64,000 bases of DNA from an uncultured Gemmatimonadaceae bacterium (GCA_963790305.1 CAWBOC010000013.1:128001-192000), one strand, 5' to 3'; numbered from the stretch's first letter, positions 1 to 64,000 are shown. The notes: generated by a model from the letters alone, not told the origin. Made by a program: numbers and translations.

Positions 1-126
1 GCCATGGGCCGCGCGGGCGTGCCCGGAGCCGCGGTCGACAAGGACGCCTGGGCAAATGTGGGGCGGAACGACCCGTGCCCCTGTGGGTCGGGGAAGAAGT
101 ACAAGAAGTGCCACGGCGCGACGTAG
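1..126 (+). CDS. secA: 3' end of preprotein translocase SecA (SEC-C zinc-binding motif), partial
   Basis: Frame 1 reads ...[23 protein letters not shown], the SEC-C motif; stop TAG at 124-126. Other SEC-C proteins exist, so the symbol is likely rather than certain. Confidence 0.75.
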
Positions 127-219
127 TTCCCGCAAAGCGAAGGCGCCGGTCCGCCCGATCCGGATGATGGGCCCCGAAAGTGGAGACAAGACCTTACGGG
201 CTCAATTCCGGAGGCCTGC

Positions 220-924
220 ATGGCTGGCCAACCCGTCCCCAAATCATTAAGTATTCGAGAGCTACCTCGCTCGGAGCGACCGCGGGAGCGGCTCAAGGCG
301 CTAGGCGCACCCGCGCTTAGCTCCGCCGAGCTGCTCGCCATACTGGTGGGGAGCGGGTGTGGAGGGCGCTCCGCCCTGGCGGTCGGTCAGGAGATCCTCG
401 TTCGTGCCGACGGCTCGCTGCGACGTCTGGCGGCGCAGCCCATGGCGGCGCTCACCGCGTACTCCGGCGTGGGGTCCGTTCGTGCAATCACCATTCACGC
501 GGCACTGGAGCTGGGCCGCCGGATGGTCCTGGAGGCCCGCGAGGAAGGAGATCCCCTGCGGTCGCCCCGGGAGGTGTACGCGGCATTCGCGCCGCGGCTC
601 GAGGATCTCCCGGTCGAGGAGTTCCATGTGGCGATCCTCGATGCGCAACACCGGCTGGAGCGAGACGTTACTGTCACCCGAGGCATCCTCAACTCGTCGC
701 TCGTTCATCCGCGTGAGGTGTTTCGCGAGGCCATTGCCGAGCGAGCGGCGGCGGTCATCCTCGTACACAACCACCCGAGCGGCGACCCCACGCCCTCGGC
801 CGACGACAGGCTGGTCACGGAACAGCTCGTAGCGGCTGGACGGTTACTGGATATCCCCGTTCACGACCACGTGATCGTGGGCCGTGGACGATACGTAAGC
901 TTCGCGGAGGCTGGACTGCTGTAA
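220..924 (+). CDS. radC: RadC/JAB-domain protein
   Basis: N-terminal ERPRERL..G..ALS.AELLAIL; VHPREVF; JAMM motif HNHPSGDPTPSADD. Confidence 0.95.
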   Translation: MAGQPVPKSLSIRELPRSERPRERLKALGAPALSSAELLAILVGSGCGGRSALAVGQEILVRADGSLRRLAAQPMAALTAYSGVGSVRAITIHAALELGRRMVLEAREEGDPLRSPREVYAAFAPRLEDLPVEEFHVAILDAQHRLERDVTVTRGILNSSLVHPREVFREAIAERAAAVILVHNHPSGDPTPSADDRLVTEQLVAAGRLLDIPVHDHVIVGRGRYVSFAEAGLL

Positions 925-3101
925 TGGCAACGACGGCGCTGGGCACGGTCATCCCGGGGTGGGCAGTAGACGACGCGGCCGCCATGGAGCGGCTCGACGT
1001 CGATCTCCTCGCGCGCGCCTACCGGTTCTCGGACCGCGCGCACGCCGGCCAGAAGCGATCATCGGGCGAGGCGTACGTCTCCCACTGCGTCGAGGTCGCG
1101 AAGATCCTGGCCGAGCTGCATCTCGATTCGGTGACCGTGGCGAGCGGGCTCATCCACGATGTCATCGAGGACACGGGCGTCAGCGTCGAGGAGATCGACC
1201 GCGAGTTCGGCAGCGAGATCGCGGCCATCGTCGATGGCGTGACGAAGATCGGGAACATCACCTTCCGGTCGACGCAGGAGCGCCAGGTCGAGAATTATCG
1301 GAAGCTGCTGCTGTCGATCGCCAAGGACGCACGCGTCATCCTGATCAAGCTCGCCGATCGCCTGCACAACATGCGGACGCTGGATTACCTGCCCGAAGAG
1401 AAGCGGCGGCGCATCGCGCAGGAAACGATGGACCTCTACGCCCCGCTTGCGCACCGCTTCGGAATGGCGAAGCTGCGGTGGGAGCTCGAGGACCTCTCGT
1501 TCAAGCATCTGGAGACCGACGGATACAAGAGCCTCGCCAGGCTCGTCGCGGCAAAGCGCGCCGAACGCGAGGGCTTGATCGCGCAGATGCGAGACCCGAT
1601 CGAGCGTGTTCTGCGTGACGCCGGGCTCGTGCACGCCGAGGTGACCGGACGTCCCAAGCATCTCTGGTCGATCTTCAAGAAGATGAAGCAGCGCGAGAAG
1701 CCTTATGAGGAGATCTACGACCTCATGGCGATTCGCGTGCTGGTCAACACCGTTCCGGAGTGCTATCACGCGCTCGGGCTCATCCACGAGGGATGGACGC
1801 CGCTCCAGGAGCGCATCAAGGACTACATCGCACAGCCGAAGTCGAACGGATATCAGTCGCTGCACACGACGATCTTCGGACCGGGGAAGCAGCTCTTCGA
1901 GATCCAGATCCGCACGCGCGACATGCATCGCACCGCGGAGTTCGGCATCGCCGCACACTGGCTGTACAAGGAAACGGCGAAAACGCGTGACGAGCTCGAC
2001 GAGAAGCTCGGCTGGTTCCGCGAGATCCTGGCGATGCAGCTCGATGCGAAGACGCCTGACGAGTTCCTCGAGTTCCTCAAGCTCGACCTGTATCAGGACG
2101 AGATCTTCGTCTTCACTCCGACCGGCGACGTCATCCAGCTGCCGAAGGGCGCGACACCGATCGACTTCGCGTTCGCCGTGCACACCGAGGTCGGTCTGCG
2201 CTGCCAGGGCGCGAAGGTGAACGGCAAGATCGCGCCGCTCTCGCGCCAGCTTCGTAACTCGGATCAGGTCGAGATTCTCACGTCGTCATCGGCGCGGCCG
2301 AGCCGCGACTGGCTGGCGCACGTGCGCACGGGCCGCGCGCGGCACAAGATCCGCCAGTGGATTCGCAACGAGGAGCAAGCGACCTCAGCGAAGCTCGGCC
2401 GCGACATCCTGGATCGCGAGGTCAAGCGGCGCCGTCTCGAGCGACCGGACGACGACCAGCTCCTCGCCGTCGCCAAGCAGCTGTCGCTCTCCGACGTGCG
2501 ACACCTCATCGCCTCGATCGGCCAGGGCGACGTCCACGTCTCGCAGGTCTTCAAGCTCCTTTACCCCGAGGCAGACGAGACACCCGATCAACCGGTCAAG
2601 GCAGCGAGCGCGTTCGAGCGTCTCGTCGACCGGATGCGGGGCACGACGCGAGGGGTGCGGATTCAGGGTGTCGATGGCCTGATGATCCGTTACTCCCAAT
2701 GCTGCCAGCCGGTGCCCGGCGACCCGGTTGTCGGCTACGTCACGCGCGGGCGGGGCGTGAGCATCCATCGCGCCGACTGCCCGAACCTGCTGCTCCTGTC
2801 GGCGGAGCCCGAGCGTCGACTGGAGATCGACTGGCAGGAGATGGAGGGCGAGCTCTTCGTCGTGCGGCTGGGCATCGAGGCCACCGATCGCCGCGGGCTC
2901 TACGCCGATCTCGCCGGTGCCGTCACGGAGACGGGCACCAACATCAAGAGCCTGGAGATGCGAAGCGGGGACGGGGGCGTGTTCGGCTCGGTGCTGGTCG
3001 AGGTCGAGAACCTCTCCCACCTGCAGAAGATCGTGAAGGCGATCCGGCGGGTGAAGGGAGTGACGGACGTCGCGCGCAGGGAGAGGGTGACGGCGGAGTA
3101 G
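924..3101 (+). CDS. rel: Bifunctional (p)ppGpp synthetase/hydrolase (RelA/SpoT family)
   Basis: Intact HD hydrolase motif (LIHDVIEDT), IKLADRLHNMRTL, RxKD synthetase motif (RIKDYIA), NGYQSLHT, TGS and ACT domains; TAATG overlap with radC. Confidence 0.97.
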   Translation: MATTALGTVIPGWAVDDAAAMERLDVDLLARAYRFSDRAHAGQKRSSGEAYVSHCVEVAKILAELHLDSVTVASGLIHDVIEDTGVSVEEIDREFGSEIAAIVDGVTKIGNITFRSTQERQVENYRKLLLSIAKDARVILIKLADRLHNMRTLDYLPEEKRRRIAQETMDLYAPLAHRFGMAKLRWELEDLSFKHLETDGYKSLARLVAAKRAEREGLIAQMRDPIERVLRDAGLVHAEVTGRPKHLWSIFKKMKQREKPYEEIYDLMAIRVLVNTVPECYHALGLIHEGWTPLQERIKDYIAQPKSNGYQSLHTTIFGPGKQLFEIQIRTRDMHRTAEFGIAAHWLYKETAKTRDELDEKLGWFREILAMQLDAKTPDEFLEFLKLDLYQDEIFVFTPTGDVIQLPKGATPIDFAFAVHTEVGLRCQGAKVNGKIAPLSRQLRNSDQVEILTSSSARPSRDWLAHVRTGRARHKIRQWIRNEEQATSAKLGRDILDREVKRRRLERPDDDQLLAVAKQLSLSDVRHLIASIGQGDVHVSQVFKLLYPEADETPDQPVKAASAFERLVDRMRGTTRGVRIQGVDGLMIRYSQCCQPVPGDPVVGYVTRGRGVSIHRADCPNLLLLSAEPERRLEIDWQEMEGELFVVRLGIEATDRRGLYADLAGAVTETGTNIKSLEMRSGDGGVFGSVLVEVENLSHLQKIVKAIRRVKGVTDVARRERVTAE

Positions 3102-3106
3102 ATCAG

Positions 3107-3196
3107 AAGGCGCTGGAAAGGCGCTGGGGGCGCTGGAAAAGCGCTGTGGGATTTTCAGCGCTGGTCCCGCGCCCTCAGCGCTTCTCCAGCGCCTTT
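3107..3196. repeat. Intergenic palindrome with tandem GCGCTG-core arms
   Basis: Left arm has 4 x GCGCTG at 9-11 bp period; right arm has CAGCGC units (one degenerate). Confidence 0.85.
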
Positions 3197-3221
3197 CCTA
3201 CCCGAAGATAACCCGATACGC

Positions 3222-3227
3222 TATATT
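3222..3227 (+). promoter_or_regulatory. -10 element TATATT, 6 nt before the uvrB GTG (leaderless-type)
   Basis: TATATT-cactcc-GTG with no Shine-Dalgarno. Confidence 0.55.
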
Positions 3228-3233
3228 CACTCC

Positions 3234-5281
3234 GTGGCGACTTTCGACTTCCAGGCCCCTTTTGCCCCGGCCGGTGACCAGCCCCGAGCCATCGCGGAGC
3301 TGAACGCGGGGCTCGCGCGCGGGGACCGCTTCCAGACCCTGCTCGGGGTGACGGGATCGGGAAAGACGATGACGATCGCCAACGTCATCAAGGCCCACGG
3401 ACGCCCCACGCTCGTCCTCTCCCACAACAAGACCCTGGCGGCGCAGCTGTACGGCGAGCTGAAGGGCTTCTTTCCGCACAATGCGGTCGAGTACTTCATC
3501 TCGTACTACGACTACTACCAGCCCGAGGCGTACGTCCCGTCGACCGACACGTACATCGAGAAGGACGCATCGATCAACGAGGACATCGACCGGCTGCGGT
3601 TGCGCGCCACGTCGAGCCTCATGGAGCGCGAGGACGTCGTCATCGTCGCGACGGTGTCGGCGATCTACGGGTTGGGCGACCCGATCACGTATCGCGAAAC
3701 GTGGTGACGCTGGAACGGGGGCAGCACATCGCGCGCGACGACATCCTTCGCTCGCTGGTGCGCATTCTCTACAATCGGAACGACGTGAGCTTCGATCGCG
3801 GAACGTTTCGTGTCCGCGGCGATACCGTCGAGATCCTCCCCGCGTACGAGGAGCAGGGTGTTCGCATCGAGATGTGGGGCGACGAGATCGAGCGCATCTC
3901 GAAGATCAATGTGCTGACTGGGGAGACGATCGCGGTCCTCGACAAGGCGGCGATCTACCCGGCGAAGCACTTCGTGACAGCTCGGCCGACACTCGAGCGC
4001 GCCGTGGGCGCCATCCGGGCGGAGCTCACCGCACGTCTGTCGGAGCTGCGGGGGCAGGGCAAGCTGCTCGAGGCGCAGCGCCTCGAATCGCGTACGAACT
4101 TCGACATCGAGATGATGCTGGAGGTCGGGACGTGCGCGGGGATCGAGAACTACGCGCGACATCTGTCGCAGCGTCAGGTCGGCGAGCGCCCGGCCGTACT
4201 CTTCGACTACTTCCCCGAGGATTTTCTCGTCGTCGTCGACGAATCGCACGTCTCGCTGCCGCAAATCGGCGGCATGTTCAACGGGGACCGTGCGCGGAAG
4301 CTCACTCTCGTCGAGCATGGGTTCCGTCTTCCGAGCGCCCTCGACAACCGGCCGTTGATGTTCGACGAGTTCCTGACGCTGACGCCGCGCGCCATCTTCG
4401 TCTCGGCCACGCCCGCCGACCTGGAGCTGCAGCTGTCGGAGGGCGTCGTCGTCGAGCAGATCATTCGGCCAACCGGCCTCGTCGATCCGGAGATCGAGGT
4501 GCGTCCGGTCCGCGGGCAGGTGGACGATCTGCTGAACGAGATCCGGGTTCGCGAGCGGCGCGGCGAGCGCGTGCTCGTCACCACGCTGACGAAGCGGATG
4601 GCCGAGGATCTGACGGACTATCTGCAGCAGATGGGTGTTCGCGTGCGTTACATGCACTCCGACATCGACGCCATCGAACGAATGGAGATCATCCGCGGCC
4701 TCCGGTTGGGCGAGTTCGACGTGCTGGTCGGGATCAACCTGCTTCGTGAAGGGTTGGATCTTCCCGAGGTCTCGCTGGTGGCGATTCTGGATGCCGACCA
4801 GGAAGGATTTCTCCGCAGCGATCGCTCGCTCATTCAAACGGTGGGACGCGCGGCCCGACATGTGTCAGGGACGGCGATCTTCTATGCCGACCGCATGACG
4901 GGATCGATGCAGCGCTGCATCGAGGAGACGAAGCGCCGGCGCGAGATCCAGGTCGCGTTCAATCGGGAGCACGGAATTACACCGCGCACCGTTGCGAAGA
5001 GCGTGGATCAGGTGCGGTTCAGCACTCGTGTCGCCGACGCACGGACGCCGGAACGGGAGGACACGCGTCGCGTCGCGGAGCCGGCAGCCACCTACGCGAG
5101 CGAGATGGATGCCGAGGCGCTCATCGAGGTACTGGAAAAGGAAATGAAGGAGGCGGCCGCGAATCTCGATTTCGAGGCAGCCGCGCGGCTCCGCGATCAA
5201 GTTTTCGAGCTTCGCGCGCGACGCGACACGAGCAATCGCGGACGCCCCGGCGGCCTCGAGCGCATCAAGGCACGGCGCTGA
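3234..5281 (+). CDS. uvrB: Excinuclease ABC subunit B (frameshift near 3700, probably sequencing error)
   Basis: [37 protein letters not shown]-terminal UVR domain; ORFs 3234-3707 and 3701-5281 join if one A is added to an AAA run. Confidence 0.97.
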
Positions 5282-5341
5282 CCATGGAAAGCATCCTCGC
5301 CATCGAGTGCGACGCGCGCGCATTCTAGCGCGCTTACGACC

Positions 5342-5797
5342 GTGCAATACCACCATCACGTCATCCCGCCACTCGCCGCGTCTGGAAAAGTCGCCGTGAC
5401 GGAAGCCGAGCTTCGCTCATGGGGGGAGCAGCTTGGCCGGGCCATCACCGCGCCACTCGCGATCGCGATTTCCGGAGAGCTCGGAGCAGGGAAGACCACA
5501 CTTGCGCAATCCATCTGTCGGGGCGCCGGGGTTCGCGACTCCGTGACGTCCCCGACGTTCGCACTGGTGCAGCGATACGACGGGGCGCGCTTCCCCGTGT
5601 ACCATCTCGATCTCTACCGTCTTACTTCGGCGCGCGAGCTCGTCAACCTGGGATGGGACGACGTCCTGCGCGATGATGCCCTGGTGCTGATCGAGTGGCC
5701 GGAGCGAGCGGAGGGACACCTTCCGGCCCGCGCGCTGCATATCGAGATCGAGCACCACCCGACCGATACCGCCAAGCGGTTGTTGCTGGCGGGATGA
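5342..5797 (+). CDS. tsaE: tRNA threonylcarbamoyladenosine biosynthesis ATPase TsaE
   Basis: GELGAGKTT, SPTF, HLDLYRL, IEWPE. Confidence 0.95.
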   Translation: MQYHHHVIPPLAASGKVAVTEAELRSWGEQLGRAITAPLAIAISGELGAGKTTLAQSICRGAGVRDSVTSPTFALVQRYDGARFPVYHLDLYRLTSARELVNLGWDDVLRDDALVLIEWPERAEGHLPARALHIEIEHHPTDTAKRLLLAG

Positions 5798-6462
5798 GCG
5801 GCCTCGTCCTGGCGCTCGACGCTTCCACCTACGCTGCCAGCGTCGCACTCGTCGACGGGGGCACGGTAGTTCGAGAATGCACCGTGGCAATGCGAGATCC
5901 ACGGCATGAGCGGTTGATGCCCGCCGTTGCCGAGACGCTCGGCGAGCGCGGTATGGTCGACGTCGAGCGGATCGTCTGCGGCGCCGGTCCGGGAAGCTTC
6001 ACGAGCCTGCGCATCGCGGCGTCCATTGCGAAGGGCCTGGCGGCCGCATCCGCCACGCCCCTGTTCGCAGTATCCTCGCTCGCGCTCCTCATTGCCGGAG
6101 TGGAAGGCGGACCGCCGGACGGGCGATGGATCGCGCTGCTCGATGCCATGCGCGGGGAATCGTTCGCGCAGGCCTTCGAGGTGACATCGGGCGCCGAAAT
6201 CAGCGAGGCGTCGGAGGTGCGCGTAGTGCGAGATGACGAGGTCGCTGCATTTGCCCGGACAATGCACGCTCGTACGGCTGGCCGGGGTCGGGAGCTGGAC
6301 GCGGCGCCGCATGCCCGAGGAATTGTGCGATTGAGCCGGCATCGATCTCTTCAGTCGCCGGTCGACCTGGCGTCGTGGGAGCCCGAATACGGTCGGCTTG
6401 CGGAGGCACAGGTTCGCTGGGAGGCTGCGCACGGACGGGCGCTGGATGGACGATCATGGTAA
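5794..6462 (+). CDS. tsaB: tRNA threonylcarbamoyladenosine biosynthesis protein TsaB
   Basis: LALDAS, GPGSFTSLRI, DAMRGE, EPEYGR; ATGA overlap with tsaE. Confidence 0.93.
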   Translation: MSGLVLALDASTYAASVALVDGGTVVRECTVAMRDPRHERLMPAVAETLGERGMVDVERIVCGAGPGSFTSLRIAASIAKGLAAASATPLFAVSSLALLIAGVEGGPPDGRWIALLDAMRGESFAQAFEVTSGAEISEASEVRVVRDDEVAAFARTMHARTAGRGRELDAAPHARGIVRLSRHRSLQSPVDLASWEPEYGRLAEAQVRWEAAHGRALDGRSW

Positions 6463-6956
6463 CCGGGGGTGTGACGGTGAGCGCGCAACGAGTCCGCGAC
6501 GGTTCAACGGAAGGCTTGATCGCGATCGGGGCCGCCACGCGCGCCGACATTGACGCCGTGGCGCAGCTCGAGGTGCTCGCTTTTGCCGACCCGTGGATGC
6601 GCCAGGCGTTCGAGGCTGCCCTAAAGGAGCGGCATGCGCGGTTTCGCGTCGCACGCTCGCGCGATGGCGCCGTCGTGGGCTACCTGATCGCCTGGTTCGT
6701 GCTCGACGAAGGGGAGATCGCGAACCTCGCCGTCGTCCCGCTTGCCCGCCGCCGCGGGGTCGCACGCGCCCTCCTGGAGGCGATCATCGGGGAAGCGAGA
6801 GAATCGCGGATCGCGCGGTTATTCCTGGAGGTACGAGAATCGAACGCGGCAGCGCGCTCGCTGTACACATCGATGGGGTTCATGCCCATCGCGCGGCGGC
6901 CGCGGTACTACCGCAAACCGGTCGAAGACGCGATCGTGCTACGGCTGGAGCTGTGA
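6456..6956 (+). CDS. rimI: Ribosomal protein alanine N-acetyltransferase RimI
   Basis: GNAT motifs NLAV.P..RRRGVA, LEVRESN..A..LY, R..YY..P.EDA; follows tsaB; exact start uncertain. Confidence 0.9.
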   Translation: MVTGGVTVSAQRVRDGSTEGLIAIGAATRADIDAVAQLEVLAFADPWMRQAFEAALKERHARFRVARSRDGAVVGYLIAWFVLDEGEIANLAVVPLARRRGVARALLEAIIGEARESRIARLFLEVRESNAAARSLYTSMGFMPIARRPRYYRKPVEDAIVLRLEL

Positions 6957-7068
6957 CGAAAGGGAGAGTGCAACGGAATCGGGTGCTGCGCGACGTTTCG
7001 GTGCCGCGCGCTCCCGACCTGGTCGTTATCGTGAGCGACGAAACAACGGGCCATCGCCAGGAGGAATC

Positions 7069-7557
7069 GTGAGTCGAAGCCTGAACAAGGTGACGTTGAT
7101 CGGCAATCTCGGGGCAGATCCCGAGGTGCGCTCGACGTCGGGAGGTAACCGCGTGGCGACGTTCTCACTCGCCACCAGCCGTTCTTGGAACTCCGCGTCG
7201 GGAGAGAAGCAGGAGAAGACGGAGTGGCACCGCTGTGTGGTGTGGAACTCGAAGGCGTCGACGCTTGCCGACATCGTGGAGCGCTACCTCAAGAAGGGCG
7301 ACAAGGTCTACGTCGAGGGGCGGATCGAGTACCGGCAGTGGCAGGACAAGGAGGGGCAGACGCGGTACAGCACGGAGATCAACGTGCGCGAGCTGATCAT
7401 GTTGAGCGGGCGCAGTGGCGGCGCCGATGCAGACGGTGCCGAGGGGGCGAGTCGGCGCCCGGCGGCGGCTGCGAAGGGTGCGGCGGGGGCCTCCGGGGGG
7501 GACTTCGAGGACTTCCGCGGCGCGCTCGAGGAAGAGGACGACGATCTGCCGTTCTAG
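7069..7557 (+). CDS. ssb: Single-stranded DNA-binding protein
   Basis: SLNKVTLIGNLGADPE, TEWHR, C-terminal DDDLPF; RBS AGGAGG before GTG. Confidence 0.97.
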   Translation: MSRSLNKVTLIGNLGADPEVRSTSGGNRVATFSLATSRSWNSASGEKQEKTEWHRCVVWNSKASTLADIVERYLKKGDKVYVEGRIEYRQWQDKEGQTRYSTEINVRELIMLSGRSGGADADGAEGASRRPAAAAKGAAGASGGDFEDFRGALEEEDDDLPF

Positions 7558-7564
7558 CCTTTCC

Positions 7565-7629
7565 CGAATGCGGAATGCGGAAATACGGACAAACCATTAT
7601 CCGGTCCGCATTCCGCATTCCGGATTCCG
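7565..7629. repeat. Intergenic palindrome with GAATGCG heptamer arms
   Basis: gaatgcg-gaatgcg-gaaatacg-gac ... gtc-cgcattc-cgcattc-cggattc, just after the ssb stop. Confidence 0.85.
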
Positions 7630-7747
7630 TCGTGACCTCCCCGTGTCGTCCCGCGTCTCCACTGTGGACAGAATCACCGGGTTCGTGGGGCGAAGTGCCT
7701 GATCGCGCTACGAACGCCTTTTCTCTTGCCACTCTGGGGATCGTTCA

Positions 7748-8896
7748 ATGCCGCGTCTTGAACGCAGCGCGCCGGTGAAGCGGCGCCCAGCCCTTCACAC
7801 GCTTCGCCTAACGCGAGCGGCGCTCCTCGCGCTCGTGGTGCCCGCCATCGCCCTCGCACAAGAGGCGACGGAGCGGCGCACCCACGTGGTCAAGACAGGG
7901 GATACGCTGTGGGATCTGGCCGGAGCCTATCTCAGCGATCCCTTTCTGTGGCCGGAGATCTACCGCATCAACACCGACGTCGTCGAAGATCCGCACTGGA
8001 TCTATCCCGGCGAGGTACTCCAGATCCCGGGCCCGGGTGAGCTGACGGTCGCTGCCGACCAGCCCCTCCCCGTCGAGCAGGGCGTCGAGGATCAGCGCCC
8101 CGTGGGCCCCACGATCTTCGCACGCGCCCAGTCGGGGCCGAACTATGGCCAGCGGAAGCTGACGGGGAGCCGTCGGGTCGCGACTCCCGACGACGTGGAG
8201 CGCGCCGCGGTTCGTGAGGGAGAGTTCATCGCCGCGCCGTGGATGGATCGAAACGGCGGGCCGGAGCAGCATGGCCGCATCGTCGCGGTCGCGGAGCTCC
8301 CTGGAATCGCGCAGGCGTCATATCCAATACGCGTCTCGCCGCAGGATCGCATTTACGTCACACTCCCGCGCGACGTCGCTGCCGCCGTCGGCGAGCGCTA
8401 TCTGTCGTACGAGCTGGGTCCGTCAATGCCGCAGGGGCAAATCGTTGTGCCTACGGGAATTCTCATCGTCGAGAAGCCGGCCACCGACGAGGCCACGCTG
8501 GTTCGTGTCGAGCGCATGTTCGGCGAGGTCAAAATCGGCAACCGCTTTATCCCGCTCGAGCGCATCCAGCTTCCCACCGACGCTCGGCCCGCTCCAGTGG
8601 ACCTCGGGGTCCGCGGTCGTGTGATCTGGATCGCAAGCAAGGCGGTGCTGCCCTCGGTTCAGCATTACCTCCTCATCGACGCCAGCCGTAAAGACGGTGT
8701 CAGCCTGGGCGACCAGTTCACGCTCATGCAGGGACGCGAGGAGCTCGATCGTGGGGTAAGACTGCCGGAGCAGCCTGTCGCACTAGCGCAGGTCGTACGC
8801 GTGACTGAGCGCGGCGCCACGGTGATGATCGTCGATCAAGTGCAGCCCAAGGTCCGTGAGGGCATGGAAGCGCGCTTGACGGCAAAGATGCCCTAG
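7748..8896 (+). CDS. Secreted LysM peptidoglycan-binding protein, TsaP-like
   Basis: Signal peptide; LysM HVVKTGDTLWDLA..YL.DPFLWPEIY..N......PHWIYPG; beta-rich C-terminus resembling the type IV pilus secretin-associated protein TsaP. Confidence 0.8.
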   Translation: MPRLERSAPVKRRPALHTLRLTRAALLALVVPAIALAQEATERRTHVVKTGDTLWDLAGAYLSDPFLWPEIYRINTDVVEDPHWIYPGEVLQIPGPGELTVAADQPLPVEQGVEDQRPVGPTIFARAQSGPNYGQRKLTGSRRVATPDDVERAAVREGEFIAAPWMDRNGGPEQHGRIVAVAELPGIAQASYPIRVSPQDRIYVTLPRDVAAAVGERYLSYELGPSMPQGQIVVPTGILIVEKPATDEATLVRVERMFGEVKIGNRFIPLERIQLPTDARPAPVDLGVRGRVIWIASKAVLPSVQHYLLIDASRKDGVSLGDQFTLMQGREELDRGVRLPEQPVALAQVVRVTERGATVMIVDQVQPKVREGMEARLTAKMP

Positions 8897-8925
8897 CAGC
8901 AGCGATGATGTAGATTGGGCGACGC

Positions 8926-9733
8926 ATGATCGCGATCGCCCATTCTCTCGCCATCACACTGTACCTCGGCGCCGCGGCTCTCGCTGCAGCGCCGTTCGCG
9001 CGTCCGGTCCCGGCGCCCGTGCGCGGTGTCACGACGCTGCTGGGGCTTGGCGTCGTCTGCGCATGTCATCGCCCTCCTCGATTTCGTGCGAGCGCATGGA
9101 CAGGCGCCGGTGTCCGGGCTGGGACCCGCGCTGTCCTTGGCCGCGCTCCTGCTCGCCGTGATACTGCTCGGCGTCGAGCTAATCGCGCACGAGGTGAGCC
9201 TGTCCCTGGTCGCTGCGCCACTGTCGGCAGCGCTCGCCGCGGTCGCGAATGTTGCCGGCCTCTCCCCGGTGTCCATGGCGAGTGGCGTGCAAGGAGCGTG
9301 GCTCGCGGCGCACGTTGCGCTGAGCTTCCTCGGCATCGCGAGCTTTGCCACTGGCGCGGCCGCGGGGGTCATGTACATGGTGGAGCGACGAGAGCTGAAA
9401 GCGCGGCGCTTCGGCGCCATCTTTCGCTTCTTTCCTCCACTGGACACCCTCGATCGCGTGAACCATCTCGCCTGCCTCGCGGGCGGGGCAACGCTGACGC
9501 TTGGCGTCGCGGTGGCTGTCGCGTACTCGGTCGAGTTCCGCACGGTAAATCTGCCGCAGATCCTGTGGGGAATGGCCGCGTGGCTGGCGTTGATCGTGAT
9601 TGCGATAGGCCGCGCAATCGGCGGCTGGCAGGCGCGGCGGGCAGCGGTCGTGACGGCGACTTCATTCGCCGCGGTTGTGCTGCTCTATGTCGCGCTGCGG
9701 ATGACTGGCGCGGCGGACGGCGGGTTTCTGTGA
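8926..9733 (+). CDS. ccsA: Cytochrome c assembly protein, CcsA/HemX family (frameshift near 9058)
   Basis: Multiple TM helices, WLAAHV, YM..RRELK, PPLDTLDR; directly upstream of sirC-hemA. Confidence 0.8.
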
Positions 9734-10341
9734 GCGGCTACCCCGTGCTCCTCGAGGGCCGAGCGATCACCGCACTCGTCGTCGGCGGCGGAAGCGTCGC
9801 TTCGCGGAAGGTGCGAGCGTTGCTCGCCGCGGGAGCCCGCGTTCGCGTGGTCGCGCCCTCGATCACCGCTGAGCTTCAAACGCTCGGCGAGCGCGAAAAA
9901 CACCTGACGATCGAAAAGCGTCGCTTTCAGGACAAGGACGTGCGCGAGGTGACGCTCGTCGTCGCGGCGACCGATGAGCGAACGACCAACTCTCGCATTG
10001 CGCGCATCGCGCGAGAGCACCATCGGCTCGTCAGTGTTTCCGATTTTCCGACTGAGGGGAGCTTCAGCGGGATGGCGGCGCATTGCTCCGGCGACGTCGT
10101 GATCGGCGTCTCGGCGGGGGGAGTGCCGCGCGCGGCGGCTCGGATACGGGATGCCATCGCCGAGCGGTTCGACGGGCGATACGCCGCGGCGATCGACGCC
10201 CTGCGATCGATGCGTCGGCGACTGCTGGACACCGGCGGTGCCGCAAAGTGGGAGCAGGCGATGCGGACGCTCCTTGACGAGCGGTTCTGCGCGCGTGTCG
10301 AGGGCGGCGAGATCACGGCCGAGGTCGACGCATGGCATTGA
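9730..10341 (+). CDS. sirC: Precorrin-2 dehydrogenase/sirohydrochlorin ferrochelatase (SirC/CysG N-terminal)
   Basis: YPVLL, VVGGGSVASRK, VVAATD, GVSAGG.PR; GTGA overlap with ccsA. Confidence 0.88.
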   Translation: MSGYPVLLEGRAITALVVGGGSVASRKVRALLAAGARVRVVAPSITAELQTLGEREKHLTIEKRRFQDKDVREVTLVVAATDERTTNSRIARIAREHHRLVSVSDFPTEGSFSGMAAHCSGDVVIGVSAGGVPRAAARIRDAIAERFDGRYAAAIDALRSMRRRLLDTGGAAKWEQAMRTLLDERFCARVEGGEITAEVDAWH

Positions 10342-11618
10342 CGCTCGTCGGCGTGAGCCATGCGACCGCGGACATCGAGGTGCGCGAGCGCCTCGCGCAT
10401 GCGCCACACGAGATTCCCATCACGCTCGCCGCAGTCCGCGACGACACCGGTGCGCGCGAGGGTGTTCTCCTCTCCACCTGCAATCGGACCGAGATCTATC
10501 TCGTCGAAGGCGAGCATGACGCGACCAGTGGCGCGTGGACCGCATTGTCGAGGCGGCTCGGCCGCGACGCGTCGCCGTACGGCTACGTCCGACGCGAGCG
10601 TGAGGTGGTGAAGCATCTCTTCCGTGTCGCCTCGGGGCTCGATTCAATGATTCTTGGCGAGACGCAGATCCAGGGACAGGTGCGCGATGCGTGGCAGATC
10701 GGGCGCGCGCACTCGTCGGCTGCACTCAACCGCCTCTTTCAGTCGGCCCTCCTCGTCGCTGGCCGCATACGCGCGGAGACGGCGATCGGGCATGGCGCGG
10801 CATCGGTGAGCTCGGCGGCGGTGCAGCTTGCCAAGAAAATATTCGGCTCGCTGCACGGCCGGCGCGCGATGATCCTCGGCGCCGGCGAGATGGCCGAGCT
10901 GGCGCTCGAGTGTCTCGTCGCGCAAGGGGTGCGCACGGCGATCGTGGCCAATCGCACGTACGACCGCGCCCGGGACATGGCCGCGCGGCACGGCGCGAGC
11001 GCGCTGCACTACGACGAATGCTGGTCGCGTCTGTCCGACGTCGATGTCATGCTGTGCTCCACGGCGGCACCACACGCCGTGGTGACACCCGCGCACATCG
11101 CCCCGACACTCGCGGCCCGCGGGGACCGTCCCCTCTGCATTCTCGACATCTCGCTTCCGCGGGATGTCGATCCCGCGGTCGGCCGGCTCGACAACGTGTA
11201 TCTGTACGATCTGGACGACCTTCGTCAGCTCGTCGCGACCACCGTCGATCATCGGCGCGGCGAAGTCCCGAGCGCCGAGCGGCTGATCGAGGAAGAGGTA
11301 GAGTCGTATTGGTCGTGGCTGGCCGGGCTCGCTGCAGTCCCCGTTCTCACCGAGTTTCGCGCGCGCATGGACGATGTTCGCGATCGCGAGGTGACGCGAC
11401 TCCTCCGGCGACTCGAGCACCTTCCGGAATCGGATCGCGAGACCATCGAACACTTCTCACGAGCACTAATGAACAAGTTCATGCACGAGCCGTCGGTACG
11501 CTTGCGCGCCGCGGCGGCGAACGGACGCGGACTGGGGATCGTCGATGCGGTGCGCTACCTCTTCGCGCTCGAGGACGGGAGCAAGGCGGACGACACCAAC
11601 GTCGAGAGCGATCGATGA
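10332..11618 (+). CDS. hemA: Glutamyl-tRNA reductase
   Basis: LSTCNRTE, SGLDSMILGETQI.GQV, GAGEM, DISLPRDVD. Confidence 0.97.
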   Translation: MALTLVGVSHATADIEVRERLAHAPHEIPITLAAVRDDTGAREGVLLSTCNRTEIYLVEGEHDATSGAWTALSRRLGRDASPYGYVRREREVVKHLFRVASGLDSMILGETQIQGQVRDAWQIGRAHSSAALNRLFQSALLVAGRIRAETAIGHGAASVSSAAVQLAKKIFGSLHGRRAMILGAGEMAELALECLVAQGVRTAIVANRTYDRARDMAARHGASALHYDECWSRLSDVDVMLCSTAAPHAVVTPAHIAPTLAARGDRPLCILDISLPRDVDPAVGRLDNVYLYDLDDLRQLVATTVDHRRGEVPSAERLIEEEVESYWSWLAGLAAVPVLTEFRARMDDVRDREVTRLLRRLEHLPESDRETIEHFSRALMNKFMHEPSVRLRAAAANGRGLGIVDAVRYLFALEDGSKADDTNVESDR

Positions 11619-12583
11619 GCGGCCGCGCTCTCGTAACCGGCGGCGCCGGGTTCATCGGCTCGCATGTCTCCGATCTGCTGCTCGCGAATGGCTTCGAGGT
11701 CACGATCATCGACAACCTGGTGAGCGGAAATCGCGACCAGGTGCCGAAGGCGGCGACGTTTCACGAGATGGACATCACCGACGAGCGCGTCTCGCGGCTG
11801 GTGCAGGAGTCGGGGTTCGACGTGATCTGCCACCTCGCGGCGCAGATCGACGTTCGGAAAAGCGTTGCCGATCCCGCGTATGATTCGCGCGTCAACATCG
11901 GCGGAACGCTCAATCTCCTCGAGGCGGTACGGCAGAGCGGCAAGCGCTCGACGCGTTTCGTCTTTTCGTCGACCGGCGGTGCCGTGTATGGCGATCTCGT
12001 CGCGCCGCCGACCTCGGAGGAGGCGCCAAAGGATCCGCAGTCTCCCTATGGTACGGCGAAGCTGAGTGTCGAGTACTACATGGGGTACTACGCCCGCGTT
12101 CATGGACTCGAGACGGTAGCGCTGCGGTATTCCAACGTGTACGGACCTCGGCAAGATCCGCACGGGGAAGCGGGGGTAGTCGCGATATTCTGTAACCGGC
12201 TGCTCGACGGGACGCCGCTGACGATTTTCGGCGACGGCAAGCAGACGCGCGACTATGTCTACGTTGGCGACGTCGCGCGGGCGAATCTGCTGGCGGCGAC
12301 GCGCCCGCTTCCCTCGATTGGCGCGCTGGACGCGCGCGCGTTCAACGTCGGAACCTCCGTCGAGACGGACGTGGTGGAATTGGCGCGGCTGCTTCGCGAG
12401 ATCGCCGGCGCAAACGTGGAGGCCAAGCACGCCCCTGACCGGCCAGGGGAGCAGAAGCGCTCCGCGGTCGACGTGCGGAAAGCGCAGCGCGTACTGGGCT
12501 GGCAGCCGAAGATGTCGCTGCGGGATGGGCTCGCCGAGACCTATCGGTACTTCGCGGCACGCCGCGAGGGGGCACGCACGTGA
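11615..12583 (+). CDS. NAD-dependent epimerase/dehydratase (UDP-glucose 4-epimerase-like)
   Basis: TGGAGFIGSH, SSTGGAVYG, YxxxK (YGTAK), NVYGPRQDPHGEAGVVAIF. Confidence 0.93.
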   Translation: MSGRALVTGGAGFIGSHVSDLLLANGFEVTIIDNLVSGNRDQVPKAATFHEMDITDERVSRLVQESGFDVICHLAAQIDVRKSVADPAYDSRVNIGGTLNLLEAVRQSGKRSTRFVFSSTGGAVYGDLVAPPTSEEAPKDPQSPYGTAKLSVEYYMGYYARVHGLETVALRYSNVYGPRQDPHGEAGVVAIFCNRLLDGTPLTIFGDGKQTRDYVYVGDVARANLLAATRPLPSIGALDARAFNVGTSVETDVVELARLLREIAGANVEAKHAPDRPGEQKRSAVDVRKAQRVLGWQPKMSLRDGLAETYRYFAARREGART

Positions 12584-13303
12584 TCGGCGACCCGATGTTC
12601 GCTCAGGTCTCGGAGGCGATTCCAACGTCGCCATGGGAAATGATCACGCACGCCACGATCATGACGCAGATCGTGCTCGCGGTTCTGGTCATTCTCTCGT
12701 TGATCAGCTGGGCGATCATGTTGCTCAAGTGGCGCGAGTTTCGTCGCGTGCACGACGCGGGTCGCACCTTCATGCGTGATTTCGAGCGTGCGTCGTCCCT
12801 CGAGGATGCGAGCGCGGTCGCGCGCCGCAGCCCTCCGAGTCCCTTCACGCGCATCTTCACACGCGCGGTGAACTTTTTCGCCGAGATGAAGCCCGGGGCG
12901 CTGCGCTCGACGGAGGCGCATGATCCACTCAGTGGATCACAGGTCGAAGCGCTGCGCCTGGTGCTCGATGCGGAGACGACTGACGAGCGTGACCGGATGG
13001 GAGCCTTCATCCCCTGGCTCGCCACGATCGGCTCGGTGAGCCCGTCTGATCGGGCTGCTCGGCACGGTGCTTGGCGTCATCGACGCGTTCATCGGGATCG
13101 CGACGAAGGGCTCGGGCAACATCAGCGCGGTGGCACCCGGGGTGGCCGAGGCGCTCATTGCGACCGCGGCCGCACTTGCGGTGGCCATTCCGGCAGTGTT
13201 CGGGTACAACATTTTCGCGAGCAAGCTCAACCGACTGGAGAGCGAGCTCGAGGGATTTGGGACGGAGATCATTGCGATGATGGTGCGCGAGGGGAGGATT
13301 TGA
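12580..13303 (+). CDS. tolQ: TolQ (MotA/TolQ/ExbB family), frameshift near 13045
   Basis: LATIGSVSP|LIGLLGTVLGVI, VAPGVAEALIATAA.L.VAIPA; first gene of a tol-pal cluster. Confidence 0.9.
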
Positions 13304-13305
13304 TC

Positions 13306-13397
13306 GCCGAGGCGATCGAGGGTGTCGAGGTGATCGAGGTAATCGAGGGCGTCCGCCTGGATTCCCTCGACAACCTTGACGACCTCGATCACTTCGA
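13306..13397. repeat. Intergenic palindrome with 9-bp (RTCGAGGTN) tandem arms, between tolQ and tolR
   Basis: Left gccgaggcg-atcgagggt-gtcgaggtg-atcgaggta-atcgagggc; right ctcgacaac-cttgacgac-ctcgatcac-ttcga. Confidence 0.9.
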
Positions 13398-13412
13398 ATG
13401 GAGTGTCAGCGC

Positions 13413-13820
13413 ATGAGACGTGGTCGCTCTCGCATGCCGCTCAATGGCGAGATCAACGTCGTCTCGCTGATCGACGTCATGATGCTGCTGATGGTCATCT
13501 TCATGATCACGGCGCCGATCATGCAGGGCGGCGTGGATGTCGCGCTCCCGCGCGCCGAGGCGCGTCCGCTGGAGCCGAGGCAAGGACTCGTCGTCACGGT
13601 GAACCGTCGAGGGGAGATCTTCGTGGACCAGACACGACTCACCTATCCGGAATTCCGCGCCAGCTTCCGTGCACTCGCGTCGCAGCGCGCGCGCGATGGC
13701 GTGTATTTGCGCGCTGATCAGGGCGTTCCGTACGGCAACGTCGTGCGCGTGCTTGCCGTTATGCGGGCCGCGGGCGTCGGCGACGTCGGGCTCGTGGCGG
13801 AGCCGGAGGAAGTGCGGTAG
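13413..13820 (+). CDS. tolR: TolR (ExbD/TolR family)
   Basis: EINVVSLIDVMMLLMVIFMITAP, LRAD..VPYG.VV.V. Confidence 0.92.
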   Translation: MRRGRSRMPLNGEINVVSLIDVMMLLMVIFMITAPIMQGGVDVALPRAEARPLEPRQGLVVTVNRRGEIFVDQTRLTYPEFRASFRALASQRARDGVYLRADQGVPYGNVVRVLAVMRAAGVGDVGLVAEPEEVR

Positions 13821-14545
13821 TGCCGCGCCGACGCGTGCGCGAGCGCGCACGCCTGGCTCCCACGCTCGGCGTGTCGCTCCTTTTGCACCTCGCGGTCGCG
13901 ATACCGCTCGTGCTCACTCGACCGGCGAGGGCGCCCGCGCTTCCGCCCATTTATCGGGTCGATCTCATCGCCGCACCGGCCGGGCCGCGGCAGTCTGGTA
14001 TCGTGACTCCTCAGCCGACGGCGCAGCCAGCGGAACCGGCTCCCACGCCACCGCGCGCGGAGCGCCAGCCACAGGAAATGCCGGCCCCGCCGACGCAGCG
14101 TCCGCCCCCGCGTACGCGAACTCCACCTGCGCCAGCGACCCCGACGCCGGCCCCGACCACGACGCCAGTTCAGACCGCGCCGGCGCAGCCGGCGGGAGGC
14201 GGTCCGACGGGCGATCGTGGCACGGACGTCGCCACGGTTCGGACCGAAGGGATCGAATTTCCCTATCCGGCGTATCTCCAGAACATCGTTCGGCAGATCG
14301 CGCAGCGCTTCGATCCGCCGAGACGCGGCGCCTTGAGCGCAGAGGTGACGTTCCTCCTGCGCCGTGATGGATCGGTCGCCGACATTCGCATCAGCACTCG
14401 TTCCGGCAACTTCGAGTTCGATCAGGAGGCAATGGGAGCCATTGAGGCGGCGGCGCGCGCGGGCGCGTTTGGACCACTGCCCGATGGATTTCCCGACGAT
14501 GTGCTGCCGGTCATCTTCAGCTTCGATCCACGGGTACTGCGTTGA
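13820..14545 (+). CDS. tolA: TolA/TonB-like energy transducer
   Basis: N-terminal TM with SLLLH, Pro-rich linker, TonB_2-like C-domain (SGNFEFDQEAM.AI, FGPLP). Confidence 0.8.
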   Translation: MPRRRVRERARLAPTLGVSLLLHLAVAIPLVLTRPARAPALPPIYRVDLIAAPAGPRQSGIVTPQPTAQPAEPAPTPPRAERQPQEMPAPPTQRPPPRTRTPPAPATPTPAPTTTPVQTAPAQPAGGGPTGDRGTDVATVRTEGIEFPYPAYLQNIVRQIAQRFDPPRRGALSAEVTFLLRRDGSVADIRISTRSGNFEFDQEAMGAIEAAARAGAFGPLPDGFPDDVLPVIFSFDPRVLR

Positions 14546-15847
14546 TACTTCGCTTGCATCTTCGTCGCGGCGCTCGCCGCGTTCGCCCTCACGACCGCGC
14601 TCGCGGCGCAGGATACGACCGCGCGCGGCGTGCGCATCGGTCTCACCTATCAGCCGGGAACGCGCCCGGGAGTTGTCGTGCTCCCAGTGAATGGCGCGAA
14701 CGGGGACAGCGTCCGCACGATTCTTCAGCGCGATCTCGATTTCGGTGATCGCGTCGAAGTCGTCGGCCGTGAGGGAAGCACCGTCGCTGACGTCGCTCGA
14801 CAGCAGGGCGGCACGATGAACTATCAATTGTGGCGAGCGCTTGGTGCGCTTGCCATCGTCCAGGCGACAGCGACGGCGAGCGGCGTGCGCGTCGCCGTGC
14901 ACGATGTCACCGCCGCCGGAATTCTCAACGCGCGCGACTTTACGCTGCCGACGCCGGCGCTTTCCGCGGGATGGCGGATGGCGTTGCACGGCGTGTCGGA
15001 TGAGATCGAGCGCTGGATCACGGGAACGCGTGGCGCGGCGCAAACCCGCGTGGCGTTCGTGCGTGGCGGGCGCATACACGTCGTCGACAGCGACGGATAT
15101 GGAGAGCGCGCCATCAGCGAGCAGGGGACCGCGCTTTCGCCCGCGTGGCATCCCTCGGGGCGGTGGATCGCGTACAGCGCGTTTGGGCCGCGAGGCACGC
15201 AGATCATTGTGCGCGACCTGCAAAGTGGTGGCACGCGCGTCGCCAGTCCGCGTCCGGGGCTGAACATTACTCCGGAGTTTTCGCCGGATGGGTCGCTTCT
15301 TGTTTGGGGGTTCGGCGAGGAGAGCGGAACCGATCTCGTAGCGGCGCCCCATCCCGGTAGTGGTGACCCGCGTCGCATTACGGTGGGTCGCGGCAGTGAT
15401 AACGTATCGCCGTCGTTCAGCCCCGACGGACGACGGTTGGCGTTCACGTCCAGCCGCGCCGGACACCCGGAGATCTACACCGCCGATGTCGATGGGGCGA
15501 ACGTCGAGCTACTCACCACCTACCTTGCGGGCGATCAGAGTTACCGGTCGAACCCGGCGTGGTCGCCGGACGGACGTGTCGTCGCTTTTCAATCTCAGGT
15601 CGCGGGACGGTTCCAGCTCATGACGATCTCGTTGCGCGATCGCGGCATGAAGCAGCTGACGAGCGAAGGGATCAATGAGGATCCGGCATGGGCTCCCGAC
15701 GGCCGGCATCTTGTCTTCACGTCGTCACGCACGGGGACGAAGCAGCTCTTCGTGCTCGACGCGGAGACCGGGCGTGCGCGCCAGCTTACGCGCGCGGGTG
15801 GCGCCCGCCTGGCGGCATGGTCTCGCGTTCTCGACCGCACGCCATAA
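14542..15847 (+). CDS. tolB: TolB beta-propeller protein (start region apparently frameshifted)
   Basis: PD40 repeats (P.WSPDG, PSFSPDG); in-frame signal peptide from 14546; lies between tolA and pal. Confidence 0.9.
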
Positions 15848-15883
15848 CTTCCGCCCTCGAACTACAACTCGGAGCGCACCATC

Positions 15884-16504
15884 ATGGACCATCGCATGAC
15901 ACGCACGTTGCTCGTCGTCGCCCTCGTTGCGGTCGCGAGCGCCTGCCCACGCAACCAGCCCCCGCCCGTCACGCCATCGCCGACGGTGAATCAAGACAGC
16001 ATCGACGCCGCTGAACGCGCGCGTCGCGAGGCGGCCGAACGCGCGGAGGCTGCTCGCCGCGACTCGATCGATCGGGCGAATGCCGCGCGCGAGGACTCGC
16101 TGAGACGTGCTCGTGAGGCGGTCGAAGGCGTTCGTTCGGCGCTCACGGCGCCGATCTATTTCGACTACGATAGTGACGCGCTCGGTGACGCGGCCCGCTC
16201 GGCCCTCGACCAGAAGCTCGCCATTCTCCAGTCGAACAGCGGCGTGCGGTTGCGCATTGCCGGTCACGCCGACGAGCGTGGCTCGGACGAGTACAATCTC
16301 GCGCTCGGACAACGGCGCGCCGCGGCGGCCAAGCGCTATCTCACGCAACGCGGTATCCCCGAGGCGCAGATCGAGATCATCAGCTTCGGAGAGGAGCGGC
16401 CGGCGGCGAGTGGCGCCGATGAGTCCGCGTACGCGCAGAATCGGCGCGACGAATTCGAGATCACTTCTGGGGGCGACGCGTTGAGGTCGCCGTCGGGACC
16501 ATGA
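15884..16504 (+). CDS. pal: Peptidoglycan-associated lipoprotein Pal
   Basis: Lipobox ASAC; OmpA domain IYFDYD, GHADERGSDEYNLALGQRRA, NRRDEF. Confidence 0.95.
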   Translation: MDHRMTRTLLVVALVAVASACPRNQPPPVTPSPTVNQDSIDAAERARREAAERAEAARRDSIDRANAAREDSLRRAREAVEGVRSALTAPIYFDYDSDALGDAARSALDQKLAILQSNSGVRLRIAGHADERGSDEYNLALGQRRAAAAKRYLTQRGIPEAQIEIISFGEERPAASGADESAYAQNRRDEFEITSGGDALRSPSGP

Positions 16505-17343
16505 ACGCGCTCGTCAGGCGCATCGCACCGGTCGCTCTCGTGGCGACCGGTGCGTGCTTCGCCACGCAGAGCGACGTGCGCGTGCTTCAGACGGACGTGC
16601 AGAACCTGCGGGCCGAACGGTCCCGTCAGGATTCTGTGATGCAGCAGCGGTTTCAGGAGTTGATGGCGTCGCTCCAGACGACGAACGACTCCGTGCGCTC
16701 CCTTTCGAATCGTGTGACGCGTCTCCAGGGGGACGTGCGCGGCGATCTGTTCCAGATGAATCAGCAGCTACTGCAGATCCAGGAGCTCAGCGGGCAGAGC
16801 CAGCGCCGGCTTCAAGAGCTGCGCTCTTCGCTCGAGGCGCGTCAGCAGGATGTGCCTCCCGTTACACCGCCCGCGGCTCCGTCGCAGACACCACGCGACT
16901 CAGCCGCCGGGGCGGCGCCAGGCGCACAAGTGCCGGCTGCTGCACCGTCCGGCCCGGCAGCGGGATCTCCTGGGCCCAACCAGCTCTTCCAGTCGTCGCT
17001 GGATCAGCTCCGGCGCGGCAGCCCCGGAAGCGCACGCCGCGGTTTCGAGGAGCTTCTTCGCCAGTATCCGACGTCGGAGTTAGCCGGTGAAGCGCAGTTC
17101 TATATCGGTGAGGCACTCGCCGGCGAGGGCAATCTCGCCGCTGCGGATACGGCGTACGGCACAGTCGTAGCAAGGTACAGCGAGTCGGCGCGCGCGCCCA
17201 CGGCGCTGTACAAGCGAGCGCTGCTCCTGCAGCAGCGCGGTAACGTTGCGATGGCGCGCACCGCCCTGAACGAGCTCGTCAGGCGATACCCGCGGTCGGA
17301 CGAAGCGCAGCTGGCACGCGAGCGGCTGCGTACAATGCAGTAG
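16501..17343 (+). CDS. cpoB: Tol-Pal system protein CpoB/YbgF
   Basis: Lipoprotein signal (TGAC), coiled coil, C-terminal TPRs (YP.SELA..AQFYIGE, APTALYK); follows pal. Confidence 0.88.
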   Translation: MNALVRRIAPVALVATGACFATQSDVRVLQTDVQNLRAERSRQDSVMQQRFQELMASLQTTNDSVRSLSNRVTRLQGDVRGDLFQMNQQLLQIQELSGQSQRRLQELRSSLEARQQDVPPVTPPAAPSQTPRDSAAGAAPGAQVPAAAPSGPAAGSPGPNQLFQSSLDQLRRGSPGSARRGFEELLRQYPTSELAGEAQFYIGEALAGEGNLAAADTAYGTVVARYSESARAPTALYKRALLLQQRGNVAMARTALNELVRRYPRSDEAQLARERLRTMQ

Positions 17344-17352
17344 GGAGGTTTC

Positions 17353-18135
17353 GTGGGACCGAAGACGTCGGGCGCAGAGATGCCGTTCCTCGATCACCTC
17401 GAGGAGCTGCGCTGGCGTATCCTGTGGTCGATCATGGCGCTGCTGGGCGGCATGATCGTCGCCTTCCTGCTCGTGACGAGAATCGACGTCATTGGCTTTC
17501 TCCAGGCGCCGATTCTCCCGTATCTGCAGGGTCGCAAGCTCGTTTACACGCACCCGGGTGAGTCGTTCGGCATCGTCATGAAGGTGTCGTTCGGCGTCGG
17601 GCTCGTGTTCGCGTTGCCAGTCATCATTTATCAGGTGTGGGCGTTTCTCTCGCCCGCGCTGTACAGGCACGAGAAGAAGGTCGTCATCCCCGTCATCCTC
17701 GGCGCCGTCATGCTGTTCGCGGTCGGCGTAGTCGTGGCGTACCAGGGCATCCTCCCGCTCACGCTCCGCTTTCTGCTCACCTTCGAGACGCAGTCGCTCG
17801 AGCCGATGATCACCGCGGCTCAGTACTTCGGGTTCGCGATCACGATGTCGCTGGCATTCGGGGCCGTGTTCGAGCTGCCGATCGTCATCCTCGCCCTTAC
17901 GGCGCTCGGGCTGGTGACGCCCCGAATGCTGCGCAAGTTCCGCCGATACGCGTTCATCCTCTCGATGGTCGCCGGTGCCTTGATCACCCCCGGTGGCGAC
18001 CTGCTTTCCCTGGCGCTGCTCACTGGGCCGATCTACCTCCTCTACGAGGCGAGCATCCTGCTCGCGTATATCGTGTATCGTCGGCGCGAGAACCGGATTG
18101 CGGCCGACGCAGCCGAGCGAGAGGCGACGGCGTGA
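17353..18135 (+). CDS. tatC: Twin-arginine translocase subunit TatC
   Basis: MPFLDHLEELRWR, YQVWAFLSPALYRHEK, FELP, ITPGGD, LYE. Confidence 0.97.
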   Translation: MGPKTSGAEMPFLDHLEELRWRILWSIMALLGGMIVAFLLVTRIDVIGFLQAPILPYLQGRKLVYTHPGESFGIVMKVSFGVGLVFALPVIIYQVWAFLSPALYRHEKKVVIPVILGAVMLFAVGVVVAYQGILPLTLRFLLTFETQSLEPMITAAQYFGFAITMSLAFGAVFELPIVILALTALGLVTPRMLRKFRRYAFILSMVAGALITPGGDLLSLALLTGPIYLLYEASILLAYIVYRRRENRIAADAAEREATA

Positions 18136-21024
18136 GGTCGCGGTTTCCTGGGGCGGTTGCCGTCGCCCTCGCTGCCCTGTGCATCGTACCCCAGCTGAGC
18201 GCGCAGCAGCCGCCCACTCCGCCTCGTCAGGCGCCGGGGGTGCGGGACACGACCGCGCGCGATACGACGCGTCTCGTGGAATGGGCAGAGCCCGATTCCG
18301 TGATGGCCGAGCTCCTGGCGCGAGCGGGATATCTGGCGACGAGGTATCAGGGTGATCGCGTCATCTTCGATGCGAAGGCCAAGGAGATCATCGTCCTTGG
18401 GAATGCCGCCGTTGGCCGTGAGCAGACGACGCTCATTGCCGACTCGATTCGCTACAACGACTCGCTGAAAGTCGTCCGTGCCCTCGGCGATACGATCGTG
18501 CTACGGGACCCCTCACAGACGGCGGACCTCGTGGCGCTGGGGCAGCTCATCTACGACGTGCAGTCCAAGCAGGGGTCTGGGACTGGAATCAGCACGAGCG
18601 TGCAAAGCGGTGAGATCTGGTTCGTGAGAGGACACAGGACGGGTTTCGCCACGGATACGACGGACGAGGAGCGCACGTTTTACGCGACGAGCGGCACGAT
18701 CACCAGCTGCGACCTCACCGAGCCGCATTATCACTTCAAGTCGAAGGAAGTGAAGATGATCGGGCGCCGCGCGCTGATCGCGCGGCCCGCGGTCCTGTAC
18801 ATCCACGACATCCCGATCCTGTGGGTCCCATTCATTTACCAGGACCTTCGTCGGGGACGACGGAGCGGCTTGCTGCCCCCGCGGTTCGGCTTCAGCGACA
18901 TCGTGCGCAATAGCACGACGTACCGCCGGCACATCGACGGACTCGGCTGGTACTGGGCGATGAACGACTACATGGATGGGAAGATCGAGATGGGGTGGCG
19001 GAGCGGTGCGCGCGGAAGCGAGACCGACCCTGGCTGGCTCGACTGGCGGGCCGAGTGGAAGTACAACTGGTTGTCCCGCGCCATACGCGGCGGACTTGCC
19101 TGGAGCAACTCCTCGTGGACGAATGGTCGCAGTGGAAGCTCGTACCGCCTGTGGCACTCGCAGCAGTTCTCGCAGAAGAGCTCGTTGCGCGCCGACCTCA
19201 ATTACCAGACGAACACGAGTCTCGAGCGGGATCGGTCGGTCACGGTCGAGCAGACGTTCGCCACGATCCACTCCTCGGCGAGCTACGATCGTGATTTCGG
19301 TCTGTTTCGCATGGCACTAGGTGGCTCGCAGTCGCAAACGGCGGGTCGGGATGAGATTCGTCGCACGCTGCCTACGCTGTCACTCACGCCGCGGGGAGCC
19401 ATCTCGCTCGCGTCATGGCTGGAGTGGAATCCGCAGCTCAGCCTGGAGAATGACCAGACCCTCGACATGACGATCAACGACCCGCGCGTGGGCGTTCGCT
19501 TCAGGCCGCTTCCCGGAGGAGGTATCGACAGCTCGCGAATCATTGGCGATCAACGCACGACCACCGTCCGGTTTGATACTCCGATCCGGATTTTCGGCTT
19601 CAACTGGACGAACAACGTCCGAGTCACCGATCGTGAGCAGGCCCATCCGATCGTGTGGGAGATCGTCGATCCCGACGATCCCAACGCGCGGCACACGCGC
19701 GTCTATGCGCGAGGGTTCAGCACCGAGATCGAGTGGCAGACGCAGTTCTCGCTGCCGAACATCTTTCAGGGTCGACTCAATCTCGTACCGTCGGTCAGCG
19801 TCATGAACGCGAGCAACGGACCGTTCGCACTTCGGAACGAGCTCACGGGTGGCGAGTACGTCTACCAGGGAAAGCGCCTCGCGTACGGGCTTTCGATGTC
19901 ACCGACGTTCTACGGGTTGTTCCCCGGGTTCGGCCCCATCACCCGCTTCCGCCATACCATTTCGCCGAGCCTTTCCTACACGTACGCGCCTGCCGGCGAG
20001 GTGAGTGCCGAGTACCTCGCGGCTCGCAACCAGTCGAACGTGGGCAATCTCGGCAACATCACGCAGCAATCGCTGACACTATCGTTCAATCACAACCTCG
20101 AGGCGAAGCTGCGAGGACGTGGCGGGGACACGTCGGAAGCCGCGGTGCGCAAGGTCAAGGTCTTCTCGATGGGTTTCGATGCGCTGACGTACAACTTCGA
20201 GCGCGCTCGCAAGACGGGAAAAGCGTCGACGGGATTCGAGACGTCGAGCTTTGGATATCGACTGTCATCCGATTTGCTGCCTGGCTTCGACCTGGGGATG
20301 CGATACTCCCTGTTCGAGGGAGACGTGTCGAGCGACACGGCGCGTTTCAAGCCGTTCCGAACATCCACGGACATGTCGCTCTCCATCGGCCGTGAACGCA
20401 ACCCGTTCGCGTTTCTCGCGCGCGTGTTCGGGAAGGCGGTACCAAGCAGCGAGGTCCCGGCGAATTCACCGTCGACCGATAGTCTCCCCGGTGATCGCCC
20501 TCCGGTGCAACCCGGCGGGTTCGGCGCGGCGCGCGATCCGCGGGGAATCAACACCGAGCAGGGCTGGTCGGCGTCCCTCAGCTACTCGTACTCACGCGAG
20601 CGGCCGCCGCGCGGCGTTGACGTGACCTTCTTCGACCCCCGGGCGCGGTGCCGTGCGGTCCCTGACCCGGGATTGCGCGCCGCCTGCGAGGCGCAGGCCC
20701 TGCTCGAGCTTCCGGACGATTCGCTTCCCTCGAACCAGGGAGTGTCGCGGGTGATTCAGCCGCCGCAGTCGTTGATGCGCGGAAACTTCTCATTCAATCT
20801 CACGCCGAAGTGGGCCGCGCAGTGGAGCACCTCCTACGACTTCGAGACCGCGTGACTTCGCCGACCACAGCGTGACACTCCAGCGCGACCTGCACGACTG
20901 GCGCGCGACGTTCGGCTTCAACCGGTCGCCATTCGGGAATTTCGCATTCAGCTTTTTCATCGCGCTCAAGGCGGAGCCGCAGCTGAAGTTCGACTACAAT
21001 CGCTCGACGTATCGGGCTCCCTAG
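18132..21024 (+). CDS. lptD: Putative LPS-assembly outer membrane protein LptD (frameshift near 20850)
   Basis: Signal peptide; TSCDL.EPHYHF, RRSGLLPP; long beta-barrel; shifted tail reads ...LQRDLHDWRATF...KFDYNRSTYRAP*. Confidence 0.8.
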
Positions 21025-21157
21025 TCGTCTGCTCGCTGAGCGACTTCGGCAACTGCGAACTGCGAACTCAGCCGGTCGCGGCTCCGAGCTTTTCGGTGCT
21101 TATCCTGCACACACTCCTGTCTCCGGGAGCGGACAGCACCGCCTACGCCCCCTCAGG

Positions 21158-21213
21158 AAGTCGTTAAGCAGCAACCAGTTAGTTGCGTCGTGCCAGTCGG
21201 CGCGCCCAGTGCA
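21158..21213 (+). promoter_or_regulatory. Possible sigma-54 promoter with upstream IHF-like site
   Basis: GG-N10-GC at 21199-21212 (cGGCGCGcccaGTGCA); AT-rich cagCAAccagTTA upstream resembles the IHF consensus WATCAANNNNTTR. Confidence 0.3.
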
Positions 21214-21245
21214 TTCCCTTACGGCGCCACTCACTGGAGACACGC

Positions 21246-22375
21246 ATGCGACGCAGCGTTGTGTGGATGCTCTTCGCGATGGGGATCGCGGCATGCACCG
21301 ACTACGAAGGTGATCTCGGGCCCGACGAGCTCGAGGCACCCTCCGACCTTACCTATCAGCTCATCCCAAGCGGCGATCCGGAAAGCCCGAACGGCATCCT
21401 GCTGAGCTGGACCGATCCGGGCGATCCGGACATCGAAGTGTTCGCCATCTACTCGCGCGGCTCATCGAGCGGGTCGTGGAGCCGGCGTGCCGCGACGACC
21501 TCGACGACGTTCCACGACGCGGGGTTCCCGCACCTTCAGTACTACGTCGTCGCCGAGGACGGAGCAGGCAATCAGAGCAGTCCGTCCAACTCGATCACCG
21601 TCGATGAGCGCAACCGCTTGCCCGCGCCTGCGACGCTCGTGACGGTCTCGCTCGACCGCGCCGTACAGCTTTCGTGGTCGCCGAATGGACGGGAAGCCAA
21701 TCCAACGATGTTCGACTATTACCGTCGTGTACTCCACGGTCTACGATCTCGATGCGAACGAGTGCGAGGGGGACCTCTGGGTCCTCGAAGGCACGACGGT
21801 CTCCGAGGACTTCCTCGCCACCGGTCTGACCAACGGGGCGCCGCGATGCTTCGCGGCGAGCACGGTGAGTCGCGATGGTCACGAGAGTCTTGTGGACAAC
21901 GCCCCGCGCCGATACGCCGCGCTACGATTCGCGCAACTTCCTGGTGTTCGCCACGCAGGCGTCACTTCCGTCGAGCGGATTCCGGTTCTATTTCCCGTCG
22001 ACGGGCGCCATGGGCGAGATCCTGGCGGGCGATCGCACGGACATCGACTTCAAGCTCGAGCGGCGGTCGGACGGTTCGGTGTGGATCACGCCGGTCCGGA
22101 CAGGAACGAAGCTCGCGCTCTACAGCACATCTCCCGTCGAGGATCTGACATCGATCGACATCGCGCCCACCCGGGATCGGTTCAGCACCGGCGCGATCGA
22201 AGCGGTTGCCGGCTACGCCTACGTCGTCGAGACAACGCTGTCGGATGGTCTGCACTATGGCGCCCTGCGCGTGACGCATACGACGTCCGATTACATGATC
22301 TTCGACTGGGCGTACCAGAGTGACCCGGGGAATCCGGAGCTGCGCGTCGGAACAAGGGTGGTGACGGGGATCTAG
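21246..22375 (+). CDS. Lipoprotein with fibronectin type III-like domains (frameshifts near 21725 and 21890)
   Basis: Lipobox IAAC; FnIII-like LSW...YYVVAED.AGNQS.PSN; pieces in ORFs 21183, 21685 and 21875. Confidence 0.7.
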
Positions 22376-22381
22376 TCCAAC

Positions 22382-22476
22382 GGCGGTCGAGGTCGTCGAG
22401 GTCGTCGAGGTGATCGAGGGAACGGCGTCGTCGCTCCTTGATCGCCTCGACGACTTTGACCACCTCGACCACCTTT
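22382..22476. repeat. Intergenic palindrome with 9-bp GTCGAGGTN arms
   Basis: gtcgaggtc-gtcgaggtc-gtcgaggtg-atcgagg ... ccttgatc-gcctcgacg-actttgacc-acctcgacc-acc. Confidence 0.9.
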
Positions 22477-22522
22477 GTTTTCGGCCTTGAATCTCCCCGT
22501 CCGCGAACCGATTTTCGTTCGC

Positions 22523-24050
22523 ATGGCCCAGCCCGTTGTTCTCGATGGCGCCTCACTCACCATTGACGATGTCCACCGAGTCGCGGTAGACCGCGCGCCG
22601 GCGACCCTCGCCGATGCCGCACGCGCGCGCGTCAGCGCCACGCGCCGCATCGTCGATGATCTCGTCAGGCGTCGAGAAGTGGTGTACGGCGTCACGACGG
22701 GGTTCGGAAAGCTATCCGAGGTGTCGGTGCCTCCGGAACGCCTTGCCGAGCTGCAAGTGAACCTCGTGCGAAGTCACGCCGCTGGCGTCGGTCCGTTGAT
22801 GCCGGAGCGGGAAGTGCGCGGCATGATGCTTCTTCGAGCGAACGTCATCGCCAAGGGATACTCCGGCGCACGTCCGGATCTCATCGACCTGTTGCTGGCG
22901 ATGCTCAACGCCGGCGTATATCCGCCAATCCCGGAGCAAGGCAGCGTGGGGGCGAGCGGCGACCTCGCGCCACTCGCGCACCTCGCCCTCGCTCTCATCG
23001 GCGAGGGCGATCTCATTCGCGACCACCAGCGTGCTCCGGCCGCCTCCGTCCTCCGGGCGGTCGGCCTAACGCCGCTCACGCTCGGCCCAAAGGAAGGCAT
23101 CACGCTCATCAACGGAACGCAGGCGCACACGGCCATAGCCGCGCTGGCACTGCACGACGCGACGCGTCTCTGGACGACCGCTCACGTCGCCGGAGCAATG
23201 TCGCTGGAGGGATTGCTCGGGACTCCGACGGCGTTCGATTCGAGGCTGCACGACGCGCGAGGCCAGCGCGGGCAGCGGCGTTCCGCGGCGTTACTGCTCG
23301 AGCTCCTCGCGGATAGCGAGATTCGCGAGTCCCACCGCCACGACGATCCGCGCGTGCAGGATGCCTACGCCTTACGATGCATGCCGCAGGTACATGGGGC
23401 GGTGCGCGATGCCCTCGAGTTCGCGGCCGGCATGGTTGGCGCGGAGCTGAATGCGGCGACGGACAATCCGCTCGTCTTCGAGGATGGCACGATCCTCAGC
23501 GGCGGGAATTTTCATGGCCAACCGGTGGCGATGGCGCTCGACGTCCTCGCGATCGCGCTGACGAATCTCGCGACGATCTCGGAGCGGCGCATCGACCGAC
23601 TCGTTCATCCCGATCTCAACCAGGGATTGCCGCCCTTTCTCACTGGCGATGCTGGCGTATCGTCCGGATTCATGATGGCGCAGGTGACCGCGGCGGCGTT
23701 GGCGAGCGAGTGCAAGGTGCTCTCTCATCCGGCGAGCGTGGACACCATTCCCACCGACGGGAACAAGGAAGACGTCGTCCCAATGGCCATGGGCGCGGCA
23801 TGGAAGCTTCGCCGCGTGATCGACAACCTGGGACAACATCCTCGCGATCGAGCTCATGTGCGCGGCGCAGGCGATCGACTGTCGTGCGCCGCTCGCGCCT
23901 GGACGCGGGGTCGCGGCCGCGCATCAGCGCGTGCGCGAGCTGGTTCCGCCGCTCGAGCATGATCGCGTCCTGAGCACCGACATTGCCGAAATCGCAACCG
24001 CGGTGCGGCGTGGCGTCTTTGCCGCCGACGTGGTGGAGCTCGTCGGGTGA
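22523..24050 (+). CDS. hutH: Histidine ammonia-lyase (frameshift near 23830)
   Basis: [11 protein letters not shown] motif [28 protein letters not shown]. Confidence 0.96.
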
Positions 24051-25747
24051 CGCTCACCGCCAGCGGCGCATCGGAGGTGGGTGCGAGAGTCGTTCGCGCG
24101 CCGCGAGGCGGCAAGATGTCCTGCAAGGGCTGGCAGCAGGAAGCCGCGCTGCGGATGCTGATGAACAATCTGGATCCCGAAGTGGCCGAGCGTCCCGACG
24201 ACCTCGTCGTGTACGGCGGGACTGGGAAGGCTGCGCGCGACTGGCCGTCGTTCGATGCGATCGTTCGCACGCTCCGCGCGCTGGAGAACGACGAGACGCT
24301 GCTGGTGCAGAGCGGGAAGCCGGTGGCGGTGTTCCGCACTCACGTCTCGTCGCCCCGCGTGCTCATCGCGAACAGCAACCTCGTTGGGCGCTGGGCGACG
24401 TGGGAGAAGTTCCGCGAGCTCGAGCGAGCGGGCCTGATGATGTATGGGCAGATGACTGCCGGCTCGTGGATCTACATTGGAACGCAGGGAATCCTCCAAG
24501 GGACGTACGAGACGTTCGGGGCGGTCGCGCGACAACACTTCGATGGCTCGCTCGCCGGACGCTTCGTGCTCACTGCTGGACTCGGAGGAATGGGCGGTGC
24601 GCAGCCGCTGGCCGCGACAATGAACGGTGCAGTCATCCTCTGCGTCGAGGTGGATCCCGCGCGTATCGAGAAGCGTTTGGCGACGGGCTACGTCGATCGG
24701 ATGACGCACGACCTCAGCGAGGCGCTGGCCTGGGTGAACAATGCGCGCACGCGCCGCGAGGGCGTGTCCATTGGGCTGGTGGGAAATGCTGCCGACGTGC
24801 TGCCAGATCTTGTTCGGCGCGGAATTACACCCGATGTGCTCACCGATCAGACGAGTGCGCACGACACACTGAACGGATACGTCCCGGCGGGCCTCGGCAT
24901 CGAGATGGCGAATGAGCTGCGGCGAGCCGACCCCGCGCAGTACGTCGCGCGGGCGACGTCGTCCATCGTGCAGCACGTTCGCGCGATGCTCGAGATGCAG
25001 CGCCGCGGCGCGGTCACGTTCGACTACGGCAACAACATTCGCACGGTGGCGTTCGATGCCGGGGAGCGCGAGGCGTTTTCCTTTCCCGGGTTCGTGCCTG
25101 CCTACGTGCGACCGCTCTTTTGCGAGGGGAAAGGCCCGTTTCGATGGGTGGCGCTGTCGGGTGATCCCGCCGATCTCGCGCGCACCGATCAGCTGGTGCT
25201 CGAGCTCTTCCCCGACGATGCGCACCTGCGCCGATGGATTGGGTTGGCGCGAGAGAAGGTGCGCTTCCAGGGATTGCCTGCGCGCATTTGCTGGTTGGGA
25301 CAGGGCGAGCGTGCAGCGTTCGGAGTCGCGCTCAACGATCTGGTGGCGCGGGGCGAGCTGTCGGCGCCGATCGTGATCGGAAGAGATCACCTCGATACGG
25401 GGAGCGTCGCGTCCCCATTTCGGGAGACGGAGGCCATGCGCGATGGAACCGACGCCGTCGCCGATTGGCCCATTCTGAACGCCCTGCTCAACGTCGCGAG
25501 CGGCGCCTCGTGGGTCTCGTTTCACCACGGCGGGGGTGTCGGGATGGGCAACTCGCTGCACGCCGGGCAGGTGATCGTCGCCGACGGGACTCCCGAAATG
25601 CGCGTTCGCCTTCAGCGGGTGCTGACGAACGATCCGGGGATTGGCGTGGCGCGTCATGCGGACGCCGGCTATGAAGTCGCGATCGAGACCGCGACGGAGA
25701 AGGGGATCGTGATTCCGATGAGTGACCGGGCGGCTCGGGACCGGTAA
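24047..25747 (+). CDS. hutU: Urocanate hydratase
   Basis: [52 protein letters not shown]. Confidence 0.98.
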
Positions 25748-25758
25748 GTGTTGGAACT

Positions 25759-25792
25759 ACGAACGGCGAGCCGTTCGTGCTTTTCCTATTTT
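25759..25792 (+). terminator. Intrinsic-terminator-like hairpin after hutU
   Basis: acgaacgg-cgag-ccgttcgt followed by gcttttcctatttt. Confidence 0.55.
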
Positions 25793-25806
25793 GCCCCTGA
25801 TAAGAC

Positions 25807-26778
25807 ATGCTGTCCTCGCGATTCTCCCCCTATCACGTTCCCCTGTTCGCCGCGAAGTATGCGTGGCTCCACCTGAGACGGAAGCCGCTGCTCGTGCACT
25901 TCGAAGTGACAATGCGGTGCAATGCGCGCTGCGACTTCTGCGACTACTGGAAGACGCCCGCATCGGAGAAGGCGAACGAGCTGAAGAGCTTCGCCGACGC
26001 CGCGCGCTTCTTCGACCCGCTCATGGTGTGTTTCACCGGGGGAGAGCCGCTGCTTCGGCGGGACCTCGAGGATCTGGTCGCGGCGGTCCGCGACGCAGTG
26101 CGCCTCAAGTACATCACGCTGATCACGCACGGCGCGATGCTCACCGTCGAACGCGCTCGCTCTCTGTGGCAGGCGGGGATCAATCAGTTCAGCATCTCGC
26201 TCGATTTCCTCGATGAGCGACACGATCGCGCACGTGGGATACCGGGGTTGGCCGCTCGCATCCTCGACAGTGTTCCACAGCTGCGGGCCAACGGTATCGA
26301 CAACGTCCGATTCAATACGGTGATCAAGGATGAGAACGTCGAGCATGTGATGGACATCGTTCACACCGCACACGAGTTGGGCATCGGCGTCGGCTTCAGC
26401 ACGTATACCGACATGAAGAACGGCAACGTCACGCATTTCCCACGTGACGAACGTCTCGCTCTCGTCGACGGGCTCGTCAATGACCTGCTCGCCTTCAAGC
26501 GCACACACCGTGGCGTGATCACGAGCTCCGACTGGTATCTGCGCCAGATTCCCCGATACTTCCGTGGCGAGCTCCGTGACCCGTGCGCCTCGGGGCTTCG
26601 CACGATCCACATCGATCCCGCCGGATTCGTGCGGCGATGTCCCGACTTTCCCGCCGACGTTCACTGGCGCGAGTTCCGTCCCTACTCGAAGATCGACTGC
26701 AATGCATGCTTCTACGCGTGTCGAGGAGAGGCGCAGGCGCCGTTGACGCTATCGCGCGTGAGGGATGTCGTTGCCTGA
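25807..26778 (+). CDS. Radical SAM protein with C-terminal Cys-rich (SPASM/twitch-like) domain
   Basis: CxxxCxxC (CNARCDFC), TGGEPLLR, C-terminal CASG...G.VRRCP...CNACFYAC. Confidence 0.9.
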   Translation: MLSSRFSPYHVPLFAAKYAWLHLRRKPLLVHFEVTMRCNARCDFCDYWKTPASEKANELKSFADAARFFDPLMVCFTGGEPLLRRDLEDLVAAVRDAVRLKYITLITHGAMLTVERARSLWQAGINQFSISLDFLDERHDRARGIPGLAARILDSVPQLRANGIDNVRFNTVIKDENVEHVMDIVHTAHELGIGVGFSTYTDMKNGNVTHFPRDERLALVDGLVNDLLAFKRTHRGVITSSDWYLRQIPRYFRGELRDPCASGLRTIHIDPAGFVRRCPDFPADVHWREFRPYSKIDCNACFYACRGEAQAPLTLSRVRDVVA

Positions 26779-26912
26779 ATGCGGAACGGGCGGGTGCTCG
26801 GTGGGCAGGGCGGAGTACCTGCATCAGGAACGCGGAAGCAATCCGGGCGCGTGGGGTTTGGCGAGTTACGATATGCCGCGTTCCGCCCTGCCCGTAGGGC
26901 ACCCGCGCATTC
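26777..26912 (+). other. Long branched hairpin filling the radical SAM-hutI spacer
   Basis: Nested stems gaatgcg/cgcattc, gcgggtgc/gcacccgc, gggcagggc/gccctgccc, ggaacgcgg/ccgcgttcc; side hairpin cctg-cat-cagg. Confidence 0.7.
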
Positions 26913-26913
26913 G

Positions 26914-28185
26914 ATGAGCGCGCTCCTCTTCCACAACGCGAGCCAGGTCGTCACGTGCGCCGGGCCGGCCCGTGCCCGCCGCGGCGGCGAGATGGCCGAT
27001 GCGCAGGTGCATCGCGGTGTGTGCGTCCTCGTCGTCGGCGATCGTGTGGCGAAGGTGGGACCCGCTGACGAGCTCGAGCGCGCGCGGCCCGACGCTCAAC
27101 GCATCGACTGCGAGCGCGGGTTGCTCACACCCGGTCTGGTGGACTCCCACACGCATGCCGTATTTGGGCGGCCTCGTTATGAAGAGCAGGAAATGCGTGC
27201 CGCGGGGGTGGCGTACATGGAGATCGCCAAACGGGGCGGGGGAATCCATGCCTCAGTGCGCGATCTTCGGCAACGCGAGCGGAGCGAGCTTGCCACGCTT
27301 GCGGAAGCGCGTCTGCGGCGGCTCGCCTCGTACGGAACGACGACGGTCGAGGTCAAGTCGGGGTACGGGCTCACGCTCGACGACGAGCTGAAGCTGCTCC
27401 AGGTGATTGCGCACGTCGCTGACCGAGTGCCCATGCGGGTGATCCCAACCTGGCTCGGGGCACACGAGATCCCCCACGAATTTCGAGCGCAGGAGAGTGG
27501 CAGCGCCAGTTATGTCAAAATGCTCATCAATGACATGCTCCCTGCCGTAACCGCCCAGCGGCTCGCCAGATTCGCCGACGTCTTCTGCGAGCCAGGGGTC
27601 TTCACCACCGACCAGGCCCGAACGATCCTCACAGCCTCAAAGGGGGCGGGGCTGGGTCTCAAGCTCCACGCCGATGAGCTCGAGCCCTCCGGTGGCGCGG
27701 AGCTCGCCGCGGACATCGGAGCAGCGTCCGCCGACCACCTCGCCGCAGTCTCCAGAGGGGGGATCGAGGCCCTGGCCGCTTCTCACACGGTGGCTACGCT
27801 CCTACCCGGCACCATGCTCTTCCTCGGTCGTCCTCGTCAAGCGCCGGCCCGCGCGCTCATCGACGCTGGGGCGGCCGTTGCACTGGCCACCGATTTCAAT
27901 CCTGGGACGTCGCCCACCGTAAACTTCCCACTGATTCTGACTCTCGGAGTGAGTCAGCTCCATATGTCGGCTGCCGAGGCGATCGTAGCCGCGACGGTCA
28001 ACGGCGCAGCCGCTCTCGGCCTCGCCGATCAGGTGGGACAAATCGCCCCGGGCTTTTCGGCCGACCTCGCACTTTTTGACTGCGAGGACATTCGTGAGTT
28101 GCCGTATTGGTATGGAGACCGTCGTTGTAGGGGGACGTGGGTACGCGGGGAAACTTGTCACCCCTTCAGCGCGCCAATATCTTAA
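26914..28185 (+). CDS. hutI: Imidazolonepropionase
   Basis: PGLVDSHTH, GTTTVEVKSGYGL, LGAH, DVFCE, HADE, ATDFNPG. Confidence 0.96.
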   Translation: MSALLFHNASQVVTCAGPARARRGGEMADAQVHRGVCVLVVGDRVAKVGPADELERARPDAQRIDCERGLLTPGLVDSHTHAVFGRPRYEEQEMRAAGVAYMEIAKRGGGIHASVRDLRQRERSELATLAEARLRRLASYGTTTVEVKSGYGLTLDDELKLLQVIAHVADRVPMRVIPTWLGAHEIPHEFRAQESGSASYVKMLINDMLPAVTAQRLARFADVFCEPGVFTTDQARTILTASKGAGLGLKLHADELEPSGGAELAADIGAASADHLAAVSRGGIEALAASHTVATLLPGTMLFLGRPRQAPARALIDAGAAVALATDFNPGTSPTVNFPLILTLGVSQLHMSAAEAIVAATVNGAAALGLADQVGQIAPGFSADLALFDCEDIRELPYWYGDRRCRGTWVRGETCHPFSAPIS

Positions 28186-28250
28186 GCAGTTACGCCCCAA
28201 CGATTTCCCCGTACCTGGCTCACCGCGTCTCCGGAGTTCACCAAGCGCCG

Positions 28251-31022
28251 ATGTCCAACGTCCCCAAGCTCAAGAAACGAGCGGGCGAGTTCGAACAGAA
28301 AAAGCAGTTCGACAAGGCGCTGGCGGTCTACCTCCAGATCCTCGAGGAAGTCTCGGGGAGTGAGGACGAAGCCGACGTCGCTCTGTTCAACCGCGTCGGC
28401 GACCTCATGCTGCGACAGGGCAACGTCAGCGAGGCCGTCGACCATTACGAGCGCGCGGTCGACCTGTACGCCGAGGGCGGCTTTTTCAACAACGCCATCG
28501 CCCTCTGCAACAAGATCCTTCGCAACGCCCCCGGGCGTAACTCGATCTACTACAAGCTCGGGAAGATCAGCGCGAAGAAGGGCTTCACCAACGACGCCAA
28601 GCAGAACTTCCTCGAGTACGCCGACCGCATGCAGAAAGGCGGCAAGCTCGACGAGGCGTTTCGCGCGCTGAAGGAGTTCGCTGACCTGTGCCCCGATCAG
28701 GACGACATCCGCCTGATGCTGGCGGATCAGCTGGTGAAGAAAGACCGCAAGGCGGAGGCGATCGAGCAGCTCCAGGTGCTGTACGAGCGGTACGATTCGG
28801 AAGGCCGCTCGAGCGAAGCGCGGGCTACCATCGACCGAATGAAGGCGATCGATCCCGCGGTGGAGCCGCAGGCGCCCGGGGCGCGTGCAGCTCCGAAGAG
28901 TGGCGATCTGGTGTTCCTCGACGTCGGCTTCGACGCTCCCGCTCCTCCCAAGACGCGGCCCTCGCGGCCGGCCGAGGAGCCGCCTCGACCGAAGCCACCG
29001 CCCGCTCGTCGGCCTTCCGAGCCGGTCAGGCGGCCGTCGATGGATGGCTTGCCGATGATCGATGCCGAGCTGCCGCCTCCACCGGGGGCACCCCCACCGC
29101 TGTCGCACGGAGCCCGCGCGGCTGGTGCCGACGACGGAATGGACGCCTCCCCCGGACTCTTGGCCGGCTTCGAGCAGACCGCGTTAGGCGCGGACGCCTC
29201 GCCGCCGGCCGTGCCGCTGCTCGACATCGAGCCGACGGCGCTCGGGAGCCGCACGGGGCGCGCCGCCTCCGATCTTCCGCTGATCGATTCCGAGCTGTCC
29301 GTTCCCGACGTTTCGGATGACGAGAGCGTCTCGCTGCCGGGCGAGCTCCCGATGATCGAGATCCCGGATACCGACGCGCTCCGCAGCGCGCAGCGCCTCG
29401 ACCTCATCATGCCCGAGGACGAGGCGGTGAATCCGCTGGCGGATCTCAACGCATCCGGGTCGGCGATCGAGCCCGATGAGCTGCCGCTTCACCCCGATCC
29501 ATCGCGGAGCTCACTGACGGACGGTACCGAGTGGGAGATTCGACTCGAAGACTCGGCGTTTCTCGACGGTGACGATACGCCAAGTGGCGGCGCCGATCTC
29601 CCGCTCATCCATCCCCCGGGGCAGGACGGCGCACAGACGGCGGTGGACGAAGATCCAGCTGCTGCCCGTTCGGCGCTCGTCGAGCGGCTGCGCGACGCCG
29701 TTGCCGATGATCCGGGGAACTGGCAGCTTCACCGGCAGCTCGGTGAGGCGCTCCTCGAGGACGGTGATCGCGAGGGCGGCATTGACGAGCTCGAGATCGC
29801 CATGGTCGGATTCGAGAGCACGTCGGACCATGCCAGCGCCCGCGCGGTCGCCGACGAGATTCTCCATCTCGATCCCAACTCGGTCCGGCATCATCAGAAG
29901 CGCGTCGAGTACTCGTTCCTGCTCAACGACAAGGCGCGGCTGGTGGATGCCTATCTCCAGCTCGCTGACTGCCTTTTCCGGAATGGCCACGAGGAAAAGG
30001 CGCAGGCGGTCTACCAGCGCGTGATCGACATCGCGCCTGACGATGCGCGTGCCCAGGCCGCGCTGGCGGTCTTTGGCGACATCTCCGGGGGTGCACCCGC
30101 TGAGCCTGAGTCTTCGTTCGCTCCGCCGCCGGCTGCGCCGTTGCGCAGCGCTCCGCCGGCGTCCCCTCCGCCAGCCGCCCCATTGCGACCGGCGCCAGCG
30201 AAGCAGCCGCCCAAACCCGCGCCGGCACCACGGACGGAGCGGGTGCGCGACCCCATTGGCGATCTCCGCAACGCGGTGAAGGACCTTCCGCTCATCGAGG
30301 ATACGCCGTCCCCGCCCGCCAAGGCTCGGCCGGCGCAACCCGCACCGGCGGCGAAGGCGGAACCACCAAGGCCCGCGGCGAAGCCCGAGCCGCGACGCTC
30401 GGAGCCGGTTCGTCAGCCCAAGCGTCCTGAGCCAAAGCGACCGGAGCCCAAACGGCCCTCACGCCCCGCGAAGCATGTCGGATCCGGGAGCGATGACGAT
30501 TTCGTCAACCTCTCGGACTGGCTGAGCGAAGACAAGACGCCGAAGTCGACGCGCATGGTCGCCGACGTGCGGGAGCCCGAATCCGATCAGGTAGACTTTT
30601 CGGACATGCTGGAGCGGTTCAAGCAGGGAATCGCCGAAAACGTCTCCGACGAGGATCATGAGGCGCATTACGATCTCGGTGTCGCGTACAAGGAAATGGG
30701 CCTGCTCGACGAGGCGATCGCCGAGTTCCAGAAAGCGCTGCGTGGGGTCGAGCACCGCATTCGGACCTTCGAGGCGTTAGGCCAGTGCTTCATTGAGAAG
30801 GGGCAATACCAGATTGCCGTCACCATTCTCTCACGCGCTCCGGCCGAGCCGGGCGCCACCGACGAGAAACTCGTCGGCGTGCTGTATCTTCTGGGCTATG
30901 CATTGGAGGCCCTCCAGAAGTTCAACGACGCGCTCGTGTATTATGAGCGTGTGTTCGCCGTCGACATCACCTTCCGCGACGTGAACGACCGTCTCGCCGC
31001 GCTGGAGCGAGTAGCGCAATGA
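28251..31022 (+). CDS. Large TPR protein, three TPR clusters with Pro/acidic linkers (SgmX-like architecture)
   Basis: N-terminal TPRs, central TPRs, C-terminal HYDLGVAYKEMGLLDEAIAEFQKA. Confidence 0.85.
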   Translation: MSNVPKLKKRAGEFEQKKQFDKALAVYLQILEEVSGSEDEADVALFNRVGDLMLRQGNVSEAVDHYERAVDLYAEGGFFNNAIALCNKILRNAPGRNSIYYKLGKISAKKGFTNDAKQNFLEYADRMQKGGKLDEAFRALKEFADLCPDQDDIRLMLADQLVKKDRKAEAIEQLQVLYERYDSEGRSSEARATIDRMKAIDPAVEPQAPGARAAPKSGDLVFLDVGFDAPAPPKTRPSRPAEEPPRPKPPPARRPSEPVRRPSMDGLPMIDAELPPPPGAPPPLSHGARAAGADDGMDASPGLLAGFEQTALGADASPPAVPLLDIEPTALGSRTGRAASDLPLIDSELSVPDVSDDESVSLPGELPMIEIPDTDALRSAQRLDLIMPEDEAVNPLADLNASGSAIEPDELPLHPDPSRSSLTDGTEWEIRLEDSAFLDGDDTPSGGADLPLIHPPGQDGAQTAVDEDPAAARSALVERLRDAVADDPGNWQLHRQLGEALLEDGDREGGIDELEIAMVGFESTSDHASARAVADEILHLDPNSVRHHQKRVEYSFLLNDKARLVDAYLQLADCLFRNGHEEKAQAVYQRVIDIAPDDARAQAALAVFGDISGGAPAEPESSFAPPPAAPLRSAPPASPPPAAPLRPAPAKQPPKPAPAPRTERVRDPIGDLRNAVKDLPLIEDTPSPPAKARPAQPAPAAKAEPPRPAAKPEPRRSEPVRQPKRPEPKRPEPKRPSRPAKHVGSGSDDDFVNLSDWLSEDKTPKSTRMVADVREPESDQVDFSDMLERFKQGIAENVSDEDHEAHYDLGVAYKEMGLLDEAIAEFQKALRGVEHRIRTFEALGQCFIEKGQYQIAVTILSRAPAEPGATDEKLVGVLYLLGYALEALQKFNDALVYYERVFAVDITFRDVNDRLAALERVAQ

Positions 31023-32023
31023 GTGCTCCCGCACGGGCGGGAGCGCGGGCCGTCCCCGGATTGCGCGAGATACAGGCGCCTGTGCGCGAGCGGCTGGAGG
31101 AGGTGGCGGCCGAGCTGCAGCGGGTGGTGGTCGCCGATTTTCCCATGATCGAAGCGATCACGGGACACCTGCTCAGCATGAAGGGAAAGATGTTCAGGCC
31201 GACGCTCACGCTGCTGGCGAGCGCGGTGGAGGGGCGGTCCGAGCCGCGCGCGATTCCCCTCGCGGCAGTCGTCGAGCTCGTGCATCTCGCCACGCTCGTG
31301 CACGACGACTCCGTCGATCACTCGACGCTGCGGCGGGGAATGCCGACGATCAACGCCCTGTTCACGCACCAGATTTCCGTGATCATGGGCGACTTCCTGT
31401 ACTCGCGCGCCGTCGTGGAGCTCGTGCGCGTGGGAGACATGGCGCCGCTGCAGGTACTGGCCCACGCGACGAACCAGATGACGATCGGCGAGATGCGACA
31501 GCTGACGGCGCTCGACGCACTCCGCTTTTCCGAAGAGGATTACGACGCGCTCATCGACGCCAAAACGGCATCGCTGCTCTCGGCGGCGTGCGAGATCGGC
31601 GCGATCGCCGGGGCCGCACGCCATCGTCAGGCACTGGCTCGGTACGGCCTGCAGCTGGGAATGGCGTTCCAGATCGTGGACGACCTGCTCGACTATACTG
31701 CAGATGCCTCGACGACCGGAAAGCCCACCGGGCTGGACCTTCGCGAGCACAAGGTGACGTTGCCGCTCATCCATGCGCTCCGACAAATGAGCGCGTCAGA
31801 CCGGACGGTGGTCGAGCGTCTCTTCGCGGGGCCGGAGCCTGAGGATGAGCTGATTGCCAATGTGATCGGCATCGTGGAAGAACATGGCGGGCTCGAGTAT
31901 GCTCGCCGCCGCGGCGAGCGATTCGCCGACGAAGCCGCAGAAGCGCTGTCGGAATTGCCGGAATCGCGCGCCACCGCGGCGCTGCGTGATGCCATTGCCT
32001 ATGTCATGGAGCGAACGCAGTGA
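31019..32023 (+). CDS. Polyprenyl diphosphate synthase (IspB/HepT-like)
   Basis: GKMFRP, FARM HDDSVD...RRG, SARM FQIVDDLLDY, KTA. Confidence 0.95.
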   Translation: MSAPARAGARAVPGLREIQAPVRERLEEVAAELQRVVVADFPMIEAITGHLLSMKGKMFRPTLTLLASAVEGRSEPRAIPLAAVVELVHLATLVHDDSVDHSTLRRGMPTINALFTHQISVIMGDFLYSRAVVELVRVGDMAPLQVLAHATNQMTIGEMRQLTALDALRFSEEDYDALIDAKTASLLSAACEIGAIAGAARHRQALARYGLQLGMAFQIVDDLLDYTADASTTGKPTGLDLREHKVTLPLIHALRQMSASDRTVVERLFAGPEPEDELIANVIGIVEEHGGLEYARRRGERFADEAAEALSELPESRATAALRDAIAYVMERTQ

Positions 32024-32318
32024 TGAATCGCCCGTCGTCCTCGCTCTCCCGTTCTGCGCGCCATCGCCCGGGCTTTCACGCGCTCGTTCTCGCGATTGGC
32101 TTCCTCGTCGGGGGGTTGATCACCCATATCAGCCGGCGGTTCCTGCCCCCGGGTGCGGTCAAGGAATTCCTGACCACGGGGCTTAGCGGCTCGGTTGGGC
32201 CAGTGTCGATCGACCTGATCATGATTAAGTTCTCTCTAGGACCCGTGGCCGTCGACATTCGCTGTTGAGCCTGCTCGGCGTGCTCATCGCCTATCTCATC
32301 GCTCGATCGCTGTTCTAG
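32020..32318 (+). CDS. Small membrane protein, DUF4321-like (frameshift near 32260)
   Basis: Two TM segments; shifted tail SLLGVLIAYLIARSLF*. Confidence 0.6.
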
Positions 32319-32326
32319 GAGGTACC

Positions 32327-32581
32327 ATGCCCTTCGGCAATTTCAGCTTCTGGGAGATCATCCTCCTGATGGTGGCGGTGCTCCTGCTGTTCGGCGCGAA
32401 GCGGCTTCCCGAAATCGGCGCCTCGATGGGCAAGGGCATCCGGGAGTTCAAGAAGTCGCTCACCGATGTCAATCGGTCGCTCACGGAGCCCGAAGCGCGC
32501 GACGCCCTGCCGCCGGCTCGCTCGGAGAGTGAAGTGCGGAAGGACGAGGAGCGGCGCCCGGAGCCGAAGAGACTGATCTAG
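32327..32581 (+). CDS. tatA: Twin-arginine translocase TatA/TatE
   Basis: WEIILL...LLLFGAKRLPEIGASMGKGIREFKK; RBS AGGAGG. Confidence 0.96.
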   Translation: MPFGNFSFWEIILLMVAVLLLFGAKRLPEIGASMGKGIREFKKSLTDVNRSLTEPEARDALPPARSESEVRKDEERRPEPKRLI

Positions 32582-32725
32582 GGGTCAGGGGTCAGGAGTC
32601 AGGGGTCAGGGAAGGAAAGGCGCGTCGCCGCTGTCGCGGCAGACGCGCTCATCCGATGAGCAAACGGCCGCGCAGCGCGCGGCCGTTTGCTTTTCCTTCC
32701 CTGACCCCTGACTCCTGACCCCTAA
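32580..32725. repeat. Palindrome with AGGRGTC heptamer arms enclosing three internal hairpins; probable bidirectional terminator between convergent genes
   Basis: (aggggtc)2-aggagtc-aggggtc-agggaaggaaag ... ttttccttccct-gacccct-gactcct-gacccct-a. Confidence 0.9.
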
Positions 32726-34562
32726 CTAGCTAGCTCTCTCCCGAGTCAGCGCCTGCACCTCACTCCGCCGATCGTCGACATCCGCCTCCTTTCGAAGCGC
32801 TGTCACGAAGTCCTGAATCCGCTGGCGGCGGAGACGCAGCAGCAGCTGCTGGCGCTGCTGGTCCTTCTGGGCCTCCCATACGGCGCGGTCAGCGGTCGTG
32901 CGCGCATCCACGCGAGTGATGAATACCCCGTCCTCCGTCTTCACAGGCCCGCTCGTCGCTCCGACGGGCAATCCGAACGCGGCACCCACTGCCTCATTGA
33001 GACGGCCGATTCCGGGCACGAGACTGACGCGGGTGAACATCCCGGTCCGCTCGACTGTCGCCCCGTTTTCCTGCGCGGCTTGCTCCAGGGATCTGCCGGC
33101 CACCACCGCATTGGTGATGCGCCGAGCGCGCGGCTCGAGGTAGTCGACCTTCTTCCGATTGACCAGGACACGGCGGATCTCCTCGCGTACATTGTCGAGC
33201 CCGACCTCGCCGCCCTCCTGGAGTGAGTCGATGCGCGCCAGATAGAAGGCCTCGGGTGCGTCCACGACGTCGCTGATGTCGCCCACACGCGATCCTCGAA
33301 ATGCCCAGGCCCCGAGGTCCTGGACGTACTGGCCGTTCCAGGTCAGCGGGTCGCCCTCGACCGCTACGGCGCGCGCGATCGGCAGATTGAATCGCCGAGC
33401 CGCGCTGTCGAGCCGGGTGGGGTCATCAGCCGCGGCGGCGACGTCCGCAACAGAGTCGGCGAGCGTCGTTATGCGCTGTGCGCTGGAATCGCTCTGCGTG
33501 ATCGGCAGCAGAATGTGGCGCACCTTGATCGAGTCGCCCTTCTTCTCGTCGACCTTGATCAGATGATACCCGAATTGCGAGAGCGCGGGTGGTGAGATCT
33601 CACCGGGCCGCAACGCGAAGGCGACGCGCTCGAACTCGGGCACGAACGCGCCGCGCACAACGGTGCCAAGGAGTCCACCTTGCGCGGCGGACACGCTGTC
33701 CGAGGATTCGCGACGCGCCACGGTATCGAACGGGACGCCACCCAGGATCTCCTCGCGGAGCGCGATCGCGCGCTGCCGCGTGGCGGCGCTGTCCGCTGCC
33801 GTGATGGGGCGGGGAAGCGCGATGAGCGACAACACGGCTCGTCCCTGACGCTTGGCAAAGTCGTCACGGTGCTCGTCGAAGTATCGCCGAATCTCATCGT
33901 CGGTGACCCGCACTGCGCTGTCAGGGACTGCCGCGGGACGGAGCGCGACGTATGACACGCGCGCGGAATCGCGCTCATCCTGCCAGATGCGCCACAGCCG
34001 GGCGTCGGTGAGGTAGACTCCGGCAGCGATCTGCTCGAAGAGCTTTTGCCGCGGAATCTCGGTGCGGTAGTACTGCTCGAGGAACTGCGTCAGCCCCTGC
34101 TGCCGCGCCATTCGGGCTCTGAAGAAGGCGCTGATACTTCTCGGGATCGAATCGCCCCTCGGTTTGAAGATCCGGGTTCTGCGCCAGATCGGGGTGCGGC
34201 ATGGCCATCGCGGCGTACTGGATCTCGCGGTCCGTCACGGTGATTCCCCGGCGTTCGTACTCGCGCGCGAGAAGGATCGAGTCGACGATTTGCTGGAAGG
34301 CTATCTCCTCGATCCGCCGCGCGTCATCCTGCGTCAGCGAGCCCGCGCCCCGGCGCTGCTGCTCCTGGGCCGAGAGCGCGCGCACCTGTGTATCCCAGCG
34401 ATCGTAGGTGATGTCGATGCCGTTGACGCTGCCGACCGACGTGCCTCGCGTGATGCCGCGGCTGGTGAGCCCGGATGTTTCGGCGAACAGAAAGACACCG
34501 ACGAACGAAATGAAGATGATCCAGAAGACGATCTTCGCGGATCCGCGGAACGCTTGCAGCAC
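32726..34562 (-). CDS. PpiD/SurA-family peptidyl-prolyl isomerase chaperone (frameshift near 34110)
   Basis: N-terminal TM (IVFWIIFISFVGVFL), SurA_N domain, rotamase (F..VARRES.D..SAAQGG.LG, FVPEFERVAF, SQFGYHLIKV); GTG start at 34562 inferred. Confidence 0.88.
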
Positions 34563-34652
34563 GGAAGGGACAGGCTGTGGGTGGGTGGATGTCGCAACCA
34601 GAAAATCTATCCGGCCGCGCTTCATAAAATCAAGCCACGATATGACTTCCGA

Positions 34653-34682
34653 TTGACTTCAATCGTCAGGAGGGTATATCTT
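34653..34682 (+). promoter_or_regulatory. Candidate sigma-70 promoter for the TPR-aroQ-acc operon
   Basis: TTGACT-N18-TATCTT in the divergent spacer. Confidence 0.5.
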
Positions 34683-34731
34683 GCCGCGTCTCGCCGCCCC
34701 GGGCCTGGGGCAGTTCCTCTGAGGGCATTGC

Positions 34732-36648
34732 ATGGCCGCCAACACCGCCCTGATCGAAGACCTTCTTCGACAATACGCTGAAAACCCGCGCCGTGTCTTT
34801 GCCCGACTTGCGAACGAGCTTCGAAAGTCTGGTGACTACGACCGGGCGATCGAGATCTGCCGCGGGCAAATCCCGCAGCAACCTGGCTACATCAGCGGCC
34901 ACATCGTGCTCGGGCAGTCCCTGTACGACTGCGGTCGGCTCGAGGAGGCCCGCCAGACGTTCGAGACCGCACTCAACCTCGATCCAGAGAACCTGATCGC
35001 GCTGCGTCACCTGGGCGACATCGCCCGCCAGCATGGCGCGAACGATGTCGCTCGCGGATGGTACCGCCGGCTGCTCGAGGTTGATCCGCAGAACGACGAA
35101 GTCGTCGCGCAACTGGAGGCGATGGGCGGCCCCGGCGGCGGCACTCCGGCCGTGGGTCAGCCGGTTGTCGCCGAGGAGTTCTCGCCGACGCTCGATATCG
35201 AAGGGTTGAACGTTCCGGCAGTAGAAGCGGCGCCCTCGCCAGAGGCAGGCGCGCCAGTCGGGCCGGAAATCGAGATCGATGAATACCGGCTCGACACCGC
35301 GGGAAAATCGAGCGACGCCGTGGCCGAGCACGAGCCTCTCGAGATCGAGACTGCCGCCGACTTCGAGCCAGCGCGTGGGGCGGAGAAGGCGTTCCCCGAT
35401 CTCGAGCAGAGCCTCGAGGTGAGTGGGATCGGCCCCAGCGACCCGTCGCCCAAGGCTGCCGACGCCGAGGCGATGTTTGGCGACGCGGTCATCGATGAAA
35501 GTCCGGAGAGCGGTGGCGAGCCAAGGGACGCCGTCGACGCGTACTACCCGATGCTGGACGTGCAGTCGACCGGACCGTCTCCGGCCGCGTTCGTCACCGA
35601 GACGATGGCGGAGCTGTATCTCCAGCAAGGGTACGTGCAGGAGGCGCTCGACATTTATCGCCAGCTCGCGGCTCAGAACCCGGCCGACGACACCCTCCGG
35701 GAGCGCGTTAGGCAGCTCGAGCAGGGATCGCGGTCGAGCATCGGCATCGCCGCGATCTCGGACGAAGTGGTGGAGGCCGCGCACAAGCGCGCAACGACCA
35801 GACCGAAAAAGACCATTCGCAGCTTCTTCGCGAAGCTCGCGATGCGACGCGTCGTCGAGCGCGAGGAAGCCGCCGCGGCACCCGACGAGACGACTGGCTT
35901 CGATGATCAGGAGCCGGATGAGCCGAGCGGCGGGCGCCGCCGCAACGAGCCACCGGCCGCTCCGCCCGCCCCGGTGGAGAGGCGGCGTGCCGCGCCAGAG
36001 CTGGAAGAGCCGGCGTGGCTCAGATCCGATCCGGAGCCGGAGTCACCGCCGCAGGGGTCCGGTGAGCCGGGCGGACCATTCGCGCTCCTCGACGAGACCG
36101 AGTGGAGCTCCGCCGTGGCGCCCACTCGTGCCAACGAGCCGACGAACCGTGCTCCCCCATCGCACGAAGACGTACCATGGCTGGCCGGGTACGAGCCTGA
36201 CACGAAACAGCCGCCGCGAGCGGGCGAGGGGTCGCAAGGGCACACCGGTGAGATGATCGCGATTCCACCCTCGGAGCTCTTTCCGACACGGAGCATTCCG
36301 ACCGAGGATGAGAACGCGGCCGCGACGCTGGCGAGCGTGTTCGAGCCGGAATTCGCTGCTCGCCTCACTCCCGTGCGGCCGATGCCGAGCCAGCAGCCGC
36401 CCGAGCAGCGCTCGCGCACGCCCGCCGAAGGCATGCGTCCCAGCGGAGCGACTCGTCAGGCGGAGGAGGAGCTCTCGCTCGACCAGGTGTTCGGGCGAAC
36501 GCCGTCGTCCGGCACACCGCAGGCACGCTCCGGCTTCACCTTCGACCAATTCTTCGACGAGCAAAAGGACGCGAATCGCGAAGGCCCACAGGACGCTTCG
36601 AGCGAGATCGAGCTGTTCAACACGTGGCTCGACCAGCTCAAGAAGTAG
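34732..36648 (+). CDS. TPR protein with acidic low-complexity linkers
   Basis: N-terminal TPRs (VFARLANELRKSG...), central TETMAELYLQQG, C-terminal FNTWLDQLKK. Confidence 0.8.
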   Translation: MAANTALIEDLLRQYAENPRRVFARLANELRKSGDYDRAIEICRGQIPQQPGYISGHIVLGQSLYDCGRLEEARQTFETALNLDPENLIALRHLGDIARQHGANDVARGWYRRLLEVDPQNDEVVAQLEAMGGPGGGTPAVGQPVVAEEFSPTLDIEGLNVPAVEAAPSPEAGAPVGPEIEIDEYRLDTAGKSSDAVAEHEPLEIETAADFEPARGAEKAFPDLEQSLEVSGIGPSDPSPKAADAEAMFGDAVIDESPESGGEPRDAVDAYYPMLDVQSTGPSPAAFVTETMAELYLQQGYVQEALDIYRQLAAQNPADDTLRERVRQLEQGSRSSIGIAAISDEVVEAAHKRATTRPKKTIRSFFAKLAMRRVVEREEAAAAPDETTGFDDQEPDEPSGGRRRNEPPAAPPAPVERRRAAPELEEPAWLRSDPEPESPPQGSGEPGGPFALLDETEWSSAVAPTRANEPTNRAPPSHEDVPWLAGYEPDTKQPPRAGEGSQGHTGEMIAIPPSELFPTRSIPTEDENAAATLASVFEPEFAARLTPVRPMPSQQPPEQRSRTPAEGMRPSGATRQAEEELSLDQVFGRTPSSGTPQARSGFTFDQFFDEQKDANREGPQDASSEIELFNTWLDQLKK

Positions 36649-37091
36649 TGCGCATCGCCGTATTGAACGGGCCGAGCCTCAATCTGCTCGGCTCGCGCGA
36701 ACCGGAGATCTACGGTCGCGCAACGCTCGGCGACATTGAGAAGCGGCTCCGGGCGGTCGCGGGGGAAATCGGCGCCGAGGTTGAATTCGCCCAGCACAAT
36801 GGTGAAGGCGAGCTCATCGATCGAATCCATGCCATGCGCGGGAAGACCGACGGCGCCCTGATCAATGCTGGCGCGTACACGCACACGAGCCTCGCCATCC
36901 GCGACGCGCTCGCCGCGGTCGATGTGCCCTTCGTCGAGGTGCATCTGACGAACATATTTGCCCGCGAGCCGGAGCGACGGCATTCGATGCTGGCCGCTGG
37001 GGCGACCGCGGTACTCTGCGGGTTCGGGGCACTCGGATACGAGCTGGCACTACGCGGCCTCGTGGCGAAGCTGGCTGCGCAGAGTGCCTGA
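36648..37091 (+). CDS. aroQ: Type II 3-dehydroquinate dehydratase
   Basis: LNGPSLNLLGSREPEIYG, NAGAYTHTS, EVHLTN, RRHS. Confidence 0.97.
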   Translation: MRIAVLNGPSLNLLGSREPEIYGRATLGDIEKRLRAVAGEIGAEVEFAQHNGEGELIDRIHAMRGKTDGALINAGAYTHTSLAIRDALAAVDVPFVEVHLTNIFAREPERRHSMLAAGATAVLCGFGALGYELALRGLVAKLAAQSA

Positions 37092-38169
37092 CCGACGACC
37101 CCAGCGCCTCGAGGCGCTCTCGGAGGCAATCCTCGAGGCGCACCTCGATGCGATTCTCCTCACGAGCCTCCCCAACATTCGCTACATCACCGGCTTCTCC
37201 GGCACGAGCGCGCTGGCGCTCGTCACGGGCAGGGACGCGACGCTGATCACCGATTTCCGCTACCAGACGCAGGCGAGCGCGGAAGTCGGCGATCTCGCGC
37301 GTGTCGTGATCGAGCCGCAAAGTCTCTGGGCAGGATTGTGGCGTACGCTGCCGACACGGTCTCCGTCGATCATTGGATTCGAGTCGCATCACCTCGTGCA
37401 TCGTGACTTTCAGCGGCTGCTCGAGCAGGGAGCGCGGTGGCAGTGGCGCCCGACGATCGACGTCGTCGAGACACTGCGAGAGCGGAAGGACGAGGGTGAG
37501 CTCGCTCTGATCTCGCGCGCGGCCAACATCGCCGACGCCGCGCTCGAGCGTGCGATTGCCGAGATTCGCGCGGGGATGTCGGAGCTGGAGATCGCCGGCC
37601 TGCTGGAGCGCGCGCTTCGCGATGGGGGCAGCGAAGGCTTTCCGTTTCCAACGATCGTTGCATCGGGGGAGCGCTCCGCGCTTCCGCACGCGCGGTCGTC
37701 GGAGCGGGCAGTGAGGGATGGCGATTTTCTCCTGATCGACTTCGGTGCGGTGGTCGGCGGCTATTGCGCCGATGTCACGCGCACGTTCGTCGTCGGCTCG
37801 GCGAGCGACGAGCAGCGGGAGATTCATTCGATCGTTCGCGAGGCGAACGAGCGCGCGTCGCGAGCCATCCACGCGGGTATGCGGGGGCGAGATGCCGACG
37901 CGGTCGCTCGGGGCTACATTGAAGACCGCGGTTTCGGCAATGCATTCGGCCACAGCCTCGGCCATGGGATCGGCATCGAGGTGCACGAAGCGCCGCGGCT
38001 GGCGAGGACTGCCGAGGCGTCGCTTCCGGATCACGCCGTCGTCACCATCGAGCCAGGTATTTATCGGCCGGGGTGGGGCGGGGTGCGCATTGAGGATGAC
38101 GTCTTTCTCGAAGACGGGGGCGCCCGAGTGCTCACCGCGTTTTCGCATGACCTGATCGAGATCGGCTGA
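37084..38169 (+). CDS. Xaa-Pro peptidase (M24 family)
   Basis: NIRYITGFSG, TDFRY, DFGA...GYCADVTRT, HSLGHGIG.EVHE, TIEPGIY, GVRIEDD. Confidence 0.95.
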   Translation: MPDRRPQRLEALSEAILEAHLDAILLTSLPNIRYITGFSGTSALALVTGRDATLITDFRYQTQASAEVGDLARVVIEPQSLWAGLWRTLPTRSPSIIGFESHHLVHRDFQRLLEQGARWQWRPTIDVVETLRERKDEGELALISRAANIADAALERAIAEIRAGMSELEIAGLLERALRDGGSEGFPFPTIVASGERSALPHARSSERAVRDGDFLLIDFGAVVGGYCADVTRTFVVGSASDEQREIHSIVREANERASRAIHAGMRGRDADAVARGYIEDRGFGNAFGHSLGHGIGIEVHEAPRLARTAEASLPDHAVVTIEPGIYRPGWGGVRIEDDVFLEDGGARVLTAFSHDLIEIG

Positions 38170-38199
38170 CGTCGTGCGGACCGACCCTATCTCAGGCCC

Positions 38200-38700
38200 A
38201 TGATCGACCTACGCTACGTGAAGAAGCTCGTCGAGATGCTCGATGAATCGAGCGTCGATTCCATTGAGATCTCGACGGACAAGGGGATGAAGATCCGCAT
38301 CTCGAAGACGCCCCAGCAACGGGGGACGGTGCAGGTTGCGCCGCCCATGCCCATCCCGATGCCGGTGACGCCTCTCGCGCCCAGCCGGGCTACCCCTAGC
38401 GAGTCCCTCCCGGCGGTGGGGGAGGGGGAAGGGCCCAAGGCCGAGCCCAAGTCGAAGATGCTGGAAGTGAAGTCCCCCATGGTCGGCACCTTCTACAAGT
38501 CGCCCGAGCCAGGGGCGCCCGCTTACGTAACGGCGGGGGCGCGCGTCTCTAAAGGACAGATCCTCTGCATCATCGAAGCAATGAAGATCATGAACGAGAT
38601 CGAGTCCGAGTTCTCGGGCGTCGTGCGGGAGGTCCTCGTCGAGGACGCGCACCCGGTCGAGTATGGACAAGTCCTTTTCCGCATCGACCCCAATGGCTGA
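38200..38700 (+). CDS. accB: Acetyl-CoA carboxylase biotin carboxyl carrier protein
   Basis: SPMVGTFY, biotinylation motif EAMKIMNEI. Confidence 0.97.
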   Translation: MIDLRYVKKLVEMLDESSVDSIEISTDKGMKIRISKTPQQRGTVQVAPPMPIPMPVTPLAPSRATPSESLPAVGEGEGPKAEPKSKMLEVKSPMVGTFYKSPEPGAPAYVTAGARVSKGQILCIIEAMKIMNEIESEFSGVVREVLVEDAHPVEYGQVLFRIDPNG

Positions 38701-39865
38701 GACCGCCGCAACACGCTCTGCCCCAACGCCCGGAGCACACCAGGCGACCGCCGGCTTCAACTTCAAGGCGGTTCTGCAGCGCATGATCCAGCAAAACGCG
38801 TCCGACTTGCACCTCAAGGTCGGCCGCCCGCCGGTGCTTCGCATCAACGGCGAGCTTCAGCAGCTCGATCTTCCGCCCCTGAAGCCGGAAGACCTGAAGC
38901 AGCTGGCCGAGCAGATCATGACGCCGAAGCAGGTGAAGGAATTCACCGAGAACAAGGAAGCCGACTTCGCGATCGGCGTTCCTGGCATTGGCCGCTTCCG
39001 CGTCAACGTATTCCAGCAGCGCGGTACGATCGCCTATGCGCTGCGACTCGTGCCCTACCAGGTGAAGAACTGCACCGAGCTCAACCTGCCGCCCGTCGTC
39101 GAGGAGATCGCGATGAAGCCGCGCGGGCTCGTGCTCGTCACCGGAGTCACGGGCTCGGGCAAGTCGACTGCGTTGGCGGCGATGATTCAGCACATCAACG
39201 AGCGCCGGCACGCGAACGTGATCACGATCGAGGACCCGATCGAGTTCCTGCACCGCGACATCAACTGCAACATCAACCAGCGCGAGGTCGGCACCGACAC
39301 GGGGAATTTCGGCTCGGCGCTGCGCCGCGTGCTGCGTCAGGATCCCGACGTGATCCTGATCGGTGAGATTCGCGACCTCGAGACGCTCGAGGTCGCGCTG
39401 AAGGCGGCCAGCACCGGCCACACGGTGTTCTCGACGCTGCACACGACGGACGCGACGCAAACGATCAATCGCGTCCTGTCGTTCTATGCGCCGCACCAGC
39501 AGAGCGAGGTCCGGTTCTCGCTGTCGAGCGCGTTGCAGGCGGTCATCTCGCTGCGCCTCGTCCCGCGCTCGGACAAGCCGGGTCGTGTGCCCGCGTGCGA
39601 GATCCTCATCAACACCGCGGCCGTGCGCGACCAGATTCGCGACATGTCGAAGTCACTCAACATCCCGGACCTCATCAAGGAAGGAACGGTGCAGTACGGG
39701 ATGCAGAGCTTCGACCAGTCGCTGATGCACTGGTATACGCAGGGCGTCATCTCGTACGAGAGCGCGATGTTCTACGCGACCAACCCGAGCGAGTTCGCGC
39801 TCCGCATCCAGGGCGTCGAAGGCTCGAGCGACAAGAGCTGGGACAAGTTCCGGGAAAAGCAATAG
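38693..39865 (+). CDS. pilT: Type IV pilus retraction ATPase, PilT/PilU family
   Basis: ASDLHL, Walker A GVTGSGKST, Asp box TIEDPIE, Walker B LRQDPDVILIGEIRD, His box TGH...STLH, GMQSFDQSL. Confidence 0.93.
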   Translation: MAETAATRSAPTPGAHQATAGFNFKAVLQRMIQQNASDLHLKVGRPPVLRINGELQQLDLPPLKPEDLKQLAEQIMTPKQVKEFTENKEADFAIGVPGIGRFRVNVFQQRGTIAYALRLVPYQVKNCTELNLPPVVEEIAMKPRGLVLVTGVTGSGKSTALAAMIQHINERRHANVITIEDPIEFLHRDINCNINQREVGTDTGNFGSALRRVLRQDPDVILIGEIRDLETLEVALKAASTGHTVFSTLHTTDATQTINRVLSFYAPHQQSEVRFSLSSALQAVISLRLVPRSDKPGRVPACEILINTAAVRDQIRDMSKSLNIPDLIKEGTVQYGMQSFDQSLMHWYTQGVISYESAMFYATNPSEFALRIQGVEGSSDKSWDKFREKQ

Positions 39866-39876
39866 TGCGAAGTCGA

Positions 39877-39969
39877 AGGTTGGCGAGGTGGTCGAGGTCG
39901 TCGAGGTGATCCAGGAGGCTGCGGTTCGCACCTTGAGTCCCTCGGCCACCTTGACCACCTTGACTCCCT
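39877..39969. repeat. Intergenic palindrome with 9-bp GTCGAGGTN arms, between pilT and accC
   Basis: ggcgaggtg-gtcgaggtc-gtcgaggtg-atccagg ... ccttgagtc-cctcggcca-ccttgacca-ccttgac. Confidence 0.85.
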
Positions 39970-39970
39970 C

Positions 39971-41329
39971 ATGTTCAAGAAAGTCCTGATCGCCAACCGC
40001 GGCGAGATCGCGCTGCGCGTCATTCGCGCGTGCCGCGAGCTCGGGATTCAGACGGTCGCCGTCTACTCCGAAGCGGACCGCGAATCGCTGCACGTCCGAT
40101 TCGCCGACGACGACGTCTGCATCGGTCCGCCGCCGGCCCGCGAGTCGTATCTGCGGATCCCGCGGCATCATCGCCGCCGCCGAGATCACCGGCGCGGACG
40201 CGATTCATCCCGGATACGGATTCCTCGCCGAGAACGCCGAGTTCGCCGAGACCTGCGCCGCGTCGAACATCACCTTCATCGGTCCCACGCCCGAGCAGAT
40301 CCGCGTGATGGGCGACAAGGCCGCGGCTCGTAAGGCGATGGCCGACGTCGGAGTGCCGATCATTCCGGGGACGCCTGGCCCGGTCGAAGACGCCGAAGAA
40401 GCGCTCACGTTCGCGCGCGAGATCGGGTTCCCGGTGATCATCAAGGCCGCGGCGGGCGGTGGCGGGAAGGGAATGCGCGTCGCGAAGGACGCGGACGACT
40501 TCGCCCGCTCATTTCAGCTCGCGCGATCGGAGGCGCTGTCGGCGTTCGGCAATGGCGACGTCTACGTCGAGAAGTACCTCGCCCGCCCGCGCCACATCGA
40601 GTTCCAGATCATGGGCGACAAGCACGGCAACATGATTCACCTCGGCGAGCGCGACTGCTCGGTGCAGCGGCGGCATCAGAAGCTGATCGAGGAGGCGCCG
40701 AGTCCGATCATGACGCCCGAGCTTCGCGAGCGAATGGGGGAAGCCGCCGTGCGAGGCGCAAAGGCGATCGACTACGTGGGCGCCGGCACGATCGAGATGC
40801 TGCTACAACGAGGACGGGTCGTTCTACTTCATGGAGATGAACACCCGCATTCAGGTCGAGCATCCGGTGACGGAAATGCTTACCGGCATCGATCTGGTGA
40901 AGGAGCAGATCCGTGTCGCGGCGGGGGAGAAGCTGTCCGTCAAGGAGCTGCCGCCGTTGCGCGGGCACGTGATCGAGTGCCGCGTCAATGCGGAGGATCC
41001 GGCGCGAAATTTTCAGCCGTCGCCCGGGAAGATCGAAGTGTTCCATCCGCCGGGCGGTCCAGGCGTGCGCCTGGACACGCACGTCTACGCCGGCTATACG
41101 GTCCCACCGTTCTACGATTCGTTGATCGCCAAGCTGATCGTGCAGGGCAGAGACCGGCAGGAGGCGATCCGCGCGCATGCACATGGCGCTCGAGAGCTTC
41201 ATCATCGAAGGCGTGACGACCACCATTCCCTTTCTGGGACGCGTGATGATGCACAAGAAATTTCAGGCGGGCGACGTCGACACGAAGTTCCTCGAGCGCG
41301 AGGGCGAGCTCATGCGGGAGCCCGTCTAG
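39971..41329 (+). CDS. accC: Biotin carboxylase (frameshifts near 40165, 40805 and 41170)
   Basis: [65 protein letters not shown]. Confidence 0.96.
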
Positions 41330-42075
41330 TGCGCGTCGACGTGTACTTCGGGGTGCAGGGGCTGCAGCCGGCGAGCGTGCAGGGCCGGCTGGTCGCCGTG
41401 ATCGACGTGCTGCGCGCGTCGACGGTCGGCGCCATCGCGCTCGCCAACGGCGCCCGCGCGGTCGTCCCGCTCGAGAGCTCCGACGAAGTGATCACCCGCT
41501 CGAAGAGCTTCGACCGAACGGAGGTCCGGCTCGCGGGGGAGCGAAAGATGAATCCGATTCCGGGATTCGACTTCGGCAATTCGCCTCGGGAGTTCACCCG
41601 CGAGGCGGTGGAGGGGAAGACGGTGCTGTTCACGACCACCAACGGCACCGGCGCATTCCTCGCCGTTCAGGGCGCGCGTGATGTGGTCGTCGCCTCGTAC
41701 GTCAACTTCACCGCCGTGCTCGCCATGATGCGCGCGGCAGTGCGCGCGGGAACGGACGTCAGCATCATTTGCGCGGGGCGCGAGAAGGAATTCGCCCTCG
41801 AGGATGCCGCGTGCGCCGGGCGCTACGTGCGCCAGCTCACGACGCGGACACCGGACATGGAGATGAACGATGCCGCGCGCGCGAGCGAGCTGATCGCGAA
41901 GCGCTATGGCGACCGCATCGACCAGCTCTTCGCCGAATCCGCGCACGGCCGCGCGTTGTCGGAGGCGGGCTTCGCCGAGGATCTCGTGACCTGCGCGCAG
42001 ATCGACTCGCATCCGATCATCCCCATCTATCAGGACCGGCAGATCACCAAGCTCGGTCCAGAACGCGAGCGGTAG
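41329..42075 (+). CDS. comB: 2-phosphosulfolactate phosphatase family protein
   Basis: [36 protein letters not shown]. Confidence 0.9.
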
Positions 42076-42084
42076 GGTAGGCCG

Positions 42085-44426
42085 TTGGGTAGCACGACGT
42101 TGCGGCGCGAGCTCGCCGGCATCGCACTTCTTCTCTTCGCGCTGTTCCTGGGCGCCGCCATCGCCTTTCCCGGCGCGGACGCCACGAGCTGCATGGCCGC
42201 GCGCGGTCCGACGGGACCGGTAGGAGCGTGTTTGCGGTCGGTGTTCGTCGCCACGCTTGGCCTTCCGGCGACCGTTCTGCTCCCGCTGCTGCCCCTGGTG
42301 TACGCCTTACGAGTCTTCCGCCGCATCGAGGCCGACACCGATCGCTCGTGGCTCGTCTTCCTCGGGCGGCCTCGCCTTGTTGCTGCCGGTGGCGATCGCG
42401 CTGGCGATGGGTGCGGCGCGCGAAGTCGAGCCTGCACACGGGCCTGTGGGGCAGCTTCGCCGCGTTCTACCTCCAGCGTGCCTTCGGCTTCGCCGGCGCC
42501 TGGATCATCGTGATGCTCGCTCTTCAGCGTGCTGACGGCCGTGACGCTGGCGTGGAATCCGGTGCGCGTCCTGATCGGCTGGAAGCCGAAGCCAACCGCG
42601 CTGGTGATGGATCACGCGCCGTCGAAGGCGAAGCGGCGGTGGCCGGTGGGGGAAGAGAACGTCGTCGACCGCGAGGCCGCGGCGGTAGCGCTGGCGCCGA
42701 CGCCGGAGGAGATGCCGGGCGTCGATCCATCGCTGCGGGATACTCCCGTCGAGGTGAGTGCGGAACGCGGAATTCGGAAGAAGAAGCGGACCAAGGCCGA
42801 CCTGGCTGCAGAGCACGCCGAGAAGATCGCGGCGGTGATCGACGCGAACGCGTCGGTGCCCGAGGTCGCGGCGGACGAGCTGCCGACGCCCGACATTCTT
42901 TCGCCGCCCCCGCCACGGAATCGGGACTCGTCGCAGCGCGAGCTCGACGCAATGGGCGTGAAGCTCATGGACGCGCTGCGCACCTTCCGTGTCGAAGGGG
43001 AGCTCGTCGGGCGCACGACGGGTCCCGTCGTCACGCAATTCGAGATCGAGCCCGCAGCAGGGGTGAAGGTGCGCCAGATCGCGAATCTCTCGAACGATCT
43101 CGCGCTCGCCATGCGCGCGCAGAGCATCCGCATCGTGGCGCCGATCCCCGGCCGCGGCGCCGTCGGCGTGGAGGTGCCCAACCCGGCGCCGGAGATCGTT
43201 GGCGTTCCGCGAGCTGCTCGAGTCGAAGGACTTTCAGCAGGCGCGCGCTGCGCTGCCGATCGCGTTAGGCAAGGATCTCGAGGGCAAGCCCGTCATCGCC
43301 GATCTGGCGAAGATGCCGCACCTGCTCATCGCCGGGGCAACCGGGTCCGGCAAGTCGGTGTGCGTGAACACGCTCATCACGAGCCTCGTCTACCGGCACA
43401 CGCCGAAGACGCTGCGCTTCCTGATGGTCGATCCGAAGATGGTGGAGCTGTCGGTGTACAATCAGCTCCCGCATCTGCGCCACAAGGTGATCACGGACAA
43501 TCGCGATGCCGCGGCCGTGCTGAAGTGGGCCGTGCTGGAGATGCAGGAGCGCTACGAGCTGCTGGCCGCGAACGGGTGCCGCAACATCCAGGACTTCAAT
43601 CGCAAGGCGCCAGGACGGTCTGCCGCTGTCCATGCCGAAGCGCGCGGACATCGCGTTCGAGGATCTCACGTACCGCGGCGGCGTTCTCCCGTACATCGTC
43701 GTCGTCATCGACGAGCTCGCCGACCTCATGATGACGGTCCAGGGCGAGGTGGAGACGCCGCTGGCGATGCTCGCGCAGAAGGCGCGCGCCATCGGCATCC
43801 ACCTGATTCTCGCGACGCAGCGCCCGAGCGTGAACGTCATCACCGGGCTCATCAAGGCGAACTTCCCCAGCCGGATCGCATTCCGCGTCGCCTCCCAGGT
43901 GGACAGCCGCACGATTCTCGACGGCATCGGCGCGGAGTCGCTGTTAGGCAACGGCGACATGCTCTTCATCCCGCCGGGCAAGTCCGAGCCGTCGCGCCTT
44001 CAGGGCGCGTTCATTCCGAGCGAGGACACCGAGCGGCTCATGCAGTGGTATCGCGACGAGCGCGACGCGAAGCGGAAGGCGTACGAGGCGCAGGGGCTCG
44101 TGCTCGAGGAGCCGGTGGCGGCGGAGCCGGACATTCTCGAGGCCGTGCGCCAGCGTGAGGCGCTCGATCAGGGCGGGGATGAGGGCGAGGATGCGGAGGT
44201 TGGCGACCGGGACAAGCTCTTCCGCGAGGCGGCCGAGGTCGTCCTCCACCACCAGCAGGGATCGACGTCGCTCTTGCAGCGGCGACTGAAGGTCGGCTAC
44301 GGCCGGGCGGCGCGAATCATCGACCAGCTGCACGCAGCGGGCATACTCGGGCCGCCGGACGGCTCCAAGCCGCGCGATGTGCTCGTGGGCCTCGAGGATC
44401 TCGACCGGATTTGTGGACCGAGGTGA
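42085..44426 (+). CDS. ftsK: DNA translocase FtsK (several frameshifts)
   Basis: N-terminal TM region, GPVVTQFE, PHLLIAGATGSGKS, DPKMVEL, IDELADLMM, ATQRPSV, gamma domain STSLLQRRLKVGYGRAARIID. Confidence 0.95.
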
Positions 44427-44432
44427 AGGGAC

Positions 44433-44457
44433 AGGTGCTCGAGGTGCTCGAGCACCT
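44433..44457. repeat. Minimal 9-bp-unit palindrome between convergent ftsK and DUF2059 genes
   Basis: aggtgctcg-aggtgctcg-agcacct; perfect 16-bp palindrome at 44442-44457. Confidence 0.7.
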
Positions 44458-44951
44458 ATGGGGTTATCAGTCCCTTCTCCGTCAGGTCCATCATGACCTG
44501 CATCCCCATCTTCATGCCCCACCGCTCAGCGGCGCCGACCGTCTCGAGCGCCACCGCCGGTTGCTTCTCCGCCATCATGCGGCCAAGGGGAGTCTCGAAG
44601 AACGCGATCATCTGATCGATCTGCTCCTTCGTGTAGTGACGATCGTGCACACCCACCAGGATCGTCACGAACTCCCCGATGTTGTCCGTCGCGCGCTTGA
44701 TGAACTCGTTCCAGAACACGTCCGGGATGTCAGGCTGCGCCTTCTTCTGCGCGTCCAGCCCGACCTTCATTCCCTCGAGCATCGTCCGCTCGGCGCGCGT
44801 CAACGCGATGAGCTTGCGGATCGCTTTCTCCTTCTCGGGATCGACCCGCTTCTCGGCGACCGCTGATCCGGCCTGCGCGTTCGGCGTCTGTGAGATGGCG
44901 GGCGACGCGCTGACAAGCGTTAGGCCGATGAGGATCGGCGATGAGGCGCAT
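44456..44951 (-). CDS. Exported DUF2059-domain protein (frameshift in signal peptide near 44935)
   Basis: Repaired N-terminus MRLIAILIGLTLVSASPAISQ; motif HYTKEQIDQMIAFFETPLGR. Confidence 0.75.
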
Positions 44952-45001
44952 GGATGAGGGTTACAGGTTAGAACAAACGGGCGCGTGCAGCGACCCCAGA
45001 A

Positions 45002-45941
45002 TCACAATGCGCGAAGGCCGGCGTCTCGCAAGGGCTCGGTCGTGGCCATGCCGCAGTAGCGACGATTCGCCTTCCCGCTCGCCACGAGGGCGATCGGCAT
45101 GGATGCGTCGTCCACCGCTCCCATAGCATGCGCGACCGCGTGAGGAGCGCCTACGCTTGAAAACTCGGCGAGTCGAAACCCGCCGGCTTCCAGCTCGGCC
45201 GCGAGCTCGTCCTCGGAGAAATGGTGCGCGAAGTCGGGGACCAGATCGTCGCCAAGCTCCGCCTTTTGCGGCCCCGAATCGCGCGAAGGACATTAGCAGT
45301 CCTCGTGACGATGCGCAGATACCGAATCGCTTGCTGGCGCGCGAAGACAGAAACCAGGACCGGTGCGCCGTTAGGCAGGTGCGGCCGCAACTGCTTCAGG
45401 AACCGGATGCGAGTCGACGCGTGCTGCATCAGCGTATAACTGCGACCACCCAATGATCGCCCCGTCGCATGTTGGAATATCGGAGTGGGCATTCGTCCCG
45501 CGGGGCGAGGGCGACGCGCGCGCGATCCTTCACGACCCAGAATGCTCGTTGGCACTTTGAAGCGAGATCGGGGTGGCACTCGAACGCACGGACCACGGCG
45601 AGGCCGCGTCGCTCCAGCGCAACGACTGTCACGACCGCCCCCAGCCGACGAGACCAGAACCGAGCGACAACCCAGGAAGTGCCGCTCGAAGGATCCGCGC
45701 CTCCCAGCGGAAGAATCCCGAGAAGATTGTAGTGCTCGTCGTGGTACATGCGCGTGCGTCGGTAGTACAGTCTCGTTGGTCGCATACAGCGAGGTCCGGT
45801 CGAGGAGGCCGAGCCATGTGCCGATGAAGACGCCCCGCGCTGCCGTGATCGAGCCTTCGAACCACCGACGTCGAGGCGTCGTAGGCCCGGACTGTCCACG
45901 GCAGATGCGACCGTCGTCCATGCCGAGGAATGAGGAGCCAT
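45002..45941 (-). CDS. Class I SAM-dependent methyltransferase-like protein with many indels (errors or pseudogene)
   Basis: Pieces across frames: WLGLLD, YHDEHYNL, VLVSSAGGGR, ALERRG, FECHP, SYTLM, ELAAELEAGGF; ends are inferred. Confidence 0.55.
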
Positions 45942-46070
45942 TCCCAAATGTATCACGTCCCCGTTGCCAGGTCGGGCAGCGCATCCGTGACGTGCAACGG
46001 GACGCAACGGAGCCACTGGCATGCGAGCGATGATGACGACCCTCACGACCGCTCCGTATCTTGTGCCTCC

Positions 46071-46445
46071 ATGACGACCGAGCGAATGGCGTTCGGAGAG
46101 CTGGGGGAGCGGGTAGCGGAGCGGTGGCTGAAGCGACAGGGATGGCGGGTGCTGATGCGTCGCTTCAGGAGCGGTCATCGCGACATTGACCTCGTCATGG
46201 AGCGCGATGGGCTCGTGAGCTTCGTCGAGGTCAAGGCGCGCCGGGGGTCGGAGTTCGGCGAGCCGGTGGAGGCAGTCGGGTGGCGGAAGCAGCGCGAGCT
46301 CACCCGGTCGGCGCTGGTGTGGATCGACCGTCACGGACGCCCGTACGAGACCTACCGGTTCGATGTAGTCGGGGTGCTGGTCGAGCAGGAACGCGTGCGA
46401 ATTCGGCACGTGGAGAACGCATTCGAGGTGCGCGGTTCGCGTTGA
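46071..46445 (+). CDS. yraN: YraN family (UPF0102) nuclease-like protein
   Basis: GELGERVAERWL..QGW, DIDLV, FVEVKAR, YRFDVV. Confidence 0.93.
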   Translation: MTTERMAFGELGERVAERWLKRQGWRVLMRRFRSGHRDIDLVMERDGLVSFVEVKARRGSEFGEPVEAVGWRKQRELTRSALVWIDRHGRPYETYRFDVVGVLVEQERVRIRHVENAFEVRGSR

Positions 46446-46474
46446 CTTTCCAGGGATGGTTTCGTATTTTGTTC
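46442..46474 (+). promoter_or_regulatory. recA sigma-70 promoter with possible overlapping SOS box
   Basis: TTGACT-N17-TATTTT (46442-46470); TTTC-N7-GTTC (46460-46474) straddles the -10. Confidence 0.6.
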
Positions 46475-46552
46475 GGGCATGGTGCGCTCCCCGGCCACGG
46501 GTAGATTCACCGCACGGCCAGATCCTTCCACGACAACTCAAAGGGCGGACGA

Positions 46553-47596
<1,044 letters not shown>

Positions 47597-47617
47597 TCCT
47601 GCGCCGGCCGGCTTTCC

Positions 47618-47702
47618 AACGCCGGGGAACGGATTACGTGGAATGTGGCGCTACCCGGAATGCGCTCGTTCACGTGATCTGCGCCCCGGCGGTTTTGATT
47701 TT
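47618..47702 (+). terminator. Long hairpin plus T-rich tail between recA and recX
   Basis: gccgggg/ccccggc and cggattacgtgga/ttcacgtgatctg stems, then ggttttgatttt. Confidence 0.6.
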
Positions 47703-47731
47703 CAGGAGTCGAGGTCGTCGAGGTGATCATC

Positions 47732-48268
47732 ATGCCGCACGGACACGCTGAAGAGGGCTCCGGCGACGCCTCGGAGTCCCGAGGGACCGGCGAACCGTCG
47801 CCCGCGTATGCTCGCTCGCTCGACATGCTCGCCCGTGCGCCACGGTCCGTTCGCGATCTCCGGCGTCGGCTCCTGCTCAAGGGCGAGGTGGAAGCTGACG
47901 TCGACGCCGCGATCGGGCGCTTGACCGCCGCCGGTCTCCTCGACGACGCCGCCTACGCGCGCGCGTTCGTGCGGTCGAAGGTATCCTCGCAAGGATTCTC
48001 GCGCCGGCGCTTGCAGCAGGAGCTCGCGAAGCGAGGGGTCGCACGCGAGATCGCCGGCGACGCCATCGACGAGGTTCTGCATGACGACGAGGTCGACGAA
48101 GCCGCGAACATTGAGCGCGCGGCGTCGAAGAAGCTCCGGACGCTTCGCGGTCTCGACGAGGAGACGCAGCGACGGCGTTTGTACGCTTACCTGGCGCGGC
48201 GCGGATACGAGGCGGATGAGGTGCGCGCCGTGGTCGGCCGACTGAAAACGGAGCAGCGAGCGGACTAG
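47732..48268 (+). CDS. recX: Regulatory protein RecX
   Basis: LARAPRS..DLRRRL, GLLDD..YARAFVR, RRLQQEL.KRGV, RRLYAYLARRGY; follows recA. Confidence 0.93.
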   Translation: MPHGHAEEGSGDASESRGTGEPSPAYARSLDMLARAPRSVRDLRRRLLLKGEVEADVDAAIGRLTAAGLLDDAAYARAFVRSKVSSQGFSRRRLQQELAKRGVAREIAGDAIDEVLHDDEVDEAANIERAASKKLRTLRGLDEETQRRRLYAYLARRGYEADEVRAVVGRLKTEQRAD

Positions 48269-48331
48269 AAGGGGCCTTTCGAGTCCCGGTCGCTGGCCCG
48301 GATCCACGAGCGCCTCGTATATTGCGCGTCT

Positions 48332-51128
48332 ATGCAGGCTTCCGAGATCCGCGCGCGCTTTCTCTCGTACTTCCAGGCGCACCAGCACTCCGTCCGGCCG
48401 AGCTCGCCACTCGTTCCCGCGGATGACCCGACGTTGCTCTTCACCAACGCCGGCATGGTGCAATTCAAGAAGATCTTCCTCGGCCAGGAGCAGACCGAGT
48501 ACGGTCGTCGCGCCACGACGGTCCAGAAGTGTGTGCGCGCGGGCGGCAAGCATAACGATCTGGAGCAGGTCGGACACACCTTCCGGCATCACACCTTCTT
48601 CGAGATGCTTGGCAACTTCTCGTTTGGCGACTACTTCAAGGCCGAGGCGATCCGCTTCGCCTGGGAGTTCGTCACCGAGGAGCTTTCGCTCGACCCGCGG
48701 CACCTGCGGGTGACCGTGTATCACTCCGACGACGAGGCGCGGGACCTCTGGCGCGATGTGGCGCAGCTGCCGCCCTCGCGCATCTACGGCCTGGGCGAGA
48801 AGGACAACTTCTGGCAGATGGGGGAGACCGGCCCGTGTGGGCCGTGCTCGGAGATCTACGTCGATCTCGCCCACGTCGCGAATGACTGGGTGTTCCCGGC
48901 CGGTGCGACCGGTGAATGGACGGAGCGCGACCGCGCCGACTTCTCGCTCGAGGCCTTCGTCGTCGGTGCGGAAGCGGGTCGCTTTCTCGAGATCTGGAAC
49001 CTCGTGTTCATGCAGTTCGATCGGTCCGCGGACGGAACGCTGACGCCCCTTCCGAAGCCATCGATCGATACCGGGGCCGGCCTCGAGCGCATTGCCGCGG
49101 TCATGCAGGGGACAACCAGCAACTTTCACACGGACCTCTTCACCCCGATTCTTCACACCATTGAGGAGGTCGTGGGCGTTCCCTACTGGGGACGGGAGAG
49201 CGACGAGGCGCGTCGCGGTATTGCCGCGCATTTGCCCGGCGGCGTGCGCCGGATCATTCCGAACGCGGTCGAGCCGGCGTCCTTTCGAGTCATCGCCGAT
49301 CACGCGCGCGCGGTCGCGTTCCTGCTCGGCGATGGCGTCTTCCCATCGAACGAAGGACGGGGCTACGTCCTGCGCCGAATCCTCCGTCGGGCCGTTAGGC
49401 ACGCCTGGCTGCTCGGCCGGCAGGAGCCGACGCTCGCGCCGGTCGTTCAAGCCGTGATCGAGAGCATGGGGGGCATCTATCCCGAGCTCCTCCATCGGGC
49501 GAAGCACATCGTGGACACCACGACGGCGGAGGAGGAGCGCTTTCTCGCCACGATCGATGCCGGAATGGCGCGGTTCGACGAGCTTGCACCGCCCGCCACG
49601 ACGCAGGGATCTACCGCGGTACGGGGGACGATCTCGGGTGAGGAGGCGTTCATCCTGTACGACCGCTACGGCTTCCCGATCGACCTCACGGAGCTCATGG
49701 CGCGCGAGCGGGGCTACACCGTCGACATCGCGGGCTTCGAGGCCGCGCTCGAGACACAGCGTCAGCAGTCGCAGGCCGATCGGAAGGCGAAGAAAATCGG
49801 CGTGGCGGCCGACCAGCTGACGGAGGGCGCGTGGGAGGCGGAGTCTGCGCCCGCGACGCCTGTTGGACCCGCGCGACATCAGCGAAACGGCGTTCGTGGG
49901 GTACGAGACCGTCGAGATCGAGACGCAGGTGACCGCGGTTCGCCGCCTCGGTGACGACCGGCTCGCGGTGATGCTGCGCGAAACGCCGTTCTACGCCGAG
50001 TCTGGCGGCCAGATCGCCGACGTCGGAGAGATCATCGGCGAAGGGTGGCGGGTCGACGTCGACGACGTGCGCCGCGTCGACGGCCGGGTGGCGGCGTTAG
50101 GCAAGCTCACCGGGTCGTTCAAGTTCGGCCGCGTCATCGCGCGCGTGCCGAGCGATCGCCGCCGGGATACCGAGCGCAATCACACCGCGACCCATCTGCT
50201 GCACGGTGCGCTGCGGGAGGTCCTCGGCGAGCACGTGCATCAGGCGGGCTCACTCGTCGCGCCGGACCGGCTTCGCTTCGACTTCACGCACCACGGGCCC
50301 GTCAAGCCCGAAGCGCTGACGGAGATCGAAGAGCGCGTCAATCGCGCCATCTGGGCCGACGTCGACGTGCAGTTCACGCAGAAGTCCTATCGTGAGGCGG
50401 TCGAAGCGGGCGCCATGGCGCTGTTCGGCGAGAAGTACGGCGACGTCGTGCGCGTCGTCTCCATTCCGGGATACTCCGTGGAGCTGTGCGGCGGAACGCA
50501 CGCGCGCAACACCGGACAGATCGCGCTCTTCAAGATCGTGGCGGAAACCGGCGTGGCGGCCGGCGTGCGCCGGATCGAGGCGGTCACGGGCCCGCGCGCC
50601 TACGAGCTCATTCGCGAGGAAGAGCGGCGACTTCAAAAGATCGTCGACCTCGTGAAGGGAACGTCCGACGGCGTCGTGAAGCGGGTCGAGGCGCTGGTGG
50701 AAGAGCGGCGTCAGCTTCAACGCCGGCTCGATGACAGCCTGCGTGGTGGGGGCGATCAGGTGGCAACGCTCGTCGCCGGTGCACGACAGGTGAATGGCGC
50801 GCGCGTGGTTGCCGCCGAGGTGCGTGTCGGCGACGCGAAGGAGCTACAGGCGCTGGCGGATGCGCTTCGCGAGAAGCTCGGGACGGGCGTGGGGGTGTTG
50901 GGCGCGTCGATCGGGGACAAGACGACCATGCTCGTCGTCGTCACCGACGATCTCCGTGAGAAAGGGGTACGTGCCGATGCCCTCGTGCGCGACATTGCGG
51001 CGATCGCGGGCGGGCGTGGGGGTGGCAAGCCGCACCTGGCGCAGGCTGGCATTCCCGACGCCACGAAGCTTCCTCAGGCGATCGAGCACGCCCCGGGGAT
51101 CATCGCGCGTGCGCTCGCGACCGCCTGA
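48332..51128 (+). CDS. alaS: Alanine--tRNA ligase (frameshift near 49860)
   Basis: DPTLLFTNAGM.QFK, HHTFFEMLGNFSFGDYFK, NHTATHLLH, ELCGGTH, GRGGGKP..AQAG. Confidence 0.98.
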
Positions 51129-51132
51129 CGAC

Positions 51133-51472
51133 GTGCGCCAGCCGTCACCGGGGACAGTCGGTGCCTGGCTGGAGGGTCGCACGCCTCCGCCTCCCCAGAT
51201 GCTGCGATCGCGAATCCTGCTGGCGTTAGGCGATGGACTCGGCCGCGCCGTGGCGGACACCGAGGAGGTGTGCCTCGATGCCGCGGAGCGCGTGCTGTCC
51301 CATCTGTTCTCGGACGGCACGGGAGGCCGACACGAGGCAGTCGACTTGCTGGCAGCCGACGCGCTGGTGACGTACGCCCTCGAGTTCGCCGCCGAGACGC
51401 CGCCGAGAGTTCGAGGTCAGCGCGACGCTCGCGCTCGAGCGCTTTGGACAGCTTGCACGGGGATGCGCATGA
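51133..51472 (+). CDS. Hypothetical protein (probable frameshift near 51405)
   Basis: WL..R.PPPP..L..RI...A.DLLAADALVTYA.E.AAE; repaired stop overlaps the next ATG (ATGA). Confidence 0.55.
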
Positions 51473-52197
51473 GCATCCTGACGCGCTTGGAGGCGAATGG
51501 CGGACTGGCCGTCCTCGTCGACCCCAACCGGACAGCGCCGGACGAAGCGGAACAGCTCGCGGCGCGGGCCGCCGATGAGGGGGTCGCCGCGCTCCTCGTC
51601 GGCACGTCGTACGCCGATGAGGCAAATGTCGGGGCGGTGGCCCGCGCGATGAAGCGCGGAGCGCCGGCCGTCCCGCTTCTCGAGTTTCCTGGTGCGGCCT
51701 CGCATCTCGTGCCGGACGTGGACGCGGTCCTCTTGCTCTCGCTCGTATCCGGGCGCAACGCTCAGTACTTGATCGAAGAGCACGTTCGCGCCGTTCCGTT
51801 TTTCGAGCGGCATCCGGACGTGGAGCCGATCAGCACTGCGTACCTGCTGATCGACGGTGGCGAAGTGACCTCGGTCGAAGCGGTGAGCCAGACGCGTCCG
51901 CTCCCGGCGGGCAAGCCGGAGCTCGTGGCCGCGCACGTGCGCGCGGCAATGCTGGTGGGCATGGCGGCGACGTACCTCAATGCAGGAAGTGGTGCGCGGC
52001 GGCCGGTGTCCCCTGTTCTCATTCGTGCGGCGCGCGCGGCGACCAGAGGTCCGCTCTTCGTCGGCGGAGGCGTGCGAACCGCGGACGCTGTTCGCGCAGC
52101 GCGAGACGCGGGAGCGGACTTCGTGGTCGTTGGCACGTTGGTCGAGCGACAAGGCGCGCCGGCGGTCCGCGAGCTCGCGCGCGCCGCGCGCGTATGA
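51469..52197 (+). CDS. Geranylgeranylglyceryl/heptaprenylglyceryl phosphate synthase (PcrB family, group II-like)
   Basis: LVDP, VGTS, FPG, SLVSGRN..YLI, YLLIDGG, YLNAGSGA, VGGGVR, AGADFVVVGT. Confidence 0.88.
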   Translation: MSILTRLEANGGLAVLVDPNRTAPDEAEQLAARAADEGVAALLVGTSYADEANVGAVARAMKRGAPAVPLLEFPGAASHLVPDVDAVLLLSLVSGRNAQYLIEEHVRAVPFFERHPDVEPISTAYLLIDGGEVTSVEAVSQTRPLPAGKPELVAAHVRAAMLVGMAATYLNAGSGARRPVSPVLIRAARAATRGPLFVGGGVRTADAVRAARDAGADFVVVGTLVERQGAPAVRELARAARV

Positions 52198-52949
52198 TCG
52201 ACATTCACACGCATCTCCTTCCGGGTGTCGACGACGGCTCGCCAAGCATCGACGTCTCGGTCCCCATTCTTCAACGCTTTGCCGATGAGGGAGTGGAGGT
52301 CGTCGTCTGCACACCCCATCTCGAAGCGGGTCGGGCCGCACGAGCGCCTCACGAGCAATATGATGCGATCTTTCGCGAGCTCAGCGCGCGCGCTCCGGGC
52401 GGTATCTCGCTGCTGCGCGGATGGGAAATCATGATCGACGTTCCGGAGGTCGATCTCAGCGACCCTCGCCTGGGGCTTGGCGGCTCCGTGGCCGTGCTCG
52501 TCGAGTTTCCCCGCATGAACGTTCCCGCGGCGGCCGCACGAGAGCTGATGCGCCTGAGGCACAGCGGTATCATCCCGGTGCTGGCGCACCCCGAGCGGTA
52601 CTGGGGATGCACGCCGGACATGGTTCGCGCGTGGCGCGACGCAGGCGCCGCGATCCAGATGGATGCGTCGATGCTGCTCGGCGGGCCGAATTCGTCGAAG
52701 CTGGCGCGGTCACTCCTCGGGGAGGGTTTGGTGGACTGTATCGCCAGCGACAACCATGGCGACAGGCGGTCGCTTTCGGGCGCACGTCAATGGCTGCTCG
52801 AGATCGGCGCTGACGAGCAGGCCGAGCTGTTGACGCGGGGGAACGCGCGGCGAATGCTGGATGGCCAGCCGCCGCTCCCTGTAGCGGCCCTGCCGATTGT
52901 CGAGCGCGGCATGCTGGCTCGGCTCAAGCAGCTCGTGCTCGGCCACTGA
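52194..52949 (+). CDS. PHP-family tyrosine-protein phosphatase (CpsB/CapC/YwqE-like)
   Basis: MIDIHTHLLPGVDDGS, TPH, LAHPERY, ASDNH. Confidence 0.92.
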   Translation: MIDIHTHLLPGVDDGSPSIDVSVPILQRFADEGVEVVVCTPHLEAGRAARAPHEQYDAIFRELSARAPGGISLLRGWEIMIDVPEVDLSDPRLGLGGSVAVLVEFPRMNVPAAAARELMRLRHSGIIPVLAHPERYWGCTPDMVRAWRDAGAAIQMDASMLLGGPNSSKLARSLLGEGLVDCIASDNHGDRRSLSGARQWLLEIGADEQAELLTRGNARRMLDGQPPLPVAALPIVERGMLARLKQLVLGH

Positions 52950-53509
52950 TGGCCAAGACCTCTGATGCGCTCCGAGAGCTGGCTGCTTTGGCCGGGCGCG
53001 TCGCCGACACGGTGGCGGCCGACCTGGATCGCGCGCTCGATCTCGTGCGCGAGACCGTGCGCGGCGGAGGGACGCTCTTCTTCTGCGGAAACGGCGGTAG
53101 TGCGGCCGACGCGCAGCATCTGGCGACCGAGTACGTGGTGCGGTACATGAAGACGCGGCGAGCGTACCCCGCCGTGGCGCTGACGACGGACACATCCCTC
53201 CTCACCGCGGCGGGGAATGATCTGGGCTTCGAGGAGATCTTCGCGCGCCAGGTCGAGGCGCTCGCGAAGCCTGGCGATCTGCTGATCATCCATTCGACGA
53301 GCGGAAGCTCGCCTAACGTGCTCCGTGCGGCTGAAGCAGCTCGTGCCAAGCGCGTGAAGGTCCTGTCGTTTGCCGCACGCGATGGTGGCGAGCTCAAGGC
53401 ACTGTCCGATCACATCGTCGTCGTACCTACGGATCGTACTGACCGGGCGCAGGAGATCCATCTCTGCATGGAGCACGCGATCTGCGAGGCGATCGAGCGT
53501 GATCTGTAG
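52949..53509 (+). CDS. gmhA: Phosphoheptose isomerase
   Basis: CGNGGSAADAQHLATE, LTTDTS.LTA.GND.GF..IFARQVEAL, STSG.SPN, QEIH. Confidence 0.95.
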   Translation: MAKTSDALRELAALAGRVADTVAADLDRALDLVRETVRGGGTLFFCGNGGSAADAQHLATEYVVRYMKTRRAYPAVALTTDTSLLTAAGNDLGFEEIFARQVEALAKPGDLLIIHSTSGSSPNVLRAAEAARAKRVKVLSFAARDGGELKALSDHIVVVPTDRTDRAQEIHLCMEHAICEAIERDL

Positions 53510-53524
53510 CCGAGCTGCTCGTAA

Positions 53525-54280
53525 ATGATCTCACTTCGCGGCAAGAACGCTCTCGTTACCGGTGGCTCGCGCGGCATTGGTGCTGCTACCGCGCTGCTCC
53601 TCGCGGATGCGGGCGCTAACGTCGGTATTGGTTACCGCTCTCGCGAGGCCGAAGCGGCCGAGGTAGTGCGAGAGATCGCCAGTCGCGGCGTGAAGGGGTT
53701 CGCTCACGCGGCGGATCTCGCCAGCGCTGAGGCAACCCAATCACTGTTCGAGCGGGCGCGCCGGGAGCTGGGCGGATTGGACATTTTCGTCGGCAACGCC
53801 GGTATCTGGCCGGCCGAGGCGACGCCGGTGGCGGAGATGTCGGACGAGCGCTGGCTCGAGACGATGCGGCAGAACGTCGACTCGATTTTCTACGGCTCGC
53901 GCCTCGCGGCGCGGATGCTGGGGAACGGCGGGCGAATTGTGCTCGTGTCGAGCACTGCGGGGCAGCGTGGCGAGGCGTTTCACGCCGACTATGGCGCGTC
54001 GAAAGGAGCGATCATCTCGTTCGTGAAGTCGTTCGCGATCGAGCTGGCGGCGCGGGACATCACCGTCAACTCGGTTGCGCCGGGCTGGGTCGATACGGAC
54101 ATGTCGGCACCCGCGTACGGAGGAGACGAGAAGGAGCGTATCCGCCGGTCGATTCCCATCGGTCGGATCGCGAGCGCGATGGACATTGCCGGACCGATCG
54201 TGTTCCTCTGCTCGGACCTCGCGCGCCACATCACCGGCGAGATTCTAAACGTGAACGGGGGAAGCGTCCTCTCCGGTTGA
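53525..54280 (+). CDS. SDR family oxidoreductase (FabG-like)
   Basis: TGGSRGIG, NAG, YGASK, VNSVAPGWVDTDM, ITGEILNVNGG. Confidence 0.93.
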   Translation: MISLRGKNALVTGGSRGIGAATALLLADAGANVGIGYRSREAEAAEVVREIASRGVKGFAHAADLASAEATQSLFERARRELGGLDIFVGNAGIWPAEATPVAEMSDERWLETMRQNVDSIFYGSRLAARMLGNGGRIVLVSSTAGQRGEAFHADYGASKGAIISFVKSFAIELAARDITVNSVAPGWVDTDMSAPAYGGDEKERIRRSIPIGRIASAMDIAGPIVFLCSDLARHITGEILNVNGGSVLSG

Positions 54281-54367
54281 ACCGGGGCCCGCAGGCACGA
54301 CGACGGTCCGGACTTTGCCAAACAAATGGCGCATGTGACCTGCATCACCAACTTTGAAGGGGGTCTT

Positions 54368-54904
54368 ATGCGCCGCTACCTCGTCTTTTCGCTGCTAATC
54401 GCGGCGTCGTGCTCCACTGGCGTCGACGCACCGCTGGCTCCGGCCCCGAATTTCAGCACCGTGGGACCCGGAAAGGGGAATTCTCCCGATCGAATCCGGG
54501 TCTGGGAGCACCACCGAGAGGACTTCAGCCTGATCGTGGCTGGATGCCTCAACGAGCCACTGGTCGTGACGGGAACGATGAACTTCACCCTCCAGGATCA
54601 GGATAATCCCGGGGAGCGCGCACACTTCCGGTTTCATACCAATCTCCAGGGCGTCTCCGGAGTTACTCAGATCACCGGGACTCGCTATCGCCTGGCGCAG
54701 GTGCACAACGCGACGATCAACAACGACACGACCGACGTGATGCCCCTCGAGACCACTCAAGTTTTCCGATACCGTCTCATCGGAAGTGGGCCGCTCAACA
54801 ACTCCACGATCGACATCTCATTCAAGCTTACGATCAACGCGAACGGCACTACGACTGCGTCATACACGCGGGCCGAGGCGCGCTGTCGTGAGGACGGACC
54901 GTAG
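54368..54904 (+). CDS. Hypothetical secreted lipoprotein, beta-rich
   Basis: RBS AGGGGG; signal MRRYLVFSLLIAASC; two further Cys. Confidence 0.7.
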   Translation: MRRYLVFSLLIAASCSTGVDAPLAPAPNFSTVGPGKGNSPDRIRVWEHHREDFSLIVAGCLNEPLVVTGTMNFTLQDQDNPGERAHFRFHTNLQGVSGVTQITGTRYRLAQVHNATINNDTTDVMPLETTQVFRYRLIGSGPLNNSTIDISFKLTINANGTTTASYTRAEARCREDGP

Positions 54905-54959
54905 TCGGATTGTCCCGCAGCAAGTATGGTTGGTCAGTGAGGTGACGTCGTAACGGTAC

Positions 54960-54988
54960 CCGAGGCCCGCCGACTGAGCGGGCCTCGG
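54960..54988. terminator. GC-rich hairpin
   Basis: ccgaggcccgc-N7-gcgggcctcgg; no clear U-tract. Confidence 0.4.
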
Positions 54989-55102
54989 CCGCATTCGGCC
55001 CCCTCGTGCGGCTTCGGCGACGCGTGGCGAAACGCTGGCCGTTCAGGCCAGATTGCATCGCTCGCCGCGCCGCCTCGGCCGTTTCTTGATTTCCTCACGA
55101 CC

Positions 55103-56071
55103 GTGATCCCAATCCTCTTCACCGGTGGTACGATCTCGATGCGCCAGGATCCCGCAATCGGCGGTGCGATCCCGACGCTGTCGGGACGCGATATCCTTGC
55201 CGCGACACGCGGCATCGAGGAGGTCGCTGACTTCGAGGTAGAGGAATGGGGGGCGTATCCAGGTCCGCACATGACCGTCGAGCGGATGTGGGCGCTTCGA
55301 AACAGGATCGCCGAGCATATCGAGCGTCCGGAAGTGGACGGTGTCGTCGTCACGCATGGCACGGACACGCTCGAGGAATCCGCGTACCTCAACGCCCGCA
55401 CGATTGCCGCGCACAAGCCGATCGTATTCACCGGCGCGATGCGGACCGCGAGCGAGCTCGGCTGGGACGGACCGTCGAATCTGATCGACGCGGTTCGTGT
55501 GGCCGCGAGCGAGGAGTCGCGCGGCTACGGCGTGATGGTGACGCTCTCGGGGCGGGTATTCGCCGGCCTCGACGTGACCAAGGCGCACACGCATTTGCTC
55601 GATGCCTTCGAGAGCCCGGGGCTCGGCCCGATCGGCGTCATCGACGATGGCAATGTGATCTTTCGTCGTGCGCTCCCCCCTTCGCCCCCGCTTCTCGCGC
55701 CGCCGTCGCCCGCGCTGCCGATCGATATCGTCGCCGCGTACCCGGGCGCGGACGCTCGGCTCCTCGATGCTGCTCGGGTTGACGCGTTAGGCGTCGTCAT
55801 CTCCGCGATGGGACGGGGGAACGTGCCGCCCGCGATGGTGTCTGGGATCGAGCGATGGATTCGGGCCGGGAAGCCGATTGTCGTCGCGTCACGAGCGCTT
55901 CGAGGGCGCGTCGGACGTACATACGGGTATCCGGGGGCCGGACGCCGATTGCACGACCTCGGCGCTGTGTTCGCTGGCTCGCGCCGTCCGCAACAGGCGC
56001 GAATCGAGCTCAGTCTTGCGTTGGGTGCCGGGCTGACGGGGGGGGAGTTGAGGCAGCTCTTCGAGGAGTGA
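55103..56071 (+). CDS. L-asparaginase/glutaminase family protein
   Basis: TGGTISM, HGTDTLEESAY, FTGAMR, DGPSNL, GRGNVP. Confidence 0.94.
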   Translation: MIPILFTGGTISMRQDPAIGGAIPTLSGRDILAATRGIEEVADFEVEEWGAYPGPHMTVERMWALRNRIAEHIERPEVDGVVVTHGTDTLEESAYLNARTIAAHKPIVFTGAMRTASELGWDGPSNLIDAVRVAASEESRGYGVMVTLSGRVFAGLDVTKAHTHLLDAFESPGLGPIGVIDDGNVIFRRALPPSPPLLAPPSPALPIDIVAAYPGADARLLDAARVDALGVVISAMGRGNVPPAMVSGIERWIRAGKPIVVASRALRGRVGRTYGYPGAGRRLHDLGAVFAGSRRPQQARIELSLALGAGLTGGELRQLFEE

Positions 56072-56083
56072 CGAAGCCAGTTT

Positions 56084-56479
56084 TCAGTTCGCTTCTCTCC
56101 AGACCTCGAAACACCGATGTCCGAACTCTCGCGCCGCGCGCATCTGATCGGGGAAGCCGAAGCAGTCGACCCACCCCATCTCCGCCGCGCGCCACTTGCA
56201 GCACCAGACGAAGGTCCACTGGCGAACGACGCCCTCGGCATGCGCCTCCACGGAGCCCCGGAAATCGGAGCACCCCGCGTAGCCTTCGACGCGTACCCGC
56301 TCGAGGCGGAGCGCTGGCTCGACGTCCAGCAGCTGCGCCAGCACGCGTAGCACCTTCACCGGAGGCGCGAACCCGGCTGCCTCGACCAACGGCGCCTTCC
56401 CATGCGTGCTATACTGCCGCACGGAGGCCTTGAACTCGTCGGTCGCGCCGGAGACGGCGAGCAGGGGTTCGAGATTCAT
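56084..56479 (-). CDS. Hypothetical protein (131 aa), Cys/Trp-rich C-terminus
   Basis: Fills the gap between asparaginase and cca; GCSDFRG...FVWCCKWRA...GW.DCFGFPDQ.RAAREFG..CF..W; TATGTT 9 nt upstream. Confidence 0.75.
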   Translation of the reverse strand: MNLEPLLAVSGATDEFKASVRQYSTHGKAPLVEAAGFAPPVKVLRVLAQLLDVEPALRLERVRVEGYAGCSDFRGSVEAHAEGVVRQWTFVWCCKWRAAEMGWVDCFGFPDQMRAAREFGHRCFEVWREAN

Positions 56480-56527
56480 TGGTGCCCAAACATAAACATC
56501 TGAAGGGCCATTTCCAAGCCTTTCGAC

Positions 56528-57850
56528 ATGCCCGCGCTCTCCCCGCCAGGCCCCGTTCTCGACATCGCTAAGCGCCTGGAGAACGAGGGCTTCGAGACCT
56601 GGTGCGTCGGCGGCGCCGTCCGCGATGCCCTGCTCGGGCACCCCCACCTGGACTGGGATCTCGCTACGGCCGCGACCCCGCAGCAGGTGCGTCGCCTTTT
56701 TCCGCGGACCGTCCCGGTCGGGATCGAGTTCGGAACCGTCGGCGTGCTCGATCGCAACGGCACGATGCACGAGGTCACGACCTTCCGACGCGATGTCGAA
56801 ACCGATGGACGGCACGCGGTCGTGACTTTCGGCGCGACGATCGACGAGGATCTCGCGCGGCGCGACTTCACGTTGAACGCGATCGCCTACCATCCCGCAG
56901 ACGCGGCGTCTGCACGATCCCTTCGAGGGTCAGCAGGACATTGCTCGTCGTGTCATCCGCGCCGTCGGGGAGCCGACGGAGCGGATGCGCGAGGATCGAC
57001 TGCGCGCGCTGCGTGCGATTCGGTTCGCCGCCCGGTTCGACTTCGACATTGATCCGGAGACGTGGCAGGCCATCGTCGAAAGTGCGCCGCATCTCGGTCG
57101 TCTGTCCGCCGAGCGCGTGAAGCAGGAGCTCGAGAAGACGATGGAGCAGGTCGAGCGGCCCGGGAGAGCGCTGGAGCTTTGGCGGGACAGCGGCGCTCTC
57201 GCGTGCGCTCCTGCCGGCCATCGAGGGCATCTCACCGATCGCGCTGCGCACGCTCGATCATCTTCCACGTGCGACCGGAAAGCGTGCCAGCCAGCGGAAA
57301 ATGCTGCGGCTGGTCGCGCTCTTCAGCGAGCTGTCGCCGCGCGAAGCGGAGAAGACGGCGAGGAAGCTCCGCTTCTCGAACCAGCAGATCGCGTGGATTC
57401 GCGCCGTCGTCGAGCACGCGACAGCAGCGTCATAGCGAGATCGTCGAGGCGCACGTATCGGCCAAGGCCAGTCTCGCCGACACGAAATCGCGGAAGTGGA
57501 TCGCCGTCGCAGGGCGCACGCGCATTGCGTCGGTGCATGCGCCTGGTCGCAGCGCGCTTCGCCGCGCAGCGCGACGCGGAGAAGCGGTCGCCGAGGGCGG
57601 AAGCGCATCGAGCGCGCTGTATCGGCGGGTCCTGCGGTCAGCCTTTCACGAGCCGGTCGAGCTCAGCGATCTTGCCATCAGCGGCGACGAGCTTGCGCGG
57701 CGCGGGCGTCGCGGAGGGACCGGAGATGGGGTGGGTGCTTCACCGACCTGCTCGATCGTCGTGCTCGAGGATCCGCGCCGGAACACCGTCGAGGAGCTGC
57801 TGCGTTTGGCTGCCGAATTGCTGAAGCGATATCGCACCGGAGAACGCTAG
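56528..57850 (+). CDS. cca: CCA tRNA nucleotidyltransferase / poly(A) polymerase family (several frameshifts)
   Basis: VGGAVRD.LLG...DWD.AT, EVTTFR.D, EDLARRDFT.NA, EDRLR.LRA.RFAARF, LSAERV. Confidence 0.9.
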
Positions 57851-57861
57851 CCCACACGACG

Positions 57862-58389
57862 ATGTTCTTTCGCGGAAAACAATTCGACACGTCGATCTGG
57901 AAGCGGTTTCGCACGGCCGCCGACGGGTACTCGTTCGCCAAGGAGACCGACTACTACGCCGCGCATGTCGTCGCGAACGCGGAGCGCGTCGTCGACCTCT
58001 TCCACGCGCTCATGGAGCACCTTCCGCCCGCGGTGGACGTCGCGATCGAGGATCGACGCTCGGGCCGTCGATGGAAGGGGGAGAGTCTCGCGCTGCCCGA
58101 CGTTCGCGACGCGATCGCTCGGCTGAAGACGGCCCTGGCCGGATCGGGCGGCGTCGAGATCGCCGTGTACACGAGCGAGGATCAACTGACGCTCAATCCG
58201 GTGCTCGAGCTGTTCATCTACGCGCGCAGCGATCAGTGGCTCTACATCCTGCAGGGGAAGGGGCTGGAAGAGCGGCGGACGGTGCGCACGAAGAGCTGGC
58301 GGCTGAAGCAGCAGGAGTTCCCGCCGGCTCCAGAGCTCAGCCAGGCGCTGGAGCAGGCCGCGACATCGTTAGGTCTTCAGCCGGCGTGA
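57862..58389 (+). CDS. Hypothetical protein
   Basis: Uninterrupted 175-aa ORF with host-like codon usage; GTGA overlap with the next gene. Confidence 0.75.
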   Translation: MFFRGKQFDTSIWKRFRTAADGYSFAKETDYYAAHVVANAERVVDLFHALMEHLPPAVDVAIEDRRSGRRWKGESLALPDVRDAIARLKTALAGSGGVEIAVYTSEDQLTLNPVLELFIYARSDQWLYILQGKGLEERRTVRTKSWRLKQQEFPPAPELSQALEQAATSLGLQPA

Positions 58390-59116
58390 GCGGGGCCGCG
58401 CTGGCCCTCGCAGTCGTCGCGGCGGCGGCCGAACGTCATGGGCGCGGCGGCCGTGACGTGGCGACGGGAGTGGAGCGCCCGCGCGCTCGAGACGATGATC
58501 GCGCTCGCCGCGGGCTTCATGATCGCCGCATCGGTGACCGACATTTTTCCCGAGGCGATCGCGCGCGGGGGAAGCGCCGCCGGCGCTCGTCGCCCTCCTC
58601 GGCTATGCGCTCGTGCATCTCACGCAGCACACGCTGGCCCCGCACTTCCATTTCGGCGAGGAGACGCACGAGGTCTCCAACGTCGTCAGCGTGTCCGCGC
58701 TCGTCGGCCTGCTGCTGCACACGTTCGTCGATGGCGTGGCCATCGCGAGCGCATTCGGCGTGAGCAGCTCGCTGGGCGTGCTCGTGTTCGTGGCGATTCT
58801 CTTGCACAAGTTTCCGGAGGGGCTCGCCATCTCGAGCCTGTTCCTCGCCGCTGGCGCAGGACGCGCGCGCGCTCTGTACGCCGCAGCCGCGCTGGGGGCG
58901 GCGACGATCGCGGGAGTCGTCCTGACCGGCGTCGTCGGATCTGCTTGCGACGTGGGGGCTCGCGCTGTCCGCGGGGGTCACCTTGTACGTCGGTGCGTCG
59001 AATCTCGTTCCGGAGTTTCAGGCCAAGAGCGGATGGCGGCTCCCGTTGGCGTTTTTCGCGGGGTGCGGGATCTACGTCGCCGCGCGAGTGCTGGTGCGAT
59101 GCATGACGCGAGCTGA
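58386..59116 (+). CDS. ZIP family metal transporter (several frameshifts)
   Basis: AAGFM, His-rich loop [40 protein letters not shown]. Confidence 0.85.
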
Positions 59117-59123
59117 GCTGCGC

Positions 59124-60505
59124 ATGCCGCGTAACCGACCGCGCACTCTTCCGGCGAAGCGCCCGCGCGATCCGTCGCTCTTCGCTCCCCCGGCGTCGTC
59201 GCAGCCGCTCGCGGCGCGCATGCGTCCGCGAACCCTCGACGAGTTCGTCGGCCAGACGCATCTGCTCGCTCCCGGCAGCGCGCTGCGCGACGCGATCGAG
59301 AAGGGCAACGTCGGCTCGATGATCTTCTGGGGCCCGCCCGGCTCCGGAAAGACGACGCTCGCCTTCCTCATCGCGCAGTACACCGATCGCGAGTTCGTCC
59401 CGTTCTCCTCGGTGACGGAAGGCGTGCCGCGCGTGCGCGAGATCATCGCCGAGGCCGAGGCGCGGCTCGAGACGGGGCGGGGCACGATCCTGTTCGCCGA
59501 CGAGATCCACCGCCTCAACAAGGCGCAGCAGGACGCGTTTCTCCCGCACGTCGAGGCGGGCACGATCACGCTCATCGGGGCGACGACGGAAAACCCATCG
59601 TTCGAGATCATTGGCGCGCTGCTCTCGCGAAGCCGCGTGTTCGTGCTCGAGCAGCTCGGCACCGACGATGTCGCCACGCTCGTCAGGCGCGCTGTCAGCC
59701 GATGAGGAGCGCGGGCTCGGCGCAGATGTCGCTGCGCGTCGACGACGACGCCGATGCACGCTGATCGCGACGGAGGCGGACGGCGATGCGCGGCGCGCGC
59801 TCACGGTGCTCGAAGCGTCGGCCACTCACGTGGGCGGCGGCGGACACATCACGGTGCCAGGTCGCGCGCGATGCGCTGCAGAAGCGGTTCGCGCGATACG
59901 ACAAGGGCGGCGAGGAGCACTACAACCTCATCTCGGCCTATCACAAGGCGCTTCGCGGCAGCGATCCGCAGGGCGCGCTGTACTGGCTGGCGCGGATGAT
60001 CGACGGCGGCGAGGATCCGATGTACATCGCGCGCCGAACGGTCCGCTTCGCGGCCGAGGACGTCGGGCTCGCCGATCCGGACGCGCTGCGACTCGCGCAT
60101 CGCCGCGCGTGATGCGTATCACTTTCTCGGATCGCCGGAGGGCGAGCTCGCGCTGGCCGAGGCGGCCGTCTATCTGGCGACGGCGCCGAAGTCGAACCGC
60201 GTGTACGAGGCGTGGAACGAGGCCATGCGGCTCGCGCGCGAGTCGCCGGCCGAGCCGGTGCCTTTGCATATTCGCAACGCGCCGACGAAGCTGATGAAGG
60301 AACTGGGGTATGGCGATGGGTATCAGTACGCACACGCCGTCCCCGAGGCATACATCCCGCAGGAGTATCTTCCGGACCGGCTGCGGGGACGCTGCTCTAC
60401 GAGCCGGGCCCGTTCGGGTTCGAGCAGGACATCGCGAAGCGGCTCGCGTGGTGGACGGAGCTGAGAGAGAAAGCCGCGGGGGCGCGGCGCTCGGAGGACA
60501 CGTGA
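59124..60505 (+). CDS. rarA: Replication-associated recombination protein A (several frameshifts)
   Basis: [75 protein letters not shown]. Confidence 0.95.
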
Positions 60506-60535
60506 AGGCATTCAACGCACGAGGGAGACAACGGT

Positions 60536-61013
60536 ATGCGTAAGCTCGCGTTGGTCGGACTGGCCGCGGCGACGGCGTTTGGCACGTACGGATGTGCGAG
60601 CGTCGCTCGCAACGCGTTCGCCGAGCCGGTGGTCACGCTCCGCGATGTGAAGCTCCAGGGCATCGGACTCACCGGTGGGTCGTTCGACGTCGTGCTCAGC
60701 GTCTACAATCCGAACGGGTATCGCCTGGATGCGACGCAGCTGAATTACAATCTGTTCGTGGACACGCTGCGATTCGCGAATGGCACGCTGGCGCAGCAGT
60801 TCACGGTGCAGGAGAAGGATTCCACGCTCGTGCGCGTGCCGGTGAATTTCAGCTACGCCGGCGTCGGCGAGGCCGGTCGACAGCTGCTGAACACGGGGTC
60901 GGTGAACTATCGCGTGGCGGGCGACGTGACGGTGGCGACGCCGGTCGGGCAGCTTCAAGGTTCCGTACGACCGGACCGGCCGGTTCTCGACGTTAGGCGG
61001 GTCGAGTCGGTAG
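60536..61013 (+). CDS. LEA type 2 (WHy domain) lipoprotein (frameshift near 60948)
   Basis: Lipobox TYGC; L.VYNPNGY.L; repaired tail SFKVPYDRTGRFSTLGGSSR*. Confidence 0.85.
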
Positions 61014-61020
61014 ACTGCAG

Positions 61021-61057
61021 AGGCGCTAAAGGCGCTAGGGGCGCTAGAGGCGCTAGG
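61021..61057 (+). repeat. Four tandem 9-bp RGGCGCTAR repeats (single arm)
   Basis: aggcgctaa-aggcgctag-gggcgctag-aggcgctag. Confidence 0.85.
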
Positions 61058-61065
61058 GAACTGGC

Positions 61066-62397
61066 TTGAACGCCAACTTTCGAGCAGGAGTCATCATCGC
61101 TAGAGACATCATCTCGCTCGCGCCGCCGGCGGAGCGCGCCATCCTCGTCGGCGCTCCGCTCAAGCGGTCGGCGGCGAGGCATCTGCTGACGGAGCATCTG
61201 GAGGAGCTGGCGCGCCTGGCGGACACCGCGGGCGCGGAAGTCGTCGGAGAGGTCACGCAGCTGCTCGATCGTCCGAGCCCGGCGACGTATCTGGGGAAGG
61301 GGAAGCTCGAGGAGCTGCGGCACCGCGTCGCCGACATCGGGGCGACGCTGGTCATCTTCGACGACGAGCTTTCGCCGACCCAGGGGAAGAACATCGAGCT
61401 CGAGCTCGGCACGCGCGTGATGGATCGTGCGGAGCTGATTCTCGACATCTTCGCCACGCGCGCGCGCAACGAGCGAAGCGAAGATGCAGGTCGAGCTCGC
61501 GCAGCTCGAGTACATGCTGCCGCGTCTGGCGCGGATGTGGACGCACCTCGAGAAGACCCGCGGCGGCATCGGTCTGCGCGGGCCCGGGTGAAACGCAGAT
61601 CGAAACGGACCGTCGGCTCATCCGGCCACCGCATCAAGGTGCTGCGGGAGCGGTTGGAGGACGTGCGGCGGTCGCGCGAGGTGCAGCGCGCCGGCCGTCG
61701 CGATGCGTTCAAGGCGTCGCTCGTCGGCTACACGAATGCCGGCAAGTCGTCGATCCTGCGCGCGCTGGCATCGGCGTCTGATGTCTTCGTGGAGGACCGG
61801 CTCTTCGCGACGCTCGATCCGCTGACGCGTGAGGTGCGCCTCGGCGATCACGCGCCGGCGCTGGTTACCGACACGGTCGGATTCATTCGCAAGCTGCCTC
61901 ACGACCTCGTCGCGTCGTTCCGCGCCACGCTCGAGGAGGCGGCGGATGCCGATCTGCTGCTCCACGTCATCGATGGCAGTCACCCCACCTGGGAGGAGCA
62001 GGTGTCGGTCGTGAACGAGGTGTTGGCGGAGCTGGAGATGGCCGAGAAGCCCGTGCTTCACGTCTTCAACAAGATCGACCGGCTTGACGGCGATGAGCTT
62101 CACGCGCTGCAGGAGCGAGCGCGTGAGCAGATTGGTGAGGCGATCTACGTCTCGGCGGTTGCGGAGGGAGGGCTCGAGCCGCTACGTCGCGCGCTGCTCG
62201 GCGCAATTCGCGCCAAGCGGCCGCTCATGGAGGTCGAGATTCCGGTGACCGACGGGCGACTGCTGGCCGAGGTGCACCGAAGTGCGGACGTGGTCGACCA
62301 GGCGCAGCGCGACGGCGTCATGGTGTTGCGCGCGAGGCTCGACGATGCGACGGCAGGGAGATTGCGAGGGAAGGGTGCCAAGATTCGTTCGAACTGA
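61066..62397 (+). CDS. hflX: GTPase HflX (compensating internal frameshifts near 61470-61620; start uncertain)
   Basis: [64 protein letters not shown]. Confidence 0.96.
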
Positions 62398-62422
62398 GCG
62401 CAACGTCGGCCTGCAGGGTACG

Positions 62423-63337
62423 GTGGTGCATACTGATTTGCCAGGTAGCTGGGCCCCGGCCAACGCGGGCGCGGAGTCGAGTGACCCGAGTCACGGCCAG
62501 TGCGCCCTGTGTGGTAGCGAGAGCTTTGAGCCCGTGCGCGGTGTCCTCTCGCGTTGTCACGCTTGCGGACACATACAGTATTTGGTGGACCCGTCGGTTG
62601 CGCCTACAGACCTGTATACCGACGAATACTTCAACGGGCGCGAGTACCCTGGGTATCTCGACCAGGCTCCTTCTCTTCGTCGCTCAATGCGACGCCACCT
62701 GGCCCAGATGTCGACGTATGGACCGCTCCGGGGCGACCTCCTGGAGATTGGCTGTGCGTACGGTCTGTTCCTGGACGAGGCGCGCCCTTTTTTCTCTTCT
62801 CTTGTCGGAGTCGATGTATGCGGGGGCCCGGTGGAATTTGGTCGCCACACGCTCGGCCTGGACCTGAGGTGCGGCGATTTCCTTGGCATGGACTTCCCTC
62901 GCGAATCCTTCGACGCGATTTGCATGTGGGATACCATTGAGCACCTGGCCAACCCTCGAGACTTCGTCCGTGCGGCACGCCCTCTTCTCAAGCGTGATGG
63001 ATACTTCTACCTAACGACGGGGGATGCGGACTCGTTCAACGCTCGCGTCCGTGGCCGACGGTGGCGTCAGATTCATCCCCCGTCTCATCTGCAGTACTTT
63101 TCCCGGCGAACCATCGTCGAACTGTTTCGGCGTTCTGGCTTCGAGGTAACGGGAATCGAAACCGCCGCGTACTACCACACGGTCTATAACATTCTTGCAG
63201 GCGTTCGGCTGCGCGGGGGCTTGCCGACCGCCCTGACGGACTTTGCGCTGGGACCACTGGGCGGCGCAGTGACCCGCCGGCTTGGCTCGTGGATCGACCT
63301 TGGCGACATCATGTTCGTCGCTGCGCGGCCGGCCTGA
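62423..63337 (+). CDS. Class I SAM-dependent methyltransferase with N-terminal CxxC...CxxC
   Basis: CALC/CHAC, LLEIGCAYG.FL, FDAICMWDTIEHL.NP, HL.YFS; start uncertain. Confidence 0.88.
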   Translation: MVHTDLPGSWAPANAGAESSDPSHGQCALCGSESFEPVRGVLSRCHACGHIQYLVDPSVAPTDLYTDEYFNGREYPGYLDQAPSLRRSMRRHLAQMSTYGPLRGDLLEIGCAYGLFLDEARPFFSSLVGVDVCGGPVEFGRHTLGLDLRCGDFLGMDFPRESFDAICMWDTIEHLANPRDFVRAARPLLKRDGYFYLTTGDADSFNARVRGRRWRQIHPPSHLQYFSRRTIVELFRRSGFEVTGIETAAYYHTVYNILAGVRLRGGLPTALTDFALGPLGGAVTRRLGSWIDLGDIMFVAARPA

Positions 63338-63451
63338 CCCGTCCTCACGTCGTAATCTTCTGTAGACGCCGCCGGACCACCGGCGGCGTCCGTGTTGTGG
63401 GCGGAGGGCGCCCATGCCTCCGCGGGACGTGCCTGCCTATCTTTCCACCTT

Positions 63452-64000
63452 GTGCGCGTCAGTGGCACCGATATCCAGGAGAAACGCACCGATGAAGAGC
63501 GTAGCAACGGGCCTCCTGCAGTGAACCATGTCGAGGTTTCCGTCGTGATGCCGTGCCTCAACGAAGCGGAAACGCTCGGGCGCTGTATCGCGAAGGCACA
63601 GCGCGCATTGAGCGAGGCGAAGATCAGCGGCGAGATCATCGTCGCTGACAACGGAAGCACCGACGGCTCGCAATCCATTGCCGAGCGAATGGGAGCCCGC
63701 GTGGTGCCCGTGAGAGATCGAGGATATGGCAATGCACTGATGGGTGGAATTGCCAGCGCCCGTGGCCGCTTCATCATCATGGGTGACGCCGACGATAGCT
63801 ACGACTTTCTCGAGATTCCGCGGTTTGTCGAGAAGCTGCGTGAAGGATTCCAGCTCGTGCAGGGGTGCCGACTCCCCTCAGGCGGAGGACTTGTCATGCC
63901 TGGAGCGATGCCGCCCCTTCATCGGTACTGGGGAAACCCAATGTTTTCCGCCATGGCGCGCCGTTGGTTTCACGCCCCAATTCACGACGTGTACTGCGGA
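63452..64000 (+). CDS. Glycosyltransferase family 2 (DPM-synthase-like), 5' part, runs off the window
   Basis: EVSVVMPCLNEAETL, ADNGSTDGS, RGYGNAL, MGDADDSYDF; GTG 63452 follows TATCTT by 8 nt (alternative GTG 63521). Confidence 0.9.
   Translation, partial: MRVSGTDIQEKRTDEERSNGPPAVNHVEVSVVMPCLNEAETLGRCIAKAQRALSEAKISGEIIVADNGSTDGSQSIAERMGARVVPVRDRGYGNALMGGIASARGRFIIMGDADDSYDFLEIPRFVEKLREGFQLVQGCRLPSGGGLVMPGAMPPLHRYWGNPMFSAMARRWFHAPIHDVYCG

Follow-up and report, generated by a model that had tools for sequence, protein, structure and literature searches.

A 64,000-nucleotide stretch of DNA (here, the window) from an uncultured soil bacterium of the Gemmatimonadaceae contains an octamer, CGTTAGGC, that recurs in many different genes, and the question that it raises is what kind of signal this word represents. 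The first-pass annotation had proposed Chi, KOPS, or an uptake-type chromosomal signal. Our recount recovered all of the copies that it had reported: 15 copies of GTTAGGC (12 on the + strand and 3 on the − strand), of which 14 form the full word CGTTAGGC (11 on + and 3 on −), as well as the GTTAGGT variants at 58368 (+) and 63009 (−). These counts were far above those of shuffled sequence. GTTAGGC averaged 1.97 copies (max, 6) across 100 dinucleotide-preserving shuffles, 0 of which reached 15, and the shuffle mean for CGTTAGGC was 0.89 (max, 4). The window holds 19 TTAG and 15 CTAA tetramers, and 18 of these 34 (53%) lie inside GTTAGG/CCTAAC, which agrees with the earlier estimate of about half. 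The individual copies are as follows.

7806..7813, − strand: CGTTAGGC, antisense in a LysM-domain gene on +, CGC-CTA-ACG
23064..23071, − strand: CGTTAGGC, antisense in a hutH-like aromatic amino acid lyase gene, GGC-CTA-ACG
29182..29189, + strand: CGTTAGGC, sense in the TPR gene 28131-31022, GCG-TTA-GGC
30775..30782, + strand: CGTTAGGC, sense in the TPR gene 28131-31022, GCG-TTA-GGC
35706..35713, + strand: CGTTAGGC, sense in the TPR gene 34723-36648, CGC-GTT-AGG-CAG
43263..43270, + strand: CGTTAGGC, ftsK region; in one of three forward frames its TAG is the stop of ORF 42228..43268, and another frame reads GCG-TTA-GGC; kept in G004 and G005
43942..43949, + strand: TGTTAGGC (exact over the 7-mer), sense in the FtsK C-terminal/gamma-domain ORF, CTG-TTA-GGC
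44918..44925, + strand: CGTTAGGC, antisense in a DUF2059 gene on −, GGC-CTA-ACG; a lineage-specific gain, the site being CGTCAGGC/CGTCAAGC in G004 and G008
45369..45376, + strand: CGTTAGGC, without a called gene, within ORF 45151..45984 (−)
49393..49400, + strand: CGTTAGGC, sense in the alaS N-terminal ORF, GCC-GTT-AGG-CAC; kept in G003, G004, G005, and G008, with varying flanks
50095..50102, + strand: CGTTAGGC, sense in the alaS C-terminal ORF, GCG-TTA-GGC; kept in 4/4 congeners
51224..51231, + strand: CGTTAGGC, directly beyond the end of the alaS ORF, without a called gene; GTTAGG core kept in 4/4 congeners
53311..53318, − strand: CGTTAGGC, antisense in a SIS-domain (gmhA-like) gene, TCG-CCT-AAC-GTG; specific to G000, with CCGAAC in 4/4 congeners
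55785..55792, + strand: CGTTAGGC, sense in an asparaginase gene, GCG-TTA-GGC
58367..58374, + strand: variant CGTTAGGT, TCG-TTA-GGT; full word at the same position in G005
60991..60998, + strand: CGTTAGGC, sense in a LEA_2-domain gene, GAC-GTT-AGG-CGG
63009..63016, − strand: variant CGTTAGGT, without a called gene

The codon contexts and gene names given earlier hold for the hutH-like lyase, the two TPR genes, the FtsK C terminus, the DUF2059 gene, alaS, the SIS/gmhA-like gene, and the asparaginase gene. The statement that all copies are intragenic is borne out in part: 12 of the 15 GTTAGGC copies fall in genes called by a crude gene caller, and those at 43264, 45370, and 51225 fall in none of the called genes.

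Across G000, the genome analysed here, we counted 855 copies of CGTTAGGC where Markov models of orders 1 to 3 predict 40 to 68, and by z-score it is the most over-used 8-mer of the genome. The word occurs about 20 times more often than chance, in genes on both strands, in the host and in scattered relatives; for one relative, G162, the count was 130 copies per 200 kb against 3.0 expected. The flanks of the copies show nothing conserved beyond C-GTTAGG-C. Our literature search found no paper with the word, nor one on Gemmatimonad* together with "uptake sequence."

The enrichment is driven neither by codon usage nor by the encoded peptide. When synonymous codons were permuted 60 times inside every one of the 2945 called ORFs, 13.5 ± 3.3 sense copies and 29.4 ± 4.3 antisense copies remained, compared with 361 and 273 observed, so the enrichment persists under a codon-preserving null. 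The word fills 295 of 2948 [APST]-L-G positions, 135 of 1687 [RSGC]-L-T positions, 66 of 2197 x-V-R-x positions, and 138 of 649 x-P-N-x positions, and both orientations are thus used. Of 1119 TTA codons, 295 lie inside the word, and 49 copies of CGTTAGGC supply a stop codon.

Comparison with relatives showed that the word is kept above the 8-mer background. In 175 kb aligned to G003 (78.6% identity), 18 of 31 copies were unchanged, whereas the share for 8-mer windows as a whole was 19.6%; for G005, the corresponding figures were 10 of 14 copies and 24.9%; retention of CGTTAGGC among congeners is ∼3 times that of other 8-mers. Private copies were equally many in each genome of a compared pair, and a hand count showed that, of 25 copies in called genes that are not shared, 18 differ by synonymous changes alone in the codons overlapping the word. 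The idea of a lineage-specific signal at the DNA level, as the first-pass annotation had it, is supported by the rank of the word among 8-mers, its survival of codon shuffling, and its conservation in orthologues.

The orientation of the copies bears on whether the word is Chi or KOPS, that is, a replication-oriented signal for recombination or for guiding FtsK. Local strand runs (12:3 in the window and 80:50 in 200 kb of G162) favor such a signal, as does a density of one copy per 5 kb, which is about that of Chi in Escherichia coli. However, the strands are used equally across the genome (419 on + and 436 on −), and the copies show no skew between replichores: in 50-kb bins of positive GC skew, 174 copies were on + and 163 on −, in bins of negative skew the counts were 234 and 263, and 437 of 834 copies (52%) were co-oriented with the G-rich strand. 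No switch occurs at the turn of the GC skew on contig C5, with 41 copies on + and 45 on − on one side and 52 on each strand on the other. The 12:3 bias in the window arises because 41 of its 46 called genes are on +; the earlier suggestion that orientation follows the chromosome is thus not supported, and what looked like a polarity switch is no more than a local bias. Moreover, neither RecC nor the PDDEXK_1 domain of AddAB-type nucleases was found in our search of G000, which is 94% complete. We therefore reject Chi or KOPS as a polarity signal on the basis of strand equality and the lack of replichore skew, and either identity is extremely improbable. The uptake-type option is the only entry on the original list that fits, and it provides the closest analogue.

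Spacing between copies departs from chance at short range. Gaps of ≤200 bp numbered 4 compared with 33.6 expected under a Poisson model, and gaps of 200 to 500 bp numbered 30 compared with 47.9; together, the 34 gaps of ≤500 bp against 81.5 expected give an observed/expected ratio of 0.42, compared with 0.80 to 1.67 for 40 control words of equal abundance. This repulsion is independent of orientation, and G162 shows the same gap pattern (CV, 0.73). Gaps of >5 kb occur as expected (observed/expected, 1.00; longest, 54 kb). The largest word-free stretches contain housekeeping genes (lpxC/B/K, murJ, uvrC, recQ, an rpoD-like gene, RF, and lysS) and not prophages; therefore, the notion that the word is absent from foreign DNA is without support here.

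The distribution of CGTTAGGC is patchy even inside genera. On a single-gene tree of 41 genomes, the trait changed at least 11 times, with 8 changes forced by well-supported branches, and within one genus, two species have ∼3,900 and 4,100 copies while a third has 66. No alternative word was seen in the non-carrier G048, which points to presence or absence rather than only to a change of dialect. A second word, CGTTATGC, is 6.9-fold enriched in G000 and varies independently of CGTTAGGC over 50 genomes. Gene content was compared in a panel of 50 genomes (19 carriers and 31 non-carriers) and in a 151-genome sample (13 carriers and 138 others).

Our tentative preference is to read CGTTAGGC, with its core GTTAGG, as a self word that resembles uptake sequences and has spread by molecular drive. 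A strand-symmetric, lineage-specific word of this kind, lying in genes, stop codons, and spacers, would be maintained by a force acting on DNA and not on protein or codon usage. By analogy with DUS and USS, a sequence-specific reader at the DNA uptake step would favor word-bearing fragments, and homologous recombination of own-kind DNA would then let alleles that create the word spread in the population despite codon and GC pressure. DNA uptake by the host, a preference for the word, and the nature of the reader are points that we infer. The competence machinery that uptake would need is present: the ComEC channel and the type IV pilus retraction ATPase PilT were each found in 50/50 genomes, in carriers and non-carriers alike, and thus discriminate nothing. 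The ComP-type receptor (Pfam ComP_DUS) was found in 0/5 genomes of this genus, and only 2 matches exceeded the cut-off in the 50 genomes, both in non-carriers. The literature that we searched yielded no uptake or transformation data for this lineage. The density of copies is the same in DNA shared with G003 and in unshared DNA (0.19 and 0.19 copies per kb), which counts against uptake.

Simple uptake drive also gives no explanation for the fact that CGTTAGGC and CGTTATGC are both integron attC core boxes. According to PMC12901181, the integron R′ consensus is GTTRRRY, to which the word conforms as a canonical R′ core, and R″ of attCaadB is GCCTAAC. Cassette arrays of this order (G021:C95, G103:C23, G162, G124, and G041) carry the word at nearly every attC. 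The dispersed copies are not themselves attC sites, which are imperfect inverted repeats of ∼60 to 140 bp: no R″-L″-L′-R′ hairpin partner or conserved flanks were found at them, and only 4 pairs genome-wide lie ≤200 bp apart. They could instead bind an intracellular reader (the integron integrase, another tyrosine-recombinase-like protein, or a nucleoid protein) and be kept by selection for binding rather than for uptake, although we consider this unlikely. Eight asymmetric base pairs are the size of a recombinase half-site, the short-range repulsion fits steric exclusion or avoided recombination between near sites, CGTTATGC is an R′ box of G000's own integron, and IntI exceeded the family cut-off in 12/13 carriers compared with 77/138 others (naive Fisher P = 0.015). 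Yet that is a common gene among non-carriers, including G150 with three copies, and the true attCs of G000, which belong to the C9 array and share a sequence of their own, mostly end in CGTTCTGC (∼11) or CGTTATGC (∼10), with CGTTAGGC at only 1 of ∼24. Genome-wide, CGTTCTGC, the commonest box of the resident integron, is not enriched (1.16-fold). No mechanism known to us would let recombination by IntI place single copies of the word in frame. Alternatively, in a combination that seems quite unlikely, the word might be the address label of a DNA acquisition syndrome in which the uptake machinery of carriers has come to prefer the integron attC core. Import would then favor own-kind DNA along with cassette arrays, in which each cassette bears one or two copies of the word, and the same lineages would retain an integron integrase while having lost restriction systems and nucleases that degrade DNA ends. 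If true, this would join natural transformation, integron cassette capture, and restriction loss in one system; to our knowledge, none of the three has been studied in this phylum.

AddAB/RecBCD and C5 methylases are missing from nearly all carriers, a new lead that is not significant after correction for kinship. An AddAB-type nuclease, RecC, or a C5 methylase was present in 1/19 carriers compared with 26/31 non-carriers (naive Fisher P = 3e-8); the figures were 1/19 and 18/31 for an AddAB-type nuclease or RecC and 1/19 and 15/31 for C5 methylase. PDDEXK_1 at E ≤ 1e-10 occurred in 41/151 genomes and 0/13 carriers, and Vsr, HsdR, and N6_N4 methylases followed the same trend in small panels. 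These counts, together with the patchy gain and loss that is typical of defence systems, would suit a "self" mark of a nuclease or repair machine that replaces RecBCD/AddAB and restriction in carriers, a Chi-like tag without replication polarity. We regard such a mark as unlikely. Correction for relatedness left only 6 independent pairs, 4 to 5 of them as predicted (sign test P, 0.06 to 0.375), RecC and a C5 methylase occur together in the carrier G099, no candidate for the machine turned up, and the Poisson-like long gaps give no sign of coverage selection; furthermore, few barriers in carriers fit uptake equally well. Very unlikely, in our view, is a HIP1-like origin, with the word made and kept by methyltransferase-linked or mismatch-specific short-patch repair bias. 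HIP1 (GCGATCGC) of cyanobacteria is a hyper-abundant octamer that occurs in coding sequence in all frames and is palindromic and tied to cognate methylases, with its function unexplained; its patchy distribution and the alternative words of some lineages resemble the behavior seen here. G000 encodes one Eco57I/MmeI-like methylase, a type that reads asymmetric sites, but this enzyme is present in 50/50 genomes, and no alignment column tracks the trait. The D12 methylase is found in carrier G124 and non-carrier G150 and is absent from carriers G162 and G016, and the search for Vsr, C5, and N6_N4 methylases gave no match in carriers G000, G124, and G162. In addition, CGTTAGGC is not a palindrome, and short-range repulsion is not expected from mutation alone.

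Among known systems, Chi (read by RecBCD/AddAB) and KOPS (read by FtsK) share with CGTTAGGC that they are over-represented octamers of the core genome, but they are co-oriented with replication, whereas CGTTAGGC is not, and readers of Chi were not found in G000. HIP1 is likewise a hyper-abundant octamer imposed on coding sequence in patchy lineages; unlike it, CGTTAGGC is asymmetric, and no methylase examined tracks it. The integron attC/attI core (R′ GTTRRRY and R″ RYYYAAC, as given in PMC12901181) has letters identical to the word, and each cassette in the order's integron arrays ends in (C)GTTAGGC or CGTTATGC; in contrast to attC, the dispersed copies of CGTTAGGC are single, in housekeeping genes, and on both strands. 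Compared with DUS and USS, CGTTAGGC sits in a different phylum, Gemmatimonadota, as a trait that flips far faster, within genera; it is without extended flanks or a ComP-type receptor match, and its letters are those of the integron attC core. According to PMC1939737, DUS of Neisseriaceae and USS of Pasteurellaceae are, like CGTTAGGC, short exact words with hundreds to thousands of copies, used equally on both strands, with many intra-ORF copies in several frames, lineage dialects, and spacing more even than chance, an even spacing being reported for USS. In these respects, CGTTAGGC resembles the "self" tags known from Neisseria and Haemophilus.

The eight-letter word CGTTAGGC was the most over-represented 8-mer in the source genome (4.31 Mb, 66% GC, 13 contigs), with 855 copies (419 on the plus strand and 436 on the minus strand) against 40 to 68 expected under Markov models of order 1 to 3. 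The 7-mer GTTAGGC occurred 1,105 times, and GTTAGG was the top over-represented 6-mer (1,547 copies versus 231 to 300 expected). Shuffling synonymous codons within each of the 2,945 called ORFs 60 times yielded 13.5 ± 3.3 sense and 29.4 ± 4.3 antisense copies, compared with 361 and 273 observed. Thus, the enrichment that the first-pass annotation had noticed in the window held genome-wide against both kinds of null. Sequence information was limited to C-GTTAGG-C, with flanks showing codon periodicity only, and we rejected a longer repeat or a remnant of attC (the integron cassette recombination site) as its source because the flanks are uninformative and no inverted partners accompany the copies. 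The density of CGTTAGGC climbed with GC content, from 0.14/kb at 62 to 64% to 0.25/kb at 67 to 68%, while that of other TTAG/CTAA tetramers dropped across these GC classes from 0.58 to 0.21/kb. Among unrelated 8-mers, AATGCGGA/TCCGCATT came next in over-representation, with 628 copies versus about 100 to 113 expected.

All four open reading frames were occupied by the word, and the occupancy across them indicates that neither orientation is favored. In called ORFs, 295 of 1,119 TTA codons lay inside CGTTAGGC. The stop codon was supplied by 49 copies, and CGT-TAG-GC was the commonest TAG-stop context.

Placement of CGTTAGGC relative to called genes in the source genome
xCG-TTA-GGC: 293 copies, filling 10% of peptide-compatible positions
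xxC-GTT-AGG-C: 65 copies, filling 3% of peptide-compatible positions
xGC-CTA-ACG: 134 copies, filling 8% of peptide-compatible positions
xxG-CCT-AAC-G: 137 copies, filling 21% of peptide-compatible positions
Outside called genes: 226 of 855 copies

Within the window, the counts and positions first reported for GTTAGGC (15 copies, 12 plus and 3 minus) and for the octamer (14 copies, 11 plus and 3 minus) were reproduced, as were both GTTAGGT variants. Dinucleotide-preserving shuffles of the window averaged 1.97 and 0.89 copies, respectively, and none of 100 reached 15 or 14. The estimate that about half of the TTAG/CTAA tetramers sit in this context was accurate (18 of 34 within GTTAGG/CCTAAC), and Pfam upheld the gene labels (a hutH-like aromatic amino acid lyase, two TPR proteins, FtsK gamma, DUF2059, alanyl-tRNA synthetase, a SIS domain protein, and asparaginase). 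The statement that all copies are intragenic stood for 12 of 15 GTTAGGC copies; those at 43264, 45370, and 51225 fell outside the genes called by a crude gene caller, and the TAG of the copy at 43264 is a stop codon in one frame. Several other features of the window were recorded.

Other features of the window
38594-39865: PilT-family ATPase paralogue, one of several (452 bits to TIGR01420)
40714-44426: ftsK, seemingly spread across several frames at ~42.2 to 44.4 kb
48269-51128: alaS, split across two overlapping frames (48269-49954 and 49821-51128)
61020-61058: intergenic run of about four tandem units of 9 bp, each made up of GGCGCTA and two variable bases

The frame splits in alaS and ftsK may be genuine frameshifts or may stem from indels in the assembly. 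The PilT family (TIGR01420) had 8 matches in the genome, and no fewer than 4 exceeded the family cutoff. Short matches to the GGCGCTA run were dispersed over many contigs of three congeners (G004, G005, and G008), in places at 27-bp intervals, and this repeat explains the over-represented genome words AGGCGCTA, CTAGAGGC, and GGCGCTAG.

The strand bias in the window had suggested a Chi- or KOPS-type signal oriented along the replichore. However, 41 of the 46 called genes in the window are on the plus strand, which accounts for the 12:3 bias, and the two copies that precede 24 kb both lie in an antisense frame within plus-strand genes. Across the genome, replichore polarity was absent: 50-kb bins of positive GC skew held 174 plus and 163 minus copies, those of negative skew held 234 and 263, and the two sides of the skew switch on contig C5 (~400 kb) held 41 and 45 versus 52 and 52. 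Moreover, neither RecC nor the AddAB-type PDDEXK_1 domain was found in the source genome. We therefore regard a Chi or KOPS function as very improbable.

The word was also conserved in relatives. Over the 19 kb of window sequence that was aligned with four congeners, 10 of 12 GTTAGG sites were retained in all aligned species amid variable flanks, and two were gains, specific to the source genome or to the source genome and G005. Copies of CGTTAGGC were intact more often than background 8-mer windows in both congeners compared at greater length: 18 of 31 copies versus 19.6% of all windows in G003 (175 kb aligned, 78.6% identity) and 10 of 14 versus 24.9% in G005 (45 kb aligned, 81.5% identity). 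Private copies were equally numerous in G003 and the source genome (13 and 13). By hand count, 18 of 25 nonshared copies in called genes showed nothing but synonymous differences in the codons that the word overlaps, typically Leu CTC/CTG to TTA, CTC to CTA, CGG to AGG, or CCG to CCT. Together, the excess of intact copies, the private copies, and the synonymous changes indicate a word that is maintained yet turned over, against codon bias.

Neighboring copies avoided one another at short range. Gaps of up to 200 bp numbered 4 versus 33.6 expected under a Poisson model, and gaps of 200 to 500 bp numbered 30 versus 47.9; above 500 bp the ratio of observed to expected was 1.0 to 1.16, with no reduction in long gaps. 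The avoidance was the same for direct and inverted pairs, and for gaps of up to 500 bp the ratio was 0.42, compared with 0.80 to 1.67 for forty equally abundant control 8-mers. Spacing was alike in G162, another genome enriched in the word (7-mer coefficient of variation, 0.73; gaps of up to 300 bp, 15 versus 32.5 expected). Core and accessory density did not differ on contig C13. Word-free stretches are not prophages or islands, since the six scanned among the largest core-free stretches held ordinary genes (sugar-nucleotide, glycosyltransferase, trehalose synthesis, lpxC/B/K, murJ, uvrC, glmS, purD, recQ, a sigma-70 factor, methylmalonyl-CoA mutase, era, a release factor, and lysS); the largest begins in a sugar-nucleotide/glycosyltransferase locus, and the rest of the six hold housekeeping genes.

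We surveyed 151 genomes of the order, counting as carriers those with at least twice as many copies of CGTTAGGC as of a control word, and found 13. These tallies include two unpublished genomes in which counts were low (G015 and G090), and the conclusions are independent of them. All nine genomes of the source genus had 380 to 1,000 copies, compared with 220 to 360 of the reversed control word. Other genera of the family mostly had fewer than 40, with 6,360 in G016. Contrasts occurred within genera: 3,896 and 4,141 versus 66 copies in g38, 835 versus 8 in g18, and 561 versus 11 in g44. On a tree of a single universal 1,030-aa protein (41 rows, 1,050 columns, quick search), the trait required no fewer than 11 changes, of which branches with good support impose 8. 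We rejected the idea that non-carriers merely use another word, as nothing comparable was seen in 200 kb of non-carrier G048. A second word, CGTTATGC, was enriched 6.9-fold in the source genome (253 versus 37), and across 50 genomes its enrichment varied independently of that of CGTTAGGC: CGTTATGC alone was enriched in G142 and G036, CGTTAGGC alone in G124, G154, G162, and G081, and both in the source genus, G016, G030, G041, and G074.

The few copies in non-carriers were grouped in same-strand arrays with 0.5- to 1-kb spacing. The arrays consist of integron cassettes with attC sites of the form GCCTAAC...GTTAGGC, and PMC12901181 gives the integron consensus boxes as RYYYAAC (R'') and GTTRRRY (R'). 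The source genome has an integron of its own.

Integron features of the source genome
C9:694984-695919: integron integrase, IntI (449 bits)
C9:694984-719400: chromosomal integron of inverted-integrase layout, in which the cassettes follow intI downstream and share its strand; attC sites of ~135 bp with a conserved internal sequence in common
C8:12685-14029 and C7:274395-274533: further attC copies

Downstream of the integrase there are at least 22 attC sites, and C8 and C7 have a few others. The R' boxes of these sites read CGTTCTGC (~11), CGTTATGC (~10), and CGTTAGGC (1), and the integron array holds 3 copies of CGTTAGGC in 24 kb, where depletion is not clear. An intracellular reader of the word, IntI-like proteins included, would account for the letters common to the word and the integron core, and IntI was above the cutoff in 12 of 13 carriers. 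However, it was also found in 77 of 138 other genomes (89 of 151 overall; naive p = 0.015); it is thus not sufficient, and we rejected it as the determinant. The dispersed words mirror the resident attC boxes only weakly, as the resident spectrum differs. An intracellular reader seems rather unlikely.

In a panel of 19 carriers and 31 non-carriers, AddAB-like pairs, long PDDEXK_1 ORFs, or RecC occurred in 1 carrier versus 18 non-carriers (with ambiguous fragments in two carriers), C5 methylases in 1 versus 15, and either barrier family in 1 versus 26 (naive Fisher p = 3e-8). G099 was the sole carrier found with RecC and the sole one with a C5 methylase; it is an informative exception against which to probe the association. 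In the 151 genomes, PDDEXK_1 at an E value of ≤1e-10 occurred in 41 and in none of the 13 carriers. Small panels pointed the same way: HsdR was found in 0 of 3 carriers and 2 of 2 non-carriers, N6_N4 methylase had 1 match in five carrier genomes and 8 in five non-carrier genomes, and Cas1 was found in 0 of 3 and 0 of 2, respectively (five genomes only). Corrected for kinship, six independent pairs remained, four or five of them in the predicted direction (sign-test p, 0.06 to 0.375), and the negative association between carriers and barrier genes is a lead, not a result. To see what takes the place of AddAB in carriers, we traced the two genes flanking the AddAB genes of non-carrier G150: one had no match in G124, G154, G089, the source genome, or G008, and the other matched among these five only in G154, on a different contig. 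We consider an as yet undescribed nuclease system that would take the word as a self-tag unlikely.

Among candidate determinants, ComEC, PilT, and ComP did not tell carriers from non-carriers: the first two occurred in 50 of 50 genomes, and ComP_DUS had no match in the source genus. A 1,032-aa Eco57I/MmeI-like N6 methylase (C7:232989-236087, locus L068) is single copy in 50 of 50 genomes across three families at 36 to 87% identity, a universal conservation unusual for a restriction-modification type enzyme. It was rejected as the determinant because it is universal and none of its alignment columns follows the trait; the best trait-linked column (E at residue 735) reflects phylogeny, since it is common to non-carrier sisters G150, G010, and G062. 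A HIP1-like repair or methylation drive (HIP1 being the cyanobacterial octamer) appears improbable given this universal methylase, a D12 methylase uncorrelated with the trait, and Vsr in 0 of 3 carriers (it was found in non-carrier G048). The methylase prescreen was a regular-expression search over the 2,945 called ORFs, which further methylases may have escaped.

We tentatively favor, as possible though short of an even chance, the reading that CGTTAGGC is an uptake-type word marking own-kind DNA, which would have spread by molecular drive. That carriers are without restriction and end-degrading nucleases is compatible with a lifestyle open to such DNA. Counting against this reading, no receptor candidate was found, the word is gained and lost very fast, and its letters are those of the integron core.

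Gemmatimonadota are an abundant and little-studied soil phylum, and the origin of such genome words is still debated. To our knowledge, sequence-tagged genomes are known only in two proteobacterial families (DUS and USS, the DNA uptake sequences of Neisseriaceae and Pasteurellaceae) and in cyanobacteria (HIP1). Full-text searches, with subscription journals outside their scope, found no relevant literature on the word itself and none pairing Gemmatimonad* with "uptake sequence"; among literature on Gemmatimonadetes, integrons, and attC, no title or abstract start concerned this word. Here the trait toggles between sister species, has two dialects and letters in common with an integron recombination core, and seems to coincide with missing restriction and RecBCD/AddAB genes. 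Sister species with and without it offer natural contrasts for a comparative-genomic hunt for the reader. If the uptake reading is true, CGTTAGGC would be the first example of an uptake sequence from outside Proteobacteria; if it is false, a new kind of genome-wide reader awaits discovery.

The features of USS and DUS described in PMC1939737 include strand symmetry, frame independence, conservation with turnover, spacing, and dialects. Like them, CGTTAGGC is strand symmetric and frame independent, is conserved yet turned over, has dialects, and shuns short-range redundancy without selection for coverage. These shared features fit an origin by molecular drive better than a mutational one.
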